Origin: an uncultured Atribacterota bacterium
GTDB lineage: Bacteria > Atribacterota > Phoenicimicrobiia > Phoenicimicrobiales > Stramentimicrobiaceae
Direction of reading: 5' to 3'
Assembly (NCBI GenBank): GCA_964433635.1
Contig: CAYSSG010000005.1
Span: 11,295 to 75,294 of the forward strand
Length of the DNA: 64,000 bases
Shown: piece by piece, positions 1-64,000 of the stretch
Layout: the number at the start of each line of letters is the position of its first letter
Numbering within the stretch: position 1 is the stretch's first letter
Made by a program: the position numbers and the translations under genes
The notes under the pieces: generated by a model
Seen by the model: the letters and a program-made list of their open reading frames with translations, nothing else
What the model was told of the DNA's origin: nothing
Databases searched by the model: none

Positions 1-149
1 TTAAAAATCAGATCAGGAATTTTTTTGATTATTATCATTTTGCACCCCATTTTTCCGGTTTCATTCTCATGATACTCGGTTCTTTCCTGGTTATTTTAGG
101 TATTTCCAACATCAACCGGTCTGTTTTAAAGAGATTTGTACCGCAACAG

Positions 150-1154
150 ATGGATAAGATTCCGGAGATTATCTTTCTACAGAGAAAATTAGGGAAAGGA
201 CCCCATATTGTGGTTATTGGGGGAGGAACCGGGCTTCATACCCTGTTAAGAGGTCTGAAGCAGTACACCAGTAATATTACTGCCATCGTGACTGTTTTTG
301 ATAGCGGAGGAAGCTCGGGACTGTTACGGGATGAATTAGGGGTTCTTCCTCCAGGAGATATCAGAAACTGCCTGGTTGCCTTATCAACCAAAGAACCGTT
401 AATGACAAGATTATTTCAATACCGCTTTAAAAATGGCAGCTTACAGGGTCATAGTTTTGGCAATTTATTCATTACTGCCATGGCTGAAGTAAGTGGTGAT
501 TTTCCAAAAGGTATTGAAAAATCAAGTGAAATTTTAGCGATTCGAGGGAAAGTATTACCTTCATCCATTGAGAATGTTACACTGTGCGCTCAGTTAAAAA
601 ACAAGCAAATCATCAGGGGAGAAAAAAATATATCTCATAGTAATGAAAAAATCGAAAGCGTTTTTATTGAACCATCACCTATTCTGCCCTTACCGGAAAC
701 TATTCAGGCGATAAAGGAAGCTCAGGCTATTATTCTTGGTCCAGGAAGTCTTTATACCAGTGTGATCTGTAACCTGTTAGTTGAGAGTATACCTGAAGCG
801 ATTTGCCAGTCAAAAGCGTTTAAAATCTATATATGTAACGTGATGACCCAACCAGGCGAGACAGATCATTACTCAGCATCGATGCACTTGGAAGAGGTCA
901 TTAAATACCTGGATCACAATTGTATTGATTATGTTCTGCTGAATAATAAGGAATTGAGTGAAGAAGTAGCAGCAAAATACAGAAAGAAGAATGCATTTGC
1001 AGTCAGGGATGATTTAAATCATCAATTTGGACAGAGAACAAAAATGATTCGTCAGGAATTACTATCAGAAGTTGATTTTGCCCGGCACGATTCAGATAAA
1101 ATCGCCAGGTTGATCATGGATATTATCCAGAAGGAGAAAAAGGTTAACAGGTAA
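150..1154 (+). CDS. yvcK: YvcK/UPF0052 (CofD-like) gluconeogenesis-factor family protein
   Basis: ORF 69-1154. Glycine-rich N-terminal motif VVIGGGTGLHTLLRGLK is typical of the UPF0052/CofD fold. Most plausible start is ATG at 150 (MDKIPE). The gene is directly followed by whiA, as in Firmicute yvcJ-yvcK-whiA synteny. Confidence 0.8.
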   Translation: MDKIPEIIFLQRKLGKGPHIVVIGGGTGLHTLLRGLKQYTSNITAIVTVFDSGGSSGLLRDELGVLPPGDIRNCLVALSTKEPLMTRLFQYRFKNGSLQGHSFGNLFITAMAEVSGDFPKGIEKSSEILAIRGKVLPSSIENVTLCAQLKNKQIIRGEKNISHSNEKIESVFIEPSPILPLPETIQAIKEAQAIILGPGSLYTSVICNLLVESIPEAICQSKAFKIYICNVMTQPGETDHYSASMHLEEVIKYLDHNCIDYVLLNNKELSEEVAAKYRKKNAFAVRDDLNHQFGQRTKMIRQELLSEVDFARHDSDKIARLIMDIIQKEKKVNR

Positions 1155-2117
1155 ATGTATTTTTCACCAATGGTAAAACAGGAATTGGCACGCGTTATGC
1201 CCCTGGATAGAGTAGAACAGGAGAGTGAATTATCCGCTTTTGTCAGAATGACAGGTATCGTAAAACAAACAAATCCAGTCCTGTTATTGATTTTAGAGAA
1301 TCCTGTATTAATTAAGGTTATCTATTTTTTATTCAAGAAAGTGTTTCAGCTGGAAGTCGTGGTTGACATTATTCAGAAAAAAAAGAAAAGGCTTTATCTT
1401 ATTACCATTCCAGATATAAAAAGAACAGAGAAGGTTCTGGATTATTTTGATCTGCAGGTCAGTTTACAGGGAAGAGTCATTGATAAGAAGCTCATGACCA
1501 AAAACAAGAAAGACCCTGCTGTTAATTTTGCATCTGGACCATTCTTACGCGGTGCCTTCCTGGCGAAAGGTTTTGTGAATGATCCTGAAAGGATGTATCA
1601 TCTGGAAATACCCGGACGCGATAAAGACGAGGCAGACATGATCTATGCTGTTCTACAGGATGCTTCGCTCTCTGCAAAATTAGGTCTCTGGCAGAAGAAG
1701 TGGACTGTGTATATGAAAAAAAGCGAGGAAATCTTTGAATTTTTACGATTTATTGGCGTACAGAGAGCTTTACTGAATCTCCAGGATATTATTGCCAGAA
1801 AGGACCTTTTGAATACTGTCAACCGGCTGGTGAACTGTGAAACGGCAAATCTGGATAAAACAATCCTGTCTGCCAACAAGCAATTGAATGATATTGATCT
1901 GATAAGAAAGAATATTGGATTGGAAAATCTACCTCCAAGCCTGATTGAGGTGATTAAAATCCGGTTGGAAAATCCCTATTCCAGCATTCAGGAATTAGCC
2001 AATATTCTAGGAGGAAGTGTTTCCAAATCAGGAATTTATCATCGTCTAAAGAAGATAGAACAGTTAGCGGAAGATCATATGCCGGTGGAAAATCAATCAA
2101 TGCCATGGCAGATATGA
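1155..2117 (+). CDS. whiA: Sporulation/cell-division transcription regulator WhiA
   Basis: 320 aa. N-terminus FSPMVKQELARV matches WhiA. C-terminal HTH segment SIQELANILGGSVSKSGIYHRLKKI matches the WhiA DNA-binding domain. Its start abuts the yvcK stop. Confidence 0.88.
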   Translation: MYFSPMVKQELARVMPLDRVEQESELSAFVRMTGIVKQTNPVLLLILENPVLIKVIYFLFKKVFQLEVVVDIIQKKKKRLYLITIPDIKRTEKVLDYFDLQVSLQGRVIDKKLMTKNKKDPAVNFASGPFLRGAFLAKGFVNDPERMYHLEIPGRDKDEADMIYAVLQDASLSAKLGLWQKKWTVYMKKSEEIFEFLRFIGVQRALLNLQDIIARKDLLNTVNRLVNCETANLDKTILSANKQLNDIDLIRKNIGLENLPPSLIEVIKIRLENPYSSIQELANILGGSVSKSGIYHRLKKIEQLAEDHMPVENQSMPWQI

Positions 2118-2331
2118 AAATGAAACCATGTATAATTCTATAGATAATCCAGTAGAAACATGATACAATACAGCAGATATTTACCATTACAGCAATTATT
2201 TTTGAAGATTTGAACTTTGTTATCTGTATGTATGAGAGAAAATTATATTAACAGCTAGTCAGAAGTAGTTTACAATCATATCGGGTAATATTTTAAAATA
2301 ACCAAACCATAACAGGTGGGTAGATAAGAAG

Positions 2332-3852
2332 ATGTTAATGAATCAGGGAATGGCTTTGGAACAGAGACAAGCTTTGCATTTAACCGCCCAGATGCGGCAG
2401 TCTATTGAGATTTTACAGATGAATACGATTGATCTAAGTCAGTGGTTACAGAAAGAATCACAGGACAACCCGGTTTTGGAGATAGAGATGAATCAAATGA
2501 CTGATAAGGATAGGGAATTGAGTCAGAATGGTGCATCAGGAGAAAAAGATTCATCAAAAAGCATTGAAAGCGATGAAATGAGTCGGGAAGAGGTAAATTC
2601 CTTTTTTTCTAACCGGATAGACAGAACAATGTTGATGAAGAAGAATAGGATAACGACTGAGCTGGAAGGTGATTTACAGAATTTGATTACCCAGAATATG
2701 ACCTTACAGGAACATCTTCTTTTGAGCTTTAATGTGACTGCAAAAAATGAAATTGATTTCAAGATCGGCGAATATTTAATCGGCAACATCAATCGAAATG
2801 GTTATTTAGGTATAAGCTGTCGTGAAGTTGCCCGAGATTTAGGTATTCCGGAAAAAAGAGTCAAGCAGGTTTTAGCAATGATTCAAAATTGTTCAATTCC
2901 GGGATTAGGGGCCAGAAGCTTGAAAGAATGTCTCCTGCTGCAGCTTAAATATCTGAAATTAAAGGAAAAAGACTTGATTAAAAGACTGATTGTTTCCTAT
3001 CTTGATGAATTATCGCGGAAGAATTTTAAGGTAATCTGTAAAGCCCTGGATTTGACTTATTATGAAATTCAGAATCTTCTGGATATGATGATAAGAAATT
3101 TTGACCCCAAACCGGGCAGAATTTTTTATCAGAAAAATGAGATACATTTTCTGATTCCTGATATCATTGTAAAAAAGGGGGATGTCAAATATGAAATCAT
3201 TGAGAATACAAGCTATCTCCCATCGGTTAAAATCAGTTCTTTCTATAACCATCTTCTTTCAGAAAATAAGCTGTCCACAGAGATGAAAAACCGTGATTCT
3301 TTGTCCATAGAAAAGGAAAAGGAACAAGAGAAGACAATGGAATATCTGGAAAAAAAGATAAAATCAGCCCGGTGGATCATGCGATGTGTGGAACAAAGAA
3401 GAAAGACAATATTGGATATTACCCGTCTGATAATTGATTATCAGTCTGAATTTCTGGATAACGGAGTTACATACCTGAAACCTTTATCCATGAAGCGGGC
3501 AGCAGATTTATTGAATCTGCATGAGTCAACTGTTTCGAGGGCTATCAGTGGAAAGAGAATTCAGTTGCCCAGAGGAACATATGAAATGAAATATTTTTTT
3601 TCAAAGGGAATACCTCAAGAGAAGAATGAAATCGTATCCAATGAAAAGATAAAAAGTCTGATCAGGGATTATATTGAAACAGAAAATCATTATTTCCCTT
3701 ATTCTGATCAAAAATTAGCTGAATTATTGCAACAGAGAGAGAATCTTCAGGTTGCAAGGAGAACAGTAACAAAATATCGAAGACTGATGGGTCTGTCTTC
3801 TGCCAAGATGCGCAGGAGATATAAGAAAGCAGGAACAAAAATAAATCAGTAA
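2332..3852 (+). CDS. rpoN: RNA polymerase sigma-54 factor
   Basis: 506 aa. N-terminal activator-interacting region ([22 protein letters not shown]). C-terminal RpoN box [17 protein letters not shown] lies 11 nt upstream of the ATG. Confidence 0.9.
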
Positions 3853-3871
3853 TTTAAAATTGGAGGAGAAT

Positions 3872-4891
3872 ATGAGTATAAAAGTCGGTATAAATGGATT
3901 TGGTAGAATTGGAAGGAATATATTCAGGGCAGCGTTAAAAGATAAGAATATTGATTTTATTGCCGTAAATGATATTGCGGAAGCCAGGACCCTGGCTCAT
4001 CTTCTGAAATATGATTCGGTACTTGGGGTATTAGATGTTGAAGTGAAAACCAGGGGTGAGGCATTTGAGGTTGCCGGTAGAACTGTGAAAGTGATCAGAG
4101 TTAAGGATCCGGCAGATTTACCATGGAAAGATCTGGGTGTTGATATCGTCATTGAATCTACCGGACTATTTAGAGACAGGGCAAGCGCTACCAAACATTT
4201 GACTGCCGGTGCCCGAAAGGTCATCATCACTGCACCGGCTAAGGATGAAGATGTCACCATTGTGCTGGGTGTTAATGAAAAAGATTATGATCATACAAAG
4301 CATCATATCATTTCTAATGCTTCATGCACGACAAATTGTCTCGCTCCTGTAGTAAAAGTGCTTCACGATACCTTTGGCGTGGAGAAGGGCATCATGTCCA
4401 CCATTCATTCCTATACCTCAGACCAGATGTTGTTGGACGGACCTCATAAAAGTGATTTACGGCGGGCAAGAGCTGCTGCCCTTTCCGTGGTTCCCACTAC
4501 CACAGGCGCAGCCAAGGCAGTGACCCTGGTAATTCCGGAATTGAAAGGGAAATTAAACGGAATGGCTTTTCGCGTACCTACACCCAATGTGTCAGTGGTT
4601 GATTTGTCAGTCTGGCTGAAAAAGGAAGTAACAGTTGAACAGATTAACCAGTCTTTTCAGAAAGCTGCCCGTGGTTCCCTGAAAGGTATTCTGGATTATA
4701 ATGAATTACCTCTGGTTTCCAGAGACTATAACGGCAACCCATTTTCTTCTATTGTTGATGGTCTTTCCACCATGGTAGTTGATGGCAACATGGCCAAAGT
4801 TATCTCCTGGTATGACAATGAATGGGGTTATTCCTGCAGGGTTGTTGACCTGGTCAAATATATATCAAAATCATCTTTGAAGAGAGAATGA
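3872..4891 (+). CDS. gap: Glyceraldehyde-3-phosphate dehydrogenase (type I)
   Basis: N-terminal Rossmann motif [12 protein letters not shown] and catalytic [19 protein letters not shown] 5 nt before the ATG at 3872. Confidence 0.95.
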
Positions 4892-4990
4892 AGAAAGGTA
4901 ATTTTTAGCCAATAAGGTGTTATTTGTGATGAAAAGACTCTCTACTTCCGAAGATAGGGAGTCTAATCGAATATTTTGGAGGATACGATC

Positions 4991-5746
4991 ATGCGCAAAC
5001 CATTGATTGCCGGAAATTGGAAGATGAATAAGACAGTTACTGAAAGCATTTCCCTGATTAAGGAATTAATTGATTTTATGAAAGGCTATGAAGATACGGA
5101 AGTGGTGATATGCCCGCCTTTTACCTCATTATGGGTTGCCAGGGAATTAATTCAGGATACGAATATCCTGTTAGGTGCCCAGAACATTTACCATCAGGAT
5201 GAAGGCGCCTTTACCGGGGAAATATCAGCGAGTATGCTGCAGAATATTGGTTGTAGTTATGTCATTGCAGGTCATTCTGAACGAAGAGGTTTTTTTCATG
5301 AAAATTCTCAGGAGGTTGCCTGGAAAGTTCAAAAGGCACTATCCTTTGGTCTTAAGCCAATTATCTGTGTTGGAGAGAAATTAGCAGAAAGAGAATCAGG
5401 ATTAGCTGAAGATGTGGTTAAAGAAGAGGTGGAAGCAATTGTAGAGGTGGTAAAATCTCTGGAAGCCTCAAAAGTTGTTTTTGCCTATGAACCGATCTGG
5501 GCAATCGGCACCGGCAAATCTGCAACCTCCCGGGATGCCAATGATATGGTGAAGTATATTCGTGAACTGTTGAGGAAGAAATATGATGAAAAGGTCAGTG
5601 ATCAAATCAGGATTTTATATGGAGGAAGCGTGAATCCTGAAAATATTAAGGAATTGATGGCTGAAAGTGATATTGATGGTGCATTAGTTGGAGGAGCCAG
5701 CTTAAAAGCCCTTACTTTTTCACAAATAGTAAAATACAGGATATAG
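4991..5746 (+). CDS. tpiA: Triosephosphate isomerase
   Basis: MRKPLIAGNWKMN N-terminus, AYEPIWAIGTGK and GGASLK motifs. GGAGGA SD before the ATG at 4991. Confidence 0.95.
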   Translation: MRKPLIAGNWKMNKTVTESISLIKELIDFMKGYEDTEVVICPPFTSLWVARELIQDTNILLGAQNIYHQDEGAFTGEISASMLQNIGCSYVIAGHSERRGFFHENSQEVAWKVQKALSFGLKPIICVGEKLAERESGLAEDVVKEEVEAIVEVVKSLEASKVVFAYEPIWAIGTGKSATSRDANDMVKYIRELLRKKYDEKVSDQIRILYGGSVNPENIKELMAESDIDGALVGGASLKALTFSQIVKYRI

Positions 5747-5939
5747 CATATTCTTGCTGCCTTATAAAAAGAATCCTGAAGAAATAAGAATATCAAAATT
5801 GGGATTTCTGATTAAATAATTCTCCTGACTACCTTGAAGCAATACTGTAAATATGTTATGATTCATAAGCATATGATTTCAGGTGATTATATGGGGAGAA
5901 GTGTATCCCGAATAAAAACATAGAAGGAGAGAGTAGCCG

Positions 5940-6164
5940 ATGCCAACATGGTTGATGCTGATTCAAATTTCAATAAGCATAGCCCTGATAGCCATAGTTT
6001 TATTTCAAACCAGAAAAGTCAGTCAGGGTGGTGGTATTTTTGGTGGAGGGACATTTGCTGAGCATAAAGGAAGAAAGGGAAAGGAAGCCCTTTTTCTCAA
6101 AATAACGACTGCCGTTGCTGTTTTATTTATGCTATCATCCATTTTGATTAGTATTTATAAATAA
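5940..6164 (+). CDS. secG: Preprotein translocase subunit SecG
   Basis: 74 aa with two TM helices and a central Gly-rich loop (QGGGIFGGG). It sits in the canonical position downstream of tpi. GAAGGAGAG SD. Confidence 0.8.
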   Translation: MPTWLMLIQISISIALIAIVLFQTRKVSQGGGIFGGGTFAEHKGRKGKEALFLKITTAVAVLFMLSSILISIYK

Positions 6165-6186
6165 TCGAAAAGGAAACAGAATAACA

Positions 6187-7224
6187 TTGAATCAATTTAT
6201 TCGTTCTACTTCCGAAATAAAGCACTACCAGGTAGATACTGGGCGGAAACTTTTTTCTGCTAATCATGATGAGATAGAAAAAGGATTGACGACTGATGTT
6301 TATTTTATAAGAGCCCTGGAAATCCTGAAATATCTCCAACTGGATGGTACCAAGGTTACGGCAGAAATATTTGCCAGAAGAAAAGGAATTTTTGCCGGTG
6401 TTCAGGAAATATACAATCTGTTAAAGGATAAAAATATTAAGCTCTGGTCAATTCAAGAGGGAGATTCGTTTCAACCCAAAGAGACAGTCATGCGAATAGA
6501 GGGGCCTTATAACGAATTCGGAATTTTTGAGACAGTCATACTGGGAATACTGGCCAGCAGTTCTGCCTGGGCTACTGCAGCCAGAGCATGTCGTGATGTT
6601 GCTGGTGACAAAAAAATTATCTGTTTTGGATCCCGCCATATACACCCGGCAGTTGCCCCGGTCATGGAGAGATCCGCTATAATCGGTGGTATTGACGGAG
6701 CCAGTTGCATTCTGGGAGCGAAATTGATGGGCCAGGAGCCTCAGGGAACGATACCGCATACCGTGATCATTATTTCCGGAGACACGGTTAAGGCAGCAAA
6801 GGCATACCATCATTGCTGTCCCCCTGATGTTCCCAGGGTTATCCTGATTGATACATTTAAAGATGAGGCTGAGGAATCATTGAGGGTAGCTAATGCCTTA
6901 GGAAAAGATTTATTGGGAGTTCGGCTTGATACTCCCAGTGAAAGAGGAGGAGTATCCCCTGATCTGGTCAAAGAAGTGAGAATTCGGCTGGACCAGGCAG
7001 GATTTTCCCATGTTAAGATTTTCGTCTCCGGAGGTATAACGCCCGAACGGATTGAATTACTGAGTCAAGAAGCAGTAGATGCCTTTGGAGTGGGCAGTTT
7101 TATCAGCGATGCATCCCCCATTGATATGACCCTTGATATCAAGGAAATCGAAGGAAAACCGATTGCCAAAAGAGGGCGGATCCCCGGAAAGATTGAAAAT
7201 AAAAAGCTTGTGAAACTGATATAG
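6187..7224 (+). CDS. Nicotinate phosphoribosyltransferase family protein (COG1488-like)
   Basis: 345 aa. Weak but recognisable PRTase type II features (FGSRHIH, GGIDGAS, LIDTF, VRLDTPSERGG). TTG start with an AAAGGAAAC SD. Family-level call only. Confidence 0.55.
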   Translation: MNQFIRSTSEIKHYQVDTGRKLFSANHDEIEKGLTTDVYFIRALEILKYLQLDGTKVTAEIFARRKGIFAGVQEIYNLLKDKNIKLWSIQEGDSFQPKETVMRIEGPYNEFGIFETVILGILASSSAWATAARACRDVAGDKKIICFGSRHIHPAVAPVMERSAIIGGIDGASCILGAKLMGQEPQGTIPHTVIIISGDTVKAAKAYHHCCPPDVPRVILIDTFKDEAEESLRVANALGKDLLGVRLDTPSERGGVSPDLVKEVRIRLDQAGFSHVKIFVSGGITPERIELLSQEAVDAFGVGSFISDASPIDMTLDIKEIEGKPIAKRGRIPGKIENKKLVKLI

Positions 7225-7246
7225 CATTACGTATTATCTATATCAT
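7222..7246. repeat. Left inverted motif of intergenic cassette 1 (TAGCATTACGTATTAT...), overlapping the stop codon
   Basis: Member of a recurring motif family (see findings). Its partners are at 7811-7840, at 7616-7629 and at the other cassettes. Confidence 0.5.
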
Positions 7247-7498
7247 ATGCTGCATAATGTGAAATACTGGAAGTATAAATGTAAGATAATATAAAAAAAT
7301 CAATCTAAATTTTAAAAATTAAAATAAATCTGTTGAAAACAGAAAAATATCAGTAAACCAATCAGCTGGAAAATAAGTCATAGGAAAAGTGTAAATATAT
7401 TTAATCATTCATGTAGGGTAAATTTTTTTTATAGTGTCATTCGTTTTCGGTTTTTATATTTTGTTATTTTAGACCAGCATCTATACTTAAAAACGGTT

Positions 7499-7629
7499 TT
7501 GAAGTTTGGATTGGCAGATTCTTAATGATTTTTAACCAAAAACGAATAACTAAAAACTGAAAACAAATTTCAAGCTAACGACTGAATACCAACGACTAAC
7601 GACTTATTATTGGACTCAATACGTAATAC
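7499..7629. repeat. 131-bp perfect direct repeat, copy 1
   Basis: Identical to 7694-7824 as read by eye. Contains the AACGACT x3 sub-repeat and ends in the ATACGTAATAC motif. Confidence 0.85.
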
Positions 7630-7693
7630 ACACGACGCTATATCGTTTACCGTAAGGAGAGTTTGTGAATTGACTTTTGACACAGTATCTGAA

Positions 7694-7824
7694 TTGAAGT
7701 TTGGATTGGCAGATTCTTAATGATTTTTAACCAAAAACGAATAACTAAAAACTGAAAACAAATTTCAAGCTAACGACTGAATACCAACGACTAACGACTT
7801 ATTATTGGACTCAATACGTAATAC
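7694..7824. repeat. 131-bp perfect direct repeat, copy 2
   Basis: Identical to 7499-7629 at a 195-bp offset. Ends in the right inverted motif of the cassette, 26 nt before tRNA-Leu. Confidence 0.85.
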
Positions 7825-7850
7825 GGTATACGTTATACTGTCTTTAAATT

Positions 7851-7937
7851 GCCGGGATGGCGGAATAGGTAGACGCGCCAGCTTGAGGGGCTGGTGGGCT
7901 TATTGCTTGTGGGGGTTCAAATCCCCCTCCCGGCACC
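7851..7937 (+). tRNA. tRNA-Leu (anticodon GAG)
   Basis: Acceptor stem GCCGGGA/TCCCGGC. Anticodon stem-loop CCAGC-TTGAGGG-GCTGG, with GAG at positions 34-36. Long variable arm and T-arm GGGGG-TTCAAAT-CCCCC. Aligns with E. coli tRNA-Leu. Confidence 0.85.
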
Positions 7938-7981
7938 TCTATGCTGGTTGACGTGATATTCTAAAGGTTAATATTTTTTTA

Positions 7982-8012
7982 GAGGAAGTGCATACTTCCT
8001 TATTTTAATGTA
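7982..8012 (+). terminator. Hairpin plus T-rich tail downstream of tRNA-Leu
   Basis: AGGAAGT-gcat-ACTTCCT stem followed by TATTTTAAT. Confidence 0.4.
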
Positions 8013-8141
8013 AAAATACGGATTTTCAGTCACGAAATCCAGTCAACAGAAAATACGCTCTCCGGAGAACTTTCCAGGGAGATGAGAGGAAAGCGATTAA
8101 AAGGGTTTCAGGGATCATCTTTTCCTGATTCATTTATTGAG

Positions 8142-8492
8142 ATGCATGAAAGATCAATTGCCCGGAACTTATTGCATATCGTCTTAGATAAAGCAACTGT
8201 TAACGGTAGACAAAAAAAAGTAAAATTAATACGAATCATCATTGGCGAATTGACTATGATTCATGACGAGCTTCTGGTAGGTGCTTTTTATCAATTATCC
8301 CATTCTACAGTGGCAGGGGAAGCCAGAATTGAAATCCTGCATTCAACTTTACATGGAAAATGTCAAGACTGTCAAAAAAAATTCAAATTGAATAAAAGGG
8401 AATTTAAATGTCCTTTTTGTGGAGGTCAGTCTATTCAGATTATTAGTGGAGATGAATGTTTTATTCAGGATATTGAGCTGGTTGACCATTAA
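8142..8492 (+). CDS. hypA: Hydrogenase nickel-insertion zinc-finger protein HypA
   Basis: MHERSIARNLL N-terminus, plus CQDC...CPFCGG zinc-finger pair at the C-terminus. The ORF extends upstream to ATG 8082 (20 extra aa). Neither start has a good SD, so the start is uncertain. Confidence 0.75.
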   Translation: MHERSIARNLLHIVLDKATVNGRQKKVKLIRIIIGELTMIHDELLVGAFYQLSHSTVAGEARIEILHSTLHGKCQDCQKKFKLNKREFKCPFCGGQSIQIISGDECFIQDIELVDH

Positions 8493-8677
8493 ATTTTCTA
8501 AAATCAATTGCACACCTTATGAGGAATATGATATACTTTTGCCAGTGTTTTGAATTTCAGCAATTGAATCAACGCCAATACAGTTTCGACATAAAATTGA
8601 TTGTAATAAAGAAGAAGATTGGTCTAAGAGAATAGGTAAAAATTTTCTTAAATAAAGACTTAAAGTGAGGTGAAGGA

Positions 8678-9187
8678 ATGATTGGTTTTATTGTCAGTTT
8701 TATTTTGAGTTTTGTTGCCTATCTTTTTTTAACCGCCAATCAGGGAGAGATTCTTGGTCTATGGAGTCAATATGAAATCGTTGCTGCTGTGATTATTTCC
8801 TTAATTGTTGCGGCTATTTCAGCAAAGGTTTTGTTTCAGAAGAAGCATTATCGATTATTAAACCCATTGAGATGGGTTCTTTTTTTGTTCTATCTGATAG
8901 GACCTTTTTTTATTGCCATGGCAAAAGCAAATATTGATGTTGCCTATCGAGTGATTACCGGGAAAATCAATCCGGGAATTGTGAAGATATCCCCTCATTT
9001 AAAGACAGATACTGCTATCACGATGTTGGCAAATTCCATTACCTTGACACCCGGAACGCTCAGTGTAGATATCGATGAAAAGAACAATGATCTTTATATT
9101 CATTGGATTAATGTTACCAATCTCAAACCCACCATTGAAGATATTTGCGGCAGCTTCCCTGTATGGGCCAGGAGGATTGCAGAATGA
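8678..9187 (+). CDS. mbhA: Mbh subunit A (MrpE/MnhE-like antiporter subunit)
   Basis: 169 aa membrane protein. First gene of a 14-gene cluster whose sizes and order match Pyrococcus mbhA-N. GTGAGGTGAAGG SD. Confidence 0.65.
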   Translation: MIGFIVSFILSFVAYLFLTANQGEILGLWSQYEIVAAVIISLIVAAISAKVLFQKKHYRLLNPLRWVLFLFYLIGPFFIAMAKANIDVAYRVITGKINPGIVKISPHLKTDTAITMLANSITLTPGTLSVDIDEKNNDLYIHWINVTNLKPTIEDICGSFPVWARRIAE

Positions 9188-9459
9188 ATCAATTAAGTAA
9201 TATTTTTCTGATTCCAGCTATTTTGTTGATGTTTTTTATTTTTATCTCTTTATTGCGTCTTATCTTAGGGCCGACAGTGCCTGATCGTGTGGTCGCTATG
9301 GACACGATTAACACATTAGTCATTGCTGGAATGATTTTATTCGGTGCCGCTTTTAAAGAGATCATTTATATAGATGTGGCAATAGTATATGCCTTGTTAT
9401 CCTACATTGCGACCTTATTCATTGCAAACTATATGGAGAGGAGGGCGAAGGATAAGTGA
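9184..9459 (+). CDS. mbhB: Mbh subunit B (MrpF-like)
   Basis: About 91 aa membrane protein. AGGAGG SD before ATG 9184. Overlapping start/stop indicates translational coupling. Confidence 0.6.
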   Translation: MNQLSNIFLIPAILLMFFIFISLLRLILGPTVPDRVVAMDTINTLVIAGMILFGAAFKEIIYIDVAIVYALLSYIATLFIANYMERRAKDK

Positions 9460-9818
9460 CGATTTTATTAATTATTTTATACCTGTTCCTTTTGATTGGA
9501 ATATTTTTTAACGGATTGGGTTCATTCGGTTTAATGAGATTTCCTGATGTTTATACCCGATTACATGCTGCAACAAAATGTACTACTTTTGGATCTATCT
9601 TTTTTTCATTATCAGTAATTATTTTCGGATTCTATTCCTGGAATGCGAGTGGTGACTCTAAATATGGCGTGATGGCATTGCATACCATTGTAGCCCTGGT
9701 CTGTCTTGTTGCCACTAACCCTACAGGAGCCCATGCCATTGCCCGGGCGGCATACCGCAGTGGTGTGATGCCCAAGCAAGCGGTGGTTGATGATTTAAAG
9801 GAGGCAAACTTAAAATGA
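9456..9818 (+). CDS. mbhC: Mbh subunit C (MrpG/MnhG-like)
   Basis: 120 aa with 3 TM helices. Mrp subunit G-like (RFPDVYTRLHAATK). Confidence 0.65.
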   Translation: MTILLIILYLFLLIGIFFNGLGSFGLMRFPDVYTRLHAATKCTTFGSIFFSLSVIIFGFYSWNASGDSKYGVMALHTIVALVCLVATNPTGAHAIARAAYRSGVMPKQAVVDDLKEANLK

Positions 9819-10057
9819 GTTCATTGATAGGATTTGCCCATATTGCCATATTGCTGATGATGATTGTTGCTGCATTTATGGCTGTTAGTATGAAAAATCT
9901 TTTACCGTCAGTGATTGCTCTGGCTGTTGCCAGTCTATTGCTTTCACTGGAATTCTATCTATTGCATGCACCGGATGTAGCAATAGCAGAGGCTGGAATC
10001 GGAGCAGCATTAACGATGGCTATCTATATTTTTGCCATTCGGGCAACCAGGAAGTGA
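9815..10057 (+). CDS. mbhD: Mbh subunit D-like small membrane protein
   Basis: 80 aa, 3 TM helices. Position and size match MbhD. Confidence 0.55.
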   Translation: MSSLIGFAHIAILLMMIVAAFMAVSMKNLLPSVIALAVASLLLSLEFYLLHAPDVAIAEAGIGAALTMAIYIFAIRATRK

Positions 10058-10068
10058 GAGGTGAAGGA

Positions 10069-10335
10069 ATGAAAAAATCAATCTTTGGTTTAGCTTTGCT
10101 TTTTTTTGTAGCCTTTATGATTTTGGCTGCTTTCAGCATGCGGCTATTTGGAGAGCCAACCTTTAGTGAGGTGGATGATTATTACATTCAAAATGCCCAG
10201 GCTGAAACAGGAGCTAACAATGTAGTAACAACCATTGTTTTCGATTATCGAGGTTTTGATACATTGGGAGAAGGGACAGTTTTGTTTACAGCGGTCATGG
10301 GGATTACGGCATTGTTCAGGGAGGTGGTCAAATGA
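10069..10335 (+). CDS. mbhE: Mbh subunit E (MrpB-domain, DYRGFDTLGE motif)
   Basis: Conserved MnhB-type DYRGFDTLGE motif. GAGGTGAAGG SD before ATG 10069. Confidence 0.65.
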   Translation: MKKSIFGLALLFFVAFMILAAFSMRLFGEPTFSEVDDYYIQNAQAETGANNVVTTIVFDYRGFDTLGEGTVLFTAVMGITALFREVVK

Positions 10336-10808
10336 AAGAAATGTCTCGTATCGTTAGAACAATGACCACATTGATGTATGGTTTTATTCTTGTTTATGGT
10401 TTTTATATCATCGCGCATGGTCATTTAACCCCTGGTGGAGGTTTCCAGGGTGGTGCAATTGCTGCCTCAGCCTTTGCTCTACTGGTAGTTGCCTACGGAA
10501 ACAAGAGAGCCAAAGAATTTTTGCAGAAGGATTTTCTCGCCCTGGTTGAAAGTACCGGATTAGTTATCTTTATTACCTTAGCTTTTTTTGGTCTCGGATT
10601 TACCTTTTTTTATAATATTTTAGCAAACAGTGGCGGTTTATTCGGCAATGCGGCTGTCATTGGAATTAATCCCGGAGACCTGAATACCGGTGGGACCGTT
10701 ACTGCTATGAACATCGCAGTTGGTTTAGAGGTCATAGCAGCATTGGGGGTTGTCATTTTAGTGATGTCTGCTGCTTCAGAGATTATACAGAAGAAGGAGA
10801 ATTCATGA
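10332..10808 (+). CDS. mbhF: Mbh subunit F (MrpB-like membrane subunit)
   Basis: 158 aa polytopic membrane protein with a Gly-rich GGGFQGGAIAAS segment. Confidence 0.6.
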   Translation: MKEMSRIVRTMTTLMYGFILVYGFYIIAHGHLTPGGGFQGGAIAASAFALLVVAYGNKRAKEFLQKDFLALVESTGLVIFITLAFFGLGFTFFYNILANSGGLFGNAAVIGINPGDLNTGGTVTAMNIAVGLEVIAALGVVILVMSAASEIIQKKENS

Positions 10809-10809
10809 T

Positions 10810-11157
10810 ATGATTGGAAATTTTCCTTATATCGCTGTGGCAGTTTTAATCAGCTTAGGTATTTATACATTGATATTTAAAAAGAATCTGATTAAAATTG
10901 CCATCGGAATAACGATTATTGAGAGTGGTGTTAATTTATTTCTCATCACCCTGGGATACAGAAAGGGAGCCGTTGCGCCTATATACACACAGGCACCGGA
11001 GGGAATGAAAATGGTTTTACCAACTCCCCAGGCTTTAACCCTGACCAGTATTGTTATTGGTGTCGCAACCACTGCTCTGATACTTTCAATTGTGATGATG
11101 ATTTTCAAAAAATACGGAACACTGGATGCCGATGAAGTGAGGAGGTTAAAAGGATGA
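10810..11157 (+). CDS. mbhG: Mbh subunit G (MrpC/NuoK-like)
   Basis: 115 aa, 3 TM helices, NuoK/MrpC-like. Confidence 0.6.
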   Translation: MIGNFPYIAVAVLISLGIYTLIFKKNLIKIAIGITIIESGVNLFLITLGYRKGAVAPIYTQAPEGMKMVLPTPQALTLTSIVIGVATTALILSIVMMIFKKYGTLDADEVRRLKG

Positions 11158-12722
11158 GCAGCATTTTAGCCCATGCACCTGCCTTAGTCATAGCTTTTCC
11201 ACTATTGGCAGCATTTTTAACACCTGTTATAGGTCGCTTTAACCGTAAAGGATTGGGCTGGTTCGTATCAGTTGTACTGGGACTTACCCTGATTTTAACT
11301 TTACTCATGGCAACCCATATATTGACCGAGGGCCCGATGATTTATGTTTTTGGTGGGCGTGAAGCAGGGTTAACCCTGCCTTCCGGCTATACGGTACCAA
11401 TCCGGATTATTTTCCATATCGACGGGATGGGAATTTTTATGGGATTGATCACTGCGGTTGTCTCCTTTCTTGGCGCTATTTATTCTGTCTCTTATATGCA
11501 GGAGCATAGTGGTTTGGAAAAATATTATGCCCTTTTACTGTTGCTGGCGGCCGGGATGTTTGGCATGGAACTAACCGGAGATATTTTTAACTTTTTTGTT
11601 TTTCTGGAAATCGCCTCCGTTGCCTCCGTTGCCCTGATTGCTTTCCGGAGCCATATTTCCGGTGAACCTGCAGAAGCAGGTTTTAAATACATGGTGGTGA
11701 GCTCTATTGCTGCCTTAATGGTTTTATTTGCCGTAGGATTATTTTATGGACAGTATGATGTACTGAATATGGCTGCTATCGCCAGTGTAATGCAGTTTAC
11801 GCAACTGGATAAAATTGCCTTAATATTGCTGGTGACCGTTTTAGCAATGAAAGCCGGTTCGGTTCCCATGCATATGTGGACGCCTGATGCCTATTCGGAA
11901 GCTCCTGCGGCGATTACCATGATATTAGTTGCTGCCAGTCAAGCCAGCTTATATGCTCTTTTCAGAGTATCTTTTTCTCTGTACAATATCACCTTAAATA
12001 CTGTTGCTGTTGGCTGGATTATTATTATTCTGGGTGTTCTGTCCATGTTTATCGGCGTTACCATGGCTATTATTCAAAAAGATATAAAAAGGCTTATGGC
12101 TTATCATGCCATATCCCAGACCGGCTATATGCTGTTAGGTGTCGGGGTAGGGCTGGCTGTTCTCGGGAATCCTCAAGCATTGGAGACCTTTGGAATCAAG
12201 GCCATGGAAGGCGGTATATTTCATATTATGAACCATGCCATGTACAAGGGTTTACTGTTTTTAACTGCTGGTGCGTTATTTTATAGAACAGGCACCAGAG
12301 ACCTGAACAGGATGGGTGGATTGGCAAATAATATGTCTTACACCACGATATTCTTTATTATCGGTGCGGCAGCGATTGCAGGGATACCTCCCTTCAATGG
12401 TTTTGCCTCAAAGCTGATGATTTATGAGTCTGTCTATCGATTCAATCCACTCTTATCGATTATTGCCATGTTAGTCAGTATTTTAACGCTGGCTTCTTTT
12501 GTTAAAGTGTTTCATAGTGCTTTTTTAGGTCCTAAACTGGAGCAATATAAAGATGTGCAGGAAGTGCCAAAAACCATGGTATTTGCCATGGCAACCCTGG
12601 CCTGCATTATTGTTCTTTTCGGCTTATTCCCGGACATTATTGTGAAGAATTTAGTTCACCCTGCAGTCATGGCTTTAATCAACCAAACAAATTATACTGC
12701 AGCGATATTGGGAGGAATGTAA
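11154..12722 (+). CDS. mbhH: Mbh subunit H (MrpD/NuoL-like proton/sodium-translocating antiporter subunit)
   Basis: 522 aa polytopic protein. Resembles the complex-I NuoL/M/N antiporter family (HMWTPDAYSEAPA, LMAYHAISQTGYML). Confidence 0.8.
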   Translation: MSSILAHAPALVIAFPLLAAFLTPVIGRFNRKGLGWFVSVVLGLTLILTLLMATHILTEGPMIYVFGGREAGLTLPSGYTVPIRIIFHIDGMGIFMGLITAVVSFLGAIYSVSYMQEHSGLEKYYALLLLLAAGMFGMELTGDIFNFFVFLEIASVASVALIAFRSHISGEPAEAGFKYMVVSSIAALMVLFAVGLFYGQYDVLNMAAIASVMQFTQLDKIALILLVTVLAMKAGSVPMHMWTPDAYSEAPAAITMILVAASQASLYALFRVSFSLYNITLNTVAVGWIIIILGVLSMFIGVTMAIIQKDIKRLMAYHAISQTGYMLLGVGVGLAVLGNPQALETFGIKAMEGGIFHIMNHAMYKGLLFLTAGALFYRTGTRDLNRMGGLANNMSYTTIFFIIGAAAIAGIPPFNGFASKLMIYESVYRFNPLLSIIAMLVSILTLASFVKVFHSAFLGPKLEQYKDVQEVPKTMVFAMATLACIIVLFGLFPDIIVKNLVHPAVMALINQTNYTAAILGGM

Positions 12723-12723
12723 G

Positions 12724-13065
12724 ATGATAATTGGTTTATTGGAAACAGGCAGTGGTTATTGGAATGCGATTAGTTGGGTGATCATGGTCATTGTGGTTGG
12801 AATAGCAGTGATCTGGTTAAGAAATCACGGAGAAGACAAATATAAAAAAGATACGAACCAAACGAAACCATTTCTCTCGGGAAATCCTGAGGTTAGCAAA
12901 GAAGATTCGCATGTTGGTGCCAGTCATATCTATTGGGGGTTTACAGAGGCATTGAAACACTATTATCGGCCTTTGGTTCATCTGCACACGGGAAATATTA
13001 ATGATTACAGTGGATGGATTATACTGGTCATGGCACTTATTTTTATGATAGTAGGGGTGAGTTAA
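12724..13065 (+). CDS. mbhI: Mbh subunit I-like small membrane protein
   Basis: 113 aa with two TM helices. Position matches MbhI. Confidence 0.5.
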   Translation: MIIGLLETGSGYWNAISWVIMVIVVGIAVIWLRNHGEDKYKKDTNQTKPFLSGNPEVSKEDSHVGASHIYWGFTEALKHYYRPLVHLHTGNINDYSGWIILVMALIFMIVGVS

Positions 13066-13069
13066 ATTC

Positions 13070-13537
13070 ATGAAATTAGATAAATATTTAGATCGTTCTT
13101 TATGGGTATTCCATCTGAATACCGGTTCATGCAATGGTTGCGATATAGAAATTGTTGCCCTGTTAACACCCAGGTATGATGTAGAGAGATTTGGTATAAA
13201 ACTGGTGGGAAGTCCGAAGCATGCTGATGTATTGCTCATTACCGGTCCGGTTAACAGGAAGATGTTACCAAGGTTGAAATTGATCTATGAACAGACTCCT
13301 GACCCCAAGGCAGTTATTGTTGTGGGTACCTGTGGCACAAGTGGGGGTGTTTTTTATGATTCTTATAATATCGTAGGTCCTGCAGATCAGCATATTCCCG
13401 TTGATGTATATGTTCCCGGCTGCCCAATCAGACCTGAAGCAATTATTAACGGAGTCTTAAAGGCCTGGCTTAAACTGGAAAGATTAAGAGGTACATCCAG
13501 TGAAAAAGTAAAAGAGCCAGTTTCCACTAAAAAATGA
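13070..13537 (+). CDS. mbhJ: [NiFe] hydrogenase small subunit (NuoB-like, proximal 4Fe-4S)
   Basis: GSCNGCDIE...GTCGTSGG...PGCPIRPEAI cysteine pattern of the NuoB/group-4 small subunit. Confidence 0.9.
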   Translation: MKLDKYLDRSLWVFHLNTGSCNGCDIEIVALLTPRYDVERFGIKLVGSPKHADVLLITGPVNRKMLPRLKLIYEQTPDPKAVIVVGTCGTSGGVFYDSYNIVGPADQHIPVDVYVPGCPIRPEAIINGVLKAWLKLERLRGTSSEKVKEPVSTKK

Positions 13538-13545
13538 AGGTTTAG

Positions 13546-14070
13546 GTGAATACCATGGAATATAAGGAACCAAAAGAGTTACTATCTTTTCTGAAAGAGC
13601 ATCTGAAAGACGCTCTTTCAGATAGCCGTATCGAAACCAGAAAAGCAGGCACCAAACAGCAAGAATTCCATAATATATGGTTAGAAGTTACCAGAGAAAA
13701 GTTCAGGGATACGGTAAAATTATTAGCCAGCTTGCACTACCCGCATATTGCCATTATTTCCGGTAATGATACCGGTGAATCCATCGATTTGGTCTATTTA
13801 CTGTCTATATACTATGGAGAAAAATTTAAAGAGATTTCCGTTAATATAAAAGTCAGATTAGACAGGAAAAAACCCAGCATAGAAAGCATTACTGATATAA
13901 TTCCGGGAGCCCAGACGACGGAAAGGGAGATCAAGGAGATGTTAGGTGTGGAATTTATAGGACTTCCGGATATGCATCATATCTTTTTACCGGAAGATTT
14001 TCCAAAGAATGTTTTTCCTTTAAGGAAAAACGAAAAAGGATTGGACAAACTTGTTCAGAAGGAAAGTTGA
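13546..14070 (+). CDS. mbhK: NuoC-like subunit of group-4 hydrogenase
   Basis: 174 aa. Complex-I 30 kDa-like. GTG 13546 or ATG 13555 start. Confidence 0.7.
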   Translation: MNTMEYKEPKELLSFLKEHLKDALSDSRIETRKAGTKQQEFHNIWLEVTREKFRDTVKLLASLHYPHIAIISGNDTGESIDLVYLLSIYYGEKFKEISVNIKVRLDRKKPSIESITDIIPGAQTTEREIKEMLGVEFIGLPDMHHIFLPEDFPKNVFPLRKNEKGLDKLVQKES

Positions 14071-14081
14071 GGTGATTCAAG

Positions 14082-15305
14082 GTGAGTCAATCATCATATA
14101 AAGTACCTATCGGTCCCATTCATCCCTCGCTGGAAGAACCAATGACCTTTAATTTTGAGATAGCAGGGGAAAAGATAAAATCAATAGATTTAGCCCCGGG
14201 AGATAATCATCGCGGAATTGAATTTATGGGAAGAAATAGAAATATCATTCAGATTATCTATCTTGCAGAAAGAATTTGTGGCATCTGTTCTGCCTCTCAT
14301 CCCTATGCTTTTTGCCGGGCTGTGGAAAATGCCGCCGGTATCGAGGTACCACCCAGGGCTGAATATATCCGGGCGATTATTGCGGAACTGGAAAGAATTC
14401 ATTCTCATATCTTATGGGCTGGTGTTGCCGCCCACGAATTAGGTTTTGATTCGGTATTATTCCTCTCCTGGAAAGTACGGGAAGAAGTTCTGGATCTTCT
14501 GGAACTATTAACGGGAAATCGGATTAATTATGGAATGTATATGATTGGTGGCGTAAGGAGAGATATTTCAAATGAACAGATCCCCCGTATCAGACAGACC
14601 ATAGAATATTACAAAAATGTCTACCAGAAATTAGAAGATGTGTTTCTTGATGATCCCAGTATAGCCATCAGAACCAGAAATATTGGTGTTTTAACTTATG
14701 ATGAGGCGTTGAGTCTGTCGGGTGTGGGGCCGACCACAAGGGCATCTGGCGTAAAAAAAGACGTGAGACAGGACCAGCCTTATTCAGCTTATGCCGATAT
14801 GGATATCAAGGCCATTACGCCGGATATGTATTCGGGTAAAGTCGTTGGCGATGTATATGATCGAATTATTGTTCGCATCCTGGAAGTCAAACAGTCTGTG
14901 GAGATTCTTGAGTATTGCTTAAATCATCTACCTGAGGGAGAAATATTAACCGAAAAAAAACTTGCCAAACTTCTGGGAAGCCTGAAGAAGGCTAAAGGCG
15001 AAGGGGTCGGAAGACATGAAGCCCCCCGCGGTGAGGTTATACATTATATCAAATTAAACGAAGGAGAATATCCGGAAGTGTGGAAAGCGAGGGCGCCTAC
15101 GTATAACAATCTGATGCCCTGGATTCCTATGTTACGAAATCAGGAAGTGGCGGATATTCCCATTGTCATTGCCTCCATTGACCCCTGTATAGGCTGTATG
15201 GATCGGGTGACACTTGTTGATTCTGATTCTCATGAAAAAGAGATCTTAACCAGGGAAGAATTAAGAAAATTAAGTATTGAAAAGACCAGGAGGATGGTGC
15301 GATGA
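14082..15305 (+). CDS. mbhL: [NiFe] hydrogenase large (catalytic) subunit, NuoD-like, group 4
   Basis: N-terminal RICGICSASH and C-terminal DPCIGCMDR Ni-Fe ligand motifs. GTG start with GAGGTGA SD. Confidence 0.9.
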   Translation: MSQSSYKVPIGPIHPSLEEPMTFNFEIAGEKIKSIDLAPGDNHRGIEFMGRNRNIIQIIYLAERICGICSASHPYAFCRAVENAAGIEVPPRAEYIRAIIAELERIHSHILWAGVAAHELGFDSVLFLSWKVREEVLDLLELLTGNRINYGMYMIGGVRRDISNEQIPRIRQTIEYYKNVYQKLEDVFLDDPSIAIRTRNIGVLTYDEALSLSGVGPTTRASGVKKDVRQDQPYSAYADMDIKAITPDMYSGKVVGDVYDRIIVRILEVKQSVEILEYCLNHLPEGEILTEKKLAKLLGSLKKAKGEGVGRHEAPRGEVIHYIKLNEGEYPEVWKARAPTYNNLMPWIPMLRNQEVADIPIVIASIDPCIGCMDRVTLVDSDSHEKEILTREELRKLSIEKTRRMVR

Positions 15306-16309
15306 GTGGCGAAAGTATCTCGATTTTCATTCTAAAAATATTAATTGCATTGGTCATAGCTGCTCTGGGGATCGTCATTGGTTTATTTTATAAAGGTATT
15401 GACCGGAAACTGGCAGCGATGTTACAGTCCCGTGTAGGACCTCCCATCAGGCAACCTTTTCTGGATTTCTTTAAACTGATGGTAAAGGAAAATATCGTAC
15501 CTGAGAATGCGGTTCCCTGGATTTTTAACGGGGCACCTGTCTTAGCACTTGTTTCCACAATCACGATCTTGTTTTATATTCCCCTGGCCACTTTTCCCGC
15601 TTTGCTGGGAAACTCAGGTGATTTGATATTGATTGCTTATCTATTAGCCATACCGGCCATTGCATTAGTAGCGGGAGGTTTTTCATCCGGATCCACCTAT
15701 GCCAGCATCGGAGCCCAGAGAGAAATGGTCATGATGATGAGTTATGAGCTGCCATTGGTCACAACGATCATTGTTTTAGGGTGGCGTTTAAGCTTAGCCT
15801 ATCCCGGCTTGAATGTGTTCTCTCTGGAGGTCTTAAGTGCTAATCCGATTTGGGATTTAGTCGGTCCATTAGGTTTTATTGGTGCCTTATTTCTACTCTT
15901 TACACTGGCTATTGTGACACCGGCAGAGTTATCTATTGTACCTTTCGATATACCGGAGGCAGAGACCGAATTGGCAGGGGGTGTCTTAGTCGAGTATTCA
16001 GGTCGGAATTTAGCTCTTTTTGAATTAGCCAATGCCGTTAAGATGATTGTCATGGCTTCGCTGACTGTGGTACTCTTTTTCCCTTACAATATTTCACCCC
16101 TATTCTCTCTTGGGGGTGTTATTGCAGTTGGTTTGGATGTCCTGTTCTTTTTTGTAAAATTATTTGTCGTTATATTTTTTGAGGCAACATTGATTCGTGT
16201 TGCAGTCGCCCGTTTAAAGATAAACCAGGCTTCAGTAGCTTACTTGCTCTTTCTTTCTGCCATAGGTTTAATGGGTTTATTGTTTATAGCTATCGATTAT
16301 ATCTTATAA
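15302..16309 (+). CDS. mbhM: NuoH-like membrane subunit of hydrogenase
   Basis: 335 aa with about 8 TM helices. NuoH/HyfC/EchB-like. Confidence 0.8.
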   Translation: MSGESISIFILKILIALVIAALGIVIGLFYKGIDRKLAAMLQSRVGPPIRQPFLDFFKLMVKENIVPENAVPWIFNGAPVLALVSTITILFYIPLATFPALLGNSGDLILIAYLLAIPAIALVAGGFSSGSTYASIGAQREMVMMMSYELPLVTTIIVLGWRLSLAYPGLNVFSLEVLSANPIWDLVGPLGFIGALFLLFTLAIVTPAELSIVPFDIPEAETELAGGVLVEYSGRNLALFELANAVKMIVMASLTVVLFFPYNISPLFSLGGVIAVGLDVLFFFVKLFVVIFFEATLIRVAVARLKINQASVAYLLFLSAIGLMGLLFIAIDYIL

Positions 16310-16329
16310 ATAGAACGAGGTGATGAAAA

Positions 16330-16737
16330 ATGCCAACACCAATGGTATTTGAGTTAATCAGGCAGTTGTTTAATAAGCCGGCGACTAATTGTTTCCCGGT
16401 GAAATATTATCCCGGTAAGACTACTGTAACAGATCTTATGAAACAAGTACAGGATGGTGAAGTAAAAATTAATGCACCTGTGACAGTTCCGGAGAAATTC
16501 AGGGGTAAGATCACCTATGACCGGGATAAATGCATTGGATGTCAACTATGTATCAAGGTTTGCCCCTCTCGCGCAATTCAGTTTATTCCTGAAGAGAAGA
16601 AAATAAAGATTAGAATTGATCGGTGTATTTTTTGCTCGCAATGCAATGATATCTGTCCCGTAAGTTGCCTTCATATGTCTGAGGATTTTCTTCTGGCCAA
16701 TGAAGATCGTCTTGCTAAAGAGATGATTGTTGAATAG
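16330..16737 (+). CDS. mbhN: NuoI-like 2x[4Fe-4S] ferredoxin subunit
   Basis: Two CxxCxxCxxxCP motifs (CIGCQLCIKVCP, CIFCSQCNDICP). Confidence 0.85.
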   Translation: MPTPMVFELIRQLFNKPATNCFPVKYYPGKTTVTDLMKQVQDGEVKINAPVTVPEKFRGKITYDRDKCIGCQLCIKVCPSRAIQFIPEEKKIKIRIDRCIFCSQCNDICPVSCLHMSEDFLLANEDRLAKEMIVE

Positions 16738-16783
16738 AGAATAGAATTTTTTGATATAGTTTGAAGGAATGGTAATCACTGAT

Positions 16784-17236
16784 CTATAAACTTAAAATAT
16801 TTTCTATCTGATTTTGCTGTAACCGATCAATCAGCTTATAACATCCTTTCAATACCGGTGGGCTCATTGTCTCACCCTTTTGGAGCAATAGAGGTTGAAT
16901 GCCGACAAAGATAATCTTTTGGCAATAAGGAGTCAGGTATTCTATAAGATAATGAAGTGGCAGGGAATGAGTAGACAGTTGAAGCGAAGCAATTTTTTCC
17001 AGGGGAATGATTCGAAAATGACCGGCATCAAGATTTAGTTGGGCTGTATCGATAATAACAAGTAGTTGAGGCTTAATTTTTTCTATGATTGAGGTAACAT
17101 TTTCTGGAGCGGATTTGCCATCCAGGGAAATCCAGTGATGATGATGAAAATGTTGCGCAACAAAGGAGCCGGCCCCATCATCACATCGCAGGCAATTGCC
17201 TACCCCCAGCAGAATATTTTTAGATTCCTTTTTCAT
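16784..17236 (-). CDS. Hydrogenase maturation endopeptidase (HycI/HyaD family)
   Basis: LLGVGNCLRCDDGAGSFVAQ signature (GxGNxxxxDDGxG). Start likely ATG at 17236 (MKKESK) with a GAAGGG SD. ORF extends to 17296. Confidence 0.8.
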   Translation of the reverse strand: MKKESKNILLGVGNCLRCDDGAGSFVAQHFHHHHWISLDGKSAPENVTSIIEKIKPQLLVIIDTAQLNLDAGHFRIIPLEKIASLQLSTHSLPLHYLIEYLTPYCQKIIFVGIQPLLLQKGETMSPPVLKGCYKLIDRLQQNQIENILSL

Positions 17237-17636
17237 GAAATATTTCCCTTCTACGATGCATGTGATTTGGTTATTTCCATAATATAAGAATATCATAACA
17301 TAATTTTTAAAGAATAACGCCGATATCAGGTAGCTGAATGGGATAAAAATTTGCAGGAAAGTATAAAGAATTGTAATATGTTATTATTGAAGAGAATTTG
17401 ATCATATTTTTATCCTGTTTAAAACAAGTGAATGGGTATTTATCTGTATTGTACCAATAGGGTTAGTACATAAAATGAAACACAAAGAAGTGTCTGTTTG
17501 CTGTATACAAAATGCAACAAATAGACCGGAATGATCATCCTATCAACAAAGCATATCATTGTTAAGAAAAGTGTAAATAGATTTCAGGGGAGATAACGCC
17601 CCTCACAATACTGTTTTTAGGGGGAGGTATAGATCT

Positions 17637-18275
17637 TTGAGACGATCAAGACGGATTTATAAAAGAAAATCCAGAAGTAACCTGGAAACACTCATTATCC
17701 TGATTGGAGCCATTTTTATCTTATCCGTTGCTTTTTATATGGCCAGAGAAAAGAGTTTTCTACCTCCGGAAGAAATAGAATCGGACCAGCAGATTTTTGT
17801 TGAAGAGGAAATTGTCCAGGAAGGTGAACCGGATCAGCAGGTTATCGAAGAACTGGTTGCACAGGGAAGTCCTGTCAGCGAAAAGACGGTCATACAGGAG
17901 GCATTAGAGCAGCCTGAGCCTGCCGAAGTTACGAGGCCTTCACAGCAGGTAGAGCCGGTTGTGCAGGGTGAAGGTGCCAGAATTGAAGGTCAGGCAATTC
18001 CTGAGGTGACCAGACCCACAGAAATAGTCAGTGAGGTAGAACAGCCAACCCTTTCAGGAATTGTGTATACAATTCAAGTAGGTTATTTTTCAGTGGAAGG
18101 CAATGCCAAAGCTTTAGCCGCAGAGATAGGTAATCGTGGATTTCAAACAGCAATTGTTAAACATAATAATGCCTTTAAAGTTCAGGTTGGTGCTTATCAG
18201 GAGCGCGGGCAAGCTGAAAGAGCATCCCAGCAGTTAAAAAATATGGGTTACGAGGTTTGGATTACCCAAAGGTAA
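17637..18275 (+). CDS. SPOR-domain (peptidoglycan-binding) membrane-anchored protein
   Basis: N-terminal basic segment and TM helix, then a Pro/Glu/Gln-rich linker. C-terminal SPOR fold (YTIQVGYFSVEGNAKALAAEI...FKVQVGAYQERGQAERASQQLKNMGY). TTG start 12 nt after GGGGAGG. Confidence 0.7.
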   Translation: MRRSRRIYKRKSRSNLETLIILIGAIFILSVAFYMAREKSFLPPEEIESDQQIFVEEEIVQEGEPDQQVIEELVAQGSPVSEKTVIQEALEQPEPAEVTRPSQQVEPVVQGEGARIEGQAIPEVTRPTEIVSEVEQPTLSGIVYTIQVGYFSVEGNAKALAAEIGNRGFQTAIVKHNNAFKVQVGAYQERGQAERASQQLKNMGYEVWITQR

Positions 18276-18330
18276 CTTTGCGAATAATTATTATTGTTGT
18301 TGTTAAAATTGGAATTATATTTGAGTGTTA

Positions 18331-19047
18331 ATGAGAAAATACCATACAATTAAACATCATCGAAAGAATATACCGCAGCCTACCATCCATCGTTTGTCTT
18401 TATGTCTCAGGAGTTTGGAAACATGGATTGAAACAGAAGAAGGCAGGGAACGAGACACTATTTCTTCATCGGAAATTTCAGAGATTACAGGTATCCATTC
18501 CGATCAGATTCGTAAAGATCTTACCTATTTTGGAGAATTTGGGAAGAGAGGCATCGGGTATCCTGTTAAAGAGCTCATTACGGCATTAAAGCTTATATTA
18601 GGTTCAAGCAGGAAATGGGATATTGTGATAGCAGGTGCAGGGAATCTCGGAGAAGCCCTGGTTCGTTATAAAGGATTTCAAAAGAGAGGTTTTCATTTTA
18701 AGGCAATTTTTGATAATGAGCCATCTAAAATAGGTAAAGTATTTGCTGGTATTAAAATCAGACCTATAGGAGATATGGTAGATTACATCAGGAAAATGAA
18801 AGTCAAAGTAGGTATTATTGCTGTTCCCGCCAAGTCTGCTCAAGAGGTTACTGATTACATGATTGCCGGCGGCATTCAATCTATTTTAAATTTTGCTCCC
18901 GCTAATCTTAAATGTCCTGATGATGTCAGGATCAATTCGATTGATATTTCCATAGAACTTGAGAGACTGGTCTTTTTTTTAACTTCTGAACAAAAACAGA
19001 ATGGGAATATCAGGAAAAAATCCCTGAACTTTCCCTTAGATCTGTAA
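18331..19047 (+). CDS. rex: Redox-sensing transcriptional repressor Rex
   Basis: N-terminal winged helix (IPQPTIHRLSLCLRSL...DLTYFGEFGKRGIGYPV) and Rossmann NADH-sensing domain (IAGAGNLGEALV...IIAVPAKSAQEV...ILNFAP). ORF begins at GTG 18325; the ATG at 18331 is preferred. Confidence 0.85.
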   Translation: MRKYHTIKHHRKNIPQPTIHRLSLCLRSLETWIETEEGRERDTISSSEISEITGIHSDQIRKDLTYFGEFGKRGIGYPVKELITALKLILGSSRKWDIVIAGAGNLGEALVRYKGFQKRGFHFKAIFDNEPSKIGKVFAGIKIRPIGDMVDYIRKMKVKVGIIAVPAKSAQEVTDYMIAGGIQSILNFAPANLKCPDDVRINSIDISIELERLVFFLTSEQKQNGNIRKKSLNFPLDL

Positions 19048-19146
19048 ATCAGGTCATTTATCATCCCTATGAACGGAATAATATACAGTCAATATCAGAA
19101 GAAAAACCATGATTATTTGCGCAAGTGTTCAAAATGGCGGTGGAAG

Positions 19147-19176
19147 TTGACATGCTCTTTGGATGTATGTTAAAAT
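19147..19176 (+). promoter_or_regulatory. SigmaA-type promoter (-35 TTGACA, extended -10 TGtTAAAAT)
   Basis: TTGACA at 19147-19152, 17-18 nt spacer, TGTTAAAAT at 19168-19176. Confidence 0.55.
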
Positions 19177-19189
19177 CATCTGGAGTGTC

Positions 19190-19207
19190 TTGTGATATTT
19201 TTCACAA
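19190..19207 (+). promoter_or_regulatory. Rex operator (TTGTGA-N6-TCACAA)
   Basis: Perfect 18-bp palindrome TTGTGATATTTTTCACAA immediately downstream of the -10 element, about 95 nt upstream of the first gene of the DRTGG-to-fdh cluster. rex is encoded directly upstream. Confidence 0.75.
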
Positions 19208-19302
19208 TTTATTTAAATTATTCGTGTTCTGTAAAAATTTAACATGATAGTAATTAAAACCATATTTAATTGTACGAATGATGGGAATCATAAGAGGCTT
19301 TT

Positions 19303-19650
19303 ATGAAAATCAATGACATTGTTACCATTTTAGATGCGGAAGTATTAACCGGGGAAGATTTTCTTAATCAGGAGATTGAAGAATTTGCCGTAAGTGATCT
19401 GTTAAGTGATGTCCTTGCTCTCAGCAAGGATAATTTTTTGTTATTAACAGGCTTAACGACACAGCAGGTGGTCAGAACAGCTGAAATTGCGGGAGGAATA
19501 GGAGTTGTCTTTGTGCGCGGAAAGACTCCCGAACAGGAAGCGATCGGTTTGGCACGTTCCCATCGCATACCTCTATTAATGACCACAAAGAAGGCTTTTG
19601 AAGCCTGCAAAGCCATTGTTGAGGCATTGAATAATCAAGAGAAGATATGA
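19303..19650 (+). CDS. DRTGG-domain protein
   Basis: 115 aa with a DRTGG-type fold (LLTGLTTQQVVRTAEIAGGIGVVFVRGK). Confidence 0.65.
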   Translation: MKINDIVTILDAEVLTGEDFLNQEIEEFAVSDLLSDVLALSKDNFLLLTGLTTQQVVRTAEIAGGIGVVFVRGKTPEQEAIGLARSHRIPLLMTTKKAFEACKAIVEALNNQEKI

Positions 19651-20585
19651 CCATATTACATTCTAGAGAAAAATTGACCTTGGCAAATGAGCTGATCTAT
19701 GAAATCAAAGTAAAAGATACCATGACCAAAGAGGTCATTTCTTTTAGCCAGAAAGCTACTTTTCGGGAAATACAGATGTCATTAAAGAAAAATAGAATAT
19801 CTGGTGTTCCCATTCTGGATGAAAAGAAGAATATTATTGGCATGATCAGCATCGACAATGTCATTACTGCCCTGGATGAAGGGTATGTGAATGAAGAAGT
19901 GAAGAGCTATATGACCAGGGATGTGATTACGATTCCTCAAAGTGATTCTCTGGTCTCCGCGATTAAAAAGTTTGAGCGGTACAAATACGGTAGGTTGCCG
20001 GTAACCAAAAATGCCCGCAGCAACATGATTGTGGGAATTTTAACCATGGGTGATATATTAAATCGCCTGTTGGAAAGCATCCAATCGATTGCGGAGAAGG
20101 TAGAAGATAAAGAAGCAAAAAATACACTGCTTTCAGACAAAATGGTTAAACAAACACAACAGAAAAACCTGCGTTTTGAGGTTAAAAAATCAGATTTTGA
20201 TAATGCAGGTAGCGTCGCCAGTATGATCCGGAATTATCTGCAAAAATCTGGCATTGATAAGCAAATCCTGAGAAGAGTAGCGATTGTCTGTTATGAGGCT
20301 GAGATGAACATCAGTATCCATTCCCTGGGTGGATATATTTCTATGGAAGTAGGTCAGGAGAATATTGCGATTACTGCTGTTGATTATGGGCCAGGTATTC
20401 CGGATGTAGAAGAGGCAATGAAACCGGGGTTTACCACTGCATCTGAACAGATCAGGGCTCTGGGATTTGGTGCAGGAATGGGCTTGCCTAATATCAAGAA
20501 GTGTTCAGACCATCTTGAGCTGGAGTCTTCTATGGAAACCGGTACCATTTTAAAAGCTGTTATTCGTTTAGGGGGACAAAGATGA
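19647..20585 (+). CDS. CBS-pair domain protein fused to GHKL ATPase (anti-sigma-factor-like Ser kinase)
   Basis: Two CBS motifs (ISGVPILDEKKNIIGMISIDNV; YGRLPVTKNARSNMIVGILTMGDIL). C-terminal HATPase_c (AVDYGPGIPDVEEAMKPGFTT...GFGAGMGL). Confidence 0.75.
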   Translation: MTILHSREKLTLANELIYEIKVKDTMTKEVISFSQKATFREIQMSLKKNRISGVPILDEKKNIIGMISIDNVITALDEGYVNEEVKSYMTRDVITIPQSDSLVSAIKKFERYKYGRLPVTKNARSNMIVGILTMGDILNRLLESIQSIAEKVEDKEAKNTLLSDKMVKQTQQKNLRFEVKKSDFDNAGSVASMIRNYLQKSGIDKQILRRVAIVCYEAEMNISIHSLGGYISMEVGQENIAITAVDYGPGIPDVEEAMKPGFTTASEQIRALGFGAGMGLPNIKKCSDHLELESSMETGTILKAVIRLGGQR

Positions 20586-20926
20586 AACTAAGTCAAATCA
20601 TAAGTCAATGTAATCTACAGAAAATAGTGTTTTGTGCTGATGATGACATCAAAGCAGGTTATTGTGGTGATTTAATGTCAGATGTTATCGCCAATGCTGC
20701 CAGCAGCAGTATCTGGATTACCATTCAGGCTCATAAGAACAGTATTGCAGTTGCCTTGATCAAGGACATACGGGCAATTGTTTTTACAAATAATGTGGAA
20801 GTAAACCAGGAATTGATTGAAAAAGCGAGAGAAGAGAACATTAATCTATTGAGAACTGAGAAGAATTCTTTTCAAATTTCAGGTTTGTTATACAAATTTT
20901 TGGAGGATCATTCTGAAAAAGATTGA
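20582..20926 (+). CDS. DRTGG-domain protein (second copy)
   Basis: 114 aa, similar fold to the 19303 gene. Overlaps the previous stop. Confidence 0.6.
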   Translation: MKLSQIISQCNLQKIVFCADDDIKAGYCGDLMSDVIANAASSSIWITIQAHKNSIAVALIKDIRAIVFTNNVEVNQELIEKAREENINLLRTEKNSFQISGLLYKFLEDHSEKD

Positions 20927-21659
20927 TTTACATATTCACTCTTCTCTTTCTGCCTGCGGGGAAAATATGATGTCCCCGCAAAGTATTCTAAAAAGGGCAG
21001 AGCAAAGTGGATTAAACTTAATTGCTGTCACTGATCATAATGCAGTTGCCCACTCGATCTTGATTAGTATGCTTAAAAAAGCAAGTTCGGTTAATGTTAT
21101 TTTTGGGGTTGAGTTGACTACCAGGGAAGAAATTCATTTATTAGGTTATTTTCCAGATGAATTCAGCATAAGAGAGATGGAGAAAAAGATAGACGACTCT
21201 CTGCCAAAAATAAAGAATAGATCTTCTTTCTTTGGAGACCAGCTCATCTATGACGAAAAAGAAGAAATCATTGAAATAGATGATATGCTAAGACAAAATG
21301 CTTTACAGGTAAGCATGGAGGAGCTGATTAATTTTATACATTCTCTGGGTGGAATCGCAATTCCGGCCCATATTAATAGAGATTATTGCAGTATAAAAAG
21401 CCAGATAGGGTTTTTAGATCCTCAAAGTGATTTTGATGCAGTTGAATTATCAAGATTTGAATGGATCAATAAGAGGTACAAAATAGGGGATCTACTGGAA
21501 GGATTTCCGGTAATGAGCGGTTCAGACAGTCATTTTTTGGAAGATATCGGAACATTTTTTTTGGAAGTGGAAGATGATAATCATATCATAAATTTTGATT
21601 CATTAAAAAATTTTCTAAGGAAGATCAAGATTGAAAAATATAGCGGACCATCTTTTTGA
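20913..21659 (+). CDS. PHP-domain metal-dependent phosphoesterase; probable non-canonical start
   Basis: Reading frame is open from 20853. The conserved PHP N-terminal His motif KIDLHIHSSLSACGE lies upstream of the first canonical start (ATG 20967). A GGAGGA SD at 20902-20907 is followed by CTG 20913 and AAA-AAG-ATT-GAT-TTA-CAT. Downstream: AVTDHNAV and further His/Asp ligands. Confidence 0.6.
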   Translation: MKKIDLHIHSSLSACGENMMSPQSILKRAEQSGLNLIAVTDHNAVAHSILISMLKKASSVNVIFGVELTTREEIHLLGYFPDEFSIREMEKKIDDSLPKIKNRSSFFGDQLIYDEKEEIIEIDDMLRQNALQVSMEELINFIHSLGGIAIPAHINRDYCSIKSQIGFLDPQSDFDAVELSRFEWINKRYKIGDLLEGFPVMSGSDSHFLEDIGTFFLEVEDDNHIINFDSLKNFLRKIKIEKYSGPSF

Positions 21660-22167
21660 TATTATAGAAAATTCGGTGAATGCCGGGGCAGATGAAGTGA
21701 TTGTAAAGATAGCTCACGCTAACAATCATTTTTTTTGCAGCATTTCTGATAATGGAAAAGGAATCAGCGGGCAGGAAGTATTAGATCCCTTTGTAACATC
21801 CAGAAAGACCAGAAGAGTTGGATTAGGTCTTCCTTTATTAAAAAGGGCAGCAGAAGATACCGGGGGATATTTAAATGTAAGGAGAATAGATAAAAACGGA
21901 GGAACTGCTCTTCAATTTAAAATGGACATGTCTCACATTGATGCCAAACCCTTTGGAGATTTGGCCAGGACTTTTTCAGACATCTTCTTTTCCTGGCCGG
22001 AAATTGTTCTAAAATTATTTATTGTAGAAAAAGATACAGAGGACCTTATTTTAGATTTTCAAGAATTACGCAACGAAATCGATGAAGGATTAAAAAATTA
22101 TATCAGCATAAGGAAACATATCAATGAGATTATCAAAAACGAGCTAAAAAAAATCAAGATTGTGTAA
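21631..22167 (+). CDS. GHKL-family ATP-binding protein (HATPase_c)
   Basis: IIENSVNAGADEV...ISDNGKGISG...GLGLPLLKRAAEDTGG. TTG start overlapping the PHP gene end. Confidence 0.65.
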   Translation: MKNIADHLFDIIENSVNAGADEVIVKIAHANNHFFCSISDNGKGISGQEVLDPFVTSRKTRRVGLGLPLLKRAAEDTGGYLNVRRIDKNGGTALQFKMDMSHIDAKPFGDLARTFSDIFFSWPEIVLKLFIVEKDTEDLILDFQELRNEIDEGLKNYISIRKHINEIIKNELKKIKIV

Positions 22168-22227
22168 CTGTATTTTAAAGATAGTAAAAGTATTTTAATA
22201 CAAATAAATGTTTGGATAGGAGGAGTT

Positions 22228-22596
22228 ATGAAAAATTTAGAGGAACTGAAGATGATGCGGGAGAAAGTAAAGAAGGATTTAAAGCTTAGATCAGGGGAAC
22301 ATCGTGTCAAGATCGTAGTAGGAATGGGTAGTTGTGGAATAGCTGCTGGTGCCAGAGAAACAATGAACGAATTTTTGGATTTGATTGAAAAAAATAAAAA
22401 GACTGATATCATTGTTACCGCTTCGGGATGTTTTGGTTTTTGCGCTCAAGAACCTATGATTCATGTGTACGTAGAAGACAATAGACCGGTAACCTATCGC
22501 AATGTTGACGTAGAAGCAGCAAGGCTAATTTTTAACGACCATATTCTCAATAATAGAGTCGTAGAACAATATCTATTTTCAAAGGGGAAAAAATAA
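22228..22596 (+). CDS. Thioredoxin-like [2Fe-2S] ferredoxin (NuoE C-terminal-like small subunit)
   Basis: GMGSCGIAAGA...ASGCFGFCAQEP, the four-Cys pattern of Trx-like 2Fe-2S ferredoxins found in HydABC(D)-type operons. Confidence 0.7.
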   Translation: MKNLEELKMMREKVKKDLKLRSGEHRVKIVVGMGSCGIAAGARETMNEFLDLIEKNKKTDIIVTASGCFGFCAQEPMIHVYVEDNRPVTYRNVDVEAARLIFNDHILNNRVVEQYLFSKGKK

Positions 22597-23093
22597 TGAG
22601 TGAAACAACTGTCATTAAAAATGATGAATTGACTGTTGAAGAGAAATATCAGGAATTAAGAAGCTTCATTAGAGACAATAAAGATAAAAGGGGTTATTTG
22701 ATACCAATCCTGTACGAAGCACAGTCTTTATTTGGTTATCTGCCTTCAGAAGTCCAAAAATTCGTTGCCGAGGAGATGAATATCTCTGTGAGTGAAGTAT
22801 TTGGAGTCGTCACATTTTATTCTTATTTTAAAACCCAGCCTGTAGGTCGGCATACCATTACTATTTGTATGGGAACGGCTTGTTATGTAAGAGGGGCCAA
22901 AAAGATTCTAGAGGCATTACAGGATAAATTGGGTATAAAGATGGGCGAGACAACAGAAGATTTAAGATTTACGTTAGGAGAACAACGTTGTTTTGGATCA
23001 TGTGGTATGGCCCCGGTTATCATGATTGACAAAGAAGTCCATGGGCGGTTAACTCCCAGTAAATTAGATGCAATTTTAGAGAAATACAAATAG
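22596..23093 (+). CDS. NuoE-like [2Fe-2S] subunit (HydC-like)
   Basis: ICMGTACYVRGA...CFGSCGMAPVIMID, NuoE / 24 kDa subunit signature. Confidence 0.85.
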   Translation: MSETTVIKNDELTVEEKYQELRSFIRDNKDKRGYLIPILYEAQSLFGYLPSEVQKFVAEEMNISVSEVFGVVTFYSYFKTQPVGRHTITICMGTACYVRGAKKILEALQDKLGIKMGETTEDLRFTLGEQRCFGSCGMAPVIMIDKEVHGRLTPSKLDAILEKYK

Positions 23094-23112
23094 TCTAAGG
23101 AGTAGATTAATT

Positions 23113-26100
23113 ATGAATAATATAAGAATACAGCTTCTTCTGTGTCATGGTACTTCTTGCATGTCTAATGGTGCAGTAAGAGTAAGGGAAGCACTGGATG
23201 TGGCATTAAAAGAAGCTCACCTGGAAAAAGAAGTCGAAATCATTACTACGGGATGTATGGGAATATGCGAACTGGGACCTATTATGGTCGTTTACCCTGA
23301 TGGCGTTTTTTACCAACAGTTAAAACCGGAAGATGCCCGGGAAATTGTACAGGAACATATTTTAAAGGGTAGAGTTGTGCAACGGCTATTTTACAAAAAG
23401 CCAAGAACAGAAGAATTGGTAGCGATGATAGAGGACATTGATTTCTTCAAATTACAGAGGAAAATTGCTCGCAGAAACTGTGGAATTATAGATGTCAATA
23501 CCATTGATGATTATATCGGTGCAGATGGCTTTATGGCCTTAGGTAAGGTTTTGACAGAAATGACTTCTCAGGAAGTGATTGATGAGATCAAGAAATCAGG
23601 ATTAAGAGGCAGAGGCGGTGCCGGTTTTCCAACCGGATTAAAGTGGGATTTTGCGGCAAAAGCTTCTGGCAAACAAAAATATATTTTATGTAATGCAGAC
23701 GAAGGTGATCCTGGTGCCTTTATGGACCGCAGTATGCTGGAAGGAGATTCCTACAGTGTTTTAGAGGCTATGATGATTGGTGGCTATGCGATTGGTGCCA
23801 ACCAGGGATATATCTATGTGCGGGCTGAATATCCCCTTGCCATAGAAAGGTTGAAGATTGCCATCAAAGAGATGAGGAAACATCAGCTGCTGGGCAAGAA
23901 TATCCTGGGAGCCAGCTTTGACTTTGATGTAGAAATACGAATGGGAGCAGGTGCATTTGTTTGCGGTGAAGAAACGGCTTTAATGCGCTCTATAGAAGGC
24001 AAGAGAGGAGAACCCAGACCAAGACCGCCCTTCCCTGCTAATAAAGGATTATTTGAATCACCTACTGTTTTAAATAACGTGGAAACCCTGGCTAATATAC
24101 CTTATATCATTCTTTACGGAGCTGAGAATTATGCATCTGTGGGTACTGAAAAGAGTAAAGGAACAAAGATCTTTGCTCTTGCCGGAAATATCAACAATAC
24201 CGGCTTAATTGAAGTTCCCATAGGTATTACCTTAGGTGAAATTGTTTATAATATCGGCGGGGGGATCCCGGGAAATAAAAAATTCAAGGCTGTTCAGATC
24301 GGCGGACCATCCGGAGGTTGTATTCCTGCACAGCATCTGAATGCAATCGTTGATTATGAGACATTAAAAGAACTGGGCGCAATTATGGGCTCAGGCGGGC
24401 TGATTGTCATGGATGAAGATACCTGTATGGTTGATATTGCCCGTTATTTCATGGAATTTATTCAGGATGAGTCTTGTGGTAAATGTACTCCTTGTCGTGA
24501 AGGAACCAGGGTCATGCTGGAGATACTGACCAGGATTTGTGAAGGTAAAGGCAAGATGGAAGATCTGGACACCCTGGAAGAATTATCTTATCGAATTAAA
24601 GATACTGCTCTTTGTGGTTTAGGGCAAACTGCCCCGAATCCGGTTTTATCCACATTAAGATACTTTAGACATGAGTATATTGAACATATTAGAGATAAGA
24701 AATGTAGAGCAGGGGTTTGTGCAGAGCTAGTCTATGCACCCTGCACTAATTCCTGTCCGGCTTCAGTCAATGTTCCCGCTTATCTGGCGTACACCAAAGA
24801 AGGTCAATATGAAAAGGCTATGCAGGTACATTTAAGAACAAATCCTTTCCCGGCTGTATGTGGAAGAGTATGCCCTGCTTTCTGCGAAATCAGATGTCGA
24901 AGGAAGGACATTGATGATGCGATCAATATTCGTGCTGTCAAGAGATTTATGGCTGATCAGGTTGATAATTATATTGATTGTTTCCCGGAAAAAAATAGTA
25001 AAAATGGCAAGAAGGTTGCCATTATAGGCGGTGGCCCCTCCGGACTTTCTAATGCCTATTTCCTGACGATGTTAGGCTATGAAACCACAGTATTTGAAGC
25101 GCAACCAAAAGCAGGTGGAATGTTAACCTACGCTATCCCCTCATACCGTTTGCCAAAGGATATTGTGGAAAAAGAGATTCAGGCTTTGGTAGATTACGGA
25201 GTCAGGATACATACAAATACCATAATTGGAGAGGATATCACTTTAGATCAGTTGAGAAAAGAAGGTTATAAGGCATTCTATATTTCTGCTGGCGCTTGGG
25301 ATTGCATTATGCCTGAGATGGATAATTTAGATGATCCCAGAATTTTCAGCGGTTTGGAATTCCTGAATAAGTTCAATAGAAAAGAGAAGCTTGATATTGG
25401 TAAGGAGGTCATCGTTATCGGTGGTGGCAACTCTGCCATTGACGCTGCCAGAACTGCCAAGAGGCTTGGAGCAGAGGTTACAATCGTTTATCGAAGAACA
25501 AGAGAAGAAATGCCTGCCGATGAAGCTGAAATTAATGAAGCTGAAAGAGAAGGTATCAAAATTTCTCTGCTGCAGAATATAAAATCGGTGAAATCACAAA
25601 AAGATTACCTGGAAGTCGAGTTGGTGAATATGAAATTAGGAGATTATGATGCTTCTGGCCGGCGCAGACCTGTTGAAATCAGAGGATCTAATTTTATCAG
25701 GAAAATCGATTGTTTAATCTTATCTATCGGACAGAAACCTGCTATTTCAGATTTATTGAATCATGAAGAGATGACCCTGAATCGCGATCAGACGATTCCG
25801 ACTGAAAAAGGGATAACTAAAATAAAAGACATTTTTGCAGGTGGGGATGTGGCATTAGGTCCTGCTACTGTCGTTGAAGCGATAGGAGAGGCGCAGAATG
25901 CTGCGGAAGCGATTGATTTTTATCTGACTGAAAAGAAGAGAGTTTATCCTTGGAGATTGAAAGATCCCATTAACGTGGATTTTGATCCCGAAGCAGATCC
26001 GGTAGATTATGCACGTTCACAAGTCTGCCTCCTTCCTGTCCAGGAAAGAGGAGTTCATGACGAAGTTGAAAAGACTTGGAATAAAGAGACTGCCTGTCAT

Positions 26101-26142
26101 GAAGGCAGCAGATGCCTGCGTTGTGAATACCGAGAGGACTAA
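23113..26142 (+). CDS. NuoF-like FMN/NAD(H) flavoprotein fused to GltD/NfnB-like FAD/NAD(P)H oxidoreductase (1009 aa)
   Basis: N-terminal Trx-like 2Fe-2S domain (HGTSCMSNGA...GCMGICELGP). NuoF core (GLRGRGGAGFPTGLKW, ESCGKCTPCREGT). Two 4Fe-4S motifs (CTNSCPASV; CGRVCPAFCE). GltD-type dinucleotide folds (VAIIGGGPSGLS...; VIVIGGGNSAIDAARTAKRLGA). Confidence 0.8.
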   Translation: MNNIRIQLLLCHGTSCMSNGAVRVREALDVALKEAHLEKEVEIITTGCMGICELGPIMVVYPDGVFYQQLKPEDAREIVQEHILKGRVVQRLFYKKPRTEELVAMIEDIDFFKLQRKIARRNCGIIDVNTIDDYIGADGFMALGKVLTEMTSQEVIDEIKKSGLRGRGGAGFPTGLKWDFAAKASGKQKYILCNADEGDPGAFMDRSMLEGDSYSVLEAMMIGGYAIGANQGYIYVRAEYPLAIERLKIAIKEMRKHQLLGKNILGASFDFDVEIRMGAGAFVCGEETALMRSIEGKRGEPRPRPPFPANKGLFESPTVLNNVETLANIPYIILYGAENYASVGTEKSKGTKIFALAGNINNTGLIEVPIGITLGEIVYNIGGGIPGNKKFKAVQIGGPSGGCIPAQHLNAIVDYETLKELGAIMGSGGLIVMDEDTCMVDIARYFMEFIQDESCGKCTPCREGTRVMLEILTRICEGKGKMEDLDTLEELSYRIKDTALCGLGQTAPNPVLSTLRYFRHEYIEHIRDKKCRAGVCAELVYAPCTNSCPASVNVPAYLAYTKEGQYEKAMQVHLRTNPFPAVCGRVCPAFCEIRCRRKDIDDAINIRAVKRFMADQVDNYIDCFPEKNSKNGKKVAIIGGGPSGLSNAYFLTMLGYETTVFEAQPKAGGMLTYAIPSYRLPKDIVEKEIQALVDYGVRIHTNTIIGEDITLDQLRKEGYKAFYISAGAWDCIMPEMDNLDDPRIFSGLEFLNKFNRKEKLDIGKEVIVIGGGNSAIDAARTAKRLGAEVTIVYRRTREEMPADEAEINEAEREGIKISLLQNIKSVKSQKDYLEVELVNMKLGDYDASGRRRPVEIRGSNFIRKIDCLILSIGQKPAISDLLNHEEMTLNRDQTIPTEKGITKIKDIFAGGDVALGPATVVEAIGEAQNAAEAIDFYLTEKKRVYPWRLKDPINVDFDPEADPVDYARSQVCLLPVQERGVHDEVEKTWNKETACHEGSRCLRCEYRED

Positions 26143-26173
26143 TATTGAAAGAAAGGATTGAAATAGAATCAAA

Positions 26174-28945
26174 ATGAAAGATACAGTTGTAAAAAAGGAA
26201 AAAACAGCAATGCCAATGGTCCAGGTCATAATAGATGACAAAAAGGTAAGGGTGGAATCTGGCACAACAATCCTGGATGCAGCAACGAAGGCAGGTATAA
26301 AAATTCCCACACTATGCGCTATGCCGGAGATCAATCATTATCCGGGTTCTTGCCGCATGTGTGTCGTAGAAGTGGAAGGAATGCCATGCTTAGCTGCCTC
26401 CTGCGTTTATCCTGTTCAGGAAGGCATGGTAATCCATACGCATAGCGAAAGGGTCGTCAGAGCGCGTAGGGCAGTATTGGAATTGCTTCTCAATTCCCAT
26501 CCCCTTGATTGCATGACCTGTGAGAAGAATGGTGAATGCGACCTGCAGGATTTAGCATACGAATTGGGAATCAAGGAGTCCGGCTTTGGAAGATATGAAA
26601 AAAATCTTCCGATTGATGATAGCAATCCCTTCATCTTGAGAGATTTGAATAAATGTATTCTTTGCCGTAGATGTGTTGAGATATGCAATGAAATACAACA
26701 ATCCAGGGCAATTGGGATTGGCTTCCGAGGAAAAAATACCGAAGTCATTGCCGGATTAGGCAATCAATTAGGGCATGAGACAAAAATTACAATAGGCTCA
26801 GAAGAAAATCCTGATTACTCCAATTGCGTTTCTTGCGGACAATGCGTGGCGGTATGTCCTGTTGGCGCGTTAACTGATAAGGCAGCCGTGGGAAAAGGCA
26901 GAGCCTGGGAATTTGAAAAAGTTCATACGACCTGTAATTACTGTGGATGTGGATGTGGATTTGATTTGAACATTAAAGACGGAAAGGTGATTAAGGTTAC
27001 ATCAAATCCTGACAGCGTAGTGAACGGAATTAACCTCTGCGTTAAAGGACGTTTTGGTAATGACTATATTCACCGAAAAGACAGATTAACAACTCCTTTA
27101 ATCAGAAAAAATGGTAAATTGGAGCCCGCTTCCTGGGATGAGGCACTTCAATTAATCAGTGATAAATTTAAAGATATCAAAGCAGAAAGCGGTAAAGATA
27201 GTTTAGCGGTTCTTTCTTCAGCCAAGTGTACGAATGAAGAAAATTATCTGCTTATGAAATTTGCCAGGGCTGTATTGGGAACCAATAATGTTGACCATTG
27301 TGCCCGGCTTTGCCATTCGGCTACCGTTGCAGGTTTAGCTCAATCCTTTGGTAGTGGAGCCATGACCAATTCTATTAAGGAGATTGCCGACGCTTCGGTT
27401 ATCTATTTGACTGGTTCCAATACGACTGAAAATCATCCTATTATTGCTTTGGAAATAAAAAAAGCAGTCACTAAAAATGGAGCAAAACTAATTGTGGCTG
27501 ATCCTAGAGAAATAGAATTGGCAAAATATGCTGCTTTATGGTTAAGACAGAGACCGGGAACAGATGTAGCCCTGTTTAATGGCCTGATGAATGTCATTAT
27601 TACAGAGGGATTGGAAGATAAGGAATTTATTGAAGAAAGAACTGAAGATTATGAAAAAATGAAAGAAGTAGTTCTCAAGTATACCCCGGAAATCGTAGCA
27701 AAGATTACCGGGGTCCCTGCCGATGATATCAGAGAAGCAGCCAGGATTTATGCTGCAGGTCCCAGTACTTCTTTAATTTATTCGATGGGGATTACACAAC
27801 ACACCAGCGGTACAGATAATGTTCTTTCAACTGCTAATATAGCTATGTTAACCGGTAATGTAGGGAAGGAAAGTTCCGGAGTAAATCCCTTAAGAGGACA
27901 GAGTAATGTTCAGGGAGCTTGTGATATGGGCGCTTTGCCAAATGTGTATTCTGGTTATCAGGCAGTGGCAGATCCTGTGGCTCAGGAGAAGTTTTCTAAA
28001 GCCTGGCAGGCTGAATTATCAGGCAAGGTCGGATTGACAGTCGTTGAAATACTCAATGCTGCTTATGATGGCAAAGTTAGAGGGATATTTGTTATGGCAG
28101 AAAATCCGGCCATGTCAGATCCTGATTTAAACCATGCCCGGGAAGCTTTAAAGAAGACTGATTTTTTAGTCGTATCTGATATGTTTATGACTGAAACAGC
28201 TGAAATGGCGGATGTCGTATTGCCTGGTGTTAGTTTTGCTGAGAAGGATGGAACGATTACCAATACAGAGAGAAGAGTCCAAAGATTCCATAAAGCGATT
28301 GAACCAATAGGAGAGGCAAAACCGGAATGGCAGATCATCTGTGAACTGGCTCAGAAAATGGGATATAAGATGAACTATCATAGTCCTGCTGAAATTATGG
28401 AAGAAATTGCCCAACTAACCCCAATTTATGGAGGGATGTTCTATCCGAGACTGGAAAAAGAAGGTTTGCAATGGCCTTGTCCGGATACAAACCATCCCGG
28501 GACAAAATTCTTGCATAAGGATAAATTCAGCAGAGGAAAAGGAAAGTTCTTCCCGGTTGAATTCAGAGAGGCAGCAGAACTTCCTGATGATGAATATCCT
28601 CTGATTTTTACCACCGGAAGGGTATTGTATCATTTCCATACAGGTACAGTCACACGGAGATCTAAGGGACTGAACGAAGTATATAAAGAAGCATTGGTTG
28701 AAATCAGTCCCCAGGATGCCAGCCAATTAAGCATACAAGATGGTGAAATGGTAGAAGTTGCCTCCCGAAGAGGGAAGATCCAGGCAAAAGCGAAAGTAAC
28801 TGAAAAATCAGATAATGGTGTCGTATTCATGAGTTTCCATTTCCACGAAGCCGCCGCCAATTTATTAACCAATGCTGCACTTGATCCGGTCTCCAAGATA
28901 CCGGAATATAAAGTTTGTGCTGTAAAAGTGAAGAAGATATCTTAA
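26174..28945 (+). CDS. fdhA: Formate dehydrogenase catalytic subunit, Mo/W-bis-PGD, cysteine type, with NuoG-like N-terminal Fe-S domain
   Basis: N-terminal 2Fe-2S ferredoxin plus 4Fe-4S motifs. MopB domain TTCNYCGCGCGFD. Active-site segment HCARLCHSATVAGL aligns with E. coli FdhH CARV-U-HGPSVAG, with Cys in place of SeCys. No in-frame TGA. Confidence 0.85.
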   Translation: MKDTVVKKEKTAMPMVQVIIDDKKVRVESGTTILDAATKAGIKIPTLCAMPEINHYPGSCRMCVVEVEGMPCLAASCVYPVQEGMVIHTHSERVVRARRAVLELLLNSHPLDCMTCEKNGECDLQDLAYELGIKESGFGRYEKNLPIDDSNPFILRDLNKCILCRRCVEICNEIQQSRAIGIGFRGKNTEVIAGLGNQLGHETKITIGSEENPDYSNCVSCGQCVAVCPVGALTDKAAVGKGRAWEFEKVHTTCNYCGCGCGFDLNIKDGKVIKVTSNPDSVVNGINLCVKGRFGNDYIHRKDRLTTPLIRKNGKLEPASWDEALQLISDKFKDIKAESGKDSLAVLSSAKCTNEENYLLMKFARAVLGTNNVDHCARLCHSATVAGLAQSFGSGAMTNSIKEIADASVIYLTGSNTTENHPIIALEIKKAVTKNGAKLIVADPREIELAKYAALWLRQRPGTDVALFNGLMNVIITEGLEDKEFIEERTEDYEKMKEVVLKYTPEIVAKITGVPADDIREAARIYAAGPSTSLIYSMGITQHTSGTDNVLSTANIAMLTGNVGKESSGVNPLRGQSNVQGACDMGALPNVYSGYQAVADPVAQEKFSKAWQAELSGKVGLTVVEILNAAYDGKVRGIFVMAENPAMSDPDLNHAREALKKTDFLVVSDMFMTETAEMADVVLPGVSFAEKDGTITNTERRVQRFHKAIEPIGEAKPEWQIICELAQKMGYKMNYHSPAEIMEEIAQLTPIYGGMFYPRLEKEGLQWPCPDTNHPGTKFLHKDKFSRGKGKFFPVEFREAAELPDDEYPLIFTTGRVLYHFHTGTVTRRSKGLNEVYKEALVEISPQDASQLSIQDGEMVEVASRRGKIQAKAKVTEKSDNGVVFMSFHFHEAAANLLTNAALDPVSKIPEYKVCAVKVKKIS

Positions 28946-28984
28946 GAAAAATTAATTTCTATAATAAAAAAGGAGGAAATTGAA

Positions 28985-29881
28985 TTGAGTGCTGAAAAAG
29001 AAGTAGGACAAAAACAAAAAACAACGGATATTTTTACTCCCTGTAATGCTCCTGCAGCAGTTGCAAATGCATTTTGCGCGATTGGTCAAACGAAGTCTAA
29101 CCTTTCATTGACTAAAATGATTGTATTAGGTATCTTGGCGGGAGCTTATATTGCATTCGGTGCACAGCTTGCCACGATGGTTACCTATGATACAGCAAAA
29201 TATGTAGGAGACGGTATTTCTAAAATATTGTTTGGGAGTGTATTTTCTGTAGGCCTTATGTTGGTTGTAATTGCCGGTGCAGAGCTGTTCACAGGAAACA
29301 ATTTAATCGTCGTGGGGACCCTAAATGGCAATGTATCATTAGGAAAATTACTGAATAGCTGGGTCTGGATTTATGTTGCTAATTTTATTGGCTCACTTTT
29401 ACTTGTTTGGATTATGTATGCAACACAACTTTGGAAAACTGGTGATTTTGCAGTAGGTGCTAAAGCACTTTCTATTGCTAATGGTAAGGTAAATCTTGCT
29501 TGGGGAACAGCGATAGCAAGAGGCATTGCTTGTAACTGGTTAGTTTGTCTGGCAGTATGGTTAGCAGTTGCTGCGAAGGATGTCCCTGGAAAAATTTTTG
29601 GTATTTACTTCCCCATAATGGCTTTTGTAGCCAGTGGATTTGAGCATAGCATTGCTAATATGTATTTTGTTCCCATGGGCATTATGCTTAAGAATGACGC
29701 ATCGGTAGTCGCCGCCGCTGGTCTTGCTGATAAGTTAAGCAATCTTAATTGGGGAGCATTTATATTCAATAATTTACTTCCAGTTACAATTGGTAATATA
29801 ATTGGTGGAGCATTCTTTGTGGCAACCTTATATTGGTTTGTTTACTTAAGGGATTCCAAATATTTAGTTGACAAAAGTTAA
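28985..29881 (+). CDS. focA: Formate/nitrite transporter family (FocA-like) channel
   Basis: 298 aa with 6 TM helices. FNT signatures (ELFTGNNL, GNIIGG). TTG start 8 nt after AGGAGG. Confidence 0.8.
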   Translation: MSAEKEVGQKQKTTDIFTPCNAPAAVANAFCAIGQTKSNLSLTKMIVLGILAGAYIAFGAQLATMVTYDTAKYVGDGISKILFGSVFSVGLMLVVIAGAELFTGNNLIVVGTLNGNVSLGKLLNSWVWIYVANFIGSLLLVWIMYATQLWKTGDFAVGAKALSIANGKVNLAWGTAIARGIACNWLVCLAVWLAVAAKDVPGKIFGIYFPIMAFVASGFEHSIANMYFVPMGIMLKNDASVVAAAGLADKLSNLNWGAFIFNNLLPVTIGNIIGGAFFVATLYWFVYLRDSKYLVDKS

Positions 29882-29889
29882 TTTATTCT

Positions 29890-29939
29890 AAGAAAGAGGA
29901 GTTATATCCAGAAATGAAAAGATATAACTCCTCTTTCTT
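29890..29939 (+). terminator. Long perfect hairpin after focA
   Basis: AAGAAAGAGGAGTTATATC-12 nt loop-GATATAACTCCTCTTTCTT (19-bp stem). No strong U-tract follows. Confidence 0.45.
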
Positions 29940-30023
29940 ATCGATCTAACGAGATGAAAAAGAATATGCCCTAATCATAGAAAATCATCAAAACAATCTT
30001 ATGTTATTTAGATATGTGTATTA

Positions 30024-30662
30024 ATGGATAGCTTGAAAAAAAATATTCCGATATCTATTATAATATTGGCTGGTGGGAAAAGCAGTAGAATTGGTTTGAA
30101 TCGGGACAAGGGTCAAATGAAATTTTCAGGTATCAACCTGATCGATCGAGTCATCTCTAATATCACCTCTTTTCGCGATGTGTCAGAAAAGGATATCATC
30201 ATTGTAGGGCCGAAAGAAAAATTTTCCCATTTTAATAAAGTTGTGGAAGATATCTATCCCCTGAAAGGGCCACTGGGAGGTATGTATTCCGGTTTACAGT
30301 CTTCTTTGACTTTTTTCAATCTAGTGATTGGCTATGACATGCCTTTTATTGAAATAAGGTTAATCCAATACATGATACAAAACACCAATAGCTATGATGT
30401 GGTTATTCCAAACCATGATCAGGGTTTGTTGGAACCATTATGTGCGATTTACAGTAAAAATTGTTTGCCCATCATGAAAAAAAATATCCAGATCGGCAAA
30501 CTGGCAGTGAGAAGTATATTTCCTTATCTGAAAGTAAGGATGATCACAGAGACAGAAATTAAAGAATACGATCCGGAGATGATTTCCTTCTTTAATATTA
30601 ACTACCGGGATGATTTCAGCAGAGCAGAAGAGATTTCCCGAAGGAGGAGAATGGAAAAATGA
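30024..30662 (+). CDS. mobA: Molybdenum cofactor guanylyltransferase MobA
   Basis: LAGGKSSRIG...DKGQMKF N-terminal nucleotide-binding motif. 212 aa. Confidence 0.75.
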   Translation: MDSLKKNIPISIIILAGGKSSRIGLNRDKGQMKFSGINLIDRVISNITSFRDVSEKDIIIVGPKEKFSHFNKVVEDIYPLKGPLGGMYSGLQSSLTFFNLVIGYDMPFIEIRLIQYMIQNTNSYDVVIPNHDQGLLEPLCAIYSKNCLPIMKKNIQIGKLAVRSIFPYLKVRMITETEIKEYDPEMISFFNINYRDDFSRAEEISRRRRMEK

Positions 30663-31435
30663 TGCGAATTAATAAAGGAGTACAGGTTAATCTTCTGCGT
30701 ATCGAGGGAAAAAAGAGAATAAGATCTTCAGATTTGGTTGCCAGAGAAACTGAACTTACCATCTTTGCAAATAAAAAAAGGATCATCACTCTGAATTGCA
30801 GTCCGGGTCACTATCGTTACCTGGGAGTAGGATTTCTTTTTACTGCAGGCATGATAAACAAAAAGGAAGATATATTCTCAATGAAGACGAATAGAAAATC
30901 TATATCTATTGAAATGAAGGACCTTAGCTTACCTGAAAACGGAGCCGTTGTTTCTTCCAGTCATTGGCTGGAGATTCAACAGCCTTCACTGTTGCGGAGC
31001 AAAACCATTTCTGTAAAGGATAAAAAAGTCGGAATCCGATCCTGTACAATATACTCTTTGATGACAGATATGCAGGAAAAGGCTGTTTTTTTTAAGCAAA
31101 GCGGAGGGGTTCACAGTTGTGCATTAAGTGAGTCTGATGGTTCCATCATTTTATTCTGCGAAGATATAAGCCGTTACAATACGATTGACCGGATATTGGG
31201 AGAAGCGCTGCTGAAGAATATCAGCATCATTGATAAGGTCATGTTGACTTCCTGTCGCATTACTTCAGGTATTATGAAGAAGATAGTCATGAGCCATATA
31301 TCGATTATCATTTCCCGGTCAGCTCCAACCGATGCTGCTATTCGTCTGGCTCATCAAAAAGGTATTACCCTGGTAGGGTTTGTCCGGGGAGAAAGAATGA
31401 ATATCTATACCCATCCTGCACGCATCGAAGATTAA
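30659..31435 (+). CDS. fdhD: Formate dehydrogenase accessory sulfurtransferase FdhD
   Basis: 258 aa. GGVHSCAL and C-terminal ISRSAPTDAAIRLAHQKGITLVGFVRGERMNIYTHP, typical of FdhD. Confidence 0.8.
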   Translation: MMRINKGVQVNLLRIEGKKRIRSSDLVARETELTIFANKKRIITLNCSPGHYRYLGVGFLFTAGMINKKEDIFSMKTNRKSISIEMKDLSLPENGAVVSSSHWLEIQQPSLLRSKTISVKDKKVGIRSCTIYSLMTDMQEKAVFFKQSGGVHSCALSESDGSIILFCEDISRYNTIDRILGEALLKNISIIDKVMLTSCRITSGIMKKIVMSHISIIISRSAPTDAAIRLAHQKGITLVGFVRGERMNIYTHPARIED

Positions 31436-31655
31436 TATCATCTCCCGGGAATATATTTTAGAATCCCTGTTTCTTATTGAATAGATTTACTTGACTTTTT
31501 TCAATAGATGATGTTCAAAACGATCCGGTATTGAAGTAAAAGATGCAGCAAGAAAGAAAAATCCCTTTCAGAATTGATTCTTTTCATTTGAAGATCATGG
31601 GTTATTTTACATCAATGTTATAATGATGTAATAAATTGCTTTGATAGCAGGTTAT

Positions 31656-32123
31656 ATGACTGAGAGAATTGTATTATCTATAGATCCAGGAAGAAAAAAA
31701 TGTGGACTTGCAGTTGTTGATACCCGGTTACAGTTGATAGCCGGGGAAATTGTGGGCACTGAGCAATTGGTTAATCAGGTAAAGCGTTATTTAGAACGTT
31801 ATTCGATTGATTGTATATTAATTGGCAGTGGAACCAATTGCGGGGAAATCATGAATTCAATCAGACAGAGGTTCCCTGATTCTATGTTGATTGAGGTTAC
31901 TGAAAAGGACTCCACTATGCTGGCCAGAAAACGATATTTTGATTATTATCCCCCGACTGGGTTTCTGAAAATACTACCTGTAAGTCTGCGTGTTCCGCCT
32001 CGTCCCTATGATGATTTTGCTGCCTTAGTGATTGCTGAGCGGTATTTTCAGATTCATAAAAAGGGTGACTGTAAAAATGAACCATTTATGATTAATCATA
32101 ATCAAAGTCAAAGTAATGATTAG
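31656..32123 (+). CDS. Hypothetical RNase-H-fold (RuvC/YqgF-like) protein
   Basis: N-terminal IVLSIDPGRKKCGLAVVD resembles the RuvC/YqgF catalytic strand. ORF opens at TTG 31641; ATG 31656 is preferred. Low-confidence family call. Confidence 0.4.
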   Translation: MTERIVLSIDPGRKKCGLAVVDTRLQLIAGEIVGTEQLVNQVKRYLERYSIDCILIGSGTNCGEIMNSIRQRFPDSMLIEVTEKDSTMLARKRYFDYYPPTGFLKILPVSLRVPPRPYDDFAALVIAERYFQIHKKGDCKNEPFMINHNQSQSND

Positions 32124-32802
32124 TTCTCAGGAGGAGAGTCTATTGACGAAAGTTAGAGTATTTTCCAATATTATGAAGAGTAACGAAGATATGGCAGCAA
32201 AAAACAGGCAAATGTTCAGTCAATGCCGTATACCGGTCATCAATATCATGAGCTCGCCTGGGTCAGGCAAGACCAGTTTGCTGGAAAAGACCATCGAAAG
32301 ACTTGTTCAGAAAATCAGAATGGCTGTTTTAGAGGGGGATCTACAGACAGATCGTGATGCCCAACGTATAAGTCAATTTCCTGTTCAGGTAGCCCAGATC
32401 AATACAGATGGTGCCTGCCATTTAGATGCCAATATGGTAAATAAGGCATTATCAGCCTTTGATTTAAGTCAGGTGGATCTTTTTTTCATAGAAAATGTGG
32501 GCAATTTAGTATGTCCGGCTGGATTTGATCTGGGAGAAAATTTTCGGGTTAATCTGGTAAGTATTCCTGAGGGGGATGACAAGGTCATTAAATACCCAGT
32601 GATTTTTAGAAAATGTGATGTTTTATTAATTAATAAGATAGACTTACTGCCCTATGTGCAATTTGACATAACGCGCTTAAGAAAAGAAGCCCTGGACATC
32701 AAATCCGATATGAACATTTTTGAGATTTCCTGCCTGACCGGTAAAGGCCTGGAGGATTGGTTTGATTGGATTGCAGCAATAACAGGGGGGAAAAGTATAT
32801 AG
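32116..32802 (+). CDS. hypB: Hydrogenase nickel-incorporation GTPase HypB
   Basis: P-loop SSPGSGKTSLLE, ENVGNLVCP switch region. ATG overlaps the previous stop. Alternative TTG 32144 follows an AGGAGG. Confidence 0.85.
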   Translation: MISSQEESLLTKVRVFSNIMKSNEDMAAKNRQMFSQCRIPVINIMSSPGSGKTSLLEKTIERLVQKIRMAVLEGDLQTDRDAQRISQFPVQVAQINTDGACHLDANMVNKALSAFDLSQVDLFFIENVGNLVCPAGFDLGENFRVNLVSIPEGDDKVIKYPVIFRKCDVLLINKIDLLPYVQFDITRLRKEALDIKSDMNIFEISCLTGKGLEDWFDWIAAITGGKSI

Positions 32803-33087
32803 TATAACGTATACCGTATCACGAGAAAATACATTGAGAATAGTCGAGAGTCATATAAGATTTACGGGAAATATGAATCAAATTACATAACCTACTAAAT
32901 TAATTTTCAATGATGAAATGGTTGCATCAATAGTGTATTGATTCAAATATTGAAGTATCAATAAAACAAACAGATCAGAAATTTTTTTAATTTACATTGA
33001 AGTTTTTCTTATTAAAACGGTATACGATATACGTAATACGGTATACAAAAAGGAGTTTTCCTTAAATTTGCACTTGGTGGTTGAACA

Positions 33088-35427
33088 ATGAAAATAAGAC
33101 AAAAAATCACGATACATGGAATCGTACAGGGAGTCGGATTCAGGCCTTTTGTTCATAAATTGGTTCAAGAGAATCGTCTAACCGGTTGGATTTGTAATTC
33201 TAACCGAGGTGTTGAAATGGAAATTGAAGGGGAAGAAAGAGCTATGCAGCATATGATTGAGGAGATGAAGAACCATCTTCCACCGTTAGCTTTGATTGAA
33301 GATATGCAGGTAGAAAAATTACCTCTTTTGGGGTTTTCAGGATTCTCCATACAGGAAAGCAATTCGAATCACCGGCATCCTGTTATTCTTATCCCTCCTG
33401 ATATTTCAATTTGTGATGATTGTTTAAAAGAACTCACTAATTCCTCTGATCGTCGCTATCAATATCCATTTATCAATTGCACTAATTGTGGGCCCCGATT
33501 CAGTATTATTCAAGACATGCCTTATGACCGGGATAAAACAACCATGAAAAATTTCTCCATGTGTCCGGAATGTTATGCAGAATATACGAATATAGAGAAT
33601 CGGCGTTACCATGCTCAGCCTGATGCCTGTCCGGAATGTGGTCCAGAGATAACACTATTTCAAGGTAACCAGAGAGTAATAATCAGCCAGCCCATAAAAG
33701 ATGCACAAAGAAGATTGAAAGAAGGTCAGATAGGTGCCATCAAAGGATTGGGAGGTTTCCATTTAGCCTGTGACGCAGGTAATATACTGGCCGTATCAAG
33801 ATTACGGGATATGAAGCAGAGAGATGAAAAACCTTTTGCAGTGATGGCTGAGAATGTCGATATCATAAGAAAATTCTGTTATCTATCCTCCTATGCCAGA
33901 AGATACCTGGTAAGCAAGGAAAGGCCAATTGTACTCCTAAAAAAGAAAAAGAATCATCTTCTTTCACCGGATATTGCTCCCGGAAATGGTTATATTGGAG
34001 TGATGTTACCCTATACGCCGCTTCATTTTTTACTGTTGCAAAATAGTGATCTGGTTGTAGTGATGACCAGTGCCAATTTCAGTGATGAGCCGATTATTAT
34101 TCAAAATGAAGAAGCCAGGGAGAAATTAGCTCATCGGGTTGATTTTATGCTTATGCATAACCGGTCAATCTATAATCGCTGCGACGATTCTGTCATGAAA
34201 GTTCATTCCCGTCAGTCAATATTCATAAGAAGATCCAGAGGTTATGCACCTTTCCCCATTGTCCTGTCTGCAAAGAATTGTCAGATTATGGCTGCGGGAC
34301 CTGAAGAGAAAAATACGGTCTGTTTTACCCGTGATCGTTATGCTTTTCCCAGCCAGCATCTGGGTGATTTGAAAAATCCTGAAAGTTATAAAGCTTATCA
34401 GGAAGCAATAAAGCGATTCATCAGGATATTTCAATTTCAACCCGAAATCATAGCCTGCGATCTTCATCCTGATTACCTCTCTACTGTTTATGCCCGGGAG
34501 ATGTCCCTGGAGAAGAATTTACCTTTATTGGAGATACAGCATCATCATGCTCATATTGCCAGTTGTATGGCCGAGAATCAATTGTCAGAGAAGGTTATCG
34601 GTGTTGCCTTTGACGGAACAGGATTGGGTGATGATGGTAAGATATGGGGTGGTGAATTCCTGGTGGCTGATCTGAATCAGTATGTCAGAGCAGGTCATTT
34701 AAAGTACCAGGCGATGCCGGGAGGAGAACAGGTTATACATCAGCCCTGGAGAATGGCGTTCAGCTACCTTTACTCTATCTTTGGACAGAATATATTTGAT
34801 TCTGATATTCCCCTGATTAAGAGGAGAGATTCCCGGGAAATAAGAATCATTGTTCAGATGATGAATCAGAAGATCAATACACCTCATACTTCCAGTTGCG
34901 GGCGATTATTTGATGCCGTTTCTTCTCTTATCGGTCTCAGAGATGAGGTTCATTTTGAAGGACAGGCTGCGATGGAATTGGAATCGATGTGTCAACCGAA
35001 ATATACACAGCATTATCCCTACCAGATTGAAGAAACACCTGCTGGTTTAAATGTAAATTTAGAACAGATGTTTCACGGGTTGATCCATGATATGGCAGCA
35101 GGTGAACCTATCAATAAGATTGTTACCCAGTTTCATAATACCATTACAGAATTTACCCTTTCGATGTGTCTTAAAATAAGGAAGCACTTTCATCTGCATA
35201 CCGCCGTTCTAAGTGGTGGTGTATTTCAAAATGTTTTTTTATTGGAACGGACTATCAGGAAACTGAAAGAGAAGAATTTTGAAGTCTTTATCCATCAGAA
35301 AATGCCACCCAATGATGCCTGTATTTCTCTTGGTCAGGCAGTGATTGCCAATGCAAGGACTCAGTCCAGTCCTTCTGTGGGAAGACGAAAGAATCATATT
35401 GATTATGTCAGTTCAACAATAGGATGA
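33088..35427 (+). CDS. hypF: Carbamoyltransferase HypF
   Basis: Acylphosphatase domain (VQGVGFRPFV). Two CxxC-x18-CxxC zinc fingers. YrdC domain and Kae1-like domain. 779 aa. Confidence 0.9.
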   Translation: MKIRQKITIHGIVQGVGFRPFVHKLVQENRLTGWICNSNRGVEMEIEGEERAMQHMIEEMKNHLPPLALIEDMQVEKLPLLGFSGFSIQESNSNHRHPVILIPPDISICDDCLKELTNSSDRRYQYPFINCTNCGPRFSIIQDMPYDRDKTTMKNFSMCPECYAEYTNIENRRYHAQPDACPECGPEITLFQGNQRVIISQPIKDAQRRLKEGQIGAIKGLGGFHLACDAGNILAVSRLRDMKQRDEKPFAVMAENVDIIRKFCYLSSYARRYLVSKERPIVLLKKKKNHLLSPDIAPGNGYIGVMLPYTPLHFLLLQNSDLVVVMTSANFSDEPIIIQNEEAREKLAHRVDFMLMHNRSIYNRCDDSVMKVHSRQSIFIRRSRGYAPFPIVLSAKNCQIMAAGPEEKNTVCFTRDRYAFPSQHLGDLKNPESYKAYQEAIKRFIRIFQFQPEIIACDLHPDYLSTVYAREMSLEKNLPLLEIQHHHAHIASCMAENQLSEKVIGVAFDGTGLGDDGKIWGGEFLVADLNQYVRAGHLKYQAMPGGEQVIHQPWRMAFSYLYSIFGQNIFDSDIPLIKRRDSREIRIIVQMMNQKINTPHTSSCGRLFDAVSSLIGLRDEVHFEGQAAMELESMCQPKYTQHYPYQIEETPAGLNVNLEQMFHGLIHDMAAGEPINKIVTQFHNTITEFTLSMCLKIRKHFHLHTAVLSGGVFQNVFLLERTIRKLKEKNFEVFIHQKMPPNDACISLGQAVIANARTQSSPSVGRRKNHIDYVSSTIG

Positions 35428-35445
35428 AAGTAGAGGTATATTTCC

Positions 35446-35661
35446 ATGTGTCTGGCTATTCCCGGTAAAGTGATCAGAATCATTGATTCCGAACAAGGGG
35501 AAGTACTCCTGGGAGGAATTAAGAAGATAGTAAGATTAGAACTCTTGTCCGAAGTGAATGAGGGTGATTATGTCCTTATTCATGCCGGTTATGCCATTAC
35601 CAGAATCAATGCCCGGGAGGCGGATGAGATTAATCGCGCCTGGAAGGAGGTTCAGTCTTGA
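35446..35661 (+). CDS. hypC: Hydrogenase assembly chaperone HypC
   Basis: MCLAIPGKV N-terminus. 71 aa. Confidence 0.85.
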   Translation: MCLAIPGKVIRIIDSEQGEVLLGGIKKIVRLELLSEVNEGDYVLIHAGYAITRINAREADEINRAWKEVQS

Positions 35662-36740
35662 AATATCGGGATGAATACCGGGATAAGGAGCTCTGTCAGT
35701 CTCTTGTGCAAAAGATAAAAGGACAGACGAAGGCAGATCTCAATATCATGGAGATCTGCGGTACCCACACTGTATCTATTTTTCGTTTCGGGCTGAAAGA
35801 GATGCTTCCAAAAAATATTCACCTGATTTCCGGTCCAGGTTGTCCGGTCTGCGTAACCCCTATTTCATCAATTGATTATATGATTGCCCTGTCCAGAGAG
35901 AAAAACATGATGATTGTTACATTCGGTGACATGATAAACGTACCGGGCAGTTCTTCCACCTTGAGTCAGGAAAAAGCACGGGGTGCCGATATAAAGATTA
36001 TTTACTCGCCCTTGCAGGCATTGGAAATTGCACGGGATTTTCCGCAAAAAAAGATTGTTTTGATTGGAATTGGTTTTGAAACTACAATACCGCTATTAGC
36101 AAGCGTCGTTCTGGAAGCAAAGAAGCAATCGTTGTCCAATTTTTTTCTTTTGAGTCTGGTCAAGGTGATGCCGCCGATTATGAAAGAGTTGCTGCAGGCC
36201 GGGGAGATAAAGATTGACGGATTTTTATGTCCCGGTCATGTAAGTGCCATTATCGGAACACAACCCTATCAATTTATCTCCCGGAAATTTCATATCCCAT
36301 GTGTCATTGCCGGTTTTGAGCCGGTGGATATTCTGCTTGCTGTCTATCACCTGATTCAGCAGAAATTACGGCAGAAACCTTTTGTAGAAAATCAATATAA
36401 GAGGGCAGTGAGGGAAGATGGGAATCCGTTAGCAATCAGGAAGATAAGAGAAGTTTTTATTCCCGTTGATGCGCTGTGGCGTGGAATAGGTCAAGTGACC
36501 AATAGCGGTCTGGACCTAAAGCCTGCCTTTTCTGCCATGAATGCATGTCATTTTAAGGTGAAAGTAGAGAAAACCAGGATAAATTCTGAATGCCGCTGTG
36601 GAGAGGTCATAAGAGGAATCATAACTCCCTTAGAGTGTCCTCTCTTTAGAAAAGTATGTTTACCGGAGAATCCGATTGGAGCATGTATGGTTTCCAGTGA
36701 AGGAGCCTGCGCAGCATATTATAAATATAATTTAGTATAG
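35658..36740 (+). CDS. hypD: Hydrogenase maturation factor HypD
   Basis: CGTHT, GPGCPVCVTP and CPVC Fe-S motifs. TTG start overlapping the hypC stop, with a GGAAGGAGG SD. Confidence 0.85.
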   Translation: MKYRDEYRDKELCQSLVQKIKGQTKADLNIMEICGTHTVSIFRFGLKEMLPKNIHLISGPGCPVCVTPISSIDYMIALSREKNMMIVTFGDMINVPGSSSTLSQEKARGADIKIIYSPLQALEIARDFPQKKIVLIGIGFETTIPLLASVVLEAKKQSLSNFFLLSLVKVMPPIMKELLQAGEIKIDGFLCPGHVSAIIGTQPYQFISRKFHIPCVIAGFEPVDILLAVYHLIQQKLRQKPFVENQYKRAVREDGNPLAIRKIREVFIPVDALWRGIGQVTNSGLDLKPAFSAMNACHFKVKVEKTRINSECRCGEVIRGIITPLECPLFRKVCLPENPIGACMVSSEGACAAYYKYNLV

Positions 36741-36905
36741 CGTATACTGTATAATGTATTATGTTCCAATACTTAGGGAGTATTGGGTGGGAAAAGTGTA
36801 TACACATGCATGTAGTTTTTATTCTGTAATATTTTTTATCAACTTCAGCTAGAGCTATATTTTCAAACGATATACGTAATACAGTATACAAAATGAGATA
36901 AACAT

Positions 36906-37916
36906 ATGAAAAACAATATAATAACTTTAGATCATGGCAGTGGTGGGAAATTAGCCAATCAGTTAGTTCGTTCCCTGTTTTTAAAATATTTTGGTAATCC
37001 AATTTTAAACCAGCTGCATGACGGCGCTATCTTACCACCTGCAAATAAGCGTATGGCCTTTTCTACAGATTCTTTTACCGTTAGTCCCCTGTTTTTTGCA
37101 GGAGGGAATATCGGAAATCTGGCAGTGCACGGAACAGTCAACGATTTAGCGATGTGTGGAGCTCGACCAAAATATCTGAGTGTTTCATTGATCATAGAAG
37201 AGGGGTTTTCCATCGAAAATCTGGAAAAGATTGTTTCCAGTATGGCCAAGTCCGCACAGAAAGCTGGTATTTTAGTGGTCACGGGGGATACCAAGGTTGT
37301 AAACCGCGGTGATGCTGATGGGATCTTTATCAATACTACCGGCATTGGTTATATTGCTGAAAACGTTCATATTGATGCAGACCAGGCTCAGGAGGGGGAT
37401 GCTGTTATCATAAACGGCCCTATTGGGAATCATGGCATCAGTATTTTAGCCTCCCGGGAAAACCTTCTGTTTGAACAGGTCATTCCCAGTGACACAGCAC
37501 CATTAGCTGACCTGGTTCAACAGATGCTCAGTATCACCAGAGAGATTCATGTTTTGAGAGACCCTACCCGTGGGGGATTGGCAACGGCTTTAAATGAAAT
37601 TGCCCAGTCTTCTCAGGTGGAAATTGAACTTGAAGAGGAAAAAATTCCCCTTGACAGCCAAGTTCAGGATGCCTGTGATATATTAGGCTATGACCCCCTT
37701 TATCTGGCTAATGAAGGTAAACTTGTTGCTTTTGTACCCCCAGGTTATGCCGGTGAAATGCTTAAAAAAATGAAAACATGTCCCTTTGGTGAACACGCTG
37801 ACATCATCGGAAAGGTTGTTTCCAGAGATCGGGCTGAAGTCATTCTTAAAACTGCTGTTGGTGGTAAAAGAGTGGTAGGTATGCTCAGCGGTCAGCAATT
37901 ACCCAGAATATGTTAA
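36906..37916 (+). CDS. hypE: Hydrogenase maturation factor HypE
   Basis: N-terminal LDHGSGG, AIR-synthase-like fold, and C-terminal PRIC. Confidence 0.85.
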   Translation: MKNNIITLDHGSGGKLANQLVRSLFLKYFGNPILNQLHDGAILPPANKRMAFSTDSFTVSPLFFAGGNIGNLAVHGTVNDLAMCGARPKYLSVSLIIEEGFSIENLEKIVSSMAKSAQKAGILVVTGDTKVVNRGDADGIFINTTGIGYIAENVHIDADQAQEGDAVIINGPIGNHGISILASRENLLFEQVIPSDTAPLADLVQQMLSITREIHVLRDPTRGGLATALNEIAQSSQVEIELEEEKIPLDSQVQDACDILGYDPLYLANEGKLVAFVPPGYAGEMLKKMKTCPFGEHADIIGKVVSRDRAEVILKTAVGGKRVVGMLSGQQLPRIC

Positions 37917-37986
37917 GATTTCAGCTGAATAACAATTTTAGATTTTATGACTGTGTGTATCAGTTGATTATGAAGGAGGTATCCTG

Positions 37987-38514
37987 ATGAATATCACAAA
38001 AGATGAAAGTATCCCGGTACAGATAGCTAGAAAGAGTATGATTCATTATTTGAAGACCGGTAAAAAGATGCCACAACCAAAGGAGCTGTCCCGGGAATTA
38101 ACGGATCATCGTGCCGGTGTCTTTGTTTCTTTAAAAAAAAGAGGACAATTGAGAGGATGTATCGGAACTTTTATGCCTGCACAGGATAATATTGCCTTAG
38201 AAATTATTGATAATGCCGTAAGTGCGGCTACCCGGGATCCCCGATTTCCTGCGGTTAATATAAACGAGGTCGATCAGCTGGTTATCTCGGTTGATATTCT
38301 TTCTCCCCCGGAAAAAATTAAGGATATTTCACAGCTTGACCCTGAAAGATACGGCGTTATTGTCAGCAGTGGCTTTAAAAAAGGCCTTTTATTGCCGAAA
38401 CTGGAGGGCGTAGATACCGTGGAATATCAGATTGATATCGCCAGACAAAAAGCCGGTATCACCCCTCAGGAGGACTATCATATCGAGAGATTTGAAGTAA
38501 AGAGATTTTACTGA
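37987..38514 (+). CDS. AMMECR1-domain protein
   Basis: LRGCIGTF motif and overall AMMECR1 fold. 175 aa. GAAGGAGG SD. Confidence 0.7.
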   Translation: MNITKDESIPVQIARKSMIHYLKTGKKMPQPKELSRELTDHRAGVFVSLKKRGQLRGCIGTFMPAQDNIALEIIDNAVSAATRDPRFPAVNINEVDQLVISVDILSPPEKIKDISQLDPERYGVIVSSGFKKGLLLPKLEGVDTVEYQIDIARQKAGITPQEDYHIERFEVKRFY

Positions 38515-38597
38515 CAGAAAATTTCATAAGGTGTTTTTCTGCTATTGTGACAGTCCAGAGAATCCGGTTTTGAAGAGGCATCAGAATGTTCAATTTT

Positions 38598-39881
38598 TTA
38601 AATCAAATAGCGCAGGTAGATGTATAGGAAAGAGATTAAAAAATGAATGACCACCAGGGGAAAACCAATTTTGAAGAAGTACCAGAACCGAATAGGTTGA
38701 TTATTTTTTGCTGCTATATCTGCCACAATTAAATTAGAAGCTGTTCCGATTAGTGTTCCGTTTGCACCTATGTTTGATGCGATAGCCATTGTAATCCAGA
38801 TCGTGGGATCTATTGCCGGGATCTCTCTGATAATATGCTTGGCAACAGGAATCGCCAGATTGACGATAGGAATATTATCCAGGAACGAGGATAAGAAGGT
38901 ATTTGATGCAAAAAACAAAAAATTAATGGATTTGGGATTTTCCCTGGTTATCTGTAACAATTGTTTAGAAAATAGATTGATAATCCCGTGTTCTTCCAAA
39001 GACCCGGCCAGGATATTAAGACCCATGATAAAAAATACAATTTCCCAGTCAACCTGTGCGTAGATTGAATGTACGCTTTTTTCCGAATGTAATACCATGA
39101 GGGTAAGAGCCGCCATCAGAACAATGATGGTCAGGTCTAATTGCAGGAGATGGGAAAATAATGCGAGCGTAATTCCGATAGCCAGAACAATCATTGTTTG
39201 ATGAAATAGTTTTCGATTAATAATGCATACCTTTTCATCAATTCTATGAAAATTAGCAATAAGTTCCCTGGGAATTTTGTTTTTCAGCACCATTTTTCCG
39301 AAAACTCTTTTGAAATAATAGATTGAAATAAAGATTAAGATAATAGCAATCGGCGCAGTATGATAAATAAAATCAAAAAAGCTGAAATGAGCGGATGAAC
39401 CAATCATAATATTGGTAGGAGTGCCCAAATAGGTTGCCATGCCGCCGATGTTGGCAAAAATAATTTGAGCTATCAGGAAGGGGAGGGGTGATATTTCTAA
39501 TATTGATGTAATAGCTAAGGTAATATTGGCCATAAACAGCAGGGTGGTAATTTCATCCAGAAGGGATGATAGAATACCCGTAAGGAGAGATAGCTGAACG
39601 AATAGAGTCCAGGTATTAGTGAAACTGTATCGCATGACCTTGATAGCTAGAAATTGAAATAAACCGCTGTCTTTTGCTATGACGGTTATAATCATCATTC
39701 CAATAATAATGCCTATTTTTGTGAAATCAATATAGCCAAGAGCAGTATCGAAAGAGATGAGGCCAAGAAAAATTGCCAGAATGCCGCCAATAAAAGCCGA
39801 AGAGGTTCGGATGCGACGATTGGTAAAAATAAAATAATATACGATGCTGATAATGATGATTGTTAAAATTAACTGGTTCAT
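38598..39881 (-). CDS. Polytopic membrane transporter (ArsB/NhaD/CitMHS ion-transporter superfamily-like)
   Basis: 427 aa with about 12 TM helices. Internally duplicated. No specific substrate signature recognised. Confidence 0.5.
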   Translation of the reverse strand: MNQLILTIIIISIVYYFIFTNRRIRTSSAFIGGILAIFLGLISFDTALGYIDFTKIGIIIGMMIITVIAKDSGLFQFLAIKVMRYSFTNTWTLFVQLSLLTGILSSLLDEITTLLFMANITLAITSILEISPLPFLIAQIIFANIGGMATYLGTPTNIMIGSSAHFSFFDFIYHTAPIAIILIFISIYYFKRVFGKMVLKNKIPRELIANFHRIDEKVCIINRKLFHQTMIVLAIGITLALFSHLLQLDLTIIVLMAALTLMVLHSEKSVHSIYAQVDWEIVFFIMGLNILAGSLEEHGIINLFSKQLLQITRENPKSINFLFFASNTFLSSFLDNIPIVNLAIPVAKHIIREIPAIDPTIWITMAIASNIGANGTLIGTASNLIVADIAAKNNQPIRFWYFFKIGFPLVVIHFLISFLYIYLRYLI

Positions 39882-40215
39882 GATATCGTTCTCCGATATA
39901 TCATTGAAGTCTATTTAAACAGCTTCTTCTCTAAAAATTGTTATTTTTCTGTCTGATTCTGCAGATCCATATTGAATAAGTTCTGTCAATAAGTGATCCA
40001 ATAAATACGATCAGCTCTGAAACTGAACAGAAAATCATAAAAATTCTAAAGTTCAATTGCTAATAAAACTGATTTTATTATATAATGACGGGAGAACTGT
40101 ATTAAGCATGCTTATTTAGCATAACATAAAATCGAATCATGTGCAGCGGTAATTCACCGTTTTTTTAGGAAAAGCACTCAATTATTCAAAGTAGATTTTA
40201 AAAGGAGTTCAATGG

Positions 40216-41256
40216 ATGGCTAATCTTTCTTTATTTCCTTCTCTTTCCCGAAATATTGGTATTGATCTGGGTACTGCCACAACACTGGTTTATGTAAGAG
40301 GAAAAGGGATCATCCTGGAAGAGCCCTCTGTGGTGGCTTATCAAAAAAAGGATCATCGCATTCTTAAGGTAGGGAAAGAAGCCAGAGCCATGATAGGTAG
40401 AACCCCTCAAGGTGTATACACCGTCCGTCCGTTACAGTATGGTGTCATTGCCGATTTTGAAGTTACAGCAGAAATGCTTCGCTATTTTATTAAAAAGATT
40501 TTCAAGCGGTATCAATTTATTAAGCCTTCTATTACGATCTGCGTGCCTTCGGGAGTAACAGAAGTTGAAAAAAGAGCAGCTTCGGAAGTTGCCTACGAGT
40601 GTGGTTCTAATCGTGTCTTTCTCATTGAAGAGCCTATTGCTGCAGCGATTGGAGCGGGATTGCCTATTTTTGAACCAATGGGGAATTTAGTCATAGATAT
40701 TGGAGGAGGGACGACAGAGGTTGCTGTTATTTCTCTCGGCGGCATTGTGGTTAATGAGATAACAAAGGTAGCCGGTGATTACCTGAATCAGCAGATCAGT
40801 AAATATATCAAGGAGCAACATGGATTATTTATTGGAGACCTAACTGCAGAATCACTGAAGATAGCCTTATCCGAAAAGAATCCAGAGCAGGAAGATGGTT
40901 ATTTTGAAGTTAAAGGAAGAGATCGTCTCAGTGGATTGCCCATCAGGATTGATTTATCTCAAAATGAATTAAGAGATGCCCTTTCTGATGCAGTGAAGGT
41001 GATTGCTAATACGGTAAAAATGGCTCTGGAAAAAACACCGCCTGAACTTATTTCAGATATCATCAATAAAGGATTGATTATGACCGGTGGAGGTGCATTG
41101 CTGGCTGGTTTGGATAGGATACTTCAGGAACAGATCAGGATACCTGTTTTTATATCCAGGGAACCGCTTTACTGTGTCGTTAAAGGAACCGGTGAGGCGT
41201 TAGAGAATTTTGAAAAGTATCAGCGAGTTTTAATTAGAACCTCAAAGAGCAGATAA
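40216..41256 (+). CDS. mreB: Rod-shape determining actin homologue MreB
   Basis: IGIDLGTATTLVYV phosphate-1 motif. DIGGGTTEVAV and MTGGGALL motifs. AAAGGAG SD. Confidence 0.9.
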   Translation: MANLSLFPSLSRNIGIDLGTATTLVYVRGKGIILEEPSVVAYQKKDHRILKVGKEARAMIGRTPQGVYTVRPLQYGVIADFEVTAEMLRYFIKKIFKRYQFIKPSITICVPSGVTEVEKRAASEVAYECGSNRVFLIEEPIAAAIGAGLPIFEPMGNLVIDIGGGTTEVAVISLGGIVVNEITKVAGDYLNQQISKYIKEQHGLFIGDLTAESLKIALSEKNPEQEDGYFEVKGRDRLSGLPIRIDLSQNELRDALSDAVKVIANTVKMALEKTPPELISDIINKGLIMTGGGALLAGLDRILQEQIRIPVFISREPLYCVVKGTGEALENFEKYQRVLIRTSKSR

Positions 41257-41462
41257 TAGAAAATAATGTTCAACCGGTCTCTCATTCCCCTGCTTTTTGG
41301 TCATAAGGTAATAGTCTCAGTATAAATACATTTCTCTGATTTAAGAATGCAGATACGAATATGACCAGGAATGAGATTTCAACCTGGAGAAGCAGAATTG
41401 ATTCATGACAGTTGATCATGATGATTGATCAGGCAAGAGATAAGAGATAAGGAGCTTGGAAA

Positions 41463-42287
41463 TTGATCAGATTTTCCAGAGAAAAAAGGGCGTTTATCTT
41501 ATTTTTAACCTTCTTCCTGTTATCCGCCTTCATTATTACAGTGGATTATCATGGCAAAGGATTTTTCGGCTTTTTGGAAGATGCAGGGATGATCATCATC
41601 AAGCCCATAAACCAGACCTCCCAGAATGTCATCCGTCGTATCACCCGATTTTTCAATATGTTTGGTGAAATAGAAAAAATTCGTCAGCAAAGTAATCAAT
41701 TACGGATTGAAAGCCAGACAATAGCTCAGGAAAATGCCGTTCTGAGAGAGCAATTAGCAGCTTATGAACGAATGGAAAAAATGCTGCAGTTTAAGGAATA
41801 CTATTCTTATGATATGATCGGTGCTCAGGTCATAGGGAGGGATCCGAGCAATTGGTTTCACAGTATCATGATTGACAGAGGAAGTGTAGACCAGATAGAG
41901 ATTGATATGGGTGTTGCAACTTATAATGGTCTGGTAGGGAAGATTATACAGGTGCACCCGAGTTCATCACAGGTGGTATTATTATTGGATCAGGGCTGTT
42001 CAGTGGGTGCGATGGATCAACGTTCCCGGGAAATCGGTGTTATCAGAGGGGGGATGGAGGACAACTATTGTTATTTTGATTATATTGCTCATGATGCGGA
42101 TATTGAAATAAATGACATCGTCATTACTTCCGGTATCGGGAGTTCTGTTCCGAAAGGTATTCAGATAGGACGTATCGTAGCCATCAAGAAGGAGAAACAC
42201 GATCTCTTTCAGAGGATACTGGTCAAGCCGGAAGTTGATTTTAATAAACTGGAAGAGGTATTTGTGGTTAAACAACCTCAGGAATAA
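41463..42287 (+). CDS. mreC: Rod-shape determining protein MreC
   Basis: N-terminal TM helix, coiled coil (QLRIESQTIAQENAVLREQLAAYE), and C-terminal beta domain. TTG start with AAGGAG SD. Confidence 0.75.
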   Translation: MIRFSREKRAFILFLTFFLLSAFIITVDYHGKGFFGFLEDAGMIIIKPINQTSQNVIRRITRFFNMFGEIEKIRQQSNQLRIESQTIAQENAVLREQLAAYERMEKMLQFKEYYSYDMIGAQVIGRDPSNWFHSIMIDRGSVDQIEIDMGVATYNGLVGKIIQVHPSSSQVVLLLDQGCSVGAMDQRSREIGVIRGGMEDNYCYFDYIAHDADIEINDIVITSGIGSSVPKGIQIGRIVAIKKEKHDLFQRILVKPEVDFNKLEEVFVVKQPQE

Positions 42288-42308
42288 AAAAGGATTTTAT
42301 TGATCTGT

Positions 42309-43592
42309 ATGACTAAAGTTGAATTATATAAAATGAAAAACGGATTGAATGTGATATATTGTTCGATGCCCCAAATGCGGTCTATTTCAACCGTCATTGG
42401 AATTGCTGCCGGTTCAGTCTATGAAAATGATAAACAGCAGGGAATATCACATTTTATAGAGCATATGCTCTTTAAGGGCACCGAACAGAGATCAAATACC
42501 CTGGAGATATCCCAGTGTATTGAAGAATTAGGAGGAGAAATCAACGCCTCTACTTCAGAGGAATGTACCTTTCTATACAGTAAAGTTCTTTATAAGAATT
42601 TTACCAGTGCCTTTGAAGTCATGTCTGATATATTGAATCATTCGCTTTTTAGAGAAAGTGACATTATCCGGGAAAAAGCCATCATTATGGAAGAAATTAA
42701 TAAATATAAGGATGTTCCCGAAGACTGGATAGATTTTTTAATGAATCAGTTACTGTGGAAGAACACCGTATTAGAGAAGAATGTCTTAGGAAAGAAAGAA
42801 ACTGTAAAAAGATTTAACCGGAAAGCAATTTTAGATTATTTTCATGACATGTACCAGCCGAGCAATATGGTTATCAGTATTGCCGGTAATATCTCCCCGG
42901 AATTAATCAGGAAGGTGGTTGAAAATTCATCATTTATGATGAAGGACACCAGCATTAAAGCTAAGCCCGGCATTCAACTGTCAGAACAGACAGAACCCAG
43001 GTTGAGATTCATACCCAAAAAAGTGAATCAAGCGCATCTGTGCTTTGCTTTTGAAGGCATTTCCAGGTTTCATCCTGATAAAGTCAGCATGGATTTACTG
43101 AATATTATTCTGGGGGCAGGACTCAGTTCACGATTATTTCAGGAGATACGCGTCAAAGAAGGGCTTGCTTATGATATTCATTCCTATACCCAGTATTTCT
43201 ACGAAACAGGTTCTTTTAATATCTACGCAGGTGTAGATCCTGATAAGTTGACTCGCAGTATCGAAACAATACTGCAGGAGCTGAGAAAAATTAGGGAAGA
43301 TAAAATAGGTATTCATGAATTAAAAAAAGCGAAGGAAATGTATAAGGGGAGCATTTTATTAGGTCTCGAGAATACATTGAGCTATGCTTTTCGTCTTGGA
43401 ACCTATCTATTGTTATATCAGAAGGTATATCAGTACAAGGAGATGGTAGACAGGATAGAATGTGTTCAGTTTGAAGACATCAGGAAACTGGCACAAAATA
43501 TTTTTCTGAGCAACAAAATAAATGCTGTTATATTTTTTCCGGATGATAGAAAGATGAAAAAAGACAGACTGAAGCGTTTAATGGAAATTTAG
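42309..43592 (+). CDS. M16-family (pitrilysin-like) zinc peptidase
   Basis: Inverted zinc motif HFIEHMLFKGT (HxxEH). 430 aa from the ATG at 42309. ORF opens at TTG 42300. Confidence 0.8.
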   Translation: MTKVELYKMKNGLNVIYCSMPQMRSISTVIGIAAGSVYENDKQQGISHFIEHMLFKGTEQRSNTLEISQCIEELGGEINASTSEECTFLYSKVLYKNFTSAFEVMSDILNHSLFRESDIIREKAIIMEEINKYKDVPEDWIDFLMNQLLWKNTVLEKNVLGKKETVKRFNRKAILDYFHDMYQPSNMVISIAGNISPELIRKVVENSSFMMKDTSIKAKPGIQLSEQTEPRLRFIPKKVNQAHLCFAFEGISRFHPDKVSMDLLNIILGAGLSSRLFQEIRVKEGLAYDIHSYTQYFYETGSFNIYAGVDPDKLTRSIETILQELRKIREDKIGIHELKKAKEMYKGSILLGLENTLSYAFRLGTYLLLYQKVYQYKEMVDRIECVQFEDIRKLAQNIFLSNKINAVIFFPDDRKMKKDRLKRLMEI

Positions 43593-43613
43593 GACGATCG
43601 GGAGCCTGAGTAA

Positions 43614-43802
43614 ATGCCGCTGGATTTGAGAAATGGTGACATCGTAAAATTAAAAAAGAAACATCCCTGTGGCGGATATCATTGGGAAATTACCAGAACG
43701 GGAATAGATATCGGTTTAAAATGTCTCTGTTGCGGACACAAGGTACTGGTTCCCAGAGTGAAAATTGAAAGAAGAATCAGACAGGTCATCAAGAGGGATT
43801 AA
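43614..43802 (+). CDS. DUF951-family small zinc-ribbon protein (YyzM-like)
   Basis: GDIVKLKKKHPCGG...CLCCGHKVLVPR, close to B. subtilis YyzM. Conserved neighbourhood upstream of rpsF. Confidence 0.7.
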   Translation: MPLDLRNGDIVKLKKKHPCGGYHWEITRTGIDIGLKCLCCGHKVLVPRVKIERRIRQVIKRD

Positions 43803-43836
43803 TATGATTTACCCAATGAAAAATTTCCTGCCTATC

Positions 43837-43871
43837 TTGCTATAAGAAGAAGCCGGTGTTATAATAATGAA
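43837..43871 (+). promoter_or_regulatory. SigmaA promoter for rpsF-rpsR (-35 TTGCTA, extended -10 TGtTATAAT)
   Basis: TTGCTA at 43837-43842, 17-nt spacer, TGTTATAAT at 43857-43865. A CTCCTGCC-AAAA-GGCAGGGG hairpin lies in the leader. Confidence 0.55.
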
Positions 43872-43931
43872 GCATTTTTCCTTGCTCCTGCCAAAAGGCA
43901 GGGGCTATCAAGACCAGAAGGAGGTGAACAA

Positions 43932-44249
43932 ATGCGTAATTACGAACTGATGATATTATTGGAACCCAATCTTCAAGAAGAAGACAGCACAGCCCTGCTT
44001 GATAAAATCCAGCAAACCATCAAGACCAATCAAGGAAATATCATTAAGCTGAATCAATGGGGAAAAAGAAAATTAGCCTATGATATAAAAAAATTTCAGG
44101 AAGCGATCTATACCCTCATTGATTTTGAACTGGAACCGGCACATCTTGCCGATTTAGAGAAAAGTATCAAGTTTAATGAAAAAATACTGAGATATTTGAT
44201 TGTTCTGGGGCAGGAAAAGATACATTCCAGAAAAGAAGAGGATAAGTAG
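43932..44249 (+). CDS. rpsF: 30S ribosomal protein S6
   Basis: MRNYELMILLEP...KLNQWGKRKLAY signature. Confidence 0.9.
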   Translation: MRNYELMILLEPNLQEEDSTALLDKIQQTIKTNQGNIIKLNQWGKRKLAYDIKKFQEAIYTLIDFELEPAHLADLEKSIKFNEKILRYLIVLGQEKIHSRKEEDK

Positions 44250-44292
44250 AAAAAAAGTTTTATTATTGATTGAAACAGGAAGGAATTAACGA

Positions 44293-44529
44293 ATGTTCAG
44301 AAAAAGTGCCTACCGAGGATTACGAGGAAGGAGAAAAATCTGCTATTTTTGTGCTGAAAAGAAGGTAGCAGATTATAAGGATATTGAACTGTTGAACCGA
44401 TTTATCAGTGACCAGGGAAAAATATTACCCCGTCGGGTAACCGGTAACTGTGCAAAACATCAGAGATCCCTGGCTATTGCGATTAAGCGTGCGCGAGAAG
44501 TCGCATTACTTCCTTATGTTAATCGTTGA
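44293..44529 (+). CDS. rpsR: 30S ribosomal protein S18
   Basis: [11 protein letters not shown]...[12 protein letters not shown] signature. AGGAAGGA SD. Confidence 0.9.
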
Positions 44530-44680
44530 TGAAGGACAATAAAATACCGGACATCTTCTTTCAGGTCATCAATTAAGTATGAATGCAGGATTGAAAGGTG
44601 ATATAAGGAAGGCATCTATAGAGAGAGTAATATCATCTGAATAGACCAGTGTAAACAGGTCAGGCAAAGGGGTTTGACGA

Positions 44681-45643
44681 TTGAAAGAACGCATACCGAC
44701 CAGGTCGATTGTTGAAGGTGCCTTTCTTTCAGCAATAACAGCAATATTATTTTTATTTAGTCTGTATATTCCCTTGCTGGGGACCTTCATCAGTTTTTTA
44801 TGCCCTTTACCGATTATTATTTTGTGCTTACGGCACAATCTTAAAATAGCCTTTCTTTCGTTGTTGATTGCTTTTTTCCTGGTGAGCCTGATAGCAGGTC
44901 CATTTCAGGGATTCGTTGCGGTATTGGGTTTTGGTACCCTGGGGATAGCTCTGGGTGTTACCATCAAACGAAAATATTCTTTGATGGAAATTATCCTGGT
45001 CGGAAGCATTGCTTCGTTTATTTCCAAGATATTTTTAATGTTAGTCAGTCTGTTGATCATGGATGTGAACCCATTATTATTGGGATTGGATGACATTGAT
45101 CAGAGTATTAATCAGAGCTTGTCCTTTTATGGGAATATGGGTTTAAAGCCTGAACAGATTGATGCTTTTAAAGCGTCGCTCTTAAGGTCTTTGGAATTAA
45201 TGAGAATAGCCTTTCCTGCGATGCTGTTGATTGCCTCAGTGTTTGATACGCTGATTAACTATTGGGTTACCGGAAAGGTTTTAAAGCGGTTTGGGTATGA
45301 CCTGGAACCCTTCGTGCCTTTTCGTCAATGGCGGGCAAGCCGGTCATTTTTCTGGAGTTACCTGGTTGGACTATTTATCCTGATTATAAATAGCAGGTTG
45401 AAGATGGCGGTATTGGAAAGGATCGGTATAAATATTCAGTTATTGTTCTCCATTATATTTTTTATTTCCGGATTAGCGGTTGTATCTTATATTCTGTATC
45501 ACTATCAAATCAAACCATTTTTCTGCTGGTTTATTTATATCATTCTATTGATTCAGCCCGGATTGTCTTTCATTGTTACCTGGATAGGAATTTTTGATGT
45601 TTGGATTGATTTTAGAAGATTCATTTCACAGCATGATACTTGA
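44681..45643 (+). CDS. DUF2232/YybS-like polytopic membrane protein
   Basis: 320 aa with about 8 TM helices. Sits in the YybS position between rpsR and rplI. TTG start. Confidence 0.55.
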   Translation: MKERIPTRSIVEGAFLSAITAILFLFSLYIPLLGTFISFLCPLPIIILCLRHNLKIAFLSLLIAFFLVSLIAGPFQGFVAVLGFGTLGIALGVTIKRKYSLMEIILVGSIASFISKIFLMLVSLLIMDVNPLLLGLDDIDQSINQSLSFYGNMGLKPEQIDAFKASLLRSLELMRIAFPAMLLIASVFDTLINYWVTGKVLKRFGYDLEPFVPFRQWRASRSFFWSYLVGLFILIINSRLKMAVLERIGINIQLLFSIIFFISGLAVVSYILYHYQIKPFFCWFIYIILLIQPGLSFIVTWIGIFDVWIDFRRFISQHDT

Positions 45644-45727
45644 TTCTTTGGAAATGCTAAATCATTTATTCAGAATCACAATCAGGTATTTCAGGAAAAA
45701 ATTGATTATAAAACGGAGGTACAAACC

Positions 45728-46258
45728 ATGAAGGTTATATTAAAGGAAAATGTTGATAAAATAGGATATGTTGGGGATGTGGTAGAAGTAAACCGCGGAT
45801 ATGCTCGCAATTACTTATTCCCGATGGGGCTGGCAATTGAATTTACCGGTGGGAACTTAAAATCAATTGAACATCTGAAGAAAAAAGAGTGGGAAAAAAG
45901 AAACCGGGAAGTAAAGGAAGCCCGGCAATTAGCAGAAAAAATCAATGAGATTACCCTCGTCTTTCAGGCTAAAGCTGGAAAAGACGGAAAGCTGTTTGGT
46001 TCTGTAACCCACAAGGATATTGCAGATTCTTTGACAGAAAACTATCAGATTGAGATTGATCGCAAAAAGATTGAACATACTGAACCCCTGAAAAAGACAG
46101 GGGATTATCAGGTAGGCATTCATTTGTATAAAGAGGTTGATGCCAGATTAAAAATTAAGATTATTCCGGAAGAAGAGGAAGTTAAAAAGGAAGAACAGGA
46201 AAAACAATCTGCTGAGAAAAAAACAGAGATAACCGAGCAGGAAAAAGAAAGATCATAA
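45728..46258 (+). CDS. rplI: 50S ribosomal protein L9 with Lys/Glu-rich C-terminal extension
   Basis: MKVILKENVDKIGYVGDVVEV N-terminus. About 30-aa acidic/basic tail (EEEEVKKEEQEKQSAEKK). Confidence 0.9.
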   Translation: MKVILKENVDKIGYVGDVVEVNRGYARNYLFPMGLAIEFTGGNLKSIEHLKKKEWEKRNREVKEARQLAEKINEITLVFQAKAGKDGKLFGSVTHKDIADSLTENYQIEIDRKKIEHTEPLKKTGDYQVGIHLYKEVDARLKIKIIPEEEEVKKEEQEKQSAEKKTEITEQEKERS

Positions 46259-46315
46259 TGCAATCTTGTTTTTTATTCCTGATTGATTTTCATTTTTTTG
46301 GCAATTAGGAGAAAC

Positions 46316-47656
46316 ATGATGGAATTAACCAGAAATGCACCTCAGAATATTAGTGCAGAACAGGCTGTGCTTGGTTCAATTATTCTGGAAAAAGAATCGA
46401 TATTGAATTGCATTGAAATCCTGCAATCTGAAGACTTCTATAGGAACGCGCATCAGTTTATTTACCAGTGTGCACTGGATTTGTTTGAAAAAAATCAGGC
46501 AGTAGATTTGATTACACTGACAGAAGAACTGAAAAAAAGAAAACAGCTTGATGAAGCGGGTGGAGCTTCTTACCTGACCACACTGATGAGCAGCGTTCCT
46601 ACAGCTGCCAATGTTGTTTATTATGCAAAAATTGTAGAAGAAAAGGCCATTCTGAGAAGATTAATTAATCATGCCACTCAGATTGTGACGATGGGATATG
46701 AAGAGCAGGAAGATGCCCGGGTATTGCTCGATAAGGCTGAGAATCTTATTTTTGATATTTCGAAACAGAAAACTGAGCATTATTTCAGCCCCATAAAAGA
46801 TCTGTTGACAGAAAGTTTTGAAAAAATTGAAGATCTGTATCATCGTGATAATTTTATCACCGGTGTACCCAGTGGGTTCATAGAGTTTGATGAACTTACA
46901 ACCGGTTTTCAGCCCTCAGAATTAGTCATCGTGGCCGGAAGGCCATCGATGGGTAAGACAGCATTTTGTATGAATATTGCTCAATATGCAGCAATGCAGC
47001 ATAAAATTCCCATTGCGATATTCAGTCTTGAGATGTCCAAAGCCCAGATTGTCCAGAGGATGTTGTGTTCTGAGGCAAGAATTGATACGCATGCCCTACG
47101 GAGAGGTATTATGCCTGAAGAAGACTGGCCTAAATTGTCGATGGCTGCCGGCAGATTATCTGCTGCACCGATCTTTGTTGATGATTCTGCTGGAATATCC
47201 CCGTTGGAAATTAAGGCAAAGGCCAGACGATTAAAAGCCAAAAATGATCTGGGACTCATCCTGATTGATTATCTGCAGTTAATTCAGACTGGATTAAAGA
47301 TTGAAAACCGGCAACAGGAAATATCTCACATCTCGCGTTCTCTGAAAGGATTAGCTCGAGAACTGAACATCCCCATTATTGCGGTTTCCCAGTTATCAAG
47401 GGCAGTCGAACAGCGTTCTGTTCAACGCCCCCGGCTTTCTGACTTACGAGAGAGCGGGGCAATCGAGCAGGATGCAGATGTCGTGGTTTTTCTTTATCGT
47501 GAAGATTACTATAAACCCAAAAGCAGTAAGAAGGGCATTGCGGAAGTCATTATCAGCAAACAGAGGAATGGGCCCACCGGAACATTGGAACTGGCTTTCC
47601 TGAAAGAGTTTACCCGTTTTGAAAATCTGGCCCGAGTCAGGGAAGAAATGGATTAA
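46316..47656 (+). CDS. dnaB: Replicative DNA helicase DnaB
   Basis: PQNISAEQAVLGSIIL N-terminus. Walker A GRPSMGKTAF. ORF opens at 46283; ATG 46316 after AGGAGAAAC is preferred. Confidence 0.9.
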   Translation: MMELTRNAPQNISAEQAVLGSIILEKESILNCIEILQSEDFYRNAHQFIYQCALDLFEKNQAVDLITLTEELKKRKQLDEAGGASYLTTLMSSVPTAANVVYYAKIVEEKAILRRLINHATQIVTMGYEEQEDARVLLDKAENLIFDISKQKTEHYFSPIKDLLTESFEKIEDLYHRDNFITGVPSGFIEFDELTTGFQPSELVIVAGRPSMGKTAFCMNIAQYAAMQHKIPIAIFSLEMSKAQIVQRMLCSEARIDTHALRRGIMPEEDWPKLSMAAGRLSAAPIFVDDSAGISPLEIKAKARRLKAKNDLGLILIDYLQLIQTGLKIENRQQEISHISRSLKGLARELNIPIIAVSQLSRAVEQRSVQRPRLSDLRESGAIEQDADVVVFLYREDYYKPKSSKKGIAEVIISKQRNGPTGTLELAFLKEFTRFENLARVREEMD

Positions 47657-47750
47657 AATGATGATTGCGCATTGAGGTAAAAATAGTCGAGACAACCAGT
47701 TATTCAAAGTGCAAGATGTAGCATGGCTCATACATTTGACTGAATTTTAA

Positions 47751-47779
47751 TTGACACATTTTTCAAAATAGTGTAACAT
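47751..47779 (+). promoter_or_regulatory. Promoter for tRNA cluster (-35 TTGACA, -10 TAACAT)
   Basis: TTGACA at 47751-47756, 17-nt spacer, TAACAT at 47774-47779. Confidence 0.45.
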
Positions 47780-47816
47780 TGTAAGGCAATTGAAAAGAAT
47801 AAAAAACAATTGTTGC

Positions 47817-47892
47817 GGGCCGTTAGCTCAGTTGGCAGAGCATCTGACTCTTAATCAGAGGGTCGCAGGTTCGAGGCCTGCACGGCCTACCA
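47817..47892 (+). tRNA. tRNA-Lys (anticodon CTT)
   Basis: Acceptor GGGCCGT/ACGGCCT. Anticodon arm TCTGA-CTCTTAA-TCAGA. 3' CCA encoded. Confidence 0.8.
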
Positions 47893-47899
47893 GATATAC

Positions 47900-47975
47900 G
47901 CCTCCATCGTCTAGGGGTTCAGGACACCGCCCTTTCACGGCGGCGACAGGGGTTCAAATCCCCTTGGAGGCACCA
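47900..47975 (+). tRNA. tRNA-Glu (anticodon TTC)
   Basis: Acceptor GCCTCCA/TGGAGGC. Anticodon arm CCGCC-CTTTCAC-GGCGG. CCA encoded. Confidence 0.8.
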
Positions 47976-47993
47976 CGTTTTATATGGATAAAT

Positions 47994-48069
47994 GGGCGGA
48001 TAGCTCAGTTGGCAGAGCACCTGCTTCACATGTAGGGGGTCACAGGTTCAAGTCCTGTTCCGCCTACCA
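47994..48069 (+). tRNA. tRNA-Val (anticodon CAC)
   Basis: Acceptor GGGCGGA/TCCGCCT. Anticodon arm CCTGC-TTCACAT-GTAGG. CCA encoded. Confidence 0.75.
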
Positions 48070-48077
48070 TTTTTTCA

Positions 48078-48108
48078 CTCCATCGGAATTTCTCATAAAT
48101 TCCGATGG
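48078..48108. other. Perfect 12-bp-stem hairpin between tRNA-Val and tRNA-Thr
   Basis: CCATCGGAATTT-ctcata-AAATTCCGATGG, preceded by TTTTTTC. Confidence 0.5.
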
Positions 48109-48204
48109 AACAATCAATATTTATTATTCTGTTTATCATTTTAATCTCAAGGAATTTGAAATACACCTTCACTTGTTAATCCGGGAGATACATGATTTAT
48201 TGGT

Positions 48205-48280
48205 GCCGGTGTAGCTCAATTGGCAGAGCAACGGAATCGTAATCCGTAGGTTGTCTGTTCAACTCAGATCACCGGCTCCA
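48205..48280 (+). tRNA. tRNA-Thr (anticodon CGT)
   Basis: Acceptor GCCGGTG/CACCGGC. Anticodon arm ACGGA-ATCGTAA-TCCGT. CCA encoded. Confidence 0.8.
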
Positions 48281-48450
48281 TGAATGATGCCAACACCATT
48301 TTGAAGATTCCAATGATCTTGCAATGTTCATTTAAATGAAATAATTGATTTCGATACAATTAGGTGAATGCACCCTGCCTGTTACTGAGGAAAGCACTTA
48401 TGGATTTCCATATTCATTCAAATCTATTTTCCCCCAAAGCAATCATTGAT

Positions 48451-49299
48451 ATGATGAACAGATATCAATTCCGGCCTAAAAAGAGATTAGGACAAAACTT
48501 TCTCATCGACAAAAATATTGCCTCAATCATTGTAAAAGCCCTGCGCTTGAATAAAGAGGATTCCATATTTGAAATTGGTACCGGTATGGGATCCCTGACT
48601 TTATCATTAACGCCTGGTGTAAAGCATATTTTTTCTGTTGAAAAGGACACTCGTCTGAAACCAATTTTGGATCATATTGTGTCTGATTATCAGAATGAGA
48701 TTACAATTATGTATCAGGATATTCTGGATTTCGATTTAGTCGACTTTCTGAACAGGAAAAAACAGGAAGGTTATCAAGTAAGAAAATTAGCCGGGAACTT
48801 ACCTTACTCCATTTCACTACCTTTACTGAAAAAACTGATGGAAATGCACGATTATTTGGATACAGCAGTGATCATGGTTCAAAGGGAGGTTGCCGAACGC
48901 ATGATGGCTGTATCCGGTGATAAGAATTATGGTGTCCTTTCTCTTGTGTCCAGCTATTATGCAGATATCAAAAAGATTCACCTGGTAAAACCGGAAGCAT
49001 TCTTTCCAAGACCTGCCGTAGACTCAATGATTGTTAGAATTGAATTTTTAACCAGACCAAGGGTCATTATTGAAGACGAAGACCTCTTTTTTGACCTGAT
49101 TCACGCCATTTTTCAACACCGGAGAAAAAGTGTAAAGAATGCTTTGCAATTGTATTTTGGTGATAGGCTTGATCAGAGTAAACTGGACAATTCACTTCTC
49201 AGAATCGGATTACCATTGAGCCGGCGAGGAGAAAGCTTTAGTTTGGAAGAATTTTCAAGGTTAACCAGCGAAATCAAGAAAATCATAAAATGCAGTTAA
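48451..49299 (+). CDS. rsmA: 16S rRNA (adenine1518/1519-N6)-dimethyltransferase RsmA/KsgA
   Basis: RLGQNFLIDKNI and SAM motif EIGTGMGSLT. ORF opens at 48364; ATG 48451 (MMNRYQFRPKKRLGQNFL) fits the family N-terminus. Confidence 0.85.
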   Translation: MMNRYQFRPKKRLGQNFLIDKNIASIIVKALRLNKEDSIFEIGTGMGSLTLSLTPGVKHIFSVEKDTRLKPILDHIVSDYQNEITIMYQDILDFDLVDFLNRKKQEGYQVRKLAGNLPYSISLPLLKKLMEMHDYLDTAVIMVQREVAERMMAVSGDKNYGVLSLVSSYYADIKKIHLVKPEAFFPRPAVDSMIVRIEFLTRPRVIIEDEDLFFDLIHAIFQHRRKSVKNALQLYFGDRLDQSKLDNSLLRIGLPLSRRGESFSLEEFSRLTSEIKKIIKCS

Positions 49300-49586
49300 T
49301 AGTATTACGTATACCGTATAACGTAGAGACTGAAGAATAATTGAAAATAGTAGAACTTAAGCCTCGACTTACGATTATAGAGAAAATTAATATTCAATAT
49401 AACACTTAACACAGTGAATATAAAGTAAAGTCAATAATCCAGGATTCAATTAGACACTTAAGAAATTGTTTTATCGGATAAAACCAATTCCATGCGACAA
49501 TATAAAGTTTGATGGCTTATGATTATAAGATTTAGCTTTCAATAATACTTAGAAACGTTATACGCAATACAATACGGTATACTATT

Positions 49587-49616
49587 TTAAATCTTTTGAC
49601 AAACAAGCATTATACA
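49587..49616 (+). promoter_or_regulatory. SigmaA-type promoter (-35 TTGACA, extended -10 TGaTAAAAT) upstream of spoVG leader
   Basis: TTGACA at 49587-49592, then TGATAAAAT at 49608-49616. Sits 4 nt after the right inverted motif of cassette 4. Confidence 0.5.
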
Positions 49617-49959
49617 TGATAAAATTTGACAAATTCCAAAATAACCAAGGTAATCAATATCACAGACAGTCTTATGAAGGCACAGAAAAATTTGAATGCT
49701 AAGAAAAAGCTTTAAACTGAATGATGGAGGTACTCCTCAACACAGCAGGTATTCTCTGCTGTGTTTCTTTATCTTTAATACTAATCTGTGTTATAACAGG
49801 AGGTACATGACGATATGTAACAACGGAAAAAAGGAAAAGTATTTTATGGGAATCAAAATGATAGAGGTTTTGTGAAAAAGAACAAAAGAAGATGTTGTTA
49901 AATGTCTGGATACTGTGTTTACAAGAAAACTAAAAAACAAATAAGGCGGTGTACACAAA

Positions 49960-50322
49960 GTGCAAGTTACAGATGTGAGAATTAGAAGAATTCAAACTGA
50001 TGGAAAATTAAGAGCTTATGTTTCCATTACTTTTGATGATTCCTTTGTTGTTCATGATCTAAGGATTATTGATGGAAGAAAAGGTATGTTTGTAGCCATG
50101 CCCAGTAAATTGTTACCTAATGGAAATCATAAAGATATCGCACATCCTATCAATACCGAAGTCAGGGAAATGATTCAGAGTGCGGTATTGAAAGAGTATG
50201 AAGCAACTGAAGGGGAAGCCCAGTCAAGTGTTGAATCTTCAACTCAGGAAGTAGAAGAGGGCAGCGAAGATATGTCAATTGATCTGGATTCAGAGGAAGA
50301 ATCAGAGGAAGAAAAAGAATAA
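49960..50322 (+). CDS. spoVG: Septation protein SpoVG with acidic C-terminal tail
   Basis: [50 protein letters not shown] is near-identical in pattern to Bacillus SpoVG. GTG start. Extra Ser/Glu-rich tail of about 25 aa. Confidence 0.9.
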
Positions 50323-50405
50323 AAGAATGCCTTGCTTAAAATGTAAATTAGTTTGTTTATCATATTAAAACCTGACAGTCCATAGAAAAACGATAGAGAC
50401 GGAAG

Positions 50406-50440
50406 TTTCAGGGGAGTTAACTCCCCTGAATGTCTTTTTT
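50406..50440 (+). terminator. Rho-independent terminator after spoVG
   Basis: TTCAGGGGAG-ttaa-CTCCCCTGAA followed by TGTCTTTTTT. Confidence 0.8.
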
Positions 50441-50514
50441 ATATTACCGGAAATCATTTTTGTAATTCCCTAACACTGGAGATTAAGCAGAAAAAAGTGT
50501 AACGATTCTATGGA

Positions 50515-50589
50515 TGGGGTGTAGCCAAGCGGCAAGGCAAGGGAATTTGGATCCCTCATTCGGAGGTTCGAATCCTCCCACCCCAGCCA
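50515..50589 (+). tRNA. tRNA-Gln (anticodon TTG)
   Basis: TGGGGTG...GCCAAGCGGCAAGGC D-arm and 3' CACCCCAGCCA closely parallel E. coli tRNA-Gln. Anticodon arm AGGGA-ATTTGGA-TCCCT. Confidence 0.8.
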
Positions 50590-50738
50590 ATCTGTTTTTA
50601 TTTTTATATGATTCCTGAAAATCAAGGATTGTAACAATATATTTTCTAAAATCACTTTTTTTGACGGCAATATACCATTCCTCAGGCAAATATGATCTTC
50701 TCGGATTTTTTAAAAAAATGATCAGGCAGGATAGCGCT

Positions 50739-52127
50739 ATGAAATCTATCATATCTGTTATATTAGCGGCCGGACAGGGCAAAAGAATGAAATCTTCCTT
50801 TCCCAAGGTTCTGCATCAATTAGCGGGGAAACCCATGATTTCTTATTCTATTGCCCTGACAAAGTCACTGGAAATGAAAAAGAAACTGGTGGTGATTGGT
50901 CATCAGGCAGAAGAGATAAAGAATGCAATAGGCGATTCTGATAATGAATTGACTTTTATTTATCAGGAAAAGCAACTGGGTACTGCCCATGCCGTACAGC
51001 AGGCAAAACAGCATTTGACTGATTTCCCGGGAATTATCTTGATTTTATCGGCTGATGTGCCTCTTTTAAGAGCTGTCACAATTCAGGAAATGCTTACTTA
51101 TCATATCAATCACAAAGTCTTCTGCACATTACTGACTGCAAATACGGTACAGCCGGAAGGCTATGGTCGTATTATCAGAAATCAAAGGGGAGAGATTACC
51201 GGAATCATTGAACAGAGAGACTTAAAAAAGGAACAGGAGCAAATCAGAGAGATTAATGCCGGTATCTACTGCTTTAGTGCCCCGGAACTGTGCATGGCTT
51301 TACAGCTTGTCAATCAAAATAATGATCAGAAGGAATACTACCTGACCGATGTAATCAGAATACTGGTGAATAAGGGATATTCAGTCGGAAGTGTTCTCGT
51401 CAGGGACAATGAAGAGATCATCGGCGTAAATACCCGTGCAGATCTGTCGCTTGTTTCAAATATACTCTATCAAAGAAATGCATTTGAACATATGTCAAAG
51501 GGCGTTACGATTATAAATCCGGAAAATACCTTTATTGAAGATTCTGTTAAAATTGGTCAGGATACCATTATTTACCCTTTCACCATCATTACCTCGGGAA
51601 GCGACATCGGAAAGTTCTGTCAAATTGGTCCCTATTCTCATATTGTGAAGACGATTGTGGGAAATGATACCAGGATCTATTCCTCGGTTGTGGAAATGAG
51701 TAAAATCGGAAATCGTACTACGATCGGACCATATGCTCACATCAGACCGGAAAGTATGATTGGAAATGAAGTCAGAGTAGGCAATTATGTTGAAGTAAAG
51801 AAATCATTCATAGACCAGGGGAGCAAAGTCGGTCATCTCACCTATCTGGGGGATGCTACGCTAGGCAAAAAAGTAAATATTGGAGCAGGGACCATTACCT
51901 GTAATTATGATGGTAAAAGGAAGAATCCCACCACTATCCAGGATGGGGTATTCATCGGAAGCAATAATTCGCTGGTTGCACCGGTAACCATTGGTCGTGA
52001 TTCTTATACTGCTGCCGGATCAACGATTACTACGGATGTTCCTGAGAACAGTTTAGCTATAGCCAGGTCCCGGCAGAAGAATATACCAGGTTGGGCAGAA
52101 AAGAGATGCAGCAGTGAAAAACCATAA
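50739..52127 (+). CDS. glmU: Bifunctional GlcNAc-1-P uridyltransferase / GlcN-1-P acetyltransferase GlmU
   Basis: VILAAGQGKRMKS N-terminal motif. C-terminal left-handed beta-helix hexapeptide repeats. ORF opens at 50661; ATG 50739 preceded by an AGGCAGGA SD. Confidence 0.9.
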   Translation: MKSIISVILAAGQGKRMKSSFPKVLHQLAGKPMISYSIALTKSLEMKKKLVVIGHQAEEIKNAIGDSDNELTFIYQEKQLGTAHAVQQAKQHLTDFPGIILILSADVPLLRAVTIQEMLTYHINHKVFCTLLTANTVQPEGYGRIIRNQRGEITGIIEQRDLKKEQEQIREINAGIYCFSAPELCMALQLVNQNNDQKEYYLTDVIRILVNKGYSVGSVLVRDNEEIIGVNTRADLSLVSNILYQRNAFEHMSKGVTIINPENTFIEDSVKIGQDTIIYPFTIITSGSDIGKFCQIGPYSHIVKTIVGNDTRIYSSVVEMSKIGNRTTIGPYAHIRPESMIGNEVRVGNYVEVKKSFIDQGSKVGHLTYLGDATLGKKVNIGAGTITCNYDGKRKNPTTIQDGVFIGSNNSLVAPVTIGRDSYTAAGSTITTDVPENSLAIARSRQKNIPGWAEKRCSSEKP

Positions 52128-52164
52128 AATTATGTTATAATATCCAAGGAGGTAAAGAGAAGAG

Positions 52165-53133
52165 TTGATTGCATTTTCTCAAAGAGAATTACAGGTATTT
52201 TCAGGAAATGCCAATCCGGTGTTGGCTAAAGAGATTGTTTCCCATTTAGGAGTGGAGTTAGGTAAAGCGGAAGTATCCAGGTTTCCTGACGGTGAATTAC
52301 ATGTACAGATTGATGATAACGTCCGGGGTCATGATGTATTTGTAATACAACCTACCTGCCATCCTGTGCATGAGCATCTGATGGAATTACTGGTGATGAT
52401 TGATGCACTTCACAGGGCTTCAGCAGAGCGAATAACCGCCGTGATACCTTATTACAGCTATGCCAGGCAGGATCGGAAGACCCGTCCCCGCGAGCCTATC
52501 ACTGCCAAACTGATAGCTAATTTACTGGTACAGGCAGGAGCAGATCGTGTCCTGACGATGGATTTACATGCCGGACAGATTCAGGGATTTTTTGATATTC
52601 CCGTTGACCATCTGGAGGCTGCCCCGATATTGGCAGATTATTTTAAAGGAAAAGACATATCCAATACTGTCATTGTTTCTCCCGACGTAGGAGGAACTGC
52701 CCGGGCTAGAAATTTTGCCGGACATCTGAATAAGCCAATTGCCATTATCGATAAATACCGTGCCTCTGATACGAATGTGGAAATACTGCATATCGTCGGA
52801 AACGTGAAGGATAAAAATGTCATCATTGTGGATGATATGATAGATACAGCAGGTTCCATTATTAAGAGTAGCCAGGCTGTATTAGATGCAGGAGCTAAGG
52901 AGATATATATATGTGCCACCCATCCGGTCTTTGCCGGTCCTGCCAGGGAGAGAATGGAAAAATACTGGAAAGAAAATTTATTTAATGAAGTGGTTGTCAC
53001 CAATACCATTCCTATTCCTGAGGAAAAGAAATTGGAATGTATTAAAATTTTATCTGTTGCTAATTTATTTGCCGAATCAATTAAGCGCATTCATTTTAAT
53101 ATGTCAATCAGCGCTTTATTCAGACAGACATAA
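52165..53133 (+). CDS. prs: Ribose-phosphate pyrophosphokinase
   Basis: LQVFSGNANPVLAKEI. PRPP-binding loop VIIVDDMIDTAGS. TTG start after AAGGAGGT. Confidence 0.9.
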   Translation: MIAFSQRELQVFSGNANPVLAKEIVSHLGVELGKAEVSRFPDGELHVQIDDNVRGHDVFVIQPTCHPVHEHLMELLVMIDALHRASAERITAVIPYYSYARQDRKTRPREPITAKLIANLLVQAGADRVLTMDLHAGQIQGFFDIPVDHLEAAPILADYFKGKDISNTVIVSPDVGGTARARNFAGHLNKPIAIIDKYRASDTNVEILHIVGNVKDKNVIIVDDMIDTAGSIIKSSQAVLDAGAKEIYICATHPVFAGPARERMEKYWKENLFNEVVVTNTIPIPEEKKLECIKILSVANLFAESIKRIHFNMSISALFRQT

Positions 53134-53221
53134 AAACGAGGAATTTTCAGTCGAATCAGGCATGAATCATTTTTAGAGAGATTATAGATAGATCATAGAA
53201 AGAAGCGGAGGAAAACCGAAT

Positions 53222-53908
53222 ATGAAGCGAATTCAATTACAGGTGGAAACCAGGGAAACAAAAGGAAAAGAAGAGAGCAAAAGGCTCAGGAATTCCGGAT
53301 ATGTTCCGGGAATACTCTATTCTCCTCACGATAAGGAAAATATATTGTTAAAAGTGCCGGAAAAGGAATTGCATCATTTTCTATCCGATAAAAAGCATGC
53401 CCACGGAATTATTGATCTCAAGATAAAAAAGGATAATGACAAAGATGTGACACGTTTAGCAGTCGTTAAGGATTTTCAGTATGATTCTTTGCAGAAAAGA
53501 ATCAGTCATTTTGACTTCTATGGCGTTACAATGAAGGAGAAGATTACTTTACAAGTCCCCCTTATCCTTGAAGGAGAACCTAAGGGTATCAAAGAAGGAG
53601 GAATACTGGATATCTCCTTGCGAGAAGTGGAAGTGGAGTGTCTTCCTGCAGATGCTCCGGAAGCCATCACGATCGATATCAGTCAGTTAGGTTTCAATGA
53701 TGTCTTGTCCCTGCAGGATATTGAGTTACCTAAAGATGTCAAATTATTAACTGAACCGGACCGTACCATAGCTTCTGTGGTTGCCCCAACAAAGATGGTG
53801 GAAGAGGTTGCAGAAGAAGAGGAAGAGATTACCGAAGCTGAGGCAGAGATAAAGACAAAGGCGAAGGAAGCGCCCAAAGAGGAGAAGGAAGAGAAAAAAG
53901 AAGCGTAA
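53222..53908 (+). CDS. ctc: 50S ribosomal protein L25 / general stress protein Ctc
   Basis: RETKGKEESKRLRNSGYVPGILY N-terminus and Glu/Lys-rich C-terminal tail. Confidence 0.85.
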   Translation: MKRIQLQVETRETKGKEESKRLRNSGYVPGILYSPHDKENILLKVPEKELHHFLSDKKHAHGIIDLKIKKDNDKDVTRLAVVKDFQYDSLQKRISHFDFYGVTMKEKITLQVPLILEGEPKGIKEGGILDISLREVEVECLPADAPEAITIDISQLGFNDVLSLQDIELPKDVKLLTEPDRTIASVVAPTKMVEEVAEEEEEITEAEAEIKTKAKEAPKEEKEEKKEA

Positions 53909-53968
53909 CAATAATGCTCCTTATCTATACGAAGCAGTGATAATGCGAAATGCCAAGGTCGTATTAAC

Positions 53969-54559
53969 GTGAAATTAATTGTGGGATTGGGAAATCCGGG
54001 AGTTCAATACCAGTTTACCAGACATAATATTGGTTTTCGGGTTCTGGAAAGATTTGCTGCCCGAAATGCAGGTGGGGAAACGAAGTGGAGAAGTGGATTT
54101 TCTTCGCGATTTTTCCGGTATCGTATGAAAGAGGAAGATATCTTTCTTCTTAAACCACAGACTTATATGAATCTCAGTGGTCGGGCGGTCAAAGAAATAA
54201 CAGATTACTATGGGATGAAGAGACACCAGTTGATTGTAATCTATGATGATATTCATCTCCCCTTAGGCAGAATTCGGATACGAAAGAAAGGCAGTGCCGG
54301 TGGACATAACGGGGTGGAATCTGTTATACAGCTTCTGAATAGTGAAGATTTCCCCCGTCTGCGTATTGGCATCAGAAATGATGAACTGTTAGAACACCAG
54401 GATTACGCTTCCTTTGTGTTATCCTGCTTTTTGGCTGAAGAAGAGAGGATGCTTGAAAATATAATCACCCGGGCATCGAAGGCATTAGAGGATATCCTGA
54501 TTTATGGCTATGATTATGCCATGAGACAATACAATCGGACAGATAATCAAACTTCCTGA
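53969..54559 (+). CDS. pth: Peptidyl-tRNA hydrolase
   Basis: KLIVGLGNPG...TRHNIGF and HNG motifs. GTG start. Confidence 0.9.
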   Translation: MKLIVGLGNPGVQYQFTRHNIGFRVLERFAARNAGGETKWRSGFSSRFFRYRMKEEDIFLLKPQTYMNLSGRAVKEITDYYGMKRHQLIVIYDDIHLPLGRIRIRKKGSAGGHNGVESVIQLLNSEDFPRLRIGIRNDELLEHQDYASFVLSCFLAEEERMLENIITRASKALEDILIYGYDYAMRQYNRTDNQTS

Positions 54560-54671
54560 CAGAGTTGCATCTGCATATAAAATTCCTGAGCACTAAAAAA
54601 CGTATCGTAGCTGGAATAGATAATCTGAATATCAGATTACGTGGTATGTAAAGATGACTGAAGAGGTAAAG

Positions 54672-55637
54672 ATGATAAAAAAAATTGCGGTACTGACCAG
54701 TGGAGGAGATTCTCCGGGTATGAATGCAGCTATCCGGGCAGTTGTTCGTACCGGTATTCATCATGAGCTGGAAGTGATTGGCGTTCAATGCGGTTATCAG
54801 GGACTATTGGCTCGCAAGCTGATACCTCTCAATTTGAAGAGTGTAGGTGGATTTATGCAGCATGGGGGAACCCTTCTCATGACTTCCCGAAGTGAAGAAT
54901 TCAAAACGGAAGCAGGAGTCCATAAGGCTGCTGAAATTTTAAGAAGGAGTAAAATTGATGCACTGGCAGTCATCGGTGGAGACGGTTCAATGGCTGGTGC
55001 TCTGGATCTCCATAACCTGGAAGGTTTCCCGGTTATCGGACTGCCGGCAACCATTGACAATGATCTTTATGGTACGGATATGTGCATTGGTGTGGATACT
55101 GCCTTGAATACGGTGATTTCAGCCATTGATAAAATAAAGGATACAGCATCATCCCATCGTCGTGCTTTTGTCATAGAGGTAATGGGCAGAGAATCCGGTT
55201 ATCTTGCCTTGATGAGTGGGATTGCCGGCGGAGTAGAAGCCGTGATTATTCCTGAATTCCCTGCCGATCTGGAAAAGATCAGTGTTCAATTAAAGGAAGG
55301 TTATCAGCGTGGGAAATCCCACTGTATTATTCTGGTTGCCGAAGGGGCGGGTGATGTCTATGAAATCGGACAATTTATGGAGGATAAAATCGGTTTTAAG
55401 ATGCGGATTACGATATTAGGTCACTTGCAGCGCGGGGGTTCTCCAACCGCATATGACCGCATCCTGGGTAGCCGGTTAGGTGCCGAAGCTGTGGAAAAAT
55501 TATTACAGAAACGGGACCATCATATGGTTGGTCTTTCGGGAAATAAAACCCGAACCATTCCCCTGGCAGAAGTATTAGCTCAAAAGAAAAAGCTTCGCAA
55601 ATCCATGTATGAGTTGGCAGCTATCCTTGCCCGTTAA
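54672..55637 (+). CDS. pfkA: ATP-dependent 6-phosphofructokinase
   Basis: IAVLTSGGDSPGMNAAIRAVV, GGDGS and MGR motifs. ATG 54672 after GAGGT; the ORF opens at 54654. Confidence 0.9.
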   Translation: MIKKIAVLTSGGDSPGMNAAIRAVVRTGIHHELEVIGVQCGYQGLLARKLIPLNLKSVGGFMQHGGTLLMTSRSEEFKTEAGVHKAAEILRRSKIDALAVIGGDGSMAGALDLHNLEGFPVIGLPATIDNDLYGTDMCIGVDTALNTVISAIDKIKDTASSHRRAFVIEVMGRESGYLALMSGIAGGVEAVIIPEFPADLEKISVQLKEGYQRGKSHCIILVAEGAGDVYEIGQFMEDKIGFKMRITILGHLQRGGSPTAYDRILGSRLGAEAVEKLLQKRDHHMVGLSGNKTRTIPLAEVLAQKKKLRKSMYELAAILAR

Positions 55638-55703
55638 GAATTATTCAAACCACTTCAGGTTTGATTGGCGCAGCAAAACCTTTTCAATTCCTGGAATCTG
55701 ACA

Positions 55704-58700
55704 ATGAAATTGAATCAGTTATGGTCTAAACATTCTGCGTATGAACAGTTCATACAGGATTTCAAAGAGAAAAGGATCAGGGAATTCAATGTCAGAGGAT
55801 TACAGGGCAGCGCTGTCCCATTCTTTGTTTCTTCTCTGTTGAAAGAGAAAATAGGCATTTCCCTTCTGCTGTTTCTGGCTCCTGATTACGAGACCTCCCT
55901 GCATTTTTTCCAGGATATGACAAGTTTTTCGGGATTACAGGAGAATAAGCGACTTTATATCTTTCCCCCTTTTGAAGTGCTTCCATATGAGGATGTTACC
56001 CGGGATACGCATATTATGGAGCAGCGGATCAATGTTCTTTCCAGCCTGGCTTACCGGCAGAGATATCCTTTAGAGAAGAAAGATTACCAGCCAACATCTT
56101 CCCCCATGGTTATCCTGAGCAGCTATAGGGCAATCCTGCCCAGAATCATGTCCTTCCGTCTTTTTCATCAACACTCCCGGGAATTAAAGCAGCAGGAGCA
56201 GCTCCTTCTGGAAGAATTTTTACCTTATCTGATTCAGCAGGGTTATCAATCGTCTCACATCATTGAATATCAGGGTCAATTCAGCCAACGGGGAGGCATC
56301 ATTGATTTATTCCCTTTTACTGAAGAAAATCCTGTCCGAATAGAATTAAATGGCGAACACGTTGAATCCATCCGTTTCTTCGATATGGAATCCCAGCGTT
56401 CCATTAAAAAAATTGAAAAAATCCTGCTTCTTCCGCAGAAAGAACTGATTGAATCCGCCAGTGGAGAAAAAGTGGAGGCCAGTTCTTTTTTTGATTATCT
56501 GCCTGAAGAAACAGATATCTTTATTCAGCAATATTCAGACTTGGAAAAAACAGTCAGGGATTTCGAAACCGAGAGTCAGAATATTTTTCAGCAGAAACAG
56601 AAAGATAACAGCCAGAAAGTTCTGCCACCCCGACATTACTTTTTAGACTGGGATGAGGTGGAAGGTTTGGTCCATCAGAAAAATCGCTTGATCACCCTGG
56701 AGCAATGGGAAAGGAAAGAGCGTATTCCAGAGAGCAGGATTTCGCAGTATAACATCGAGACAGGCCTGGCTGGAAATTACTTCGGCCAATTAGATTTATT
56801 TTTTTCGGATTTGAGAAAGTGGCAGAAGGAAAAAAAGAACATCCTGGTGCTGACCGGTAACAAGGGAAGGGCATTGCGCCTGGCTGAGATTTTTACTGAC
56901 CGTGGCATTCAGAATTTTCAGGTGAATTCTCTTAGTGACTCAGATATTCAACCTGGTGTTGTATGCCTTGCTTACGGAAAGGTTAATTATGGATTCTCCA
57001 TTCCCTCTCTGGAATTGATTTTAGTAACCGATCAGGAAATATTTGGCAGAGAAAGGGATAAGACTGTTCGTACTAAAAAGTACCAGGGAAAACCCTTCTA
57101 TCAGGTTGATGAATTGAAAGTCGGAGACTATGTCGTTCATGTTCAGCATGGAATCGGTCTGTATGCAGGAATTCAATCACGCAACAATGAAGGTGTAAGA
57201 AAAGAGTACCTCCTCCTGAAATATGCTGCAGATGATGAGCTCTATGTACCGATAGACCAATTGAATCTGGTGCATAAATACATCGGTGTGGCTGGAAAGC
57301 CTCCCAAGCTGTATCGTCTGGGAGGGAGCTCCTGGAAGGGTGTCACCAGAAGGGTTAAAGTGTCTATTCAGAGGATGGCACAGGAATTATTCGCATTGTA
57401 CAAAAAGAGGAAAAGCATTACCGGGTTTTCCTTTTCTGCTGATTCAATCTGGCAGCAGGAGCTGGAAATGGCTTTCCCATTCGAGGAAACTCCGGATCAG
57501 GGTAAGGCATTGATGGATGTCAAAAGGGATATGGAATCTGTCCAGCCTATGGAACGTTTGATATGCGGAGATGTGGGCTACGGGAAGACTGAAGTTGCCA
57601 TCAGGGCTGCCTTTAAGGCGGTAATGGACAGCAAGCAGGTTGCTGTATTAGCCCCCACCACCATTCTTGCCCAGCAGCACTGGGAAAACTTTTCTGAAAG
57701 AATAAGACCCTTTCCGGTAAGGGTTGAGATGCTTTCCAGATTCAAATCCAAAAGAGAACAGCAGGAGATTATAACAGATTTGCAATCAGGAAAAATCGAT
57801 ATCATCATCGGAACACATCGACTTGTTCAGCCGGATATCAGATTTCATGACCTGGGTTTACTGGTAGTCGATGAAGAACAACGTTTCGGAGTCCTGCAGA
57901 AAGAGAAAATCAAGAAGATCAAAGAACAGGTAGATTCCCTTACGCTGACGGCAACGCCAATACCCAGAACGCTTCACTTTTCGCTCATCGGGGTAAGAGA
58001 GATGAGCCTGATGAATACGCCGCCTGAACTTCGTTTGCCGATTCTGACCTATTTAAGGGAAAAAAATGAGAGAACGATCGAAGAGGCTATTCGGAGAGAA
58101 CTGGAAAGAGGCGGTCAGGTTTACTATGTTTATAATCGGGTTCAAAATATTGATCATATTGCTGAAAAATTAAGTAGGATTGTGCCGGATGCCAGGATTG
58201 TAACTGCCCATGGTCAGATGCCCGAAGATCAGCTGGAAAGAATTATGATAGATTTTCTTCATCGAAAATACGATATCCTGGTCTGTACAACGATTATTGA
58301 AATTGGTTTGGATATTCCCAATGTGAATACGATTATAGTGGATGAAGCGCATCAATTTGGCCTGGCGCAGCTCTATCAGCTGCGGGGACGCGTAGGGCGC
58401 GCAGACCGGAGGGCTTACGCCTATCTGCTCTATCCATCAAAGAGAATGCTGACCGACAATGCCCGAAAAAGGCTTCAGGCAATCAGGGAATTCAGCGATC
58501 TAGGATCCGGTTTTCGTTTAGCCATGCGTGATCTGGAAATACGAGGAGCCGGCAATCTGCTGGGAAAGGAGCAGCATGGATTTGTCAGCGAGGTTGGTTT
58601 TAATTATTACTGTCAATTATTGGAAGACAGCATCAAAGAATTAAAACAAGCCGAGTCAGGGATTACCGTTGAATACAGAAGAGATCCCGAAATAGACATT

Positions 58701-59150
58701 CGGCTGGATAGCTTTATACCCGGCTATTATATTCCGGATACAGATATCAGAATCGGTTATTATCAGAAATTGAGTCAGGTTACATCAGAAGGTGAATTAC
58801 ACCTTATCAGAGACGAATTACGGGATATTTATGGCCCCTGCCCCCGCGAAGTAGAAAATTTACTTACGGTTATTCATTTAAAGATTAAATTGAAACAGCA
58901 GGGTATTACCTGCATCAGGATTACATCGCGTAAGCTTTCCCTCAGATATGAACCTGATTCCCCGATTGCAGGGAAATTAAAGAAATTTGCCGATCATCAT
59001 CCATCTATCCGGTTTCACCAGAGAGGAGCTTTTGAAGAAATTGAGTTATTGCCGGAAAAGAATCATCAATCTGAAAGCTCCGATGACATTCTGAGCAGGA
59101 GTCTTTCCATTTTGGATGAAATTCTTGCAGATGCAGGTTCATTGACATAG
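55704..59150 (+). CDS. mfd: Transcription-repair coupling factor Mfd
   Basis: UvrB-homology N-terminus, RNAP-interacting domain, superfamily-2 translocase motifs ([27 protein letters not shown]) and TRG motif. ORF opens at TTG 55665. Confidence 0.9.
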
Positions 59151-59426
59151 ATGGTACAATCATTTTGAGAATGAGAGGAATGTAAAATAAGGTGGTCTTT
59201 TGCAGTTTCCGAAAGACCGAAAGAAGAATGGACCATCGATTCCCGGAAAAAGCGGGTTATAAGCTCAGAATTCCGGGGAATAATTATAAAAATAAGCTGC
59301 TTTTTATAAAAATTTTAGACTTTATTTAAGCATTTTTTATATTCAAATAGTATAATAGCATTTATAAACTGATGTAGATATTTTATCTTAGTAATAATAG
59401 CCCCGGAAGGAAGAATTGTTTTATTC

Positions 59427-59831
59427 ATGTACAGGAAAGAAAAGGAATTGTTCTCTGAATTAATCTCTATTATTGCTCATCTGAGAGGTCCCCGGGGATG
59501 CCTCTGGGACAGGAAACAGACACTCTCTTCCATGGTGCCTAATATTCTAGAGGAAGCCCAGGAGATTAAGGAGGCTGTGCAGGCTGATGATTATCAAAAC
59601 CTCTGTGAAGAATTGGGAGACCTGCTGATGGATATATTAATGGAGATACAGATAGCATACGAGGCTGGCTTATTTGATTATCAGCAGGTATTAAACGGTG
59701 CCCGGGAAAAGTTTGTTCGCAGACATCCGCATGTTTTTGGTGATGTTACGGTGAAGACCCCGGAAGAAGCTTTACTGGTCTGGAAACGGATGAAGAAAGA
59801 GGAAAAGAAGAATCAGGCACATCACGATTAA
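59427..59831 (+). CDS. MazG-family nucleoside triphosphate pyrophosphohydrolase (YabN-like)
   Basis: EEAQEIKEAV...EELGDLLMDIL...RHPHVF motifs. Positioned after mfd as in Bacillus. Confidence 0.75.
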   Translation: MYRKEKELFSELISIIAHLRGPRGCLWDRKQTLSSMVPNILEEAQEIKEAVQADDYQNLCEELGDLLMDILMEIQIAYEAGLFDYQQVLNGAREKFVRRHPHVFGDVTVKTPEEALLVWKRMKKEEKKNQAHHD

Positions 59832-59888
59832 AAAATATTTTAATCTGAAGGATGATAAAAATATGATATGAAAGGGAGGTATCTGGTG

Positions 59889-61205
59889 ATGGGAACAGTA
59901 AAAGTCTTTGCAAGGAAAAGATGGATTCTGTTGGCTTCAGCCATCAGTCTGGCAGTTATCCTGTTTTGGCTTGTTTCCCCAACCGCCTTTGCTTCTGAAA
60001 CGCTTGCCCTGAACCTGAATCAATGTATTGAGCTTGCCCTGGAAAAGAATCTGGGTTACCTGGTTTCACAAAGTACCGTTGAGGTAAAAGAAGCCCAGAT
60101 TGAAGAAGCAGAAGGAGCCAAAAAAATCAATGTAAAATTACAGGGCGGTTATATCAGAATGAATGAAGCACCTGATATTGAGAGTATCATGGAGGGTGAT
60201 TTCAGCTATCTTACTTCTACCGGAAAGGGCGCACCCTATATTAATGTAAGTATTTCCAAAATCCTGTACAGTGGCGGGAAATTTGAGTCGCTCATAGAGC
60301 AGGCAGAAGCTGACCGGTCTATTGCTTTAAATGACCTGGAAAATAAGGCACAGGAAGTGATCTTTCAGGTAACCCGGGCATATTATGGTGTATTACAGAC
60401 TGAAGGGCTGAGAAAGGTCAGTGAACAGGCATTGACTCAGATAAAAGCGCACATGGAAACCTCTCAGGCTTTGTTAGCAGAGGGCATGATCGCCCCGATT
60501 GATTTAAACCGGATTAAATCCCAATTATCAAACCTGGAACACAACCTGATTCGCGCTGAAAACGGTTATGATTTAGCTGTTTACAATCTGAATTCTGTCA
60601 TGGGGATTGGCCTGGAAACGAATGTCCGGTTACAGAACAACCTTTCCTATGAACCCTGTGCCATTACCCTGGAAGAGGCAATGGAAAAGGCGATTGAATA
60701 TCGGCCGGAAATAAAGAATGTAGCGCAGCAGGGGTTGATCATGGAGGGAATGCTGGATATAGCGAGAAGCAATAAGAAGCCGCAAATCTATATGAATCTG
60801 GAATCCGGAATAACCGGCTGGCAGGTTGCTTTCATCGGTGAGGTTCCTATCTTTGATGGTGGTGTGAATAAAGCGAAAATTAAACAGGCAGAGATCAGTC
60901 TGTCTCAGATGGATCAGAACCGGAAGCAGGTGGAGCAGTTCATTGAATTTGAGGTCCGTTCGGCTTACCTGAATATGAAAGAAGCAGAAAAATTAATCAG
61001 TGTAACCGAACAGGGCATTGAAAATTCGAAGGAAAGTTTTCGTATTGCCCAGGTAAAATATAATGAAGGAATTGCCACCAACACCGAAGTCATTGATGCT
61101 CAAAGTGCCCTGATCGAAGCAGAGACCAATCACCTGAATGCACTGTATGATTATAATACCAACAGGGCAGCTTTAATAAAAGCCATGGGTATCATCGGTC
61201 AGTAA
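59889..61205 (+). CDS. TolC-family outer-membrane efflux channel
   Basis: Signal peptide ending AFA-SE. Two tandem alpha-helical repeat halves with beta-barrel segments typical of outer-membrane factor (OMF) proteins. ORF opens at 59868. Confidence 0.75.
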   Translation: MGTVKVFARKRWILLASAISLAVILFWLVSPTAFASETLALNLNQCIELALEKNLGYLVSQSTVEVKEAQIEEAEGAKKINVKLQGGYIRMNEAPDIESIMEGDFSYLTSTGKGAPYINVSISKILYSGGKFESLIEQAEADRSIALNDLENKAQEVIFQVTRAYYGVLQTEGLRKVSEQALTQIKAHMETSQALLAEGMIAPIDLNRIKSQLSNLEHNLIRAENGYDLAVYNLNSVMGIGLETNVRLQNNLSYEPCAITLEEAMEKAIEYRPEIKNVAQQGLIMEGMLDIARSNKKPQIYMNLESGITGWQVAFIGEVPIFDGGVNKAKIKQAEISLSQMDQNRKQVEQFIEFEVRSAYLNMKEAEKLISVTEQGIENSKESFRIAQVKYNEGIATNTEVIDAQSALIEAETNHLNALYDYNTNRAALIKAMGIIGQ

Positions 61206-61276
61206 GTAAGAAGATCAGAAGAATCAAATGCTTTATTTTTTGACGCGATTGCTGATGGCGTTTTTTAAGTATATTT

Positions 61277-61366
61277 TCTGATGATGTCATTTTCAATTGA
61301 TCAAAACACGACCTGGTTTTGATTATTGATTTGCCCAAAAATGCAGGGTTGAAAATGACATCCATA
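61277..61366. repeat. 13-bp inverted repeat pair between the tolC-like and MFP genes
   Basis: ATGTCATTTTCAA (61277-61289) and TTGAAAATGACAT (61354-61366). Confidence 0.5.
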
Positions 61367-61475
61367 TTCAATAAGGTCAATTTTCATGAGAATCATTGAC
61401 AGTTTTTCAAAGAGAGTTTCCTCATGAAATTGTTAATCCTGGAAAAATCATGATGTAGAGAGGAATAGATGCCGG

Positions 61476-62759
61476 ATGAAGATAAGAGGACGCTTTCTCT
61501 TTTTTGTTATTCTACTATTACTTGCAGGTTTGGTAGCATTTCGGGTAGTCAGTCAGCTTAACCTGAATAAAAAAAATGAGCCACAAATCAACCAGGAGTT
61601 ACCTGAAAAAATAATTCCTGTTCAGGCAGCAAGCGTGCAGCACGGTGAGATGAAGACATTTCTGACAGTGACAGGTCTGGTAGAGCCCAGGGAGACCGTG
61701 AGGGTAAATGCCAAAATAATAGGGCAGGTGAAAGAGGTTCTGGTTTCTGAAGGGGAAGATGTTGAAAAAGATGACCTGTTAATACGCCTGGATGATGAGC
61801 AGATTCGCCTGCAGATTGACCAGGCAAAGGCAACCCGGGATTCAGCTCAGGCATCCCTGGAAAAAGTAAAGGCAGGTGCCCGTCCACAGGAGGTTAGCCA
61901 GGCTGAAGCAGCTATGCAGCAGTCAAAAATCAATCTGGACAGCATAGAAGAAAATTATCTGCGGATGGAAAAATTATTGTCTGAAGGAGCAGTTTCACAG
62001 CAGCAGTACGATCAGGCTAAGGGGCAATATGAAATTGCCGTGTCTCAGTACCGGGCAGCTGAAGAGAGATATGATCTGGTTAAGGAAGGTGCTTCACAGG
62101 AAGATATCAGAACAGTTGAAGCGCAGGTCAGGCAGGCACAGTCTGCACTGGAAATAGCTGAATCTCAATTAAGAAATACGATTGTCAGGGCACCCGTCAG
62201 CGGAAAAGTAACTGCTGTTTCGGTGAAAACCGGAGAGATCGTTTCTTCTGCAGTCCCCCTGTTGACCATATTGGATGTCAGTGAGTTATTTGTTATATCA
62301 GGAATTTCAGAAAAGGATATCGCTTCAGTTAAGATTGGGCAGCAATCAGAGGTTTTTATTGACGCATTTCCTCAGGAAAAATTTTCCGGTGAAGTGTTCA
62401 CTATGGGTGCTATCGTTAATCCGACCAGTAAAACGATGGAGATTAAAATCAAGATTATCGAACCGCATATCTATATACCTCCCGGCGTTTTTGCCCGAGC
62501 AAATATTTTAATACAAAAAAATCCCGAAGCATTGGTGATTCCTTCTGCTGCCCTGACCAGGAGATCTGATGGGCTGTTTGTTTATGTGCTCAATCAGGAT
62601 ATAGCAGAGCGGAGAGCTGTCATCACCGGGATCTCACAGGGTAACCAGGTAGAAGTGGTAGAGGGATTACATTTGGATGAAATCATCGTCGTATCGGGAA
62701 ATATTACCCTGGAAGAAGGGGATCGGGTAAGGGTAACCAATCGGGAGGAGATTGAGTGA
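61476..62759 (+). CDS. RND efflux membrane-fusion (HlyD/AcrA-family) periplasmic adaptor
   Basis: N-terminal TM anchor. Coiled-coil hairpin and biotinyl/lipoyl-like and beta-barrel domains (IRLDDEQIRLQIDQAKA...). 427 aa. Confidence 0.8.
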   Translation: MKIRGRFLFFVILLLLAGLVAFRVVSQLNLNKKNEPQINQELPEKIIPVQAASVQHGEMKTFLTVTGLVEPRETVRVNAKIIGQVKEVLVSEGEDVEKDDLLIRLDDEQIRLQIDQAKATRDSAQASLEKVKAGARPQEVSQAEAAMQQSKINLDSIEENYLRMEKLLSEGAVSQQQYDQAKGQYEIAVSQYRAAEERYDLVKEGASQEDIRTVEAQVRQAQSALEIAESQLRNTIVRAPVSGKVTAVSVKTGEIVSSAVPLLTILDVSELFVISGISEKDIASVKIGQQSEVFIDAFPQEKFSGEVFTMGAIVNPTSKTMEIKIKIIEPHIYIPPGVFARANILIQKNPEALVIPSAALTRRSDGLFVYVLNQDIAERRAVITGISQGNQVEVVEGLHLDEIIVVSGNITLEEGDRVRVTNREEIE

Positions 62760-64000
62760 ACCTGCCGAAGTTCTCAGTGGATAGACCTGTTACCATACTG
62801 ATGCTTTTTATTGCCCTGATAGTGATTGGAATCATTTCTTATCAGGGATTAGGTCTTGATTTACTGCCTGATCTTTCTTTCCCAATTTCTGCTGTCATCG
62901 TCTCTTATCCGGGCGTTGCCCCGGAGGAGATTGAAACACTCATTACGATTCCCCTGGAGGAGGCTGTAAGCACCATCAGTCGCATCGATACGATTACCTC
63001 CTATTCCAGGGAGGGCAGTTCTGTGGTGCTTTTATCCTTTCAATGGGGAACGGATATGGATATTGCCTCTCTGGAAATAAGAGAAAAGATAGATCAGATC
63101 AAAAGCATACTCCCTGACGGAGCAAGCGATCCCATCATTTTTAAAGCTGATCCGTCCATGATGCCGATGATGGTATTGGGTATGAGTTCTGAACAATATG
63201 AACTCCAGGAATTAGAAAAATTTGCCCAGGATGTAGCAAAACCCAGGCTGGAAAGACTGGAAGGGATTGCCCAAGCTGCCGTCAGCGGTGGACTGGAGAG
63301 AGAAATCCTGGTTTCCGTAAATAGTGAAAAGCTGCGGGCGAACATGCTGACTTTTAATCAGGTCGTCATGTCCCTGGGCAGTGAGAATATCAACTTACCG
63401 GCCGGTACTGTAAGGGAAGGAAATGTAGATTTTCTTATCAGGACACTGGGTCGTTTTGAAGATATGGAAGATATTCGCAACGTGGTCATCGCCAATATGC
63501 AGGGTCATCAGTTTTATCTCAGAGAAATTGCCCAGGTTTCGGATACATTCAAGGAACAGAACGCCATTGCCCATATGAATGGTTCACCCAGTATAGCCTT
63601 CAGTCTTCAGAAGGAATCAGGAACCAATACGGTGATTGTTGCCAACCGGATAAACAGAGAGCTTGAAACCATAGAGAGCATCCTTCCCGGGGATATTAAA
63701 TTAATTACTATCTATGATTCATCTGATTTTATCAAAAAAACAATCTCCGAGGTTACCAGTACCTTGCTCATCGGAGCGTTGCTGGCAATCCTCGTATTAT
63801 ACATCTTTCTGCGCAGCTTCAGCAGCACATTCATTATTGGTTTAGCGATTCCCATCTCTGTTATCTCTGCCTTCACGCTGCTCTATTTTGCTGATTTGAC
63901 CTTAAATATGATGACCTTAGGCGGGCTGGCATTAGGAATAGGCATGCTGGTGGATAATGGAATTGTGGTCTCTGAGAATATTTTTCGGCATCGGGAATTG
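62756..64000 (+). CDS. RND (AcrB/HAE1-family) efflux permease, 5' portion (runs off window)
   Basis: GTG start overlapping the MFP stop, after GGGAGGAG. VNLPKFSVDRPVTILMLFIALIVIG TM1, large periplasmic loop, and GLALGIGMLVDNGIVVSENIFRH, typical of AcrB. Confidence 0.8.
   Translation, partial: MNLPKFSVDRPVTILMLFIALIVIGIISYQGLGLDLLPDLSFPISAVIVSYPGVAPEEIETLITIPLEEAVSTISRIDTITSYSREGSSVVLLSFQWGTDMDIASLEIREKIDQIKSILPDGASDPIIFKADPSMMPMMVLGMSSEQYELQELEKFAQDVAKPRLERLEGIAQAAVSGGLEREILVSVNSEKLRANMLTFNQVVMSLGSENINLPAGTVREGNVDFLIRTLGRFEDMEDIRNVVIANMQGHQFYLREIAQVSDTFKEQNAIAHMNGSPSIAFSLQKESGTNTVIVANRINRELETIESILPGDIKLITIYDSSDFIKKTISEVTSTLLIGALLAILVLYIFLRSFSSTFIIGLAIPISVISAFTLLYFADLTLNMMTLGGLALGIGMLVDNGIVVSENIFRHREL

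Follow-up and report, generated by a model that had tools for sequence, protein, structure and literature searches.

Four intergenic cassettes in the window

The window, the whole 64,000-nt stretch of Atribacterota DNA that was analysed, contains four intergenic cassettes, located between a QRPTase-family gene and tRNA-Leu, between hypB and hypF, between hypD and hypE, and downstream of ksgA. The sequence-only reading described each of them as bracketed by inverted copies of one 20–25 nt motif. All eight copies were found at the stated coordinates, but the motif is in fact a tandem array of three to four seven-base units, ACGNNAT (equivalent to GNNATAC), ending in ...ATAC. In the lineage of the window, left arms read (GTATNNC)n and right arms (GNNATAC)n. 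The parts of the cassettes are as follows.

7225–7237, minus strand: degenerate left arm of cassette 1 (CATTACGTATTAT), at about 1.5 units weaker than any of the other seven copies, immediately after the TAG stop (7222–7224) of the QRPTase-family gene
7436–7472, minus strand: inner left arm of cassette 1, second heptamer family (GTCATTCGTTTTCGGTTTTTATATTTTGTTATTTTAG; complement of AAAACNN / AACNNNN), read directly; inverted partner at 7531–7573
7499–7629, plus strand: cassette 1, copy 1 of a 131-bp perfect direct repeat, with AACNNNN units (7531–7573), AACGACT units (about 7577–7606) and the start of an ATACG array
7694–7824, plus strand: cassette 1, copy 2 of the 131-bp perfect direct repeat, continuing into the terminal ATACG arm
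7812–7838, plus strand: right arm of cassette 1, CAAT ACGTAAT ACGGTAT ACGTTAT AC, 12 nt ahead of tRNA-Leu (7851)
32795–32822, minus strand: left arm of cassette 2, GTATATA GTATAAC GTATACC GTATCAC, running over the final codons of hypB and its TAG stop (32800–32802)
32823–33016, no strand: interior of cassette 2, AT-rich, without a contained ORF
33017–33046, plus strand: right arm of cassette 2, ACGGTAT ACGATAT ACGTAAT ACGGTAT AC, 41 nt ahead of the hypF ATG
36735–36764, minus strand: left arm of cassette 3, GTATAGC GTATACT GTATAAT GTATTAT GT, overlapping the hypD stop (TAG, 36738–36740)
36765–36866, no strand: interior of cassette 3, with a single internal hairpin (CCAATACTTAGGGAGTATTGG)
36867–36889, plus strand: right arm of cassette 3, ACGATAT ACGTAAT ACAGTAT AC, 16 nt ahead of the hypE ATG
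49302–49325, minus strand: left arm of cassette 4, GTATTAC GTATACC GTATAAC GTA, 2 nt past the ksgA (RrnaAD) stop (TAA, 49297–49299)
49326–49554, no strand: interior of cassette 4, AT-rich, without an ORF of at least 36 aa
49555–49583, plus strand: right arm of cassette 4, ACGTTAT ACGCAAT ACAAT ACGGTAT AC, including one 5-nt unit, 12 nt upstream of a promoter-like site, TTGACA-18-TAAAAT (49596–49625)

A second heptamer family (AACNNNN / AACGACT) is thus also present in cassette 1.

ACGNNAT arrays occupy 7816–7836, 33017–33044, 36867–36889 and 49555–49583 on the plus strand and 32804–32817, 36737–36764 and 49304–49324 on the minus strand. The minus-strand arrays lie just past a stop codon and the plus-strand arrays ahead of the next gene, so that the arms are inverted and point outward. 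Their occurrence exceeds chance: the core GTATACCGTATTACGTATAC (up to 3 mismatches) was found five times, against 0.00 expected from 100 dinucleotide-preserving shuffles, TACGTAWTAC occurs 5 times against 0.08 expected, and 8 arrays (exact 4-mers, three times at 7-nt spacing) were counted, against 0–2 in shuffles. Only 4 of the approximately 33 intergenic gaps of at least 60 nt in the window carry such arrays. The left arms, placed 0–3 nt from stop codons in the sequence-only reading, overlap or directly follow the stop; the copy at 7222 is weak. On the right side, the distance to the hypE ATG stands, whereas both tRNA-Leu and the TTGACA −35 box lie 12 nt away rather than 13 and 4 nt, and the arm said to precede the hypF ribosome-binding site ends 41 nt ahead of the hypF ATG; the adjoining AAGGAG is probably not that ribosome-binding site.

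Contiguous heptads with five conserved positions, in direct and inverted orientation, are also what protein-binding DNA sites might look like, whether for a nucleoid protein or as operators made of heptads, such as the omega repressor of pSM19035 has. A protein bridging the arms would insulate blocks of genes or force the spacer into a loop, thereby regulating hyp and neighbouring genes, and the arrays do divide the window into blocks (7851–32802, 33088–36740 and 36906–49299). However, the arms lie on stop codons and within operons, away from promoters. No clear promoter was detected in the cassettes folded or scanned, and promoter-like sites in or beside the cassettes were not above chance, except that low-scoring sites were slightly in excess in the AT-rich surroundings of cassette 1. 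No shared function unites the genes flanking arrays, which are hyp, ksgA, tRNA, lon, gspF/gspG, cas and aminoacyl-tRNA synthetase genes, and the unit sequences vary among orthologous loci of relatives, which a single regulator would not tolerate. The operator alternative, also raised in the sequence-only reading, is therefore improbable.

Interiors and predicted pairing of the arms

The four interiors, previously described as not obviously related and non-coding, lack mutual similarity, and no ORF of at least 60 aa is contained within any cassette; the interior of cassette 2 has no Rfam match and no similarity to the other cassettes. An RNA stem looping out the spacer, as had been proposed, was predicted for all three cassettes folded (2, 3 and 4), whose MFE and centroid structures alike are closed by a stem of the left and right arms, with modest z-scores (−2.5, −2.2 and −2.0, respectively). 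The longest unbroken complementarity between arms is just 10–11 bp in cassettes 3 and 4, and the variable unit positions frequently mismatch between the two arms; selection may therefore maintain something other than pairing. An apparent excess of matches at these variable positions is confounded by genome-specific unit usage.

The hyp junctions in related Atribacterota

Inverted heptamer arrays were present at the hypB-hypF and/or hypD-hypE junction in five Atribacterota relatives, but with different unit families (ATACGNN, ACNCAAT and AAAACNN / AACTNNN). The left and right arms belonged to the same family in all four relative cassettes with both arms measured, and consensus units from the same locus were 0–2 mismatches from being reverse-complementary, against a mean of 2.7 across loci. 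In L130 the hyp junctions are plain gaps (91 and 109 nt), and in L131, a distant relative, the hypB/hypF and hypD/hypE genes overlap, giving what look like empty sites.

The sequence-only reading suggested a MITE- or REP-like family. Classical MITEs would be insertion-sequence deletion derivatives moved in trans by a transposase recognising their terminal inverted repeats, and the inverted ends, size (150–620 bp) and intergenic location of the cassettes, the apparent empty sites in the distant relative, and assembly breaks at arms (metagenome contigs from the same population end at the right arm of cassette 2, 33017–33046) would be consistent with this. However, no target-site duplication was seen when the four cassettes were read directly, their interiors are unrelated, no transposase or other gene recurred beside 120 array-bearing loci, and an insert is kept at the same two junctions across genera despite the change in arm family. 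Neither identical dispersed copies nor target-site duplications, which would mark mobility, were found. We consider classical MITEs very improbable, and the cassettes are not REP-like in the usual sense either. A fixed terminal inverted repeat was also rejected, since the ends are slippage-prone tandem heptamers. The Correia elements of Neisseria and the enterobacterial ERIC sequences are MITE-type repeats that share transcripts with genes and are cleaved by RNase III; they too are small intergenic inserts with inverted ends that fold in mRNA, where processing can alter transcript fate. Unlike the cassettes, which have only repeat-built ends in common, they are conserved over their full length and have target-site duplications.

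The arms evolve as strand slippage adds or removes 7-nt units: L126 and L127 (99.8% identical) show a single indel over 13.6 kb, a 7-nt unit of the arm located at the hypD stop, and L323 and L324 also differ by one unit. The interiors, in turn, change rapidly: sequence is deleted or duplicated, and other heptamer arrays become nested within it, as is demonstrated in part. The arrays might then be nothing but slippage-made heptanucleotide simple-sequence repeats (LSSR/STRR class) with no element identity, arising and growing in free intergenic DNA until functional sequence is met, with inverted pairs a by-product of, for example, hairpin-templated repair, and with the IVP genes described below being one of several things that land in or beside them. 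The gain and loss of units between near-identical strains would be expected in this case, as would the tight abutment of arrays to gene ends in many phyla and the coexistence of many unit families replacing one another at a single locus. Published surveys, moreover, place heptanucleotides first in abundance among the long simple-sequence repeats of prokaryotes (Mrazek 2007, as cited in PMC4679880 and PMC4692102). On the other hand, five positions of the unit are conserved and two are free, with neighbouring units seldom identical, a pattern that constraint fits better than fresh slippage. Across phyla, the arrangement (ATNNCGT)n...(ACGNNAT)n predominates over its reverse both in genomes (21 to 5) and in metagenomes (24 to 5), 45 to 10 overall, and one unit family is common to both arms of a cassette. 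Slippage alone is also difficult to reconcile with the association described below, and we regard it as possible but unlikely.

Association with IVP genes

[quoted passage not shown] In other Atribacterota, a PF05635 gene is enclosed by the same ATAC-type arms, in what would be full-length relatives of the window cassettes. L287, L323 and L331 (GC 0.28–0.33, against 0.40 in the window; IVP homologs named Atribacteria or Atribacterota) share the layout stop codon, (GTATNNC)n, leader, PF05635 gene, stop codon, (GNNATAC)n and ribosome-binding site of the next gene, and the arms of L323 were predicted to form a 25-bp closing stem. ATAC-type arms around IVP were seen only in these other Atribacterota lineages and in L203, in which the IVP gene has an in-frame stop. 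In the window, the IVP gene is absent throughout, and neither its cassettes nor the hyp cassettes of relatives contain an IVP gene or a detectable remnant, as would be expected for plain slippage repeats; the interiors of the window cassettes have nothing in common with IVP-bearing cassettes. However, L287 carries an ORF-less and an IVP-bearing cassette on the same contig with a common 65-nt leader (91% identical), which argues against such repeats.

The association extends beyond Atribacterota. Among IVP genes picked regardless of repeats, inverted heptamer arrays bracketed 6 of 13 in a plasmid sample, compared with none of 97 control genes (p = 8e-7), and 23 of 43 in a viral-contig sample, compared with none of 172 control windows (p = 2e-19). 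Of the 43 viral-contig cases, 38 had an array on at least one side. So strong an association with one gene family is not expected of slippage repeats. One plasmid case (L321, Azospirillum) lies inside 23S rRNA and is a true intervening sequence with heptamer arms. IVP is reported to form a toroidal pentamer (Lin 2006, cited in PMC4990558), which would make it a conceivable binder if the arms were operators.

Relationship to known systems

The sequence-only reading did not recognise the cassettes as a described element; for the class, this was wrong. Cyanobacterial STRR repeats (Calothrix PCC 7601) are likewise tandem heptamers of several families, dispersed, intergenic and unexplained, although described as direct tandem arrays for fingerprinting. 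To our knowledge, their description includes neither pairing into inverted brackets nor a link to IVP. They appear as reference 39 in PMC4692102. The heterogeneous arrays of Xanthomonas (GGGAATC / GGGANTN) and Nostoc (GGGGAYT) (Rehm et al. 2015, PMC4692102) match the arms in architecture, with a 7-nt unit, about five conserved positions and typically about four units. They are intergenic, form many convergent inverted pairs (70–75 per genome for GGGANTN, with stop-codon overlap), keep their positions between species while varying in length and sequence, and have no explained function. However, their units are G-rich and were read as G-quadruplex formers, which ATACGNN cannot be, and no IVP link was drawn. 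The TAACTGA direct repeats of marine Beggiatoaceae, cyanobacteria and Bacteroidetes (MacGregor 2015, PMC4679880) also form arrays of 2–6 heptamers, lying a few nucleotides ahead of start codons in fixed orientation and scattered over phyla, and the hypD-hypE cassette of L125 (Atribacterota) has TAACTGA-like units; nevertheless, nearly all of the reported cases are single direct arrays, just one being inverted, and the repeats were read as translational signals.

The 23S rRNA intervening sequences with an S23p/IVP ORF (Coxiella burnetii, Leptospira and Brucella; PMC4990558) are similar in that inverted repeats close a long stem. In Coxiella, a 28-bp terminal stem encloses the S23p ORF and is cut by RNase III, with 2–3 GACAGAT heptamers, varying in number by strain, in the stem region at the cut site (PMC4990558). 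The PF05635 gene may be enclosed or lost, and is decaying in Coxiella as in L203; the insert lies within a transcription unit without destroying it, and L321 is a true 23S case with heptamer arms. By contrast, the window copies lie between protein-coding or tRNA genes rather than in rRNA helices, are ORF-less and have the unit ATACGNN, and their cleavage by RNase III is suggested by analogy only.

We therefore favour, with a probability of roughly 0.6, the interpretation that the four spacers belong, as ORF-less members, to a class of intervening-sequence-type inserts that is widespread and bounded by inverted tandem-heptanucleotide arrays. In keeping with the earlier proposal of a non-autonomous family, they look like non-autonomous members of a family defined by its inverted ends. 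The insert fits exactly into the space from one gene's stop codon to the translation or transcription signals of its downstream neighbour and would be co-transcribed with the host operon. The two arms, as folding predicts, would pair into a long-range stem looping out the whole spacer, and RNase III may cut this stem as in 23S rRNA intervening sequences, removing or isolating the insert in RNA. The class is already known, best as intervening sequences splitting 23S rRNA, and the tie of heptamer-armed inserts to the IVP gene looks much more general than the literature found reports. Removal or isolation at the RNA level would explain how such inserts are tolerated within operons, such as at hypB-hypF and hypD-hypE.

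Tandem heptamer arrays at the ends of the cassettes

A sequence-only reading had placed eight inverted copies of one motif around four intergenic spacers (cassettes 1–4), and direct reading found all eight at their positions. What had been taken for a single motif of about 20–25 nt is, in register, a tandem array of three or four 7-nt units (ACGNNAT) ending in ...ATAC; this detail only had been misdescribed. The left copy at 7222 is present, yet degenerate. The motif is enriched over chance: when no more than three mismatches were allowed, its 20-nt core occurred five times in the window (0.00 expected) and TACGTAWTAC also five times (0.08 expected). Eight arrays were formed by exact 4-mers recurring three times with a spacing of 7 nt, against 0–2 in shuffled sequences, and these counts together exclude a chance origin of the arrays. 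The cassettes and their features are as follows:

Cassette 1, between a QRPTase-family gene and tRNA-Leu
7816–7836, plus strand, right-end array of ACGNNAT units
7499–7629 and 7694–7824, perfect 131-bp direct repeat in cassette 1, with a 64-nt spacer between the copies
Cassette 2, between hypB and hypF
32804–32817, minus strand, left-end array of ACGNNAT units
33017–33044, plus strand, right-end array of ACGNNAT units
Cassette 3, between hypD and hypE
36737–36764, minus strand, left-end array of ACGNNAT units
36867–36889, plus strand, right-end array of ACGNNAT units
Cassette 4, between ksgA and spoVG
49304–49324, minus strand, left-end array of ACGNNAT units
49555–49583, plus strand, right-end array of ACGNNAT units

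Several features noted by the sequence-only reading were borne out. Each left arm overlaps, or comes after, the stop codon of the gene before it (the QRPTase-family gene, hypB, hypD and ksgA), and each right arm lies ahead of a gene (tRNA-Leu, hypF and hypE) or, in cassette 4, of a promoter-like site preceding spoVG. The interiors are mutually unrelated, only the arms matching between the four cassettes, and contain no ORF of 60 aa or more. Arrays were found in only 4 of the approximately 33 intergenic gaps of at least 60 nt in the window. Cassette 1 is composite, with a second heptamer family (AACNNNN, AACGACT) that has its own inverted partner at 7436–7472, and the 131-bp repeat looks like a recent duplication of its right end. 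Each copy of this repeat holds three adjoining heptamer families (AACNNNN, AACGACT and ATACGNN). Four clustered tRNA genes (Lys, Glu, Val and Thr; window 47817–48280) lie just upstream of ksgA, and the 135 nt separating tRNA-Val from tRNA-Thr include a hairpin-like sequence.

No cassette matched an Rfam family, at gathering thresholds or at E values up to 1, and neither promoters nor terminators within the cassettes were clearly above chance. The AT-rich region of cassette 1 had a mild excess of low-scoring promoter-like matches (10, with 4.7 expected), and the sole strong promoter-like site was located just outside cassette 4. Restriction-site avoidance was considered and rejected, with GTATAC found 15 times (11.9 expected) and TACGTA 8 times (4.3 expected). 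[quoted passage not shown]

Junctions of the hyp operon in relatives

HypD homologs assign the window to Atribacterota (Caldatribacteriota). The gene order was kept in relatives with 58–76% HypD identity, in which the two junctions had the following contents:

L125, L126/L127, L128 and L132: inverted heptamer arrays at one or both of hypB–hypF and hypD–hypE
L130: plain gaps of 91 and 109 nt at hypB–hypF and hypD–hypE
L131, the most distant relative: overlapping genes at both junctions, which look like empty sites

Filled and apparently empty (L131) hyp sites thus both exist, as the sequence-only reading had envisaged for a comparison of orthologous junctions. The position of the arrays was kept between related genomes while their length and sequence varied, and the unit families differed by genome (ATACGNN, ACNCAAT and AAAACNN/AACTNNN, the last including TAACTGA). 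One family was common to the left and right arms in all four of the relatives' cassettes with both arms measured (L125 and L126), and the gap upstream of hypF in L128 had different families at its two ends. Consensus units from the same locus were 0–2 mismatches from reverse-complementary, against a cross-locus mean of 2.7. L126 and L127 are 99.8% identical, and over 13.6 kb the only indel between them consists of a single 7-nt unit of the arm located at the hypD stop; L323 and L324 likewise differ from each other by one unit. The filled and empty sites, the changing families and the one-unit indel indicate that the cassettes are old insertions at gene junctions, in an originally compact operon, with slippage-prone ends and contents that turn over. 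In a pair of orthologous cassettes elsewhere (L196, 4639–4872, and L246, 5532–5741), the flanks were 84–95% identical, yet beyond their first 39 nt the spacers had nothing in common; interiors are thus replaced far more rapidly than the sequence around them.

These comparisons also bear on the possibility that the arms are DNA operators or looping sites. The operators of ribbon-helix-helix repressors such as omega from pSM19035 consist of contiguous 7-bp heptads, direct or inverted, at the promoters of the regulated genes. Heptads are likewise present in the window, but are placed on stop codons and within operons, their units are not the same from one orthologous locus to another, the genes beside them have no function in common, and there is no above-chance promoter signal at the arrays. 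We therefore regard this explanation as improbable.

The population of the window was present in three public sequencing runs, and two of the three recovered contigs, from independent runs, start at the right arm of cassette 2, one inside it (L122, window 33031) and the other just after it (L123, 33048). Heptamer arrays seem to break or gap short-read assemblies. The hypB–hypF cassette of L127 is represented by a run of N. In L131 (3553–4758), a formate/nitrite transporter-family ORF of only 93 aa is followed directly by an IS110-family transposase gene and may have been truncated by it.

Similar arrays in other phyla

Most of the arrays escape generic period-7 detectors when thresholds are strict. 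A pattern scan of one genome per species yielded at least 120 loci, mainly from Chloroflexota, Planctomycetota, Atribacterota, Omnitrophota, Acidobacteriota, Bacteroidota/Rhodothermota and the candidate phyla radiation. Among the genome matches listed, the arrangement (ATNNCGT)n-spacer-(ACGNNAT)n was found 21 times and the reverse 5 times, with spacers of 9–368 nt; an independent metagenome scan gave 24 and 5, with spacers of 9–533 nt. As this arrangement is its own reverse complement, the orientation bias reflects a genuine polarity of the structure. The pairs occupy their intergenic gaps with little room to spare, whether the genes are convergent or co-directional, and ACGNNAT read towards a gene start in 54 arrays, against 21 in the control orientation. 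The gap between gspF and gspG was a recurrent site in Planctomycetota and Omnitrophota. Five loci (L069, L095, L101, L051 and L104), from these two phyla and one betaproteobacterium, have inverted ATACG-type arrays in the gap adjoining the T2SS protein F gene and/or the major pseudopilin gene gspG; the order in L101 is gspF stop, left arm, 30 nt, right arm, AAAGGAG and gspG ATG. In Candidatus Oleihabitans (Atribacterota), ATACG arrays (L054, 680–960 and 6740–6890; L065, 290–340) are preceded by runs of AGTAATA, CCAGATA and AACGACC and directly followed by a repeated module, TTTTGTCATTGCGAGGAGC(G/A)AAGCGACGAAGCAATCTC, forming tandem composite repeats. A scan of viral contigs for the ATACG array gave 56 scattered matches.

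A gene travelling with the arrays was sought by clustering 545 ORFs located beside them (matches listed, at least 120 loci), and this candidate was rejected, as only translated repeats and the recurrent gspF–gspG location emerged. The MITE- or REP-like family suggested by the sequence-only reading could not be upheld. Inverted arms common to all four cassettes recall a classical MITE, but the interiors are unrelated, the flanks of the four cassettes, read directly, have no shared target-site duplication, and no transposase or other gene recurs beside the arrays among the matches listed, making such an element very improbable. REP and REPIN sequences are imperfect palindromes of 20–40 nt with a GTAG/CGTC head, and the RAYT transposase gene is flanked by such units. 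The window arms are, in contrast, tandem heptamers, and no RAYT-like neighbour was seen beside the arrays among the matches listed.

Association of the arrays with IVP genes

In a metagenome locus from another Atribacterota (L287, 4246–4831), ATAC-type arms enclose a 119-aa ORF, the nearest homologs of which carry the names Atribacteria or Atribacterota. Variants of this ORF with at least 76% identity number more than 100, and many of them come from contigs of 0.5–0.8 kb. An IVP gene also lies within ATAC-type arms in L323, upstream of lon, and in L331, between two aminoacyl-tRNA synthetase genes. Both have the layout stop, (GTATNNC)n, leader, IVP gene with its stop, (GNNATAC)n and ribosome-binding site of the next gene, with a unit number that varies among samples. 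In L323 the arms are predicted to pair as a 25-bp stem enclosing the ORF. L287 also has an ORF-less cassette, with a 65-nt leader 91% identical to that of its IVP-bearing cassette, and the IVP gene of L203 has an in-frame stop.

IVP genes were then sampled irrespective of repeats. In a plasmid set consisting mostly of cyanobacteria, with Riemerella, Gemmatirosa and Azospirillum, 6 of 13 IVP genes were found in inverted heptamer brackets by a strict automatic test (most of the remaining cases being bracketed by eye), against 0 of 97 control genes (Fisher p = 8e-7). In contigs from viral collections, 23 of 43 were bracketed, against 0 of 172 same-locus control windows (Fisher p = 2e-19), and 38 of the 43 had at least one flanking array; none of the 269 pooled controls was bracketed. 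IVP genes are thus generally associated with inverted heptamer arrays, and we did not find such general bracketing stated in the literature searchable here. The bracket unit varies from copy to copy (GGGAACA, GGCAGAA, GGTGACA, AAGGTTC, AGGGAGT and others). The Azospirillum case lies within 23S rRNA and is therefore a true intervening sequence (IVS) with heptamer arms. Other loci read here lie between conjugation, partition and housekeeping genes. A 50-kb stretch of a Nostoc plasmid has three inverted pairs, one with an IVP gene and two ORF-less (spacers of 116 and 131 nt), and ORF-less brackets were commoner than the IVP-bearing form in the regions examined.

Plasmids of Pseudanabaena (L312) and Anabaena sp. 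90 (L317) have an IVP gene and long arrays between cas6 and cas4 of CRISPR-cas operons, the upstream array of L312 comprising about 15 AAAGCTA units. In Gemmatirosa (L318, GC 73%), the arrays beside the IVP gene consist of 8-nt units (CTCCTGCC), so the period is not strictly fixed across the class. Most IVP loci with brackets are rich in purines in the upstream arm and in pyrimidines in the downstream one (e.g. GGGAACA...TGTTCCC), a polarity also seen in Xanthomonas arrays.

Slippage alone might generate such arrays, without any element identity, and the window has no IVP gene or remnant. However, this explanation leaves the polarity, the same-family arms and the IVP association unaccounted for, and we consider it unlikely. 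A telomere-like 3′-end addition model for the inverted arrays was dropped, since adjacent units differ and nothing was in its favour.

Relation to known elements and proposed mechanism

The sequence-only reading had not recognised the cassettes as a described element, but the same kind has been published in Coxiella, Xanthomonas and Beggiatoaceae. The 23S rRNA IVS of Coxiella burnetii is a 428-nt selfish element with a 28-bp terminal stem cut by RNase III; it encloses a decaying S23p ORF, and its 5′ stem region has two to three GACAGAT heptamers, in strain-variable number (PMC4990558). This was the only paper joining heptamers with intervening sequences in the literature searchable here. Xanthomonas genomes each have about 185 GGGANTN arrays, mostly of four units, with 70–75 convergent pairs; the arrays overlap stops on the coding strand, are located upstream of ORFs on the other strand and keep their positions between species (Rehm et al. 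2015, PMC4692102). TAACTGA repeats just upstream of start codons are known from Beggiatoaceae, cyanobacteria and Bacteroidetes (MacGregor 2015, PMC4679880). IVP genes in cas operons and rRNA insertions have been noted, with repeats unmentioned (PMC3936711; bioRxiv 10.1101/2024.02.27.582315).

The window cassettes resemble the Coxiella-type IVS in having terminal inverted repeats that are predicted to close a long stem (cassettes 2, 3 and 4) and, with their relatives, in period-7 stems of variable unit number (L126/L127 and L323/L324). They differ in adjoining protein or tRNA genes rather than occupying a 23S rRNA helix, and in having no PF05635 ORF, which is present in the same-armed Atribacterota loci L287, L323 and L331. 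With the Xanthomonas and Nostoc-type arrays they share intergenic runs of 2–6 partly degenerate 7-nt units, at most 50 nt from ORF ends, with stop overlap and convergent inverted pairs, and, at the relatives' junctions, a position kept while length and sequence vary. However, the ATACGNN unit has no G tracts and is therefore not of the G-rich, G-quadruplex-capable type. What is new in the window is that the cassettes are ORF-less, lie between protein or tRNA genes, have the ATACGNN unit and occur in Atribacterota; the kind itself is published.

An RNA stem looping out the spacer, as the sequence-only reading had proposed, agrees with the MFE and centroid folds of cassettes 2, 3 and 4, in which the arms are predicted to pair (z-scores of −2.5, −2.2 and −2.0). 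Against the IVS-type reading, the window lacks an IVP gene or remnant, arm complementarity is imperfect in cassettes 3 and 4, slippage alone might produce the arrays, and the variable positions of opposing units are often mismatched. Covariation at these positions (0.74 versus 0.49) was rejected as evidence of pairing, being confounded by genome-specific unit usage. On the likeliest reading, which follows the analogy with Coxiella, a cassette would be transcribed together with its host operon, the paired arms would form the closing stem in cassettes 2, 3 and 4, and RNase III would cut this stem; the insert would thereby be removed or isolated at the RNA level, and would be tolerated between cistrons for this reason.

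A more speculative reading, with a probability of about 0.3, is that a single, very widespread and hitherto unrecognised class of selfish inserts has inverted tandem-heptamer arrays as its cis ends. Its trans factor would be the IVP, a pentameric four-helix-bundle protein related to Avd. This protein would bind to the arms through their 7-nt periodicity, in RNA or in DNA, and help the cassette to spread, to be maintained or to be processed. The 23S rRNA IVS would then be no more than the best-known special case, and the ORF-less cassettes of the window would belong to a non-autonomous majority, of the same kind as the STRR repeats of cyanobacteria, the GGGAATC repeats of Xanthomonas and the TAACTGA repeats of Beggiatoaceae.

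Significance

Taken alone, the cassettes of the window are probably harmless relics, and they may shape the processing of hyp operon transcripts. Cyanobacteria, Xanthomonas and giant sulfur bacteria are all reported to have heptanucleotide arrays close to gene ends, for which there is no accepted explanation, and the PF05635 protein, the structure of which has been solved, has to our knowledge no known function. On the evidence reached from this window (23 of 43 and 6 of 13 IVP genes bracketed, across phyla, against 0 of 269 controls), the two puzzles would be one. If confirmed, this would trace much of the heptamer repeat content of bacteria to an origin that can be tested, suggest candidate cis sites for the IVP and point to a general route by which inserts are tolerated in operons and rRNA, being excised or isolated at the RNA level. 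Some assembly breaks may also be explained, the one population examined having contigs that end exactly at an arm. General bracketing of IVP genes would tie several old repeat puzzles together.

Follow-up and report, generated by a model that had tools for sequence, protein, structure and literature searches.

A 131-bp direct duplication among inverted heptamer arrays upstream of tRNA-Leu(GAG) in an Atribacterota bacterium

The spacer between a phosphoribosyltransferase-like gene and a leucine tRNA gene of an Atribacterota bacterium holds the same 131-bp sequence twice. What is this unit, and how did the spacer come to carry two copies of it? We examined the duplication within a 64-kb window (the whole stretch of DNA analysed here) and alongside related loci from other genomes.

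The duplicated unit and its junctions

The locus is flanked by a QRPTase-family gene and hypA. The QRPTase-family (nicotinate/quinolinate phosphoribosyltransferase-like) gene (6187–7224, plus strand) encodes Pfam domains QRPTase_N and QRPTase_C; its protein is identical on three Logan contigs, and its relatives at 75–88% identity are all from Atribacterota. Downstream lies tRNA-Leu(GAG) (7851–7937, plus strand; called by ARAGORN, Rfam tRNA score 57.2 bits), which is 93–99% identical across 24 Atribacterota loci and in each of them sits 3′ of the QRPTase gene. The order QRPTase gene, spacer, tRNA-Leu(GAG) is conserved in ∼25 relatives. The spacer itself is hypervariable, ranging from 30 to 385 nt among relatives, with an interior that can be aligned within subclades only. 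Here it spans 7225–7850, or 626 nt rather than the 625 first annotated.

The duplication is as initially described in the assembled sequence: 7499–7629 and 7694–7824, both read on the plus strand, match at 131 of 131 positions with a 195-bp offset. Chance cannot be the source of this identity, which does not extend one base beyond either end. The two copies of the unit (A, the second written A′ where needed) enclose a unique 64-bp segment B (7630–7693, plus strand), giving the layout A-B-A. Each copy begins with a 35-nt non-repeat head, behind which lie three heptamer arrays. Both terminate in ...CAATACGTAATAC, after which copy 1 continues with ACACGACGC... and copy 2 with GGTATACGTTATAC... 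The right breakpoint falls exactly inside the right-hand conserved motif, where the initial annotation had placed it. With up to one mismatch, the 11-mer ATACGTAATAC has 10 matches in the window where 0.43 would be expected, and these are inverted around four intergenic spacers of the window.

Comparison with relatives separates the old junctions from the new. The last ∼60 nt of copy 2 and the array that follows align with the tRNA-proximal end of the spacer at two related loci, L012 and L013. Past ATACGTAATAC, both loci resemble not B but R, the remainder of the outer right array (GGTATAC GTTATAC TGTC; 7825–7843, plus strand), which ends 7 nt before the tRNA and is orthologous to GATATACTATATACT in L013. 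Judged by these alignments, the junction of copy 2 with R and the tRNA (A′-R-tRNA) is the ancestral one, and only this lineage has the A-B and B-A′ junctions. No relative carries a doubled right arm at the QRPTase/tRNA-Leu locus. Likewise, the proposed search for additional copies of the unit returned none in the window, 84 related loci, JGI metagenome contigs, or IMG/VR; two JGI matches, both inside a DNA methyltransferase gene, are due to chance. A source for B was found neither elsewhere in the window nor in the 84 related loci or IMG/VR. When B was compared with the left part of the spacer as a possible diverged copy, the match was not significant, with 328 of 500 shuffles scoring equally.

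The perfect identity had been taken to imply a very recent duplication or gene conversion. Zero differences in 131 bp agree with this, but 'recent' is itself weakly constrained: a contig from another sample differs from the window in the spacer region by 1 per 400 bases, and the absence of differences therefore rules out only events older than ∼2% divergence. The copies are identical and in the same orientation, as in a simple tandem duplication. Nonetheless, they are not head-to-tail: the period is 195 bp, the identity covers 131 bp, and B is single-copy, so that the model requires one or more extra steps or a conversion between cassettes that already existed. The left breakpoint of the unit shows no visible homology. 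An ordinary recent segmental duplication between short homologies likewise leaves two identical direct copies close together with one breakpoint in repeats. The present case departs from it because the unique 64-bp segment separates the copies, and the duplicated piece is an arm made of repeat arrays.

The initial annotation also raised the possibility that the repeat represents a small structured RNA or a regulatory module present twice. We found no support for this in Rfam, folding, promoter, terminator, or copy searches. Searches with Rfam 15, of the whole window at the gathering threshold and of 7150–8100 at a permissive one, recovered the tRNA alone; the best non-tRNA matches had E values of at least 0.07 and lay far below gathering scores. 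ARAGORN likewise called only tRNA-Leu. Unit A folds no better than its shuffles on the plus strand (z = −0.23) and mildly better on the minus strand (z = −2.48). A plus-strand scan for sigma-70-like promoters and for terminators gave no call in either A or B. The TTGACT (7670–7675) and TTGACA (7677–7682) boxes described between the copies are indeed present. As −35-like elements they lack a −10 partner at 16–18 nt, and the scan is silent there. A TTGGCAG in the unit fails as a sigma-54 −24 box, the −12 GC being absent. The reading of unit A as a structured-RNA gene or an independent regulatory module is thus not supported.

Coding, integration, and CRISPR-like explanations were also set aside. 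The unit had been said to hold no ORF beyond an 11-codon frame; in fact, stop-free stretches reach 25 codons, and two short ORFs with start codons exit the unit, one of 36 aa on the plus strand (7610–7720) and one of 37 aa on the minus strand (7570–7683). No recorded called gene product was found for either. We rejected a coding function, as the ORFs are only 36–48 aa long and none is recorded as a gene product. Duplication of a tRNA att site was rejected because the repeat ends 26 nt 5′ of the tRNA and leaves it untouched; the neighbours are the QRPTase gene and hypA. A CRISPR-like repeat-spacer-repeat is ruled out, by reasoning, from the 131-bp repeat length and the copy number.

Heptamer arrays and complementary arms

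About 70% of unit A consists of three arrays of 7-nt repeats, all of the right type, which in copy 1 occupy 7534–7568 (AAAACNN), 7575–7604 (CTAACGA), and 7612–7629 (NNNATAC). TRF reports period 7 at 7539–7564 (3.7 units), 7575–7604 (4.3 units), and 7813–7838 (3.7 units), and copy 2 has the same arrays. The threefold AACGACT noted earlier is present in each copy and belongs to the 4.3-unit CTAACGA array; what had been described as a sub-repeat and an A-rich tract are heptamer arrays, a structure then overlooked. Beyond the right breakpoint, both continuations stay in the 7-nt phase.

Such arrays are a general feature of Atribacterota loci. We counted 65 period-7 arrays of at least three units in 272 kb of these loci, with no other period exceeding 19, and 12 period-7 arrays in 499 kb of non-Atribacterota loci with the same gene, an enrichment of ∼10-fold. 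Although coding sequence makes up 79% of the total, 70 of 74 arrays lie outside ORFs. Their placement is polar: left-type arrays begin 0–25 nt past stop codons with the motif TAGTAT, and right-type arrays finish just 5′ of an RBS or tRNA. The terminal motifs TAGTAT (left) and ATACTA (right) recur across heptamer families. At the present locus, the QRPTase stop codon TAG (7222–7224) is itself the opening triplet of the left terminal motif. The array sequences at one and the same locus vary among species.

The spacer contains left-type arrays that face the right-type arrays of unit A. The outer left array (7222–7250; TAGCATTACGTATTATCTATATCATATGC) is degenerate, as seen from its alignment to the intact array TAGTATTACGTATAACGTATATCGTATATCGT of related locus L005, and its predicted duplexes with the right arrays reach only −10.5 to −11.9 kcal/mol. 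The inner left array (7436–7470; GTCATTC GTTTTCG GTTTTTA ...) is complementary to the AAAAC-type array of unit A. This pairing corresponds to the inverted repeats I3/I4 (17 nt, 88% complementary), has a predicted duplex energy of −19.0 kcal/mol, and is present in the minimum free energy fold of the whole spacer.

Segment B contains a left-type array of its own. Its first bases (7630–7640) extend the preceding right array in phase; a left-type array (GACGCTATATCGTTTACCGTAA) occupies 7634–7655 and is followed by AAGGAGAG, GTG, and the TTGACT/TTGACA boxes. When 7638–7653 is set against the reverse-complemented tRNA-proximal array, 14 of 16 positions match, a score equalled by 12 of 300 shuffles. 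The predicted duplex of the B array with 7813–7843 has an energy of −20.4 kcal/mol, ranking second among 20 right arrays, and forms the closing stem in the fold of 7625–7850. Because B carries a left-type array complementary to the array adjoining the tRNA, the locus reads as two tandem hairpin cassettes with an identical right part. The initial annotation had overlooked this left-type arm.

Complementarity of the arms extends beyond this spacer. Cognate left and right arms average −19.6 kcal/mol, versus −12.9 kcal/mol for non-cognate pairs (permutation p < 1e-4). In the folds of cassettes 2–4 of the window, the first of them at 32795–33055, the arrays form the closing stem, with z from −2.5 to −3.4. 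The present spacer, folded whole as 636 nt, gives z = −0.64. Spacers of this kind are hairpin-forming extragenic elements common in Atribacterota.

Origin of the second copy

We favour, with a probability of roughly 60%, the reading that unit A is the compound right arm of an inverted-heptamer-array spacer and was recently duplicated by a local event within tandem cassettes. The first cassette (1a, 7222 to ∼7633) would comprise the degenerate outer left arm, the inner left arm, and unit A, and the second (1b, 7634–7843) the left arm in B, unit A′, and the array adjoining the tRNA. A recent local DNA event would have copied 131 bp from the right part of one cassette into the other; illegitimate or unequal recombination, template switching, and gene conversion are candidate routes. 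The copying may have ended in register within the NNNATAC array, with the slippage-prone, mutually similar arrays supplying homology at the right breakpoint. We infer that the upstream gene, the entire spacer, and the tRNA are transcribed together, and that the arm pairs fold into long stems acting as processing or stabilising hairpins. The duplicated unit would then have no function beyond providing an arm.

The strength of this reading depends on the assembly. The locus could instead be a mis-resolved repeat loop, in which one copy resides here and A-B-A elsewhere, the genome holds more than two copies, or strains are mixed. A-B-A has been seen in one assembly only, and each independent contig halts before or at the repeat: four Logan contigs stop there or begin inside the tRNA. 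Numerous Atribacterota MAG contigs break in or beside the QRPTase/tRNA-Leu spacer, and there is a precedent in related locus L029, where an apparent perfect duplication proved to be a scaffold-gap artefact. At 131 bp, A exceeds common assembly k-mers, and L-A-B-A-R may be the shortest walk through a graph loop. Against this, the locus contains no Ns or gap marks. Any assembler needs the A→B and B→A junctions in reads, and A must therefore be flanked by B on both sides somewhere. Relatives share an orthologous A′-R junction, and three independent contigs run unbroken across the L-A side. Moreover, a Logan k = 31 contig (SRR8925737) ends at 7528, exactly 30 nt into copy 1; an end k−1 bases into A is what a true second left context predicts. 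We consider an assembly artefact quite improbable.

The Logan contig of a second sample ends at 7533. Contig ends of this kind might alternatively stem from a second strain in the sample whose left junction differs. At related locus L012, another perfect duplication was traced to the tandem 83-nt unit of a different hairpin element.

A second alternative is a mobile, MITE-like cassette with TA|GTAT...ATAC|TA ends, the second copy of which arose by transposition or by nested insertion into the array of the other. The arrays do occur in inverted pairs, and the complementary left and right arrays of a spacer resemble the terminal inverted repeats of MITEs, with the outer left arm of cassette 1 degenerate. 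TA is found on both flanks at cassette 4 of the window and at L006, L010, and L013; L013 and L028 likewise contain tandem or nested cassettes, and L012 and L013 dispersed related intergenic modules. However, the four cassettes of the window have only their arrays in common and unrelated interiors, and the right-flank TA is missing in three of the four (cassettes 1–3). Neither A+B nor B+A, the candidate 195-bp inserts, is bounded on both sides by cassette-type termini, and no transposase is linked. Nor do other copies of the interior, of A, or of B exist in the 64 kb, the related loci, or the metagenome and viral collections. We therefore regard transposition as unlikely.

The duplication might also have been selected for dosage, with the arrays acting as a platform of multivalent sites for an RNA- or DNA-binding protein or as a cis-regulatory leader of tRNA-Leu. 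In most relatives, tRNA-Leu or a start codon directly follows a right-type array, unit A includes TAACTAAAAACTGAAAAC, and perfect identity fits selection as well as it fits recent origin. On the other hand, 220 nt separate the distal copy from the tRNA, what comes after that copy is B rather than a gene, and the doubling is confined to this genome among the relatives compared. Species differ in their array sequences at one locus, which leaves no specific sequence conserved, and no partner protein has been identified. Selection for dosage thus appears very unlikely.

Heptamer repeats in other lineages

Small extragenic elements with inverted ends beside stop or start codons are familiar from Correia/NEMIS elements in Neisseria and REP/BIME elements in enterobacteria. 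These are co-transcribed, and they form hairpins that RNase III cleaves or that stabilise the mRNA upstream. The ends of Correia elements start with TATAG and duplicate TA. Both groups have a conserved whole-element sequence and hundreds of copies, whereas in the present elements only the heptamer arms recur, the interiors are unrelated, and no link to a RAYT or other transposase is shown.

The inverted-heptamer-array system around the duplication appears to be undescribed; we found no description of Atribacterota heptamer or intergenic repeats in the literature searched. A bolder proposal is that Atribacterota carry an undescribed class of complementary, lineage-specific heptamer arrays that bracket spacers from TAGTAT to ATACTA and are maintained or propagated by a dedicated mechanism, which could be a heptamer-reading nucleic-acid-binding protein or arm-on-arm templated copying. 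We think this doubtful, but if it is true, the 131-bp arm duplication would be a snapshot of the birth of a new cassette. Taken alone, the duplication is an ordinary young rearrangement of non-coding DNA and an assembly warning for the locus. The broader interest lies in a widespread subsurface and digester phylum, known mostly through MAGs, whose intergenic regions are organised by inverted heptamer arrays. The inverted arrays help account for the breaks of Atribacterota MAG contigs at gene ends, and they mark gene boundaries and possibly operon processing sites. The complementary arms also make the hairpin/RNase III hypothesis directly testable.

Atribacterota add a fourth lineage to those with an accumulation of intergenic 7-nt repeats, after Cyanobacteria, Xanthomonas, and Beggiatoaceae. 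One close parallel is the TAACTGA direct repeat of marine Beggiatoaceae, some Cyanobacteria, and Bacteroidetes (MacGregor 2015, PMC4679880). Like the present arrays, TAACTGA repeats are tandem, near-exclusively intergenic, located a few nt 5′ of start codons, abundant in a lineage-specific manner, and without known function. Unit A holds the related TAACTAA AAACTGA AAAC, with a single AAACTGA per copy, and arrays of AACTGAA and ACTAAAA are found in relatives. The systems differ in that many heptamer families coexist in Atribacterota, where the left array starts at the stop codon and inverted pairs bracket the whole spacer; in the Beggiatoaceae genome, 169 sets are direct and a single one is indirect (PMC4679880).

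Heptameric simple sequence repeats (SSRs) are also known as GGGAATC in Xanthomonas, GGGGA(T/C)T in Nostoc, and three tandem heptanucleotides (STRR) in Calothrix PCC 7601 (Rehm et al. 2015, PMC4692102), and an excess of heptamers among long SSRs is reported there in a passage citing Mrazek 2007. These repeats share with the present arrays an intergenic period-7 excess, some inverted pairs able to form stem-loops, and large variation in length and sequence between close relatives at one locus, for which polymerase slippage has been proposed. They are G-rich and quadruplex-forming, or belong to other unit families, and are not described as stop-to-start brackets with TAGTAT/ATACTA ends. The units found here (AAAACNN, CTAACGA, ACGNTAT) differ from the described families, among them TAACTGA, GGGAATC, and CCCCAGT.

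A further likeness is the P6b stem-loop of the Nostoc tRNA-Leu(UAA) intron, a hairpin built from two complementary 7-nt repeat motifs (PMC4476775). P6b lacks a 131-bp duplication and is part of a group I intron that interrupts the tRNA gene; the present element is a spacer 5′ of an intron-less tRNA-Leu(GAG). In P6b, too, length varies through repeat number and insertions, and the motif class is swapped between lineages.

A duplicated array arm upstream of tRNA-Leu

The QRPTase gene (6187–7224; QRPTase_N and QRPTase_C domains) is followed by tRNA-Leu(GAG) (7851–7937), and beyond the tRNA, 8082–16737 holds hypA and then a membrane hydrogenase operon of the Mrp/Mbh type, a cluster of 14 genes resembling those for Mrp/Mbh membrane-bound [NiFe] hydrogenases. 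The nearest relatives of the QRPTase protein (75–88% identity) all come from Atribacterota MAGs, and because tRNA-Leu follows the gene in 24 of them, this gene order is old. The spacer between the two genes is not conserved. It measures 30–385 nt in relatives, or about 2.2 kb with additional genes between, and its interior is alignable within subclades only. The spacer of the window, 626 nt long rather than the 625 first reported, is the longest simple one among the relatives compared.

Within this spacer, copies A (7499–7629) and A′ (7694–7824) are identical at 131 of 131 positions, in direct orientation at an offset of 195 bp, which bears out the perfect duplication described in the initial annotation. 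The identity ends sharply, with mismatches at 7498 versus 7693 and at 7630 versus 7825. A 64-bp segment, B (7630–7693), separates the copies; the arrangement is thus A–B–A′, and a head-to-tail tandem repeat was rejected. Both copies terminate in CAATACGTAATAC. The 11-mer ATACGTAATAC, allowing at most one mismatch, has 10 matches in the window versus 0.43 expected, and these flank four spacers in inverted orientation.

Most of A consists of period-7 arrays, as detected by Tandem Repeats Finder, and only the first ∼35 nt are non-repetitive. An AAAACNN array (7539–7564, 3.7 units) precedes a CTAACGA array (7575–7604, 4.3 units), which is the threefold AACGACT repeat noted originally; the A-rich tract noted with it is also present. 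An NNNATAC array begins at 7612 and, in copy 2, continues into GGTATAC GTTATAC (7813–7838). The outer left array of the spacer (7222–7250) is degenerate relative to the intact array of the related locus L005 and pairs only weakly. An inner left array (7436–7470) is the pairing partner of the AAAAC array in A. Segment B starts as an in-phase extension of the right array (ACACGAC GCT) and then holds a left-type array (ATATCGT TTACCGT). When this array is compared with the reverse complement of the tRNA-proximal one, 14 of 16 positions agree. With 7818–7843, the B array forms a predicted closing stem of ∼20 bp (−20.4 kcal/mol, rank 2 of 20). Because B has its own left-type array pairing with the tRNA-proximal array, the locus amounts to two tandem hairpin cassettes, 7222 to ∼7633 and 7634–7843, with identical right portions. 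Within this tandem pair, the duplicated unit makes up a repeat-array arm. Two related loci, L013 and L028, likewise contain tandem or nested cassettes.

RNA, regulatory and coding roles

The initial annotation had offered a small structured RNA or a regulatory module as readings of the unit; neither reading, an sRNA gene or a regulatory module complete in itself, finds any support. Rfam covariance models gave no family match to the unit, and a tRNA/tmRNA search returned tRNA-Leu only. The plus strand of the unit folds as its shuffles do (z = −0.23), and the minus strand mildly better (z = −2.48). No promoter-like or terminator-like sites occur on the plus strand of A or B; the TTGACT/TTGACA boxes reported at 7670–7682 are present as −35-like sequences that lack a −10 partner. 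The only ORFs encode 36–48 aa and are absent from the gene-position index. Further copies of the unit were found neither in the window nor in related loci, JGI metagenome contigs, or IMG/VR; two JGI matches were rejected as chance matches inside a methyltransferase gene.

A role within a longer transcript may be envisaged. Since the spacers of some relatives span only 30–57 nt, we infer a shared transcript for the upstream gene and tRNA-Leu. In that precursor RNA the array stems would fold and serve as processing or stabilising hairpins. Hairpins with such a role are known from Correia/NEMIS and REP elements.

Assembly, junctions and age

Three Logan contigs (k = 31, from read archives) carry an identical QRPTase gene and end at window positions 7528 (exactly 30 nt into copy 1), 7533, and 7463. 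At 7528 a unitig has to end should the opening 31-mer of A have two neighbours on its left, and the contig ends fit a real repeat; they could also stem from a second strain in the sample whose junction differs. An assembler writes A–B and B–A only if the reads contain both junctions, so some DNA in the sample has the A–B–A order. There could be more than two copies, as A exceeds the usual k-mers. A scaffold-gap artefact in the related locus L029 warrants caution over apparent duplications: there, an apparent 55-bp perfect duplication (803–902) flanks an N run in an ABC-transporter gene and was rejected as an unresolved scaffold overlap. Many Atribacterota MAG contigs (L005, L012, L009, L021, L023, L026, and L029) end in or beside the spacer or inside tRNA-Leu, L001 starts at window position 7908, and the Logan contigs likewise end in or near the spacer or tRNA-Leu. 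Short-read assemblies appear to fragment here because of the arrays and because species living together have a near-identical tRNA.

Copy 2, the remainder of the outer right array (R, 7825–7843), and the tRNA align with the tRNA-proximal end of the spacer in L012 and L013 (...CCAACGACTAA.TACTAACGA.TTATTA...ATACGTAATACGATATACTATATACT...). Because the sequence after ATACGTAATAC in these relatives is R-like rather than B-like, the A′–R junction is ancestral, and those on either side of B (A–B, B–A′) are lineage-specific. A search of 84 related loci and IMG/VR found no source of B. The right breakpoint falls on a heptamer boundary within the NNNATAC array, with phase kept by both continuations; such a breakpoint is what similar arrays would leave on recombining in register, or what template switching from one to another would leave. 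The left breakpoint lacks homology, except for an 8-nt TGAATTGA recurring 24 nt upstream in B, and thus calls for a two-step history or conversion between pre-existing tandem cassettes. The absence of differences over 131 bp agrees with the recent origin first proposed, and dates the event only to less than roughly 2% divergence. Between samples, the spacer differs by 1 base in 400. Recombination is expected to remove perfect direct repeats of 131 bp readily, so the duplicated state is probably transient and polymorphic. Taken as assembled, the duplication is an ordinary, probably unstable rearrangement.

Heptamer-bracketed spacers in Atribacterota

The surrounding array system is of more interest than the duplication. 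The window contains four cassettes, that is, intergenic spacers bracketed by heptamer arrays (7225–7843, 32803–33047, 36735–36890, and 49300–49583). Each opens with a GTATNNN-type array at or a few bases from a stop codon, and the reverse-complementary NNNATAC-type array closes it a short way ahead of the following gene; their interiors are mutually unrelated. In folds of cassettes 2–4 the arrays form a 20–30-bp closing stem (z −2.5 to −3.4). A separate hyp maturation cluster (31641–37916), an apparent operon, is split by array cassettes of 245 bp at the hypB-like/hypF junction and 156 bp at the hypD/hypE junction.

In 272 kb of Atribacterota loci there are 65 period-7 arrays of at least three units, and no other period exceeds 19. 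Non-Atribacterota control loci retrieved by the same query contain 12 in 499 kb, which makes the enrichment about ten times. Across the window and its relatives, 70 of 74 arrays lie outside ORFs (≥100 aa), and 79% of the DNA is coding. Left-type arrays start 0–25 nt 3′ of the stop codon, usually with the terminus TAGTAT whatever the heptamer family, and the stop codon is TAG in 8 of 15 array-followed genes versus 54 of 281 genes overall. Right-type arrays end 8–50 nt 5′ of an RBS or tRNA, frequently with ATACTA. The same locus carries different heptamer families in different species (GTATAAC, GTATCGA, AGTTTTT, GTATCTC, CTAACGA, and others). The left and right arms of one spacer match each other, with a mean cognate duplex energy of −19.6 kcal/mol versus −12.9 for non-cognate arms (permutation p < 1e-4). 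Heptamer arrays are a phylum trait of Atribacterota.

In some spacers a sigma-70-like promoter lies 3′ of the right array, so array pairs can occupy the interval from the stop codon to the next promoter. A near-consensus sigma-70-type example (TTGACA, 17 nt, TAAAAT; 49593–49622) directly follows the right array of cassette 4, and TTGAAC...TAGAAT promoters follow right arrays in the related loci L021, L022, L023, L025, L028, and L034.

Among the long simple repeats of bacteria, heptamer arrays are the commonest; in Nostocales and Xanthomonas they abound in intergenic DNA, at times in inverted pairs, and vary strongly among close relatives (PMC4692102). Beggiatoaceae, some Cyanobacteria, and Bacteroidetes carry TAACTGA heptamer repeats just 5′ of start codons (PMC4679880), and complementary 7-nt motifs make up the P6b hairpin in the trnL intron of Nostoc (PMC4476775). 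The Atribacterota arrays resemble all of these in period, location, and variability, but differ in that they have many unit families, systematically bracket the stretch between a stop codon and the following gene as inverted pairs, and carry TAGTAT/ATACTA ends. Within the literature searched, nothing relevant turned up on heptamer or intergenic repeats in Atribacterota. Arrays of the ACGNTAT type are also present in 18 viral contigs of IMG/VR (L087–L104; GC 31–61%) as perfect tandem arrays of ACGGTAT, ACGATAT, and ACGCTAT, one of them 330 bp long (e.g., L096 1333–1663); this unit family is therefore not confined to Atribacterota.

A second repeat type in the window (17585–17603 and 50409–50427) is a small GC hairpin, CAGGGGA-N5-TCCCCT(GAA), with three matches versus 0.1 expected. 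In L012 (5361–5562, 1133–1262) and L013 (1511–1737, 5505–5632, 7650–7696, 8609–8658), the second repeat type is a dispersed ∼85-nt module (AGGGGTTCTCAAGGGGAAGGATTCCCCTTGAATATCTTGTTGC.AAAACAAGATAG) 5′ of genes, present in L012 as a tandem of 2.4 copies at 100% identity.

Follow-up and report, generated by a model that had tools for sequence, protein, structure and literature searches.

A predicted Cys-type formate dehydrogenase operon with a NuoF–GltD fusion subunit in an uncultured Atribacterota bacterium

We analyzed a 64,000-nucleotide stretch of DNA from an uncultured Atribacterota bacterium (GCA_964433635.1 CAYSSG010000005.1:11295-75294; hereafter the window, with positions counted from its first letter), in which seven co-directional genes at positions 22228-31435 encode, in this order, a small thioredoxin-like protein, a NuoE-like subunit, a NuoF–GltD fusion, FdhA, FocA, MobA and FdhD. 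Judging from sequence, the enzyme is most likely a cytoplasmic, Cys-type Mo or W formate dehydrogenase (FDH)/CO2 reductase of the HydABC-like (Bfu) family. With middling confidence, we read it more specifically as a Rex-controlled CO2 reductase/formate dehydrogenase that would work with NAD(H) as well as NADP(H) in a coupled fashion and would have no canonical ferredoxin exit. The enzyme family and the building blocks are known, but this variant of the family is uncharacterised. An earlier note on the same DNA had read the cluster gene by gene in this way, with the ORFs at exactly these positions; Pfam and NCBIfam searches showed that reading to be correct (the small protein being qualified below), and overall its observation is confirmed while its interpretation is partly supported.

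Operon layout and formate-related genes

Upstream of the operon, a rex gene and a conserved Rex box (Table 1) suggest that the operon is most likely under Rex control. The Rex box is the sole match in the 64 kb at ≤2 mismatches (0.56 matches expected by chance) and adjoins rex likewise in four related loci (L081, L084, L086 and L087), in which the position of the rex gene is also kept. The total number of promoter-like sites in the region was no higher than chance, so that the sigma-70-like sequence listed in Table 1 is to be read as a candidate. The block of five accessory or regulatory genes is of the type that precedes hydABC-type operons and is kept 5' of the fusion at loci from both Atribacterota and Lentisphaerota; its 230-aa ORF is PHP-like in relatives.

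Table 1. Positions of genes, domains and sites in the window
Feature	Position	Strand	Basis
rex, Rex-family redox-sensing repressor	18325..19047	+	Pfam Put_DNA-bind_N and CoA_binding
Candidate sigma-70-like promoter	19147..19176	+	TTGACA-18-TAAAAT, 11/12, best match in the region
Rex operator-like palindrome TTGTGATATTTTTCACAA	19190..19207	.	One mismatch to TTGTGAA-N4-TTCACAA
Five accessory/regulatory genes: DRTGG, CBS+HATPase, DRTGG, 230-aa ORF, HATPase	19303..22167	+	Pfam
HndB-like small thioredoxin-like protein, 122 aa	22228..22596	+	Best solved matches; NCBIfam below cut-off
NuoE/HoxE/BfuC-like subunit, 165 aa	22596..23093	+	PF01257 E=3e-53; NCBIfam HoxE/NuoE families
BfuB/HydB-like NuoF fused to Stn-type GltD module, 1009 aa	23113..26142	+	Pfam, NCBIfam, full-length homologues
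Fusion: N-terminal thioredoxin-like domain, cluster B5 position	23113..23400	+	PF01257, residues 6-81
Fusion: NuoF core, FMN/NADH site (GLRGRGGAGFPTG...) and [4Fe-4S] B1	23497..24690	+	TIGR01959, residues 129-526
Fusion: HIRDKKCRAGVC motif (H525, C531, C536)	24685..24720	+	Residue alignments to 7q4v_B, 7t2r_B, 9bov_B, 8a6t_B
Fusion: GltD-type 2x[4Fe-4S] domain	24739..24966	+	Pfam Fer4_20 (residues 532-618)
Fusion: FAD and NADPH Rossmann domains	25009..25893	+	Pfam Pyr_redox_2 (residues 633-927)
Fusion: C-terminal CxxC (C1001, C1004)	26113..26124	+	Aligned with RCLxC motif of NfnA/StnC
FdhA, 923 aa	26174..28945	+	TIGR01591 909.6 bits vs cut-off 666.25; Pfam; FdsA-type chains
FdhA: Cys380 codon TGC at selenocysteine position	27311..27313	+	Aligns with an unknown residue (X) of solved chain 9t1s_L
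FocA-type formate channel	28985..29881	+	PF01226 E=8e-82; TIGR00790 above cut-off
MobA-like molybdenum cofactor guanylyltransferase	30024..30662	+	Pfam NTP_transf_3; NCBIfam MobA families below cut-off
FdhD sulfurtransferase	30659..31435	+	PF02634 E=4e-60; TIGR00129 172.7 bits vs cut-off 140.9

FdhA combines a NuoG-like N-terminus with a MopB domain (Pfam Fer2_4, NADH-G_4Fe-4S_3, Fer4 and MopB). Its N-terminus carries a [2Fe-2S] cluster (Cys 48/60/63/77), a His109-type [4Fe-4S] cluster and two further [4Fe-4S] clusters, and the MopB domain carries a [4Fe-4S] cluster of its own (Cys 254/257/261/289). Chains of FdsA type, i.e., 9wxb_B and 6tg9_A, matched FdhA over its full length (E=7.8e-219 for 6tg9_A, residues 16-919). 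A twin-arginine signal was not visible in the FdhA sequence, and a Pyr_redox domain was absent from it by Pfam. Within the HCARLCH motif (residues 375-381), Cys380 occupies the selenocysteine position with His381 adjoining it, and Arg574 is encoded at 27893-27895; we take Sec140, His141 and Arg333 of E. coli FdhH to be the counterparts of the Cys-His pair and the catalytic Arg. No in-frame TGA was found in fdhA, as the earlier note had stated in describing a Cys-type enzyme; the FdhA orthologue at locus L014 has an in-frame TGA (CARL*H) at the Cys380 position. With Cys380, His381 and Arg574 in place and both accessory genes for bis-MGD insertion and sulfuration (MobA and FdhD) in the operon, FdhA looks catalytically complete, and the FocA, MobA and FdhD genes fit the proposal that the substrate is formate/CO2.

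The 122-aa small protein had no match in a Pfam search, and in NCBIfam it matched thioredoxin-like ferredoxins alone, all sub-threshold (fdxn_Clost E=1.2e-9, below cut-off). Its best solved matches were the N-terminal domains of StnB (8oh5_B, 8e-16) and NfnB (9n5u_B), and it has three conserved cysteines (36, 68 and 72), not four. It had been called a thioredoxin-like [2Fe-2S] ferredoxin; the first half of that label holds, but an HndB-like protein with three cysteines is the better description of the second. The protein adjoins nuoE/nuoF in about 60 loci and is also present at ordinary HydABC loci. The gene for the NuoE-like subunit, whose [2Fe-2S] cysteines are residues 91, 96, 132 and 136, overlaps the small-protein stop codon by 1 nt at its start.

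The fused NuoF–GltD subunit

Domain searches agreed with the NuoF plus GltD architecture proposed for the 1009-aa protein, and no internal stops were found in its single uninterrupted ORF. All of the best 120 database matches (120/120) were ~1000-1020 aa long, with an identical domain set and 58-94% identity. Full-length homologues number more than 100 and span many samples as well as Atribacterota, Lentisphaerota, Verrucomicrobiota, Syntrophales and other groups, and clustering at 50% identity yielded about ten representatives; among 45 aligned sequences, the NuoF/GltD junction was invariant. None of the solved chains spans both halves of the fusion, and the AlphaFold model of the fused subunit had a pTM of 0.57, which is too low to place the GltD clusters relative to FMN, B1 and the NuoE cluster.

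The NuoF half bears sequence marks of a bifurcating HydB. Cysteines 11, 16, 48 and 52 of the N-terminal thioredoxin-like 2Fe-2S domain are invariant in the 45 sequences, as are, across the aligned homologues, the B1 ligands (Cys 455, 458, 461 and 501) and the FMN/NADH glycine-rich loops of the NuoF core, which comprises the Pfam domains Complex1_51K (159-330), SLBB and NADH_4Fe-4S (441-525). The best solved matches to residues 5-540 were bifurcating HydB/BfuB chains (7t2r_B, E=2.6e-237; 7q4v_B, E=2.9e-233), with 50-68% identity between the NuoF half and solved bifurcating HydB chains, whereas the match to the non-bifurcating FdsB 6tg9_B was much weaker (E=1.3e-113); the likeness to HydABC-type bifurcating enzymes that had been noted earlier is borne out by this comparison. 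A HIRDKKCxAGxC motif is common to bifurcating HydB/NfnB and the fusion, and the junction comes after it; judging from PMC11829005, HIRDKKCRAGVC may be a Zn (B2) site.

The GltD half begins exactly where the ferredoxin-reducing 2x[4Fe-4S] C-terminal domain of HydB would be expected to start. At this position canonical relatives end in a Fer4 dicluster tail some 66 residues long, and this domain (B3/B4) is the proposed exit to ferredoxin in current structural models (PMC11829005). Pfam found no Fer4 dicluster (B3/B4) domain in the fusion, and the HydB alignments end at residue ~540. Not every family member has lost the ferredoxin-type domain: a distant homologue (P0180) retains a Fer4 dicluster C-terminal to its GltD module.

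For residues 542-1005, the best solved matches were the GltD modules of NfnA/StnC (9n5u_A, 1.8e-111, then 9bov_A and 8oh5_C), with NfnL and GltD ranking behind. Alignment to Csac NfnA, T. sibiricus NfnA and S. ovata StnC gave C548/C587/C591/K610 as ligands of an A7/C7-like cluster, and C544/C595 together with C1001/C1004 (the latter two invariant in 45 sequences) are the putative ligands of an A6/C6-like cluster. In StnC, K610 corresponds to K170, a Lys ligand, and each of the two NfnA chains has a Lys at this position as well, the residue in NfnL being Glu; such a Lys ligand is regarded as a mark of the non-bifurcating NADPH-entry type (PMC10482914). By this signature, i.e., Lys and not the Glu of NfnL, the GltD half is of the Stn/Nfn-Bfu type. 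Its Rossmann motifs are GGGPSG (residue 639), GGGNSA (770) and YRRT (793-796), with GGGNSA and R794-R795 invariant in the 45 sequences; a GxGxxA motif and an Arg-Arg pair have been taken as NADP(H) markers (PMC7483475, PMC8965080). Dual NAD(H)/NADP(H) coupling, as had been suggested, appears to be the best reading of these conserved motifs.

Proposed enzyme and alternative readings

The proposed enzyme would consist of the NuoG-like catalytic FdhA, the NuoE-like [2Fe-2S] subunit, the HndB-like small protein and a HydB-like flavoprotein in which a Stn/Nfn-Bfu-type NADP(H)/FAD module takes the place of the ferredoxin-reducing C-terminal 2x[4Fe-4S] domain, the four proteins presumably forming one complex. 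Within FdhA, electrons would move between the pterin site and five Fe-S clusters, and from there to the fused subunit. They would arrive at its [4Fe-4S]-FMN centre, the binding site for NAD(H), and also, through the two GltD clusters, at FAD, where NADP(H) would bind. As two nucleotide sites lie on this path, CO2/formate would be linked to both pyridine-nucleotide pools with no canonical ferredoxin exit. We infer that the enzyme uses both nucleotides, probably independently of ferredoxin, and that the two nucleotide half-reactions may be energetically coupled. The in vivo direction would most likely be towards formate: when NADH/NAD+ rises, Rex would let go of the operon, NADH and NADPH would be re-oxidised as CO2 is reduced, and the formate would leave via FocA.

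The main alternative, which we consider rather unlikely, is a conventional ferredoxin-dependent bifurcating FDH (Fdh-Bfu) with NADP(H) as an added entry or exit. Formate oxidation would then still reduce NAD+ and ferredoxin, with ferredoxin docking at the GltD [4Fe-4S] pair or elsewhere and NADPH as an alternative partner. The NuoF half does keep all other sequence marks of a bifurcating BfuB (N-terminal 4-Cys domain, B1 and HydB motif), but the B3/B4 domain, which forms the ferredoxin route in every Bfu enzyme solved so far, is absent. Similarly, the two homologous clusters of NfnL are the path to ferredoxin (PMC10482914), but the Lys signature of the GltD half is of Stn type and not the Glu of the ferredoxin-reducing NfnL type. 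For an archaeal fused HydB, a Cell 2024 paper offered the guess that its glutamate-synthase domain binds ferredoxin (PMC11216029). The GltD clusters could still be a docking site for ferredoxin, as their counterparts are in NfnL, and so could FdhA; docking on the FDH subunit was reported for Fdh3A of T. onnurineus (PMC8965080). The operon has no ferredoxin gene, however, and the small protein is common to ordinary HydABC loci and nearest to BfuB N-terminal domains. For the bifurcating formate:NAD(P)+/ferredoxin oxidoreductase that had been put forward, use of both nucleotides is the best reading, while the ferredoxin leg is doubtful, as the C-terminal domain of HydB is absent with GltD in its place.

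A ferredoxin-dependent Mbh next door in the genome also favors the conventional bifurcating enzyme, and JS1 genome papers name the enzyme an electron-bifurcating FDH (PMC6776118). A bifurcating FDH together with Mbh has already been predicted in the literature for JS1 Atribacteria, where the genomes were read as using FDH in parallel with Mbh to dispose of electrons (PMC6776118). The formate-to-H2 route through Mbh that the earlier note had envisaged is unsupported by the present findings: the N-terminus of FdhA is of NuoG type and its partners are NuoEF-like, whereas a formate-hydrogenlyase-type link to the membrane hydrogenase is lacking.

Gene order in related loci bears on whether FdhA belongs to the complex. 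In most lineages the fused subunit adjoins an [FeFe]-hydrogenase, with HydA directly 3' of the fusion and no second NuoEF set in six loci (L002, L005, L006, L009, L017 and L019). FdhA is directly 3' of the fusion in the operon studied here, in L001 and L084/85, and independently in L014, i.e., in close relatives and in a Sec-using deltaproteobacterium, and this distribution indicates that the adjacency arose in two separate clades. The fusion itself is not specific to FDH. Atribacterota relatives carry the fusion set with a short NuoE2F2, HydA and FdhA; the gene orders indicate that the lineage of this operon lost NuoE2F2 and HydA together and retained the fusion set with FdhA. On the other hand, at Lentisphaerota loci (L082/83) the genes for the small protein, NuoE and the fusion lie without a catalytic partner in the vicinity, and four loci (L003, L007, L012 and L087) have two NuoEF sets and only one HydA, which suggests that the fused module might act alone or in larger assemblies.

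These patterns could be taken to mean that small protein, NuoE and fusion form a self-contained NADH:NADP+ transhydrogenase, with FdhA a mere neighbour that would work alone or with another partner. The trio lacks a catalytic subunit downstream in the Lentisphaerota loci and precedes a complete short-NuoEF/HydA set at several loci, and the fused protein holds both nucleotide sites with Fe-S clusters in between. We nonetheless regard a transhydrogenase as improbable. The N-terminus of FdhA is of the NuoG type, for which FdsABG and HydABC show docking on modules of NuoEF type, and the operon has no other NuoEF genes; at the six loci above, HydA likewise follows the fusion without a second NuoEF set of its own. 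Both the separate origins of the fusion–FdhA adjacency and the joint loss of NuoE2F2 and HydA, which leaves the fusion set with FdhA, also argue against it.

We give equally little credence to a non-coupled FDH of dual specificity that would use NAD(H) and NADP(H) independently, with no obligatory stoichiometry and a transhydrogenase side activity that equilibrates the pools. Both nucleotide sites look intact, formate (E0' about -420 mV, PMC9304861) can reduce either nucleotide uncoupled, and known NADP-dependent FDHs with a GltD/NfnL-type subunit operate without bifurcation (PMC8965080; PMC13040438). However, the full set of bifurcating-type BfuB features is kept (4-Cys N-terminal domain, HydB-type motif and HndB-like partner), whereas non-bifurcating relatives show a stripped-down form, and an uncoupled link would dissipate the NADPH/NADH disequilibrium. 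Finally, an assembly or frameshift artefact joining two genes, as might be suspected from the split of the fusion gene into two ORFs in one related MAG (L013), was rejected on the basis of the independent full-length homologues, the 50%-identity clusters and the invariant junction, and we give it practically no weight.

Comparison with known systems

Among Fdh-Bfu enzymes, we compared two (PMC9304861): the Type 1 enzyme predicted for Carboxydothermus hydrogenoformans, and HylABC-FdhF2 of Gottschalkia acidurici, which has been purified. The operon shares with these a NuoE-like and HydB-like core, a NuoG-like subunit with a pterin site and, in the fusion, the N-terminal thioredoxin-like domain and the HydB-type motif past the B1 domain; it differs in that the B3/B4 domain is replaced by a 470-residue GltD module that has FAD and an NADPH site. 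The G. acidurici enzyme contains Se, whereas FdhA here uses Cys.

The GltD module is most similar to those of the Nfn-Bfu/StnABC transhydrogenases (structures 8OH5 from S. ovata, 9BOV from C. saccharolyticus and 9N5U from T. sibiricus; E=1.8e-111 to 2.5e-90), with which it has in common the family-specific Lys ligand of the FAD-adjacent cluster, the RCLxC motif at the C-terminus and an Arg close to FAD. These enzymes combine a BfuBC-type core with a MopB domain of FDH type in one complex, as is predicted from the genes here. [quoted passage not shown]

An FDH wired to a GltD-family FAD/NADPH module, in which two Arg residues in a row occupy the 2'-phosphate position, is also found in the NADP-dependent metal FDHs with a GltD/NfnL-type subunit, i.e., SfrB2/SfrA2-FdhF3 of Moorella thermoacetica (PMC13040438) and Fdh3 of Thermococcus onnurineus (PMC8965080), and T. 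onnurineus Fdh3A is likewise Cys-type with a formate transporter adjacent. The NADP-binding subunit of these enzymes is separate and they have neither an FMN/NADH (NuoF) domain nor a NuoE subunit, whereas both nucleotide sites are on a single polypeptide here. The FdsABG-type NAD-dependent FDHs (Rhodobacter capsulatus 6TG9 and Cupriavidus necator 6VW7) resemble the operon in the full-length alignment of FdhA with FdsA and in their NuoE- and NuoF-like partners; unlike in these enzymes, the NuoF half is much nearer to HydB than to FdsB and carries extra N-terminal and GltD modules. Pfam found no FdsD-like gene among the seven ORFs of the operon.

The literature contains one earlier mention of a HydB–glutamate-synthase fusion, in archaeal hybrid [FeFe]/[NiFe] hydrogenases (PMC11216029). 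The subunit described here is of the same kind, and its orthologue at bacterial [FeFe]-hydrogenase loci has 50-68% identity in the NuoF half. In the archaeal enzymes and at the six bacterial loci with HydA directly 3' of the fusion, the partner of the fused HydB is a hydrogenase, whereas here it is predicted to be an FDH.

Genes of the operon and integrity of the fusion

The operon genes, whose coordinates in the earlier note match exactly the ORFs found here, are tightly spaced and all lie on the forward strand; the nuoE start overlaps the preceding stop codon by 1 base, the large fusion ORF is preceded by a GGAG-type ribosome-binding site, and 4 nt are shared by mobA and fdhD.

Coordinates of the features discussed (window positions unless a locus in another genome or residues of the fusion are named)
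Feature	Location	Strand	Basis or remark
Mbh-type membrane hydrogenase	8678-16737		neighbours the FDH operon; confirmed
rex	18325-19047		upstream of the FDH block
Rex operator-like palindrome TTGTGATATTTTTCACAA	19190-19207		between rex and the block's opening gene (ATG at 19303)
NuoE/HoxE-like subunit	22596-23093	+	Pfam, NCBIfam
NuoF–GltD fusion, 1009 aa	23113-26142	+	Pfam, NCBIfam
Fusion, thioredoxin-like 2Fe-2S domain	residues 6-81		Pfam/NCBIfam
Fusion, NuoF FMN/NADH core	residues 129-526		Pfam/NCBIfam
Fusion, GltD-type 2x[4Fe-4S] domain	residues 532-618		Pfam/NCBIfam
Fusion, FAD/NAD(P)H Rossmann domains	residues 633-927		Pfam/NCBIfam
FdhA, N-terminus NuoG-like	26174-28945	+	TIGR01591 (FDH-alpha equivalog model), 909.6 bits (cut-off 666)
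FocA, MobA, FdhD genes, in this order after FdhA		+	Pfam, NCBIfam
Rex box beside rex, related loci	L084 4073; L081 4122; L086 4812; L087 4563
Recurrent gene set, related loci	L013 7926-19295; L081 7122-19057; L086 8080-21051; L087 8125-15567; L003, L007, L012

The NuoF–GltD protein was found to be an intact fusion, as previously proposed: a frameshift artefact joining two genes was ruled out by the absence of internal stop codons, by full-length homologues and by an invariant junction. When a collection of 5.8 billion proteins was searched, all of the best 120 matches were approx. 1000 to 1020 aa long and shared the identical domain set at 58-94% identity; the named sources among these 120 were Atribacterota/Caldatribacteriota, Lentisphaerota/Victivallales and Verrucomicrobiota, and relatives at 70-94% identity were annotated as Atribacterota/Caldatribacteriota. 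A library clustered at 50% identity contained about 10 full-length representatives in addition to fragments. When species-representative genomes were scanned, the full-length gene turned up at about 20 loci (in Nitrospirota, Armatimonadota, Clostridia, Halanaerobiales, Syntrophales/Smithella, Desulfobacterales, Brocadiia and others). Among 45 aligned sequences the junction was invariant, as was every predicted cofactor ligand. No solved chain spanning both halves was found among structures to April 2026, and a fold search returned the two half-matches separately; an AlphaFold2 model of the fused subunit (pTM 0.57) represented the NuoF half poorly and did not fix the inter-domain geometry.

Several variants were observed among the relatives. 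At locus L013 (MAG UBA4082; 8809-11800) the reading frame of the fusion gene changes near residue 610, leaving two ORFs (620 and 370 aa); the split probably stems from an error in sequencing or assembly, or marks a pseudogene. In one distant relative (P0180, 1130 aa) the GltD module is still followed by a Fer4 dicluster domain, and two others (P0257 and P0259, 650 aa) combine the NuoF [4Fe-4S] domain (NADH_4Fe-4S) with GltD and have no FMN domain. In the Desulfobacterales locus L011 (2818-11033), a 695-aa SfrB-like GltD protein and a 972-aa SfrA-like MopB protein with a C-terminal NuoE domain are encoded directly upstream of the fusion. A link by which SfrB-type NADPH subunits would represent truncated fusions was not established; the alignment of the L011 SfrB-like protein to the fusion does not begin before residue 542, and the N-terminus of the L011 protein is an unrelated FeS/Fer4 region.

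The assignment of FdhA as a Cys-type enzyme was borne out by Cys380 (TGC), His381 and Arg574 and by the absence of an in-frame TGA. Cys380 aligns with an unknown-residue position (X) of the solved chain 9t1s_L, and with an in-frame TGA (CARL*H) in the orthologue encoded at a deltaproteobacterial locus (L014); both Sec and Cys forms of the same fusion-FdhA architecture exist. A Cys-type FdhA has no requirement for tRNA-Sec, and none was found among the six tRNAs in the 64 kb window. A cluster of four tRNAs (Lys, Glu, Val, Thr) is located at 47817-48280.

The first ORF of the operon (22228-22596; 122 aa), which had been described as a Trx-like 2Fe-2S ferredoxin, encodes a small thioredoxin-like protein. 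A Pfam search of the protein returned zero matches and NCBIfam gave only below-threshold similarity to thioredoxin-like ferredoxins, while its best solved matches were the N-terminal domains of StnB and NfnB. Among about 60 homologues three Cys (36, 68 and 72), not four, are conserved, with Gly at the position of the first Cys of the fusion's own N-terminal domain, a pattern common to the N-terminal domain of S. ovata StnB. Because homologues also accompany ordinary hydABC loci, the protein is better regarded as an accessory subunit of the HndB-like kind than as a free ferredoxin.

Affinities of the two halves and predicted coupling

Residues 5-540 of the fusion matched best HydB/BfuB, the NuoF-like subunit of HydABC-type electron-bifurcating (Bfu) enzymes (2.6e-237 with A. 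mobile NiFe-HydB and 2.9e-233 with A. woodii HydB); matches to FdsB of NAD-dependent FDHs (~1e-113) and to complex I NuoF were far weaker. The HydB alignments stop at residue ~540, just past the motif HIRDKKCRAGVC, which is common to the fusion, to HydB of A. woodii, T. kivui and A. mobile and to C. saccharolyticus NfnB. After this motif, canonical relatives carry a tail of ~66 residues with two ferredoxin-type [4Fe-4S] motifs. In models based on cryo-EM, this HydB C-terminal domain houses clusters B3 and B4, with the low-potential path running from the B1-FMN-C1 site through B3 and B4 to ferredoxin (PMC11829005). The fusion is without this domain, and its GltD module starts at the same point.

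Residues 542-1005, on the other hand, matched best the GltD-like module in the NuoG-like subunit of Bfu-type transhydrogenases (1.8e-111 with T. sibiricus NfnA, 8e-105 with C. saccharolyticus NfnA and 2.5e-90 with S. ovata StnC), ahead of both NfnL (3.8e-86) and true GltD (~1e-60). The three Cys ligands of the FAD-adjacent cluster correspond to C548, C587 and C591, and its unusual Lys ligand, StnC K170, corresponds to K610; in P. furiosus NfnL this position is taken by Glu. The Lys is reported to be strictly conserved in StnC and essential, and Lys-type modules have been interpreted as non-bifurcating NADPH entry points as opposed to the bifurcating Glu-type NfnL (PMC10482914). In addition, R679 aligns with StnC R239, and the RCLxC motif of NfnA/StnC has its counterpart in the C-terminal C1001-x2-C1004, whose two Cys probably complete the second GltD cluster with C544 and C595. 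The GGGNSA (GxGxxA) motif and R794-R795 are invariant, and a GxGxxA motif and an Arg-Arg pair have been used as NADP(H) markers (PMC7483475; PMC8965080).

Ligands are conserved for FMN/NADH, cluster B1, the N-terminal and NuoE 2Fe-2S clusters, the two GltD clusters and FAD/NADPH, as well as for the five Fe-S clusters and the pterin site of FdhA; in the simplest reading, one complex would tie CO2/formate to both NAD(H) and NADP(H). The earlier note had suggested dual pyridine-nucleotide specificity, or a transhydrogenase-like or bifurcating formate:NAD(P)+/ferredoxin oxidoreductase; coupling to both nucleotides is plausible, but the ferredoxin leg is doubtful given the missing HydB C-terminal domain. 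As the Lys-type NADPH-entry module occupies the usual ferredoxin exit, a ferredoxin-independent enzyme is favoured. We tentatively put forward, as a possible though rather unlikely reading, that in this subfamily NADP(H), not ferredoxin, is the low-potential partner at the flavin/iron-sulfur bifurcation site of Bfu enzymes, and that this architecture is an active-FDH relative from which the Stn/NfnABC transhydrogenases could derive, which carry a dead FDH domain (PMC11829005). The fusion paired with FDH would then be a ferredoxin-free CO2 reductase confurcating NADH and NADPH, the fusion paired with a hydrogenase would be the matching hydrogenase, and the NADPH/NADH gap of ~100 mV would drive NADH re-oxidation onto CO2 or protons.

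Physiological potentials are approx. -280 mV for NADH, -380 mV for NADPH and -500 mV for ferredoxin (PMC9304861), from which joint oxidation of NADH and NADPH averages approx. -330 mV. By a Nernst estimate at ~0.3 bar CO2, the two nucleotides together would sustain CO2 reduction up to ~100 µM formate and NADH alone only up to a few µM; these formate ceilings would give a syntrophic fermenter a reason to couple the two nucleotides.

A bifurcating FDH of the classical, ferredoxin-dependent kind that has an extra NADPH port is a doubtful but still credible alternative, which the HydB-like character of the NuoF half suits and the loss of the B3/B4 domain does not. An uncoupled FDH of dual specificity appears quite improbable; the two conserved nucleotide sites would be compatible with it, the NuoF half is far closer to bifurcating enzymes than to FdsB, and the enzyme would then be one further modular variant within a known family.

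Gene order across loci and putative Rex control

The association of the fusion with FDH, as read from this operon, recurs, but it is not specific. FdhA is encoded directly 3' of the fusion in the window, at L001 (85% identity to the window), at L084/85 (94% identity; on at least 19 contigs) and at L014 (FdhA at 11439-14138, using Sec), whereas a group-A [FeFe]-hydrogenase (Fe_hyd_lg_C and SSU) takes this place at L002, L005, L006, L009, L017 and L019. The 4864-bp L001 contig is labelled Bacteroidales; its nuoE, fusion and fdhA are 76-88% identical to those of the window, and it is probably a mis-binned Atribacterota contig. In a neighbour-joining distance tree of the NuoF half without support values, the L014 sequence grouped with the Syntrophales and Smithella fusions; as it lies away from the window clade, the pairing of fusion and FDH would have arisen at least twice.

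A recurrent gene set was found in related loci (see table), in the order small thioredoxin-like protein, NuoE, NuoF–GltD fusion, second NuoE, short NuoF and [FeFe]-hydrogenase, continuing in Atribacterota with an ECF S-component, FdhA and FocA. Three Atribacterota loci of this kind (L013, L081 and L086; 70-77% identity) have the same Mbh, HycI, rex and DRTGG/CBS/HATPase genes as the window, and between fusion and FdhA they carry the second NuoE, the short NuoF (~547 aa, without the C-terminal domain), HydA and the ECF S-component. Since exactly these genes are missing from the window lineage, the short NuoEF and HydA appear to have been lost jointly while the fused set stayed with FdhA, and this joint loss is the strongest sign so far that the fused set may cooperate with FdhA. 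Two layouts count against such cooperation. L003, L007, L012 and L087 have two NuoEF sets and one HydA only in the flanks read, and two Lentisphaerota loci (L082/L083, 7119-11036) have the small protein, NuoE and fusion with no NuoG-like catalytic gene downstream and a divergent NuoE and canonical NuoF upstream. The latter layout suggests that the fused module may also work alone or with a distant partner; that it is a stand-alone transhydrogenase module in the operon studied here nonetheless seems a slim prospect, given the joint loss.

The palindrome TTGTGATATTTTTCACAA lies 96 nt before the ATG at 19303 and just 3' of the region's best promoter-like match; it departs at one position from the 18-bp Rex consensus in its 4-nt-spacer form, and no second site of this kind occurs in the 64 kb window. 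Searches of the window for the 6-nt-spacer Rex box (TTGTGAA-N6-TTCACAA) and for the 16-nt core gave no meaningful matches. A like box stands beside rex in four related loci (see table), and this conserved placement suggests that the operon may be controlled by the NADH/NAD+ ratio and points to a possible role in disposing of reducing equivalents. Promoter and terminator counts in the 17.2-33.2 kb region were not above those of shuffled controls, and the operon limits therefore rest on gene spacing.

HypA, HycI and HypB/F/D/E were confirmed near the operon. Regions 8082-17296 and 32116-37916, which flank it, hold a complete Mbh-type [NiFe]-hydrogenase with Mrp-like subunits and maturation genes (HypA, HycI on the reverse strand, HypB-like, HypF, HypD and HypE-like), and the adjacency of Mbh and FDH operon is kept in Atribacterota relatives. 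The formate-to-H2 route through Mbh that the earlier note envisaged was unsupported.

Significance and relation to known systems

If both nucleotide sites are used, formate/CO2 would be tied directly to the NADH and NADPH pools in a phylum that is widespread in the subsurface and lives near thermodynamic limits, and electron-sink models would change for JS1 Atribacteria and for the many other anaerobes with the fused subunit and a hydrogenase. For enzymology, a natural BfuB with a covalently attached NADP reductase in place of its ferredoxin-reducing domain offers tests of where low-potential electrons exit the bifurcation site of Bfu enzymes. A CO2 reductase that runs on NAD(P)H and, being of the Cys type, needs no selenium would be an attractive target in biotechnology.

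Parts of this picture have precedents. Fdh-type members of the Bfu family have been described (PMC9304861), JS1 Atribacteria were inferred to possess both an "electron-bifurcating formate dehydrogenase" and Mbh (PMC6776118), archaeal hybrid hydrogenases were seen to include a HydB that carries a glutamate-synthase domain (PMC11216029), and the HydDB rules implicitly admit proteins with both NuoF and GltD domains (PMC5037454). In the literature searched, which left several Atribacterota isolate papers outside, we found neither a description of an FDH with the BfuB C-terminal domain swapped for a Stn-type GltD module nor a biochemical or structural study of such a fused subunit. Compared to the Bfu family, the enzyme is missing the defining B3/B4 feature; compared to the Nfn-Bfu transhydrogenases, it carries the GltD module on the NuoF-like rather than the NuoG-like subunit, and its FDH domain, unlike theirs, is predicted to be intact. 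Overall, these comparisons suggest that the enzyme is best filed as a variant mixing Fdh-Bfu and Nfn-Bfu features.
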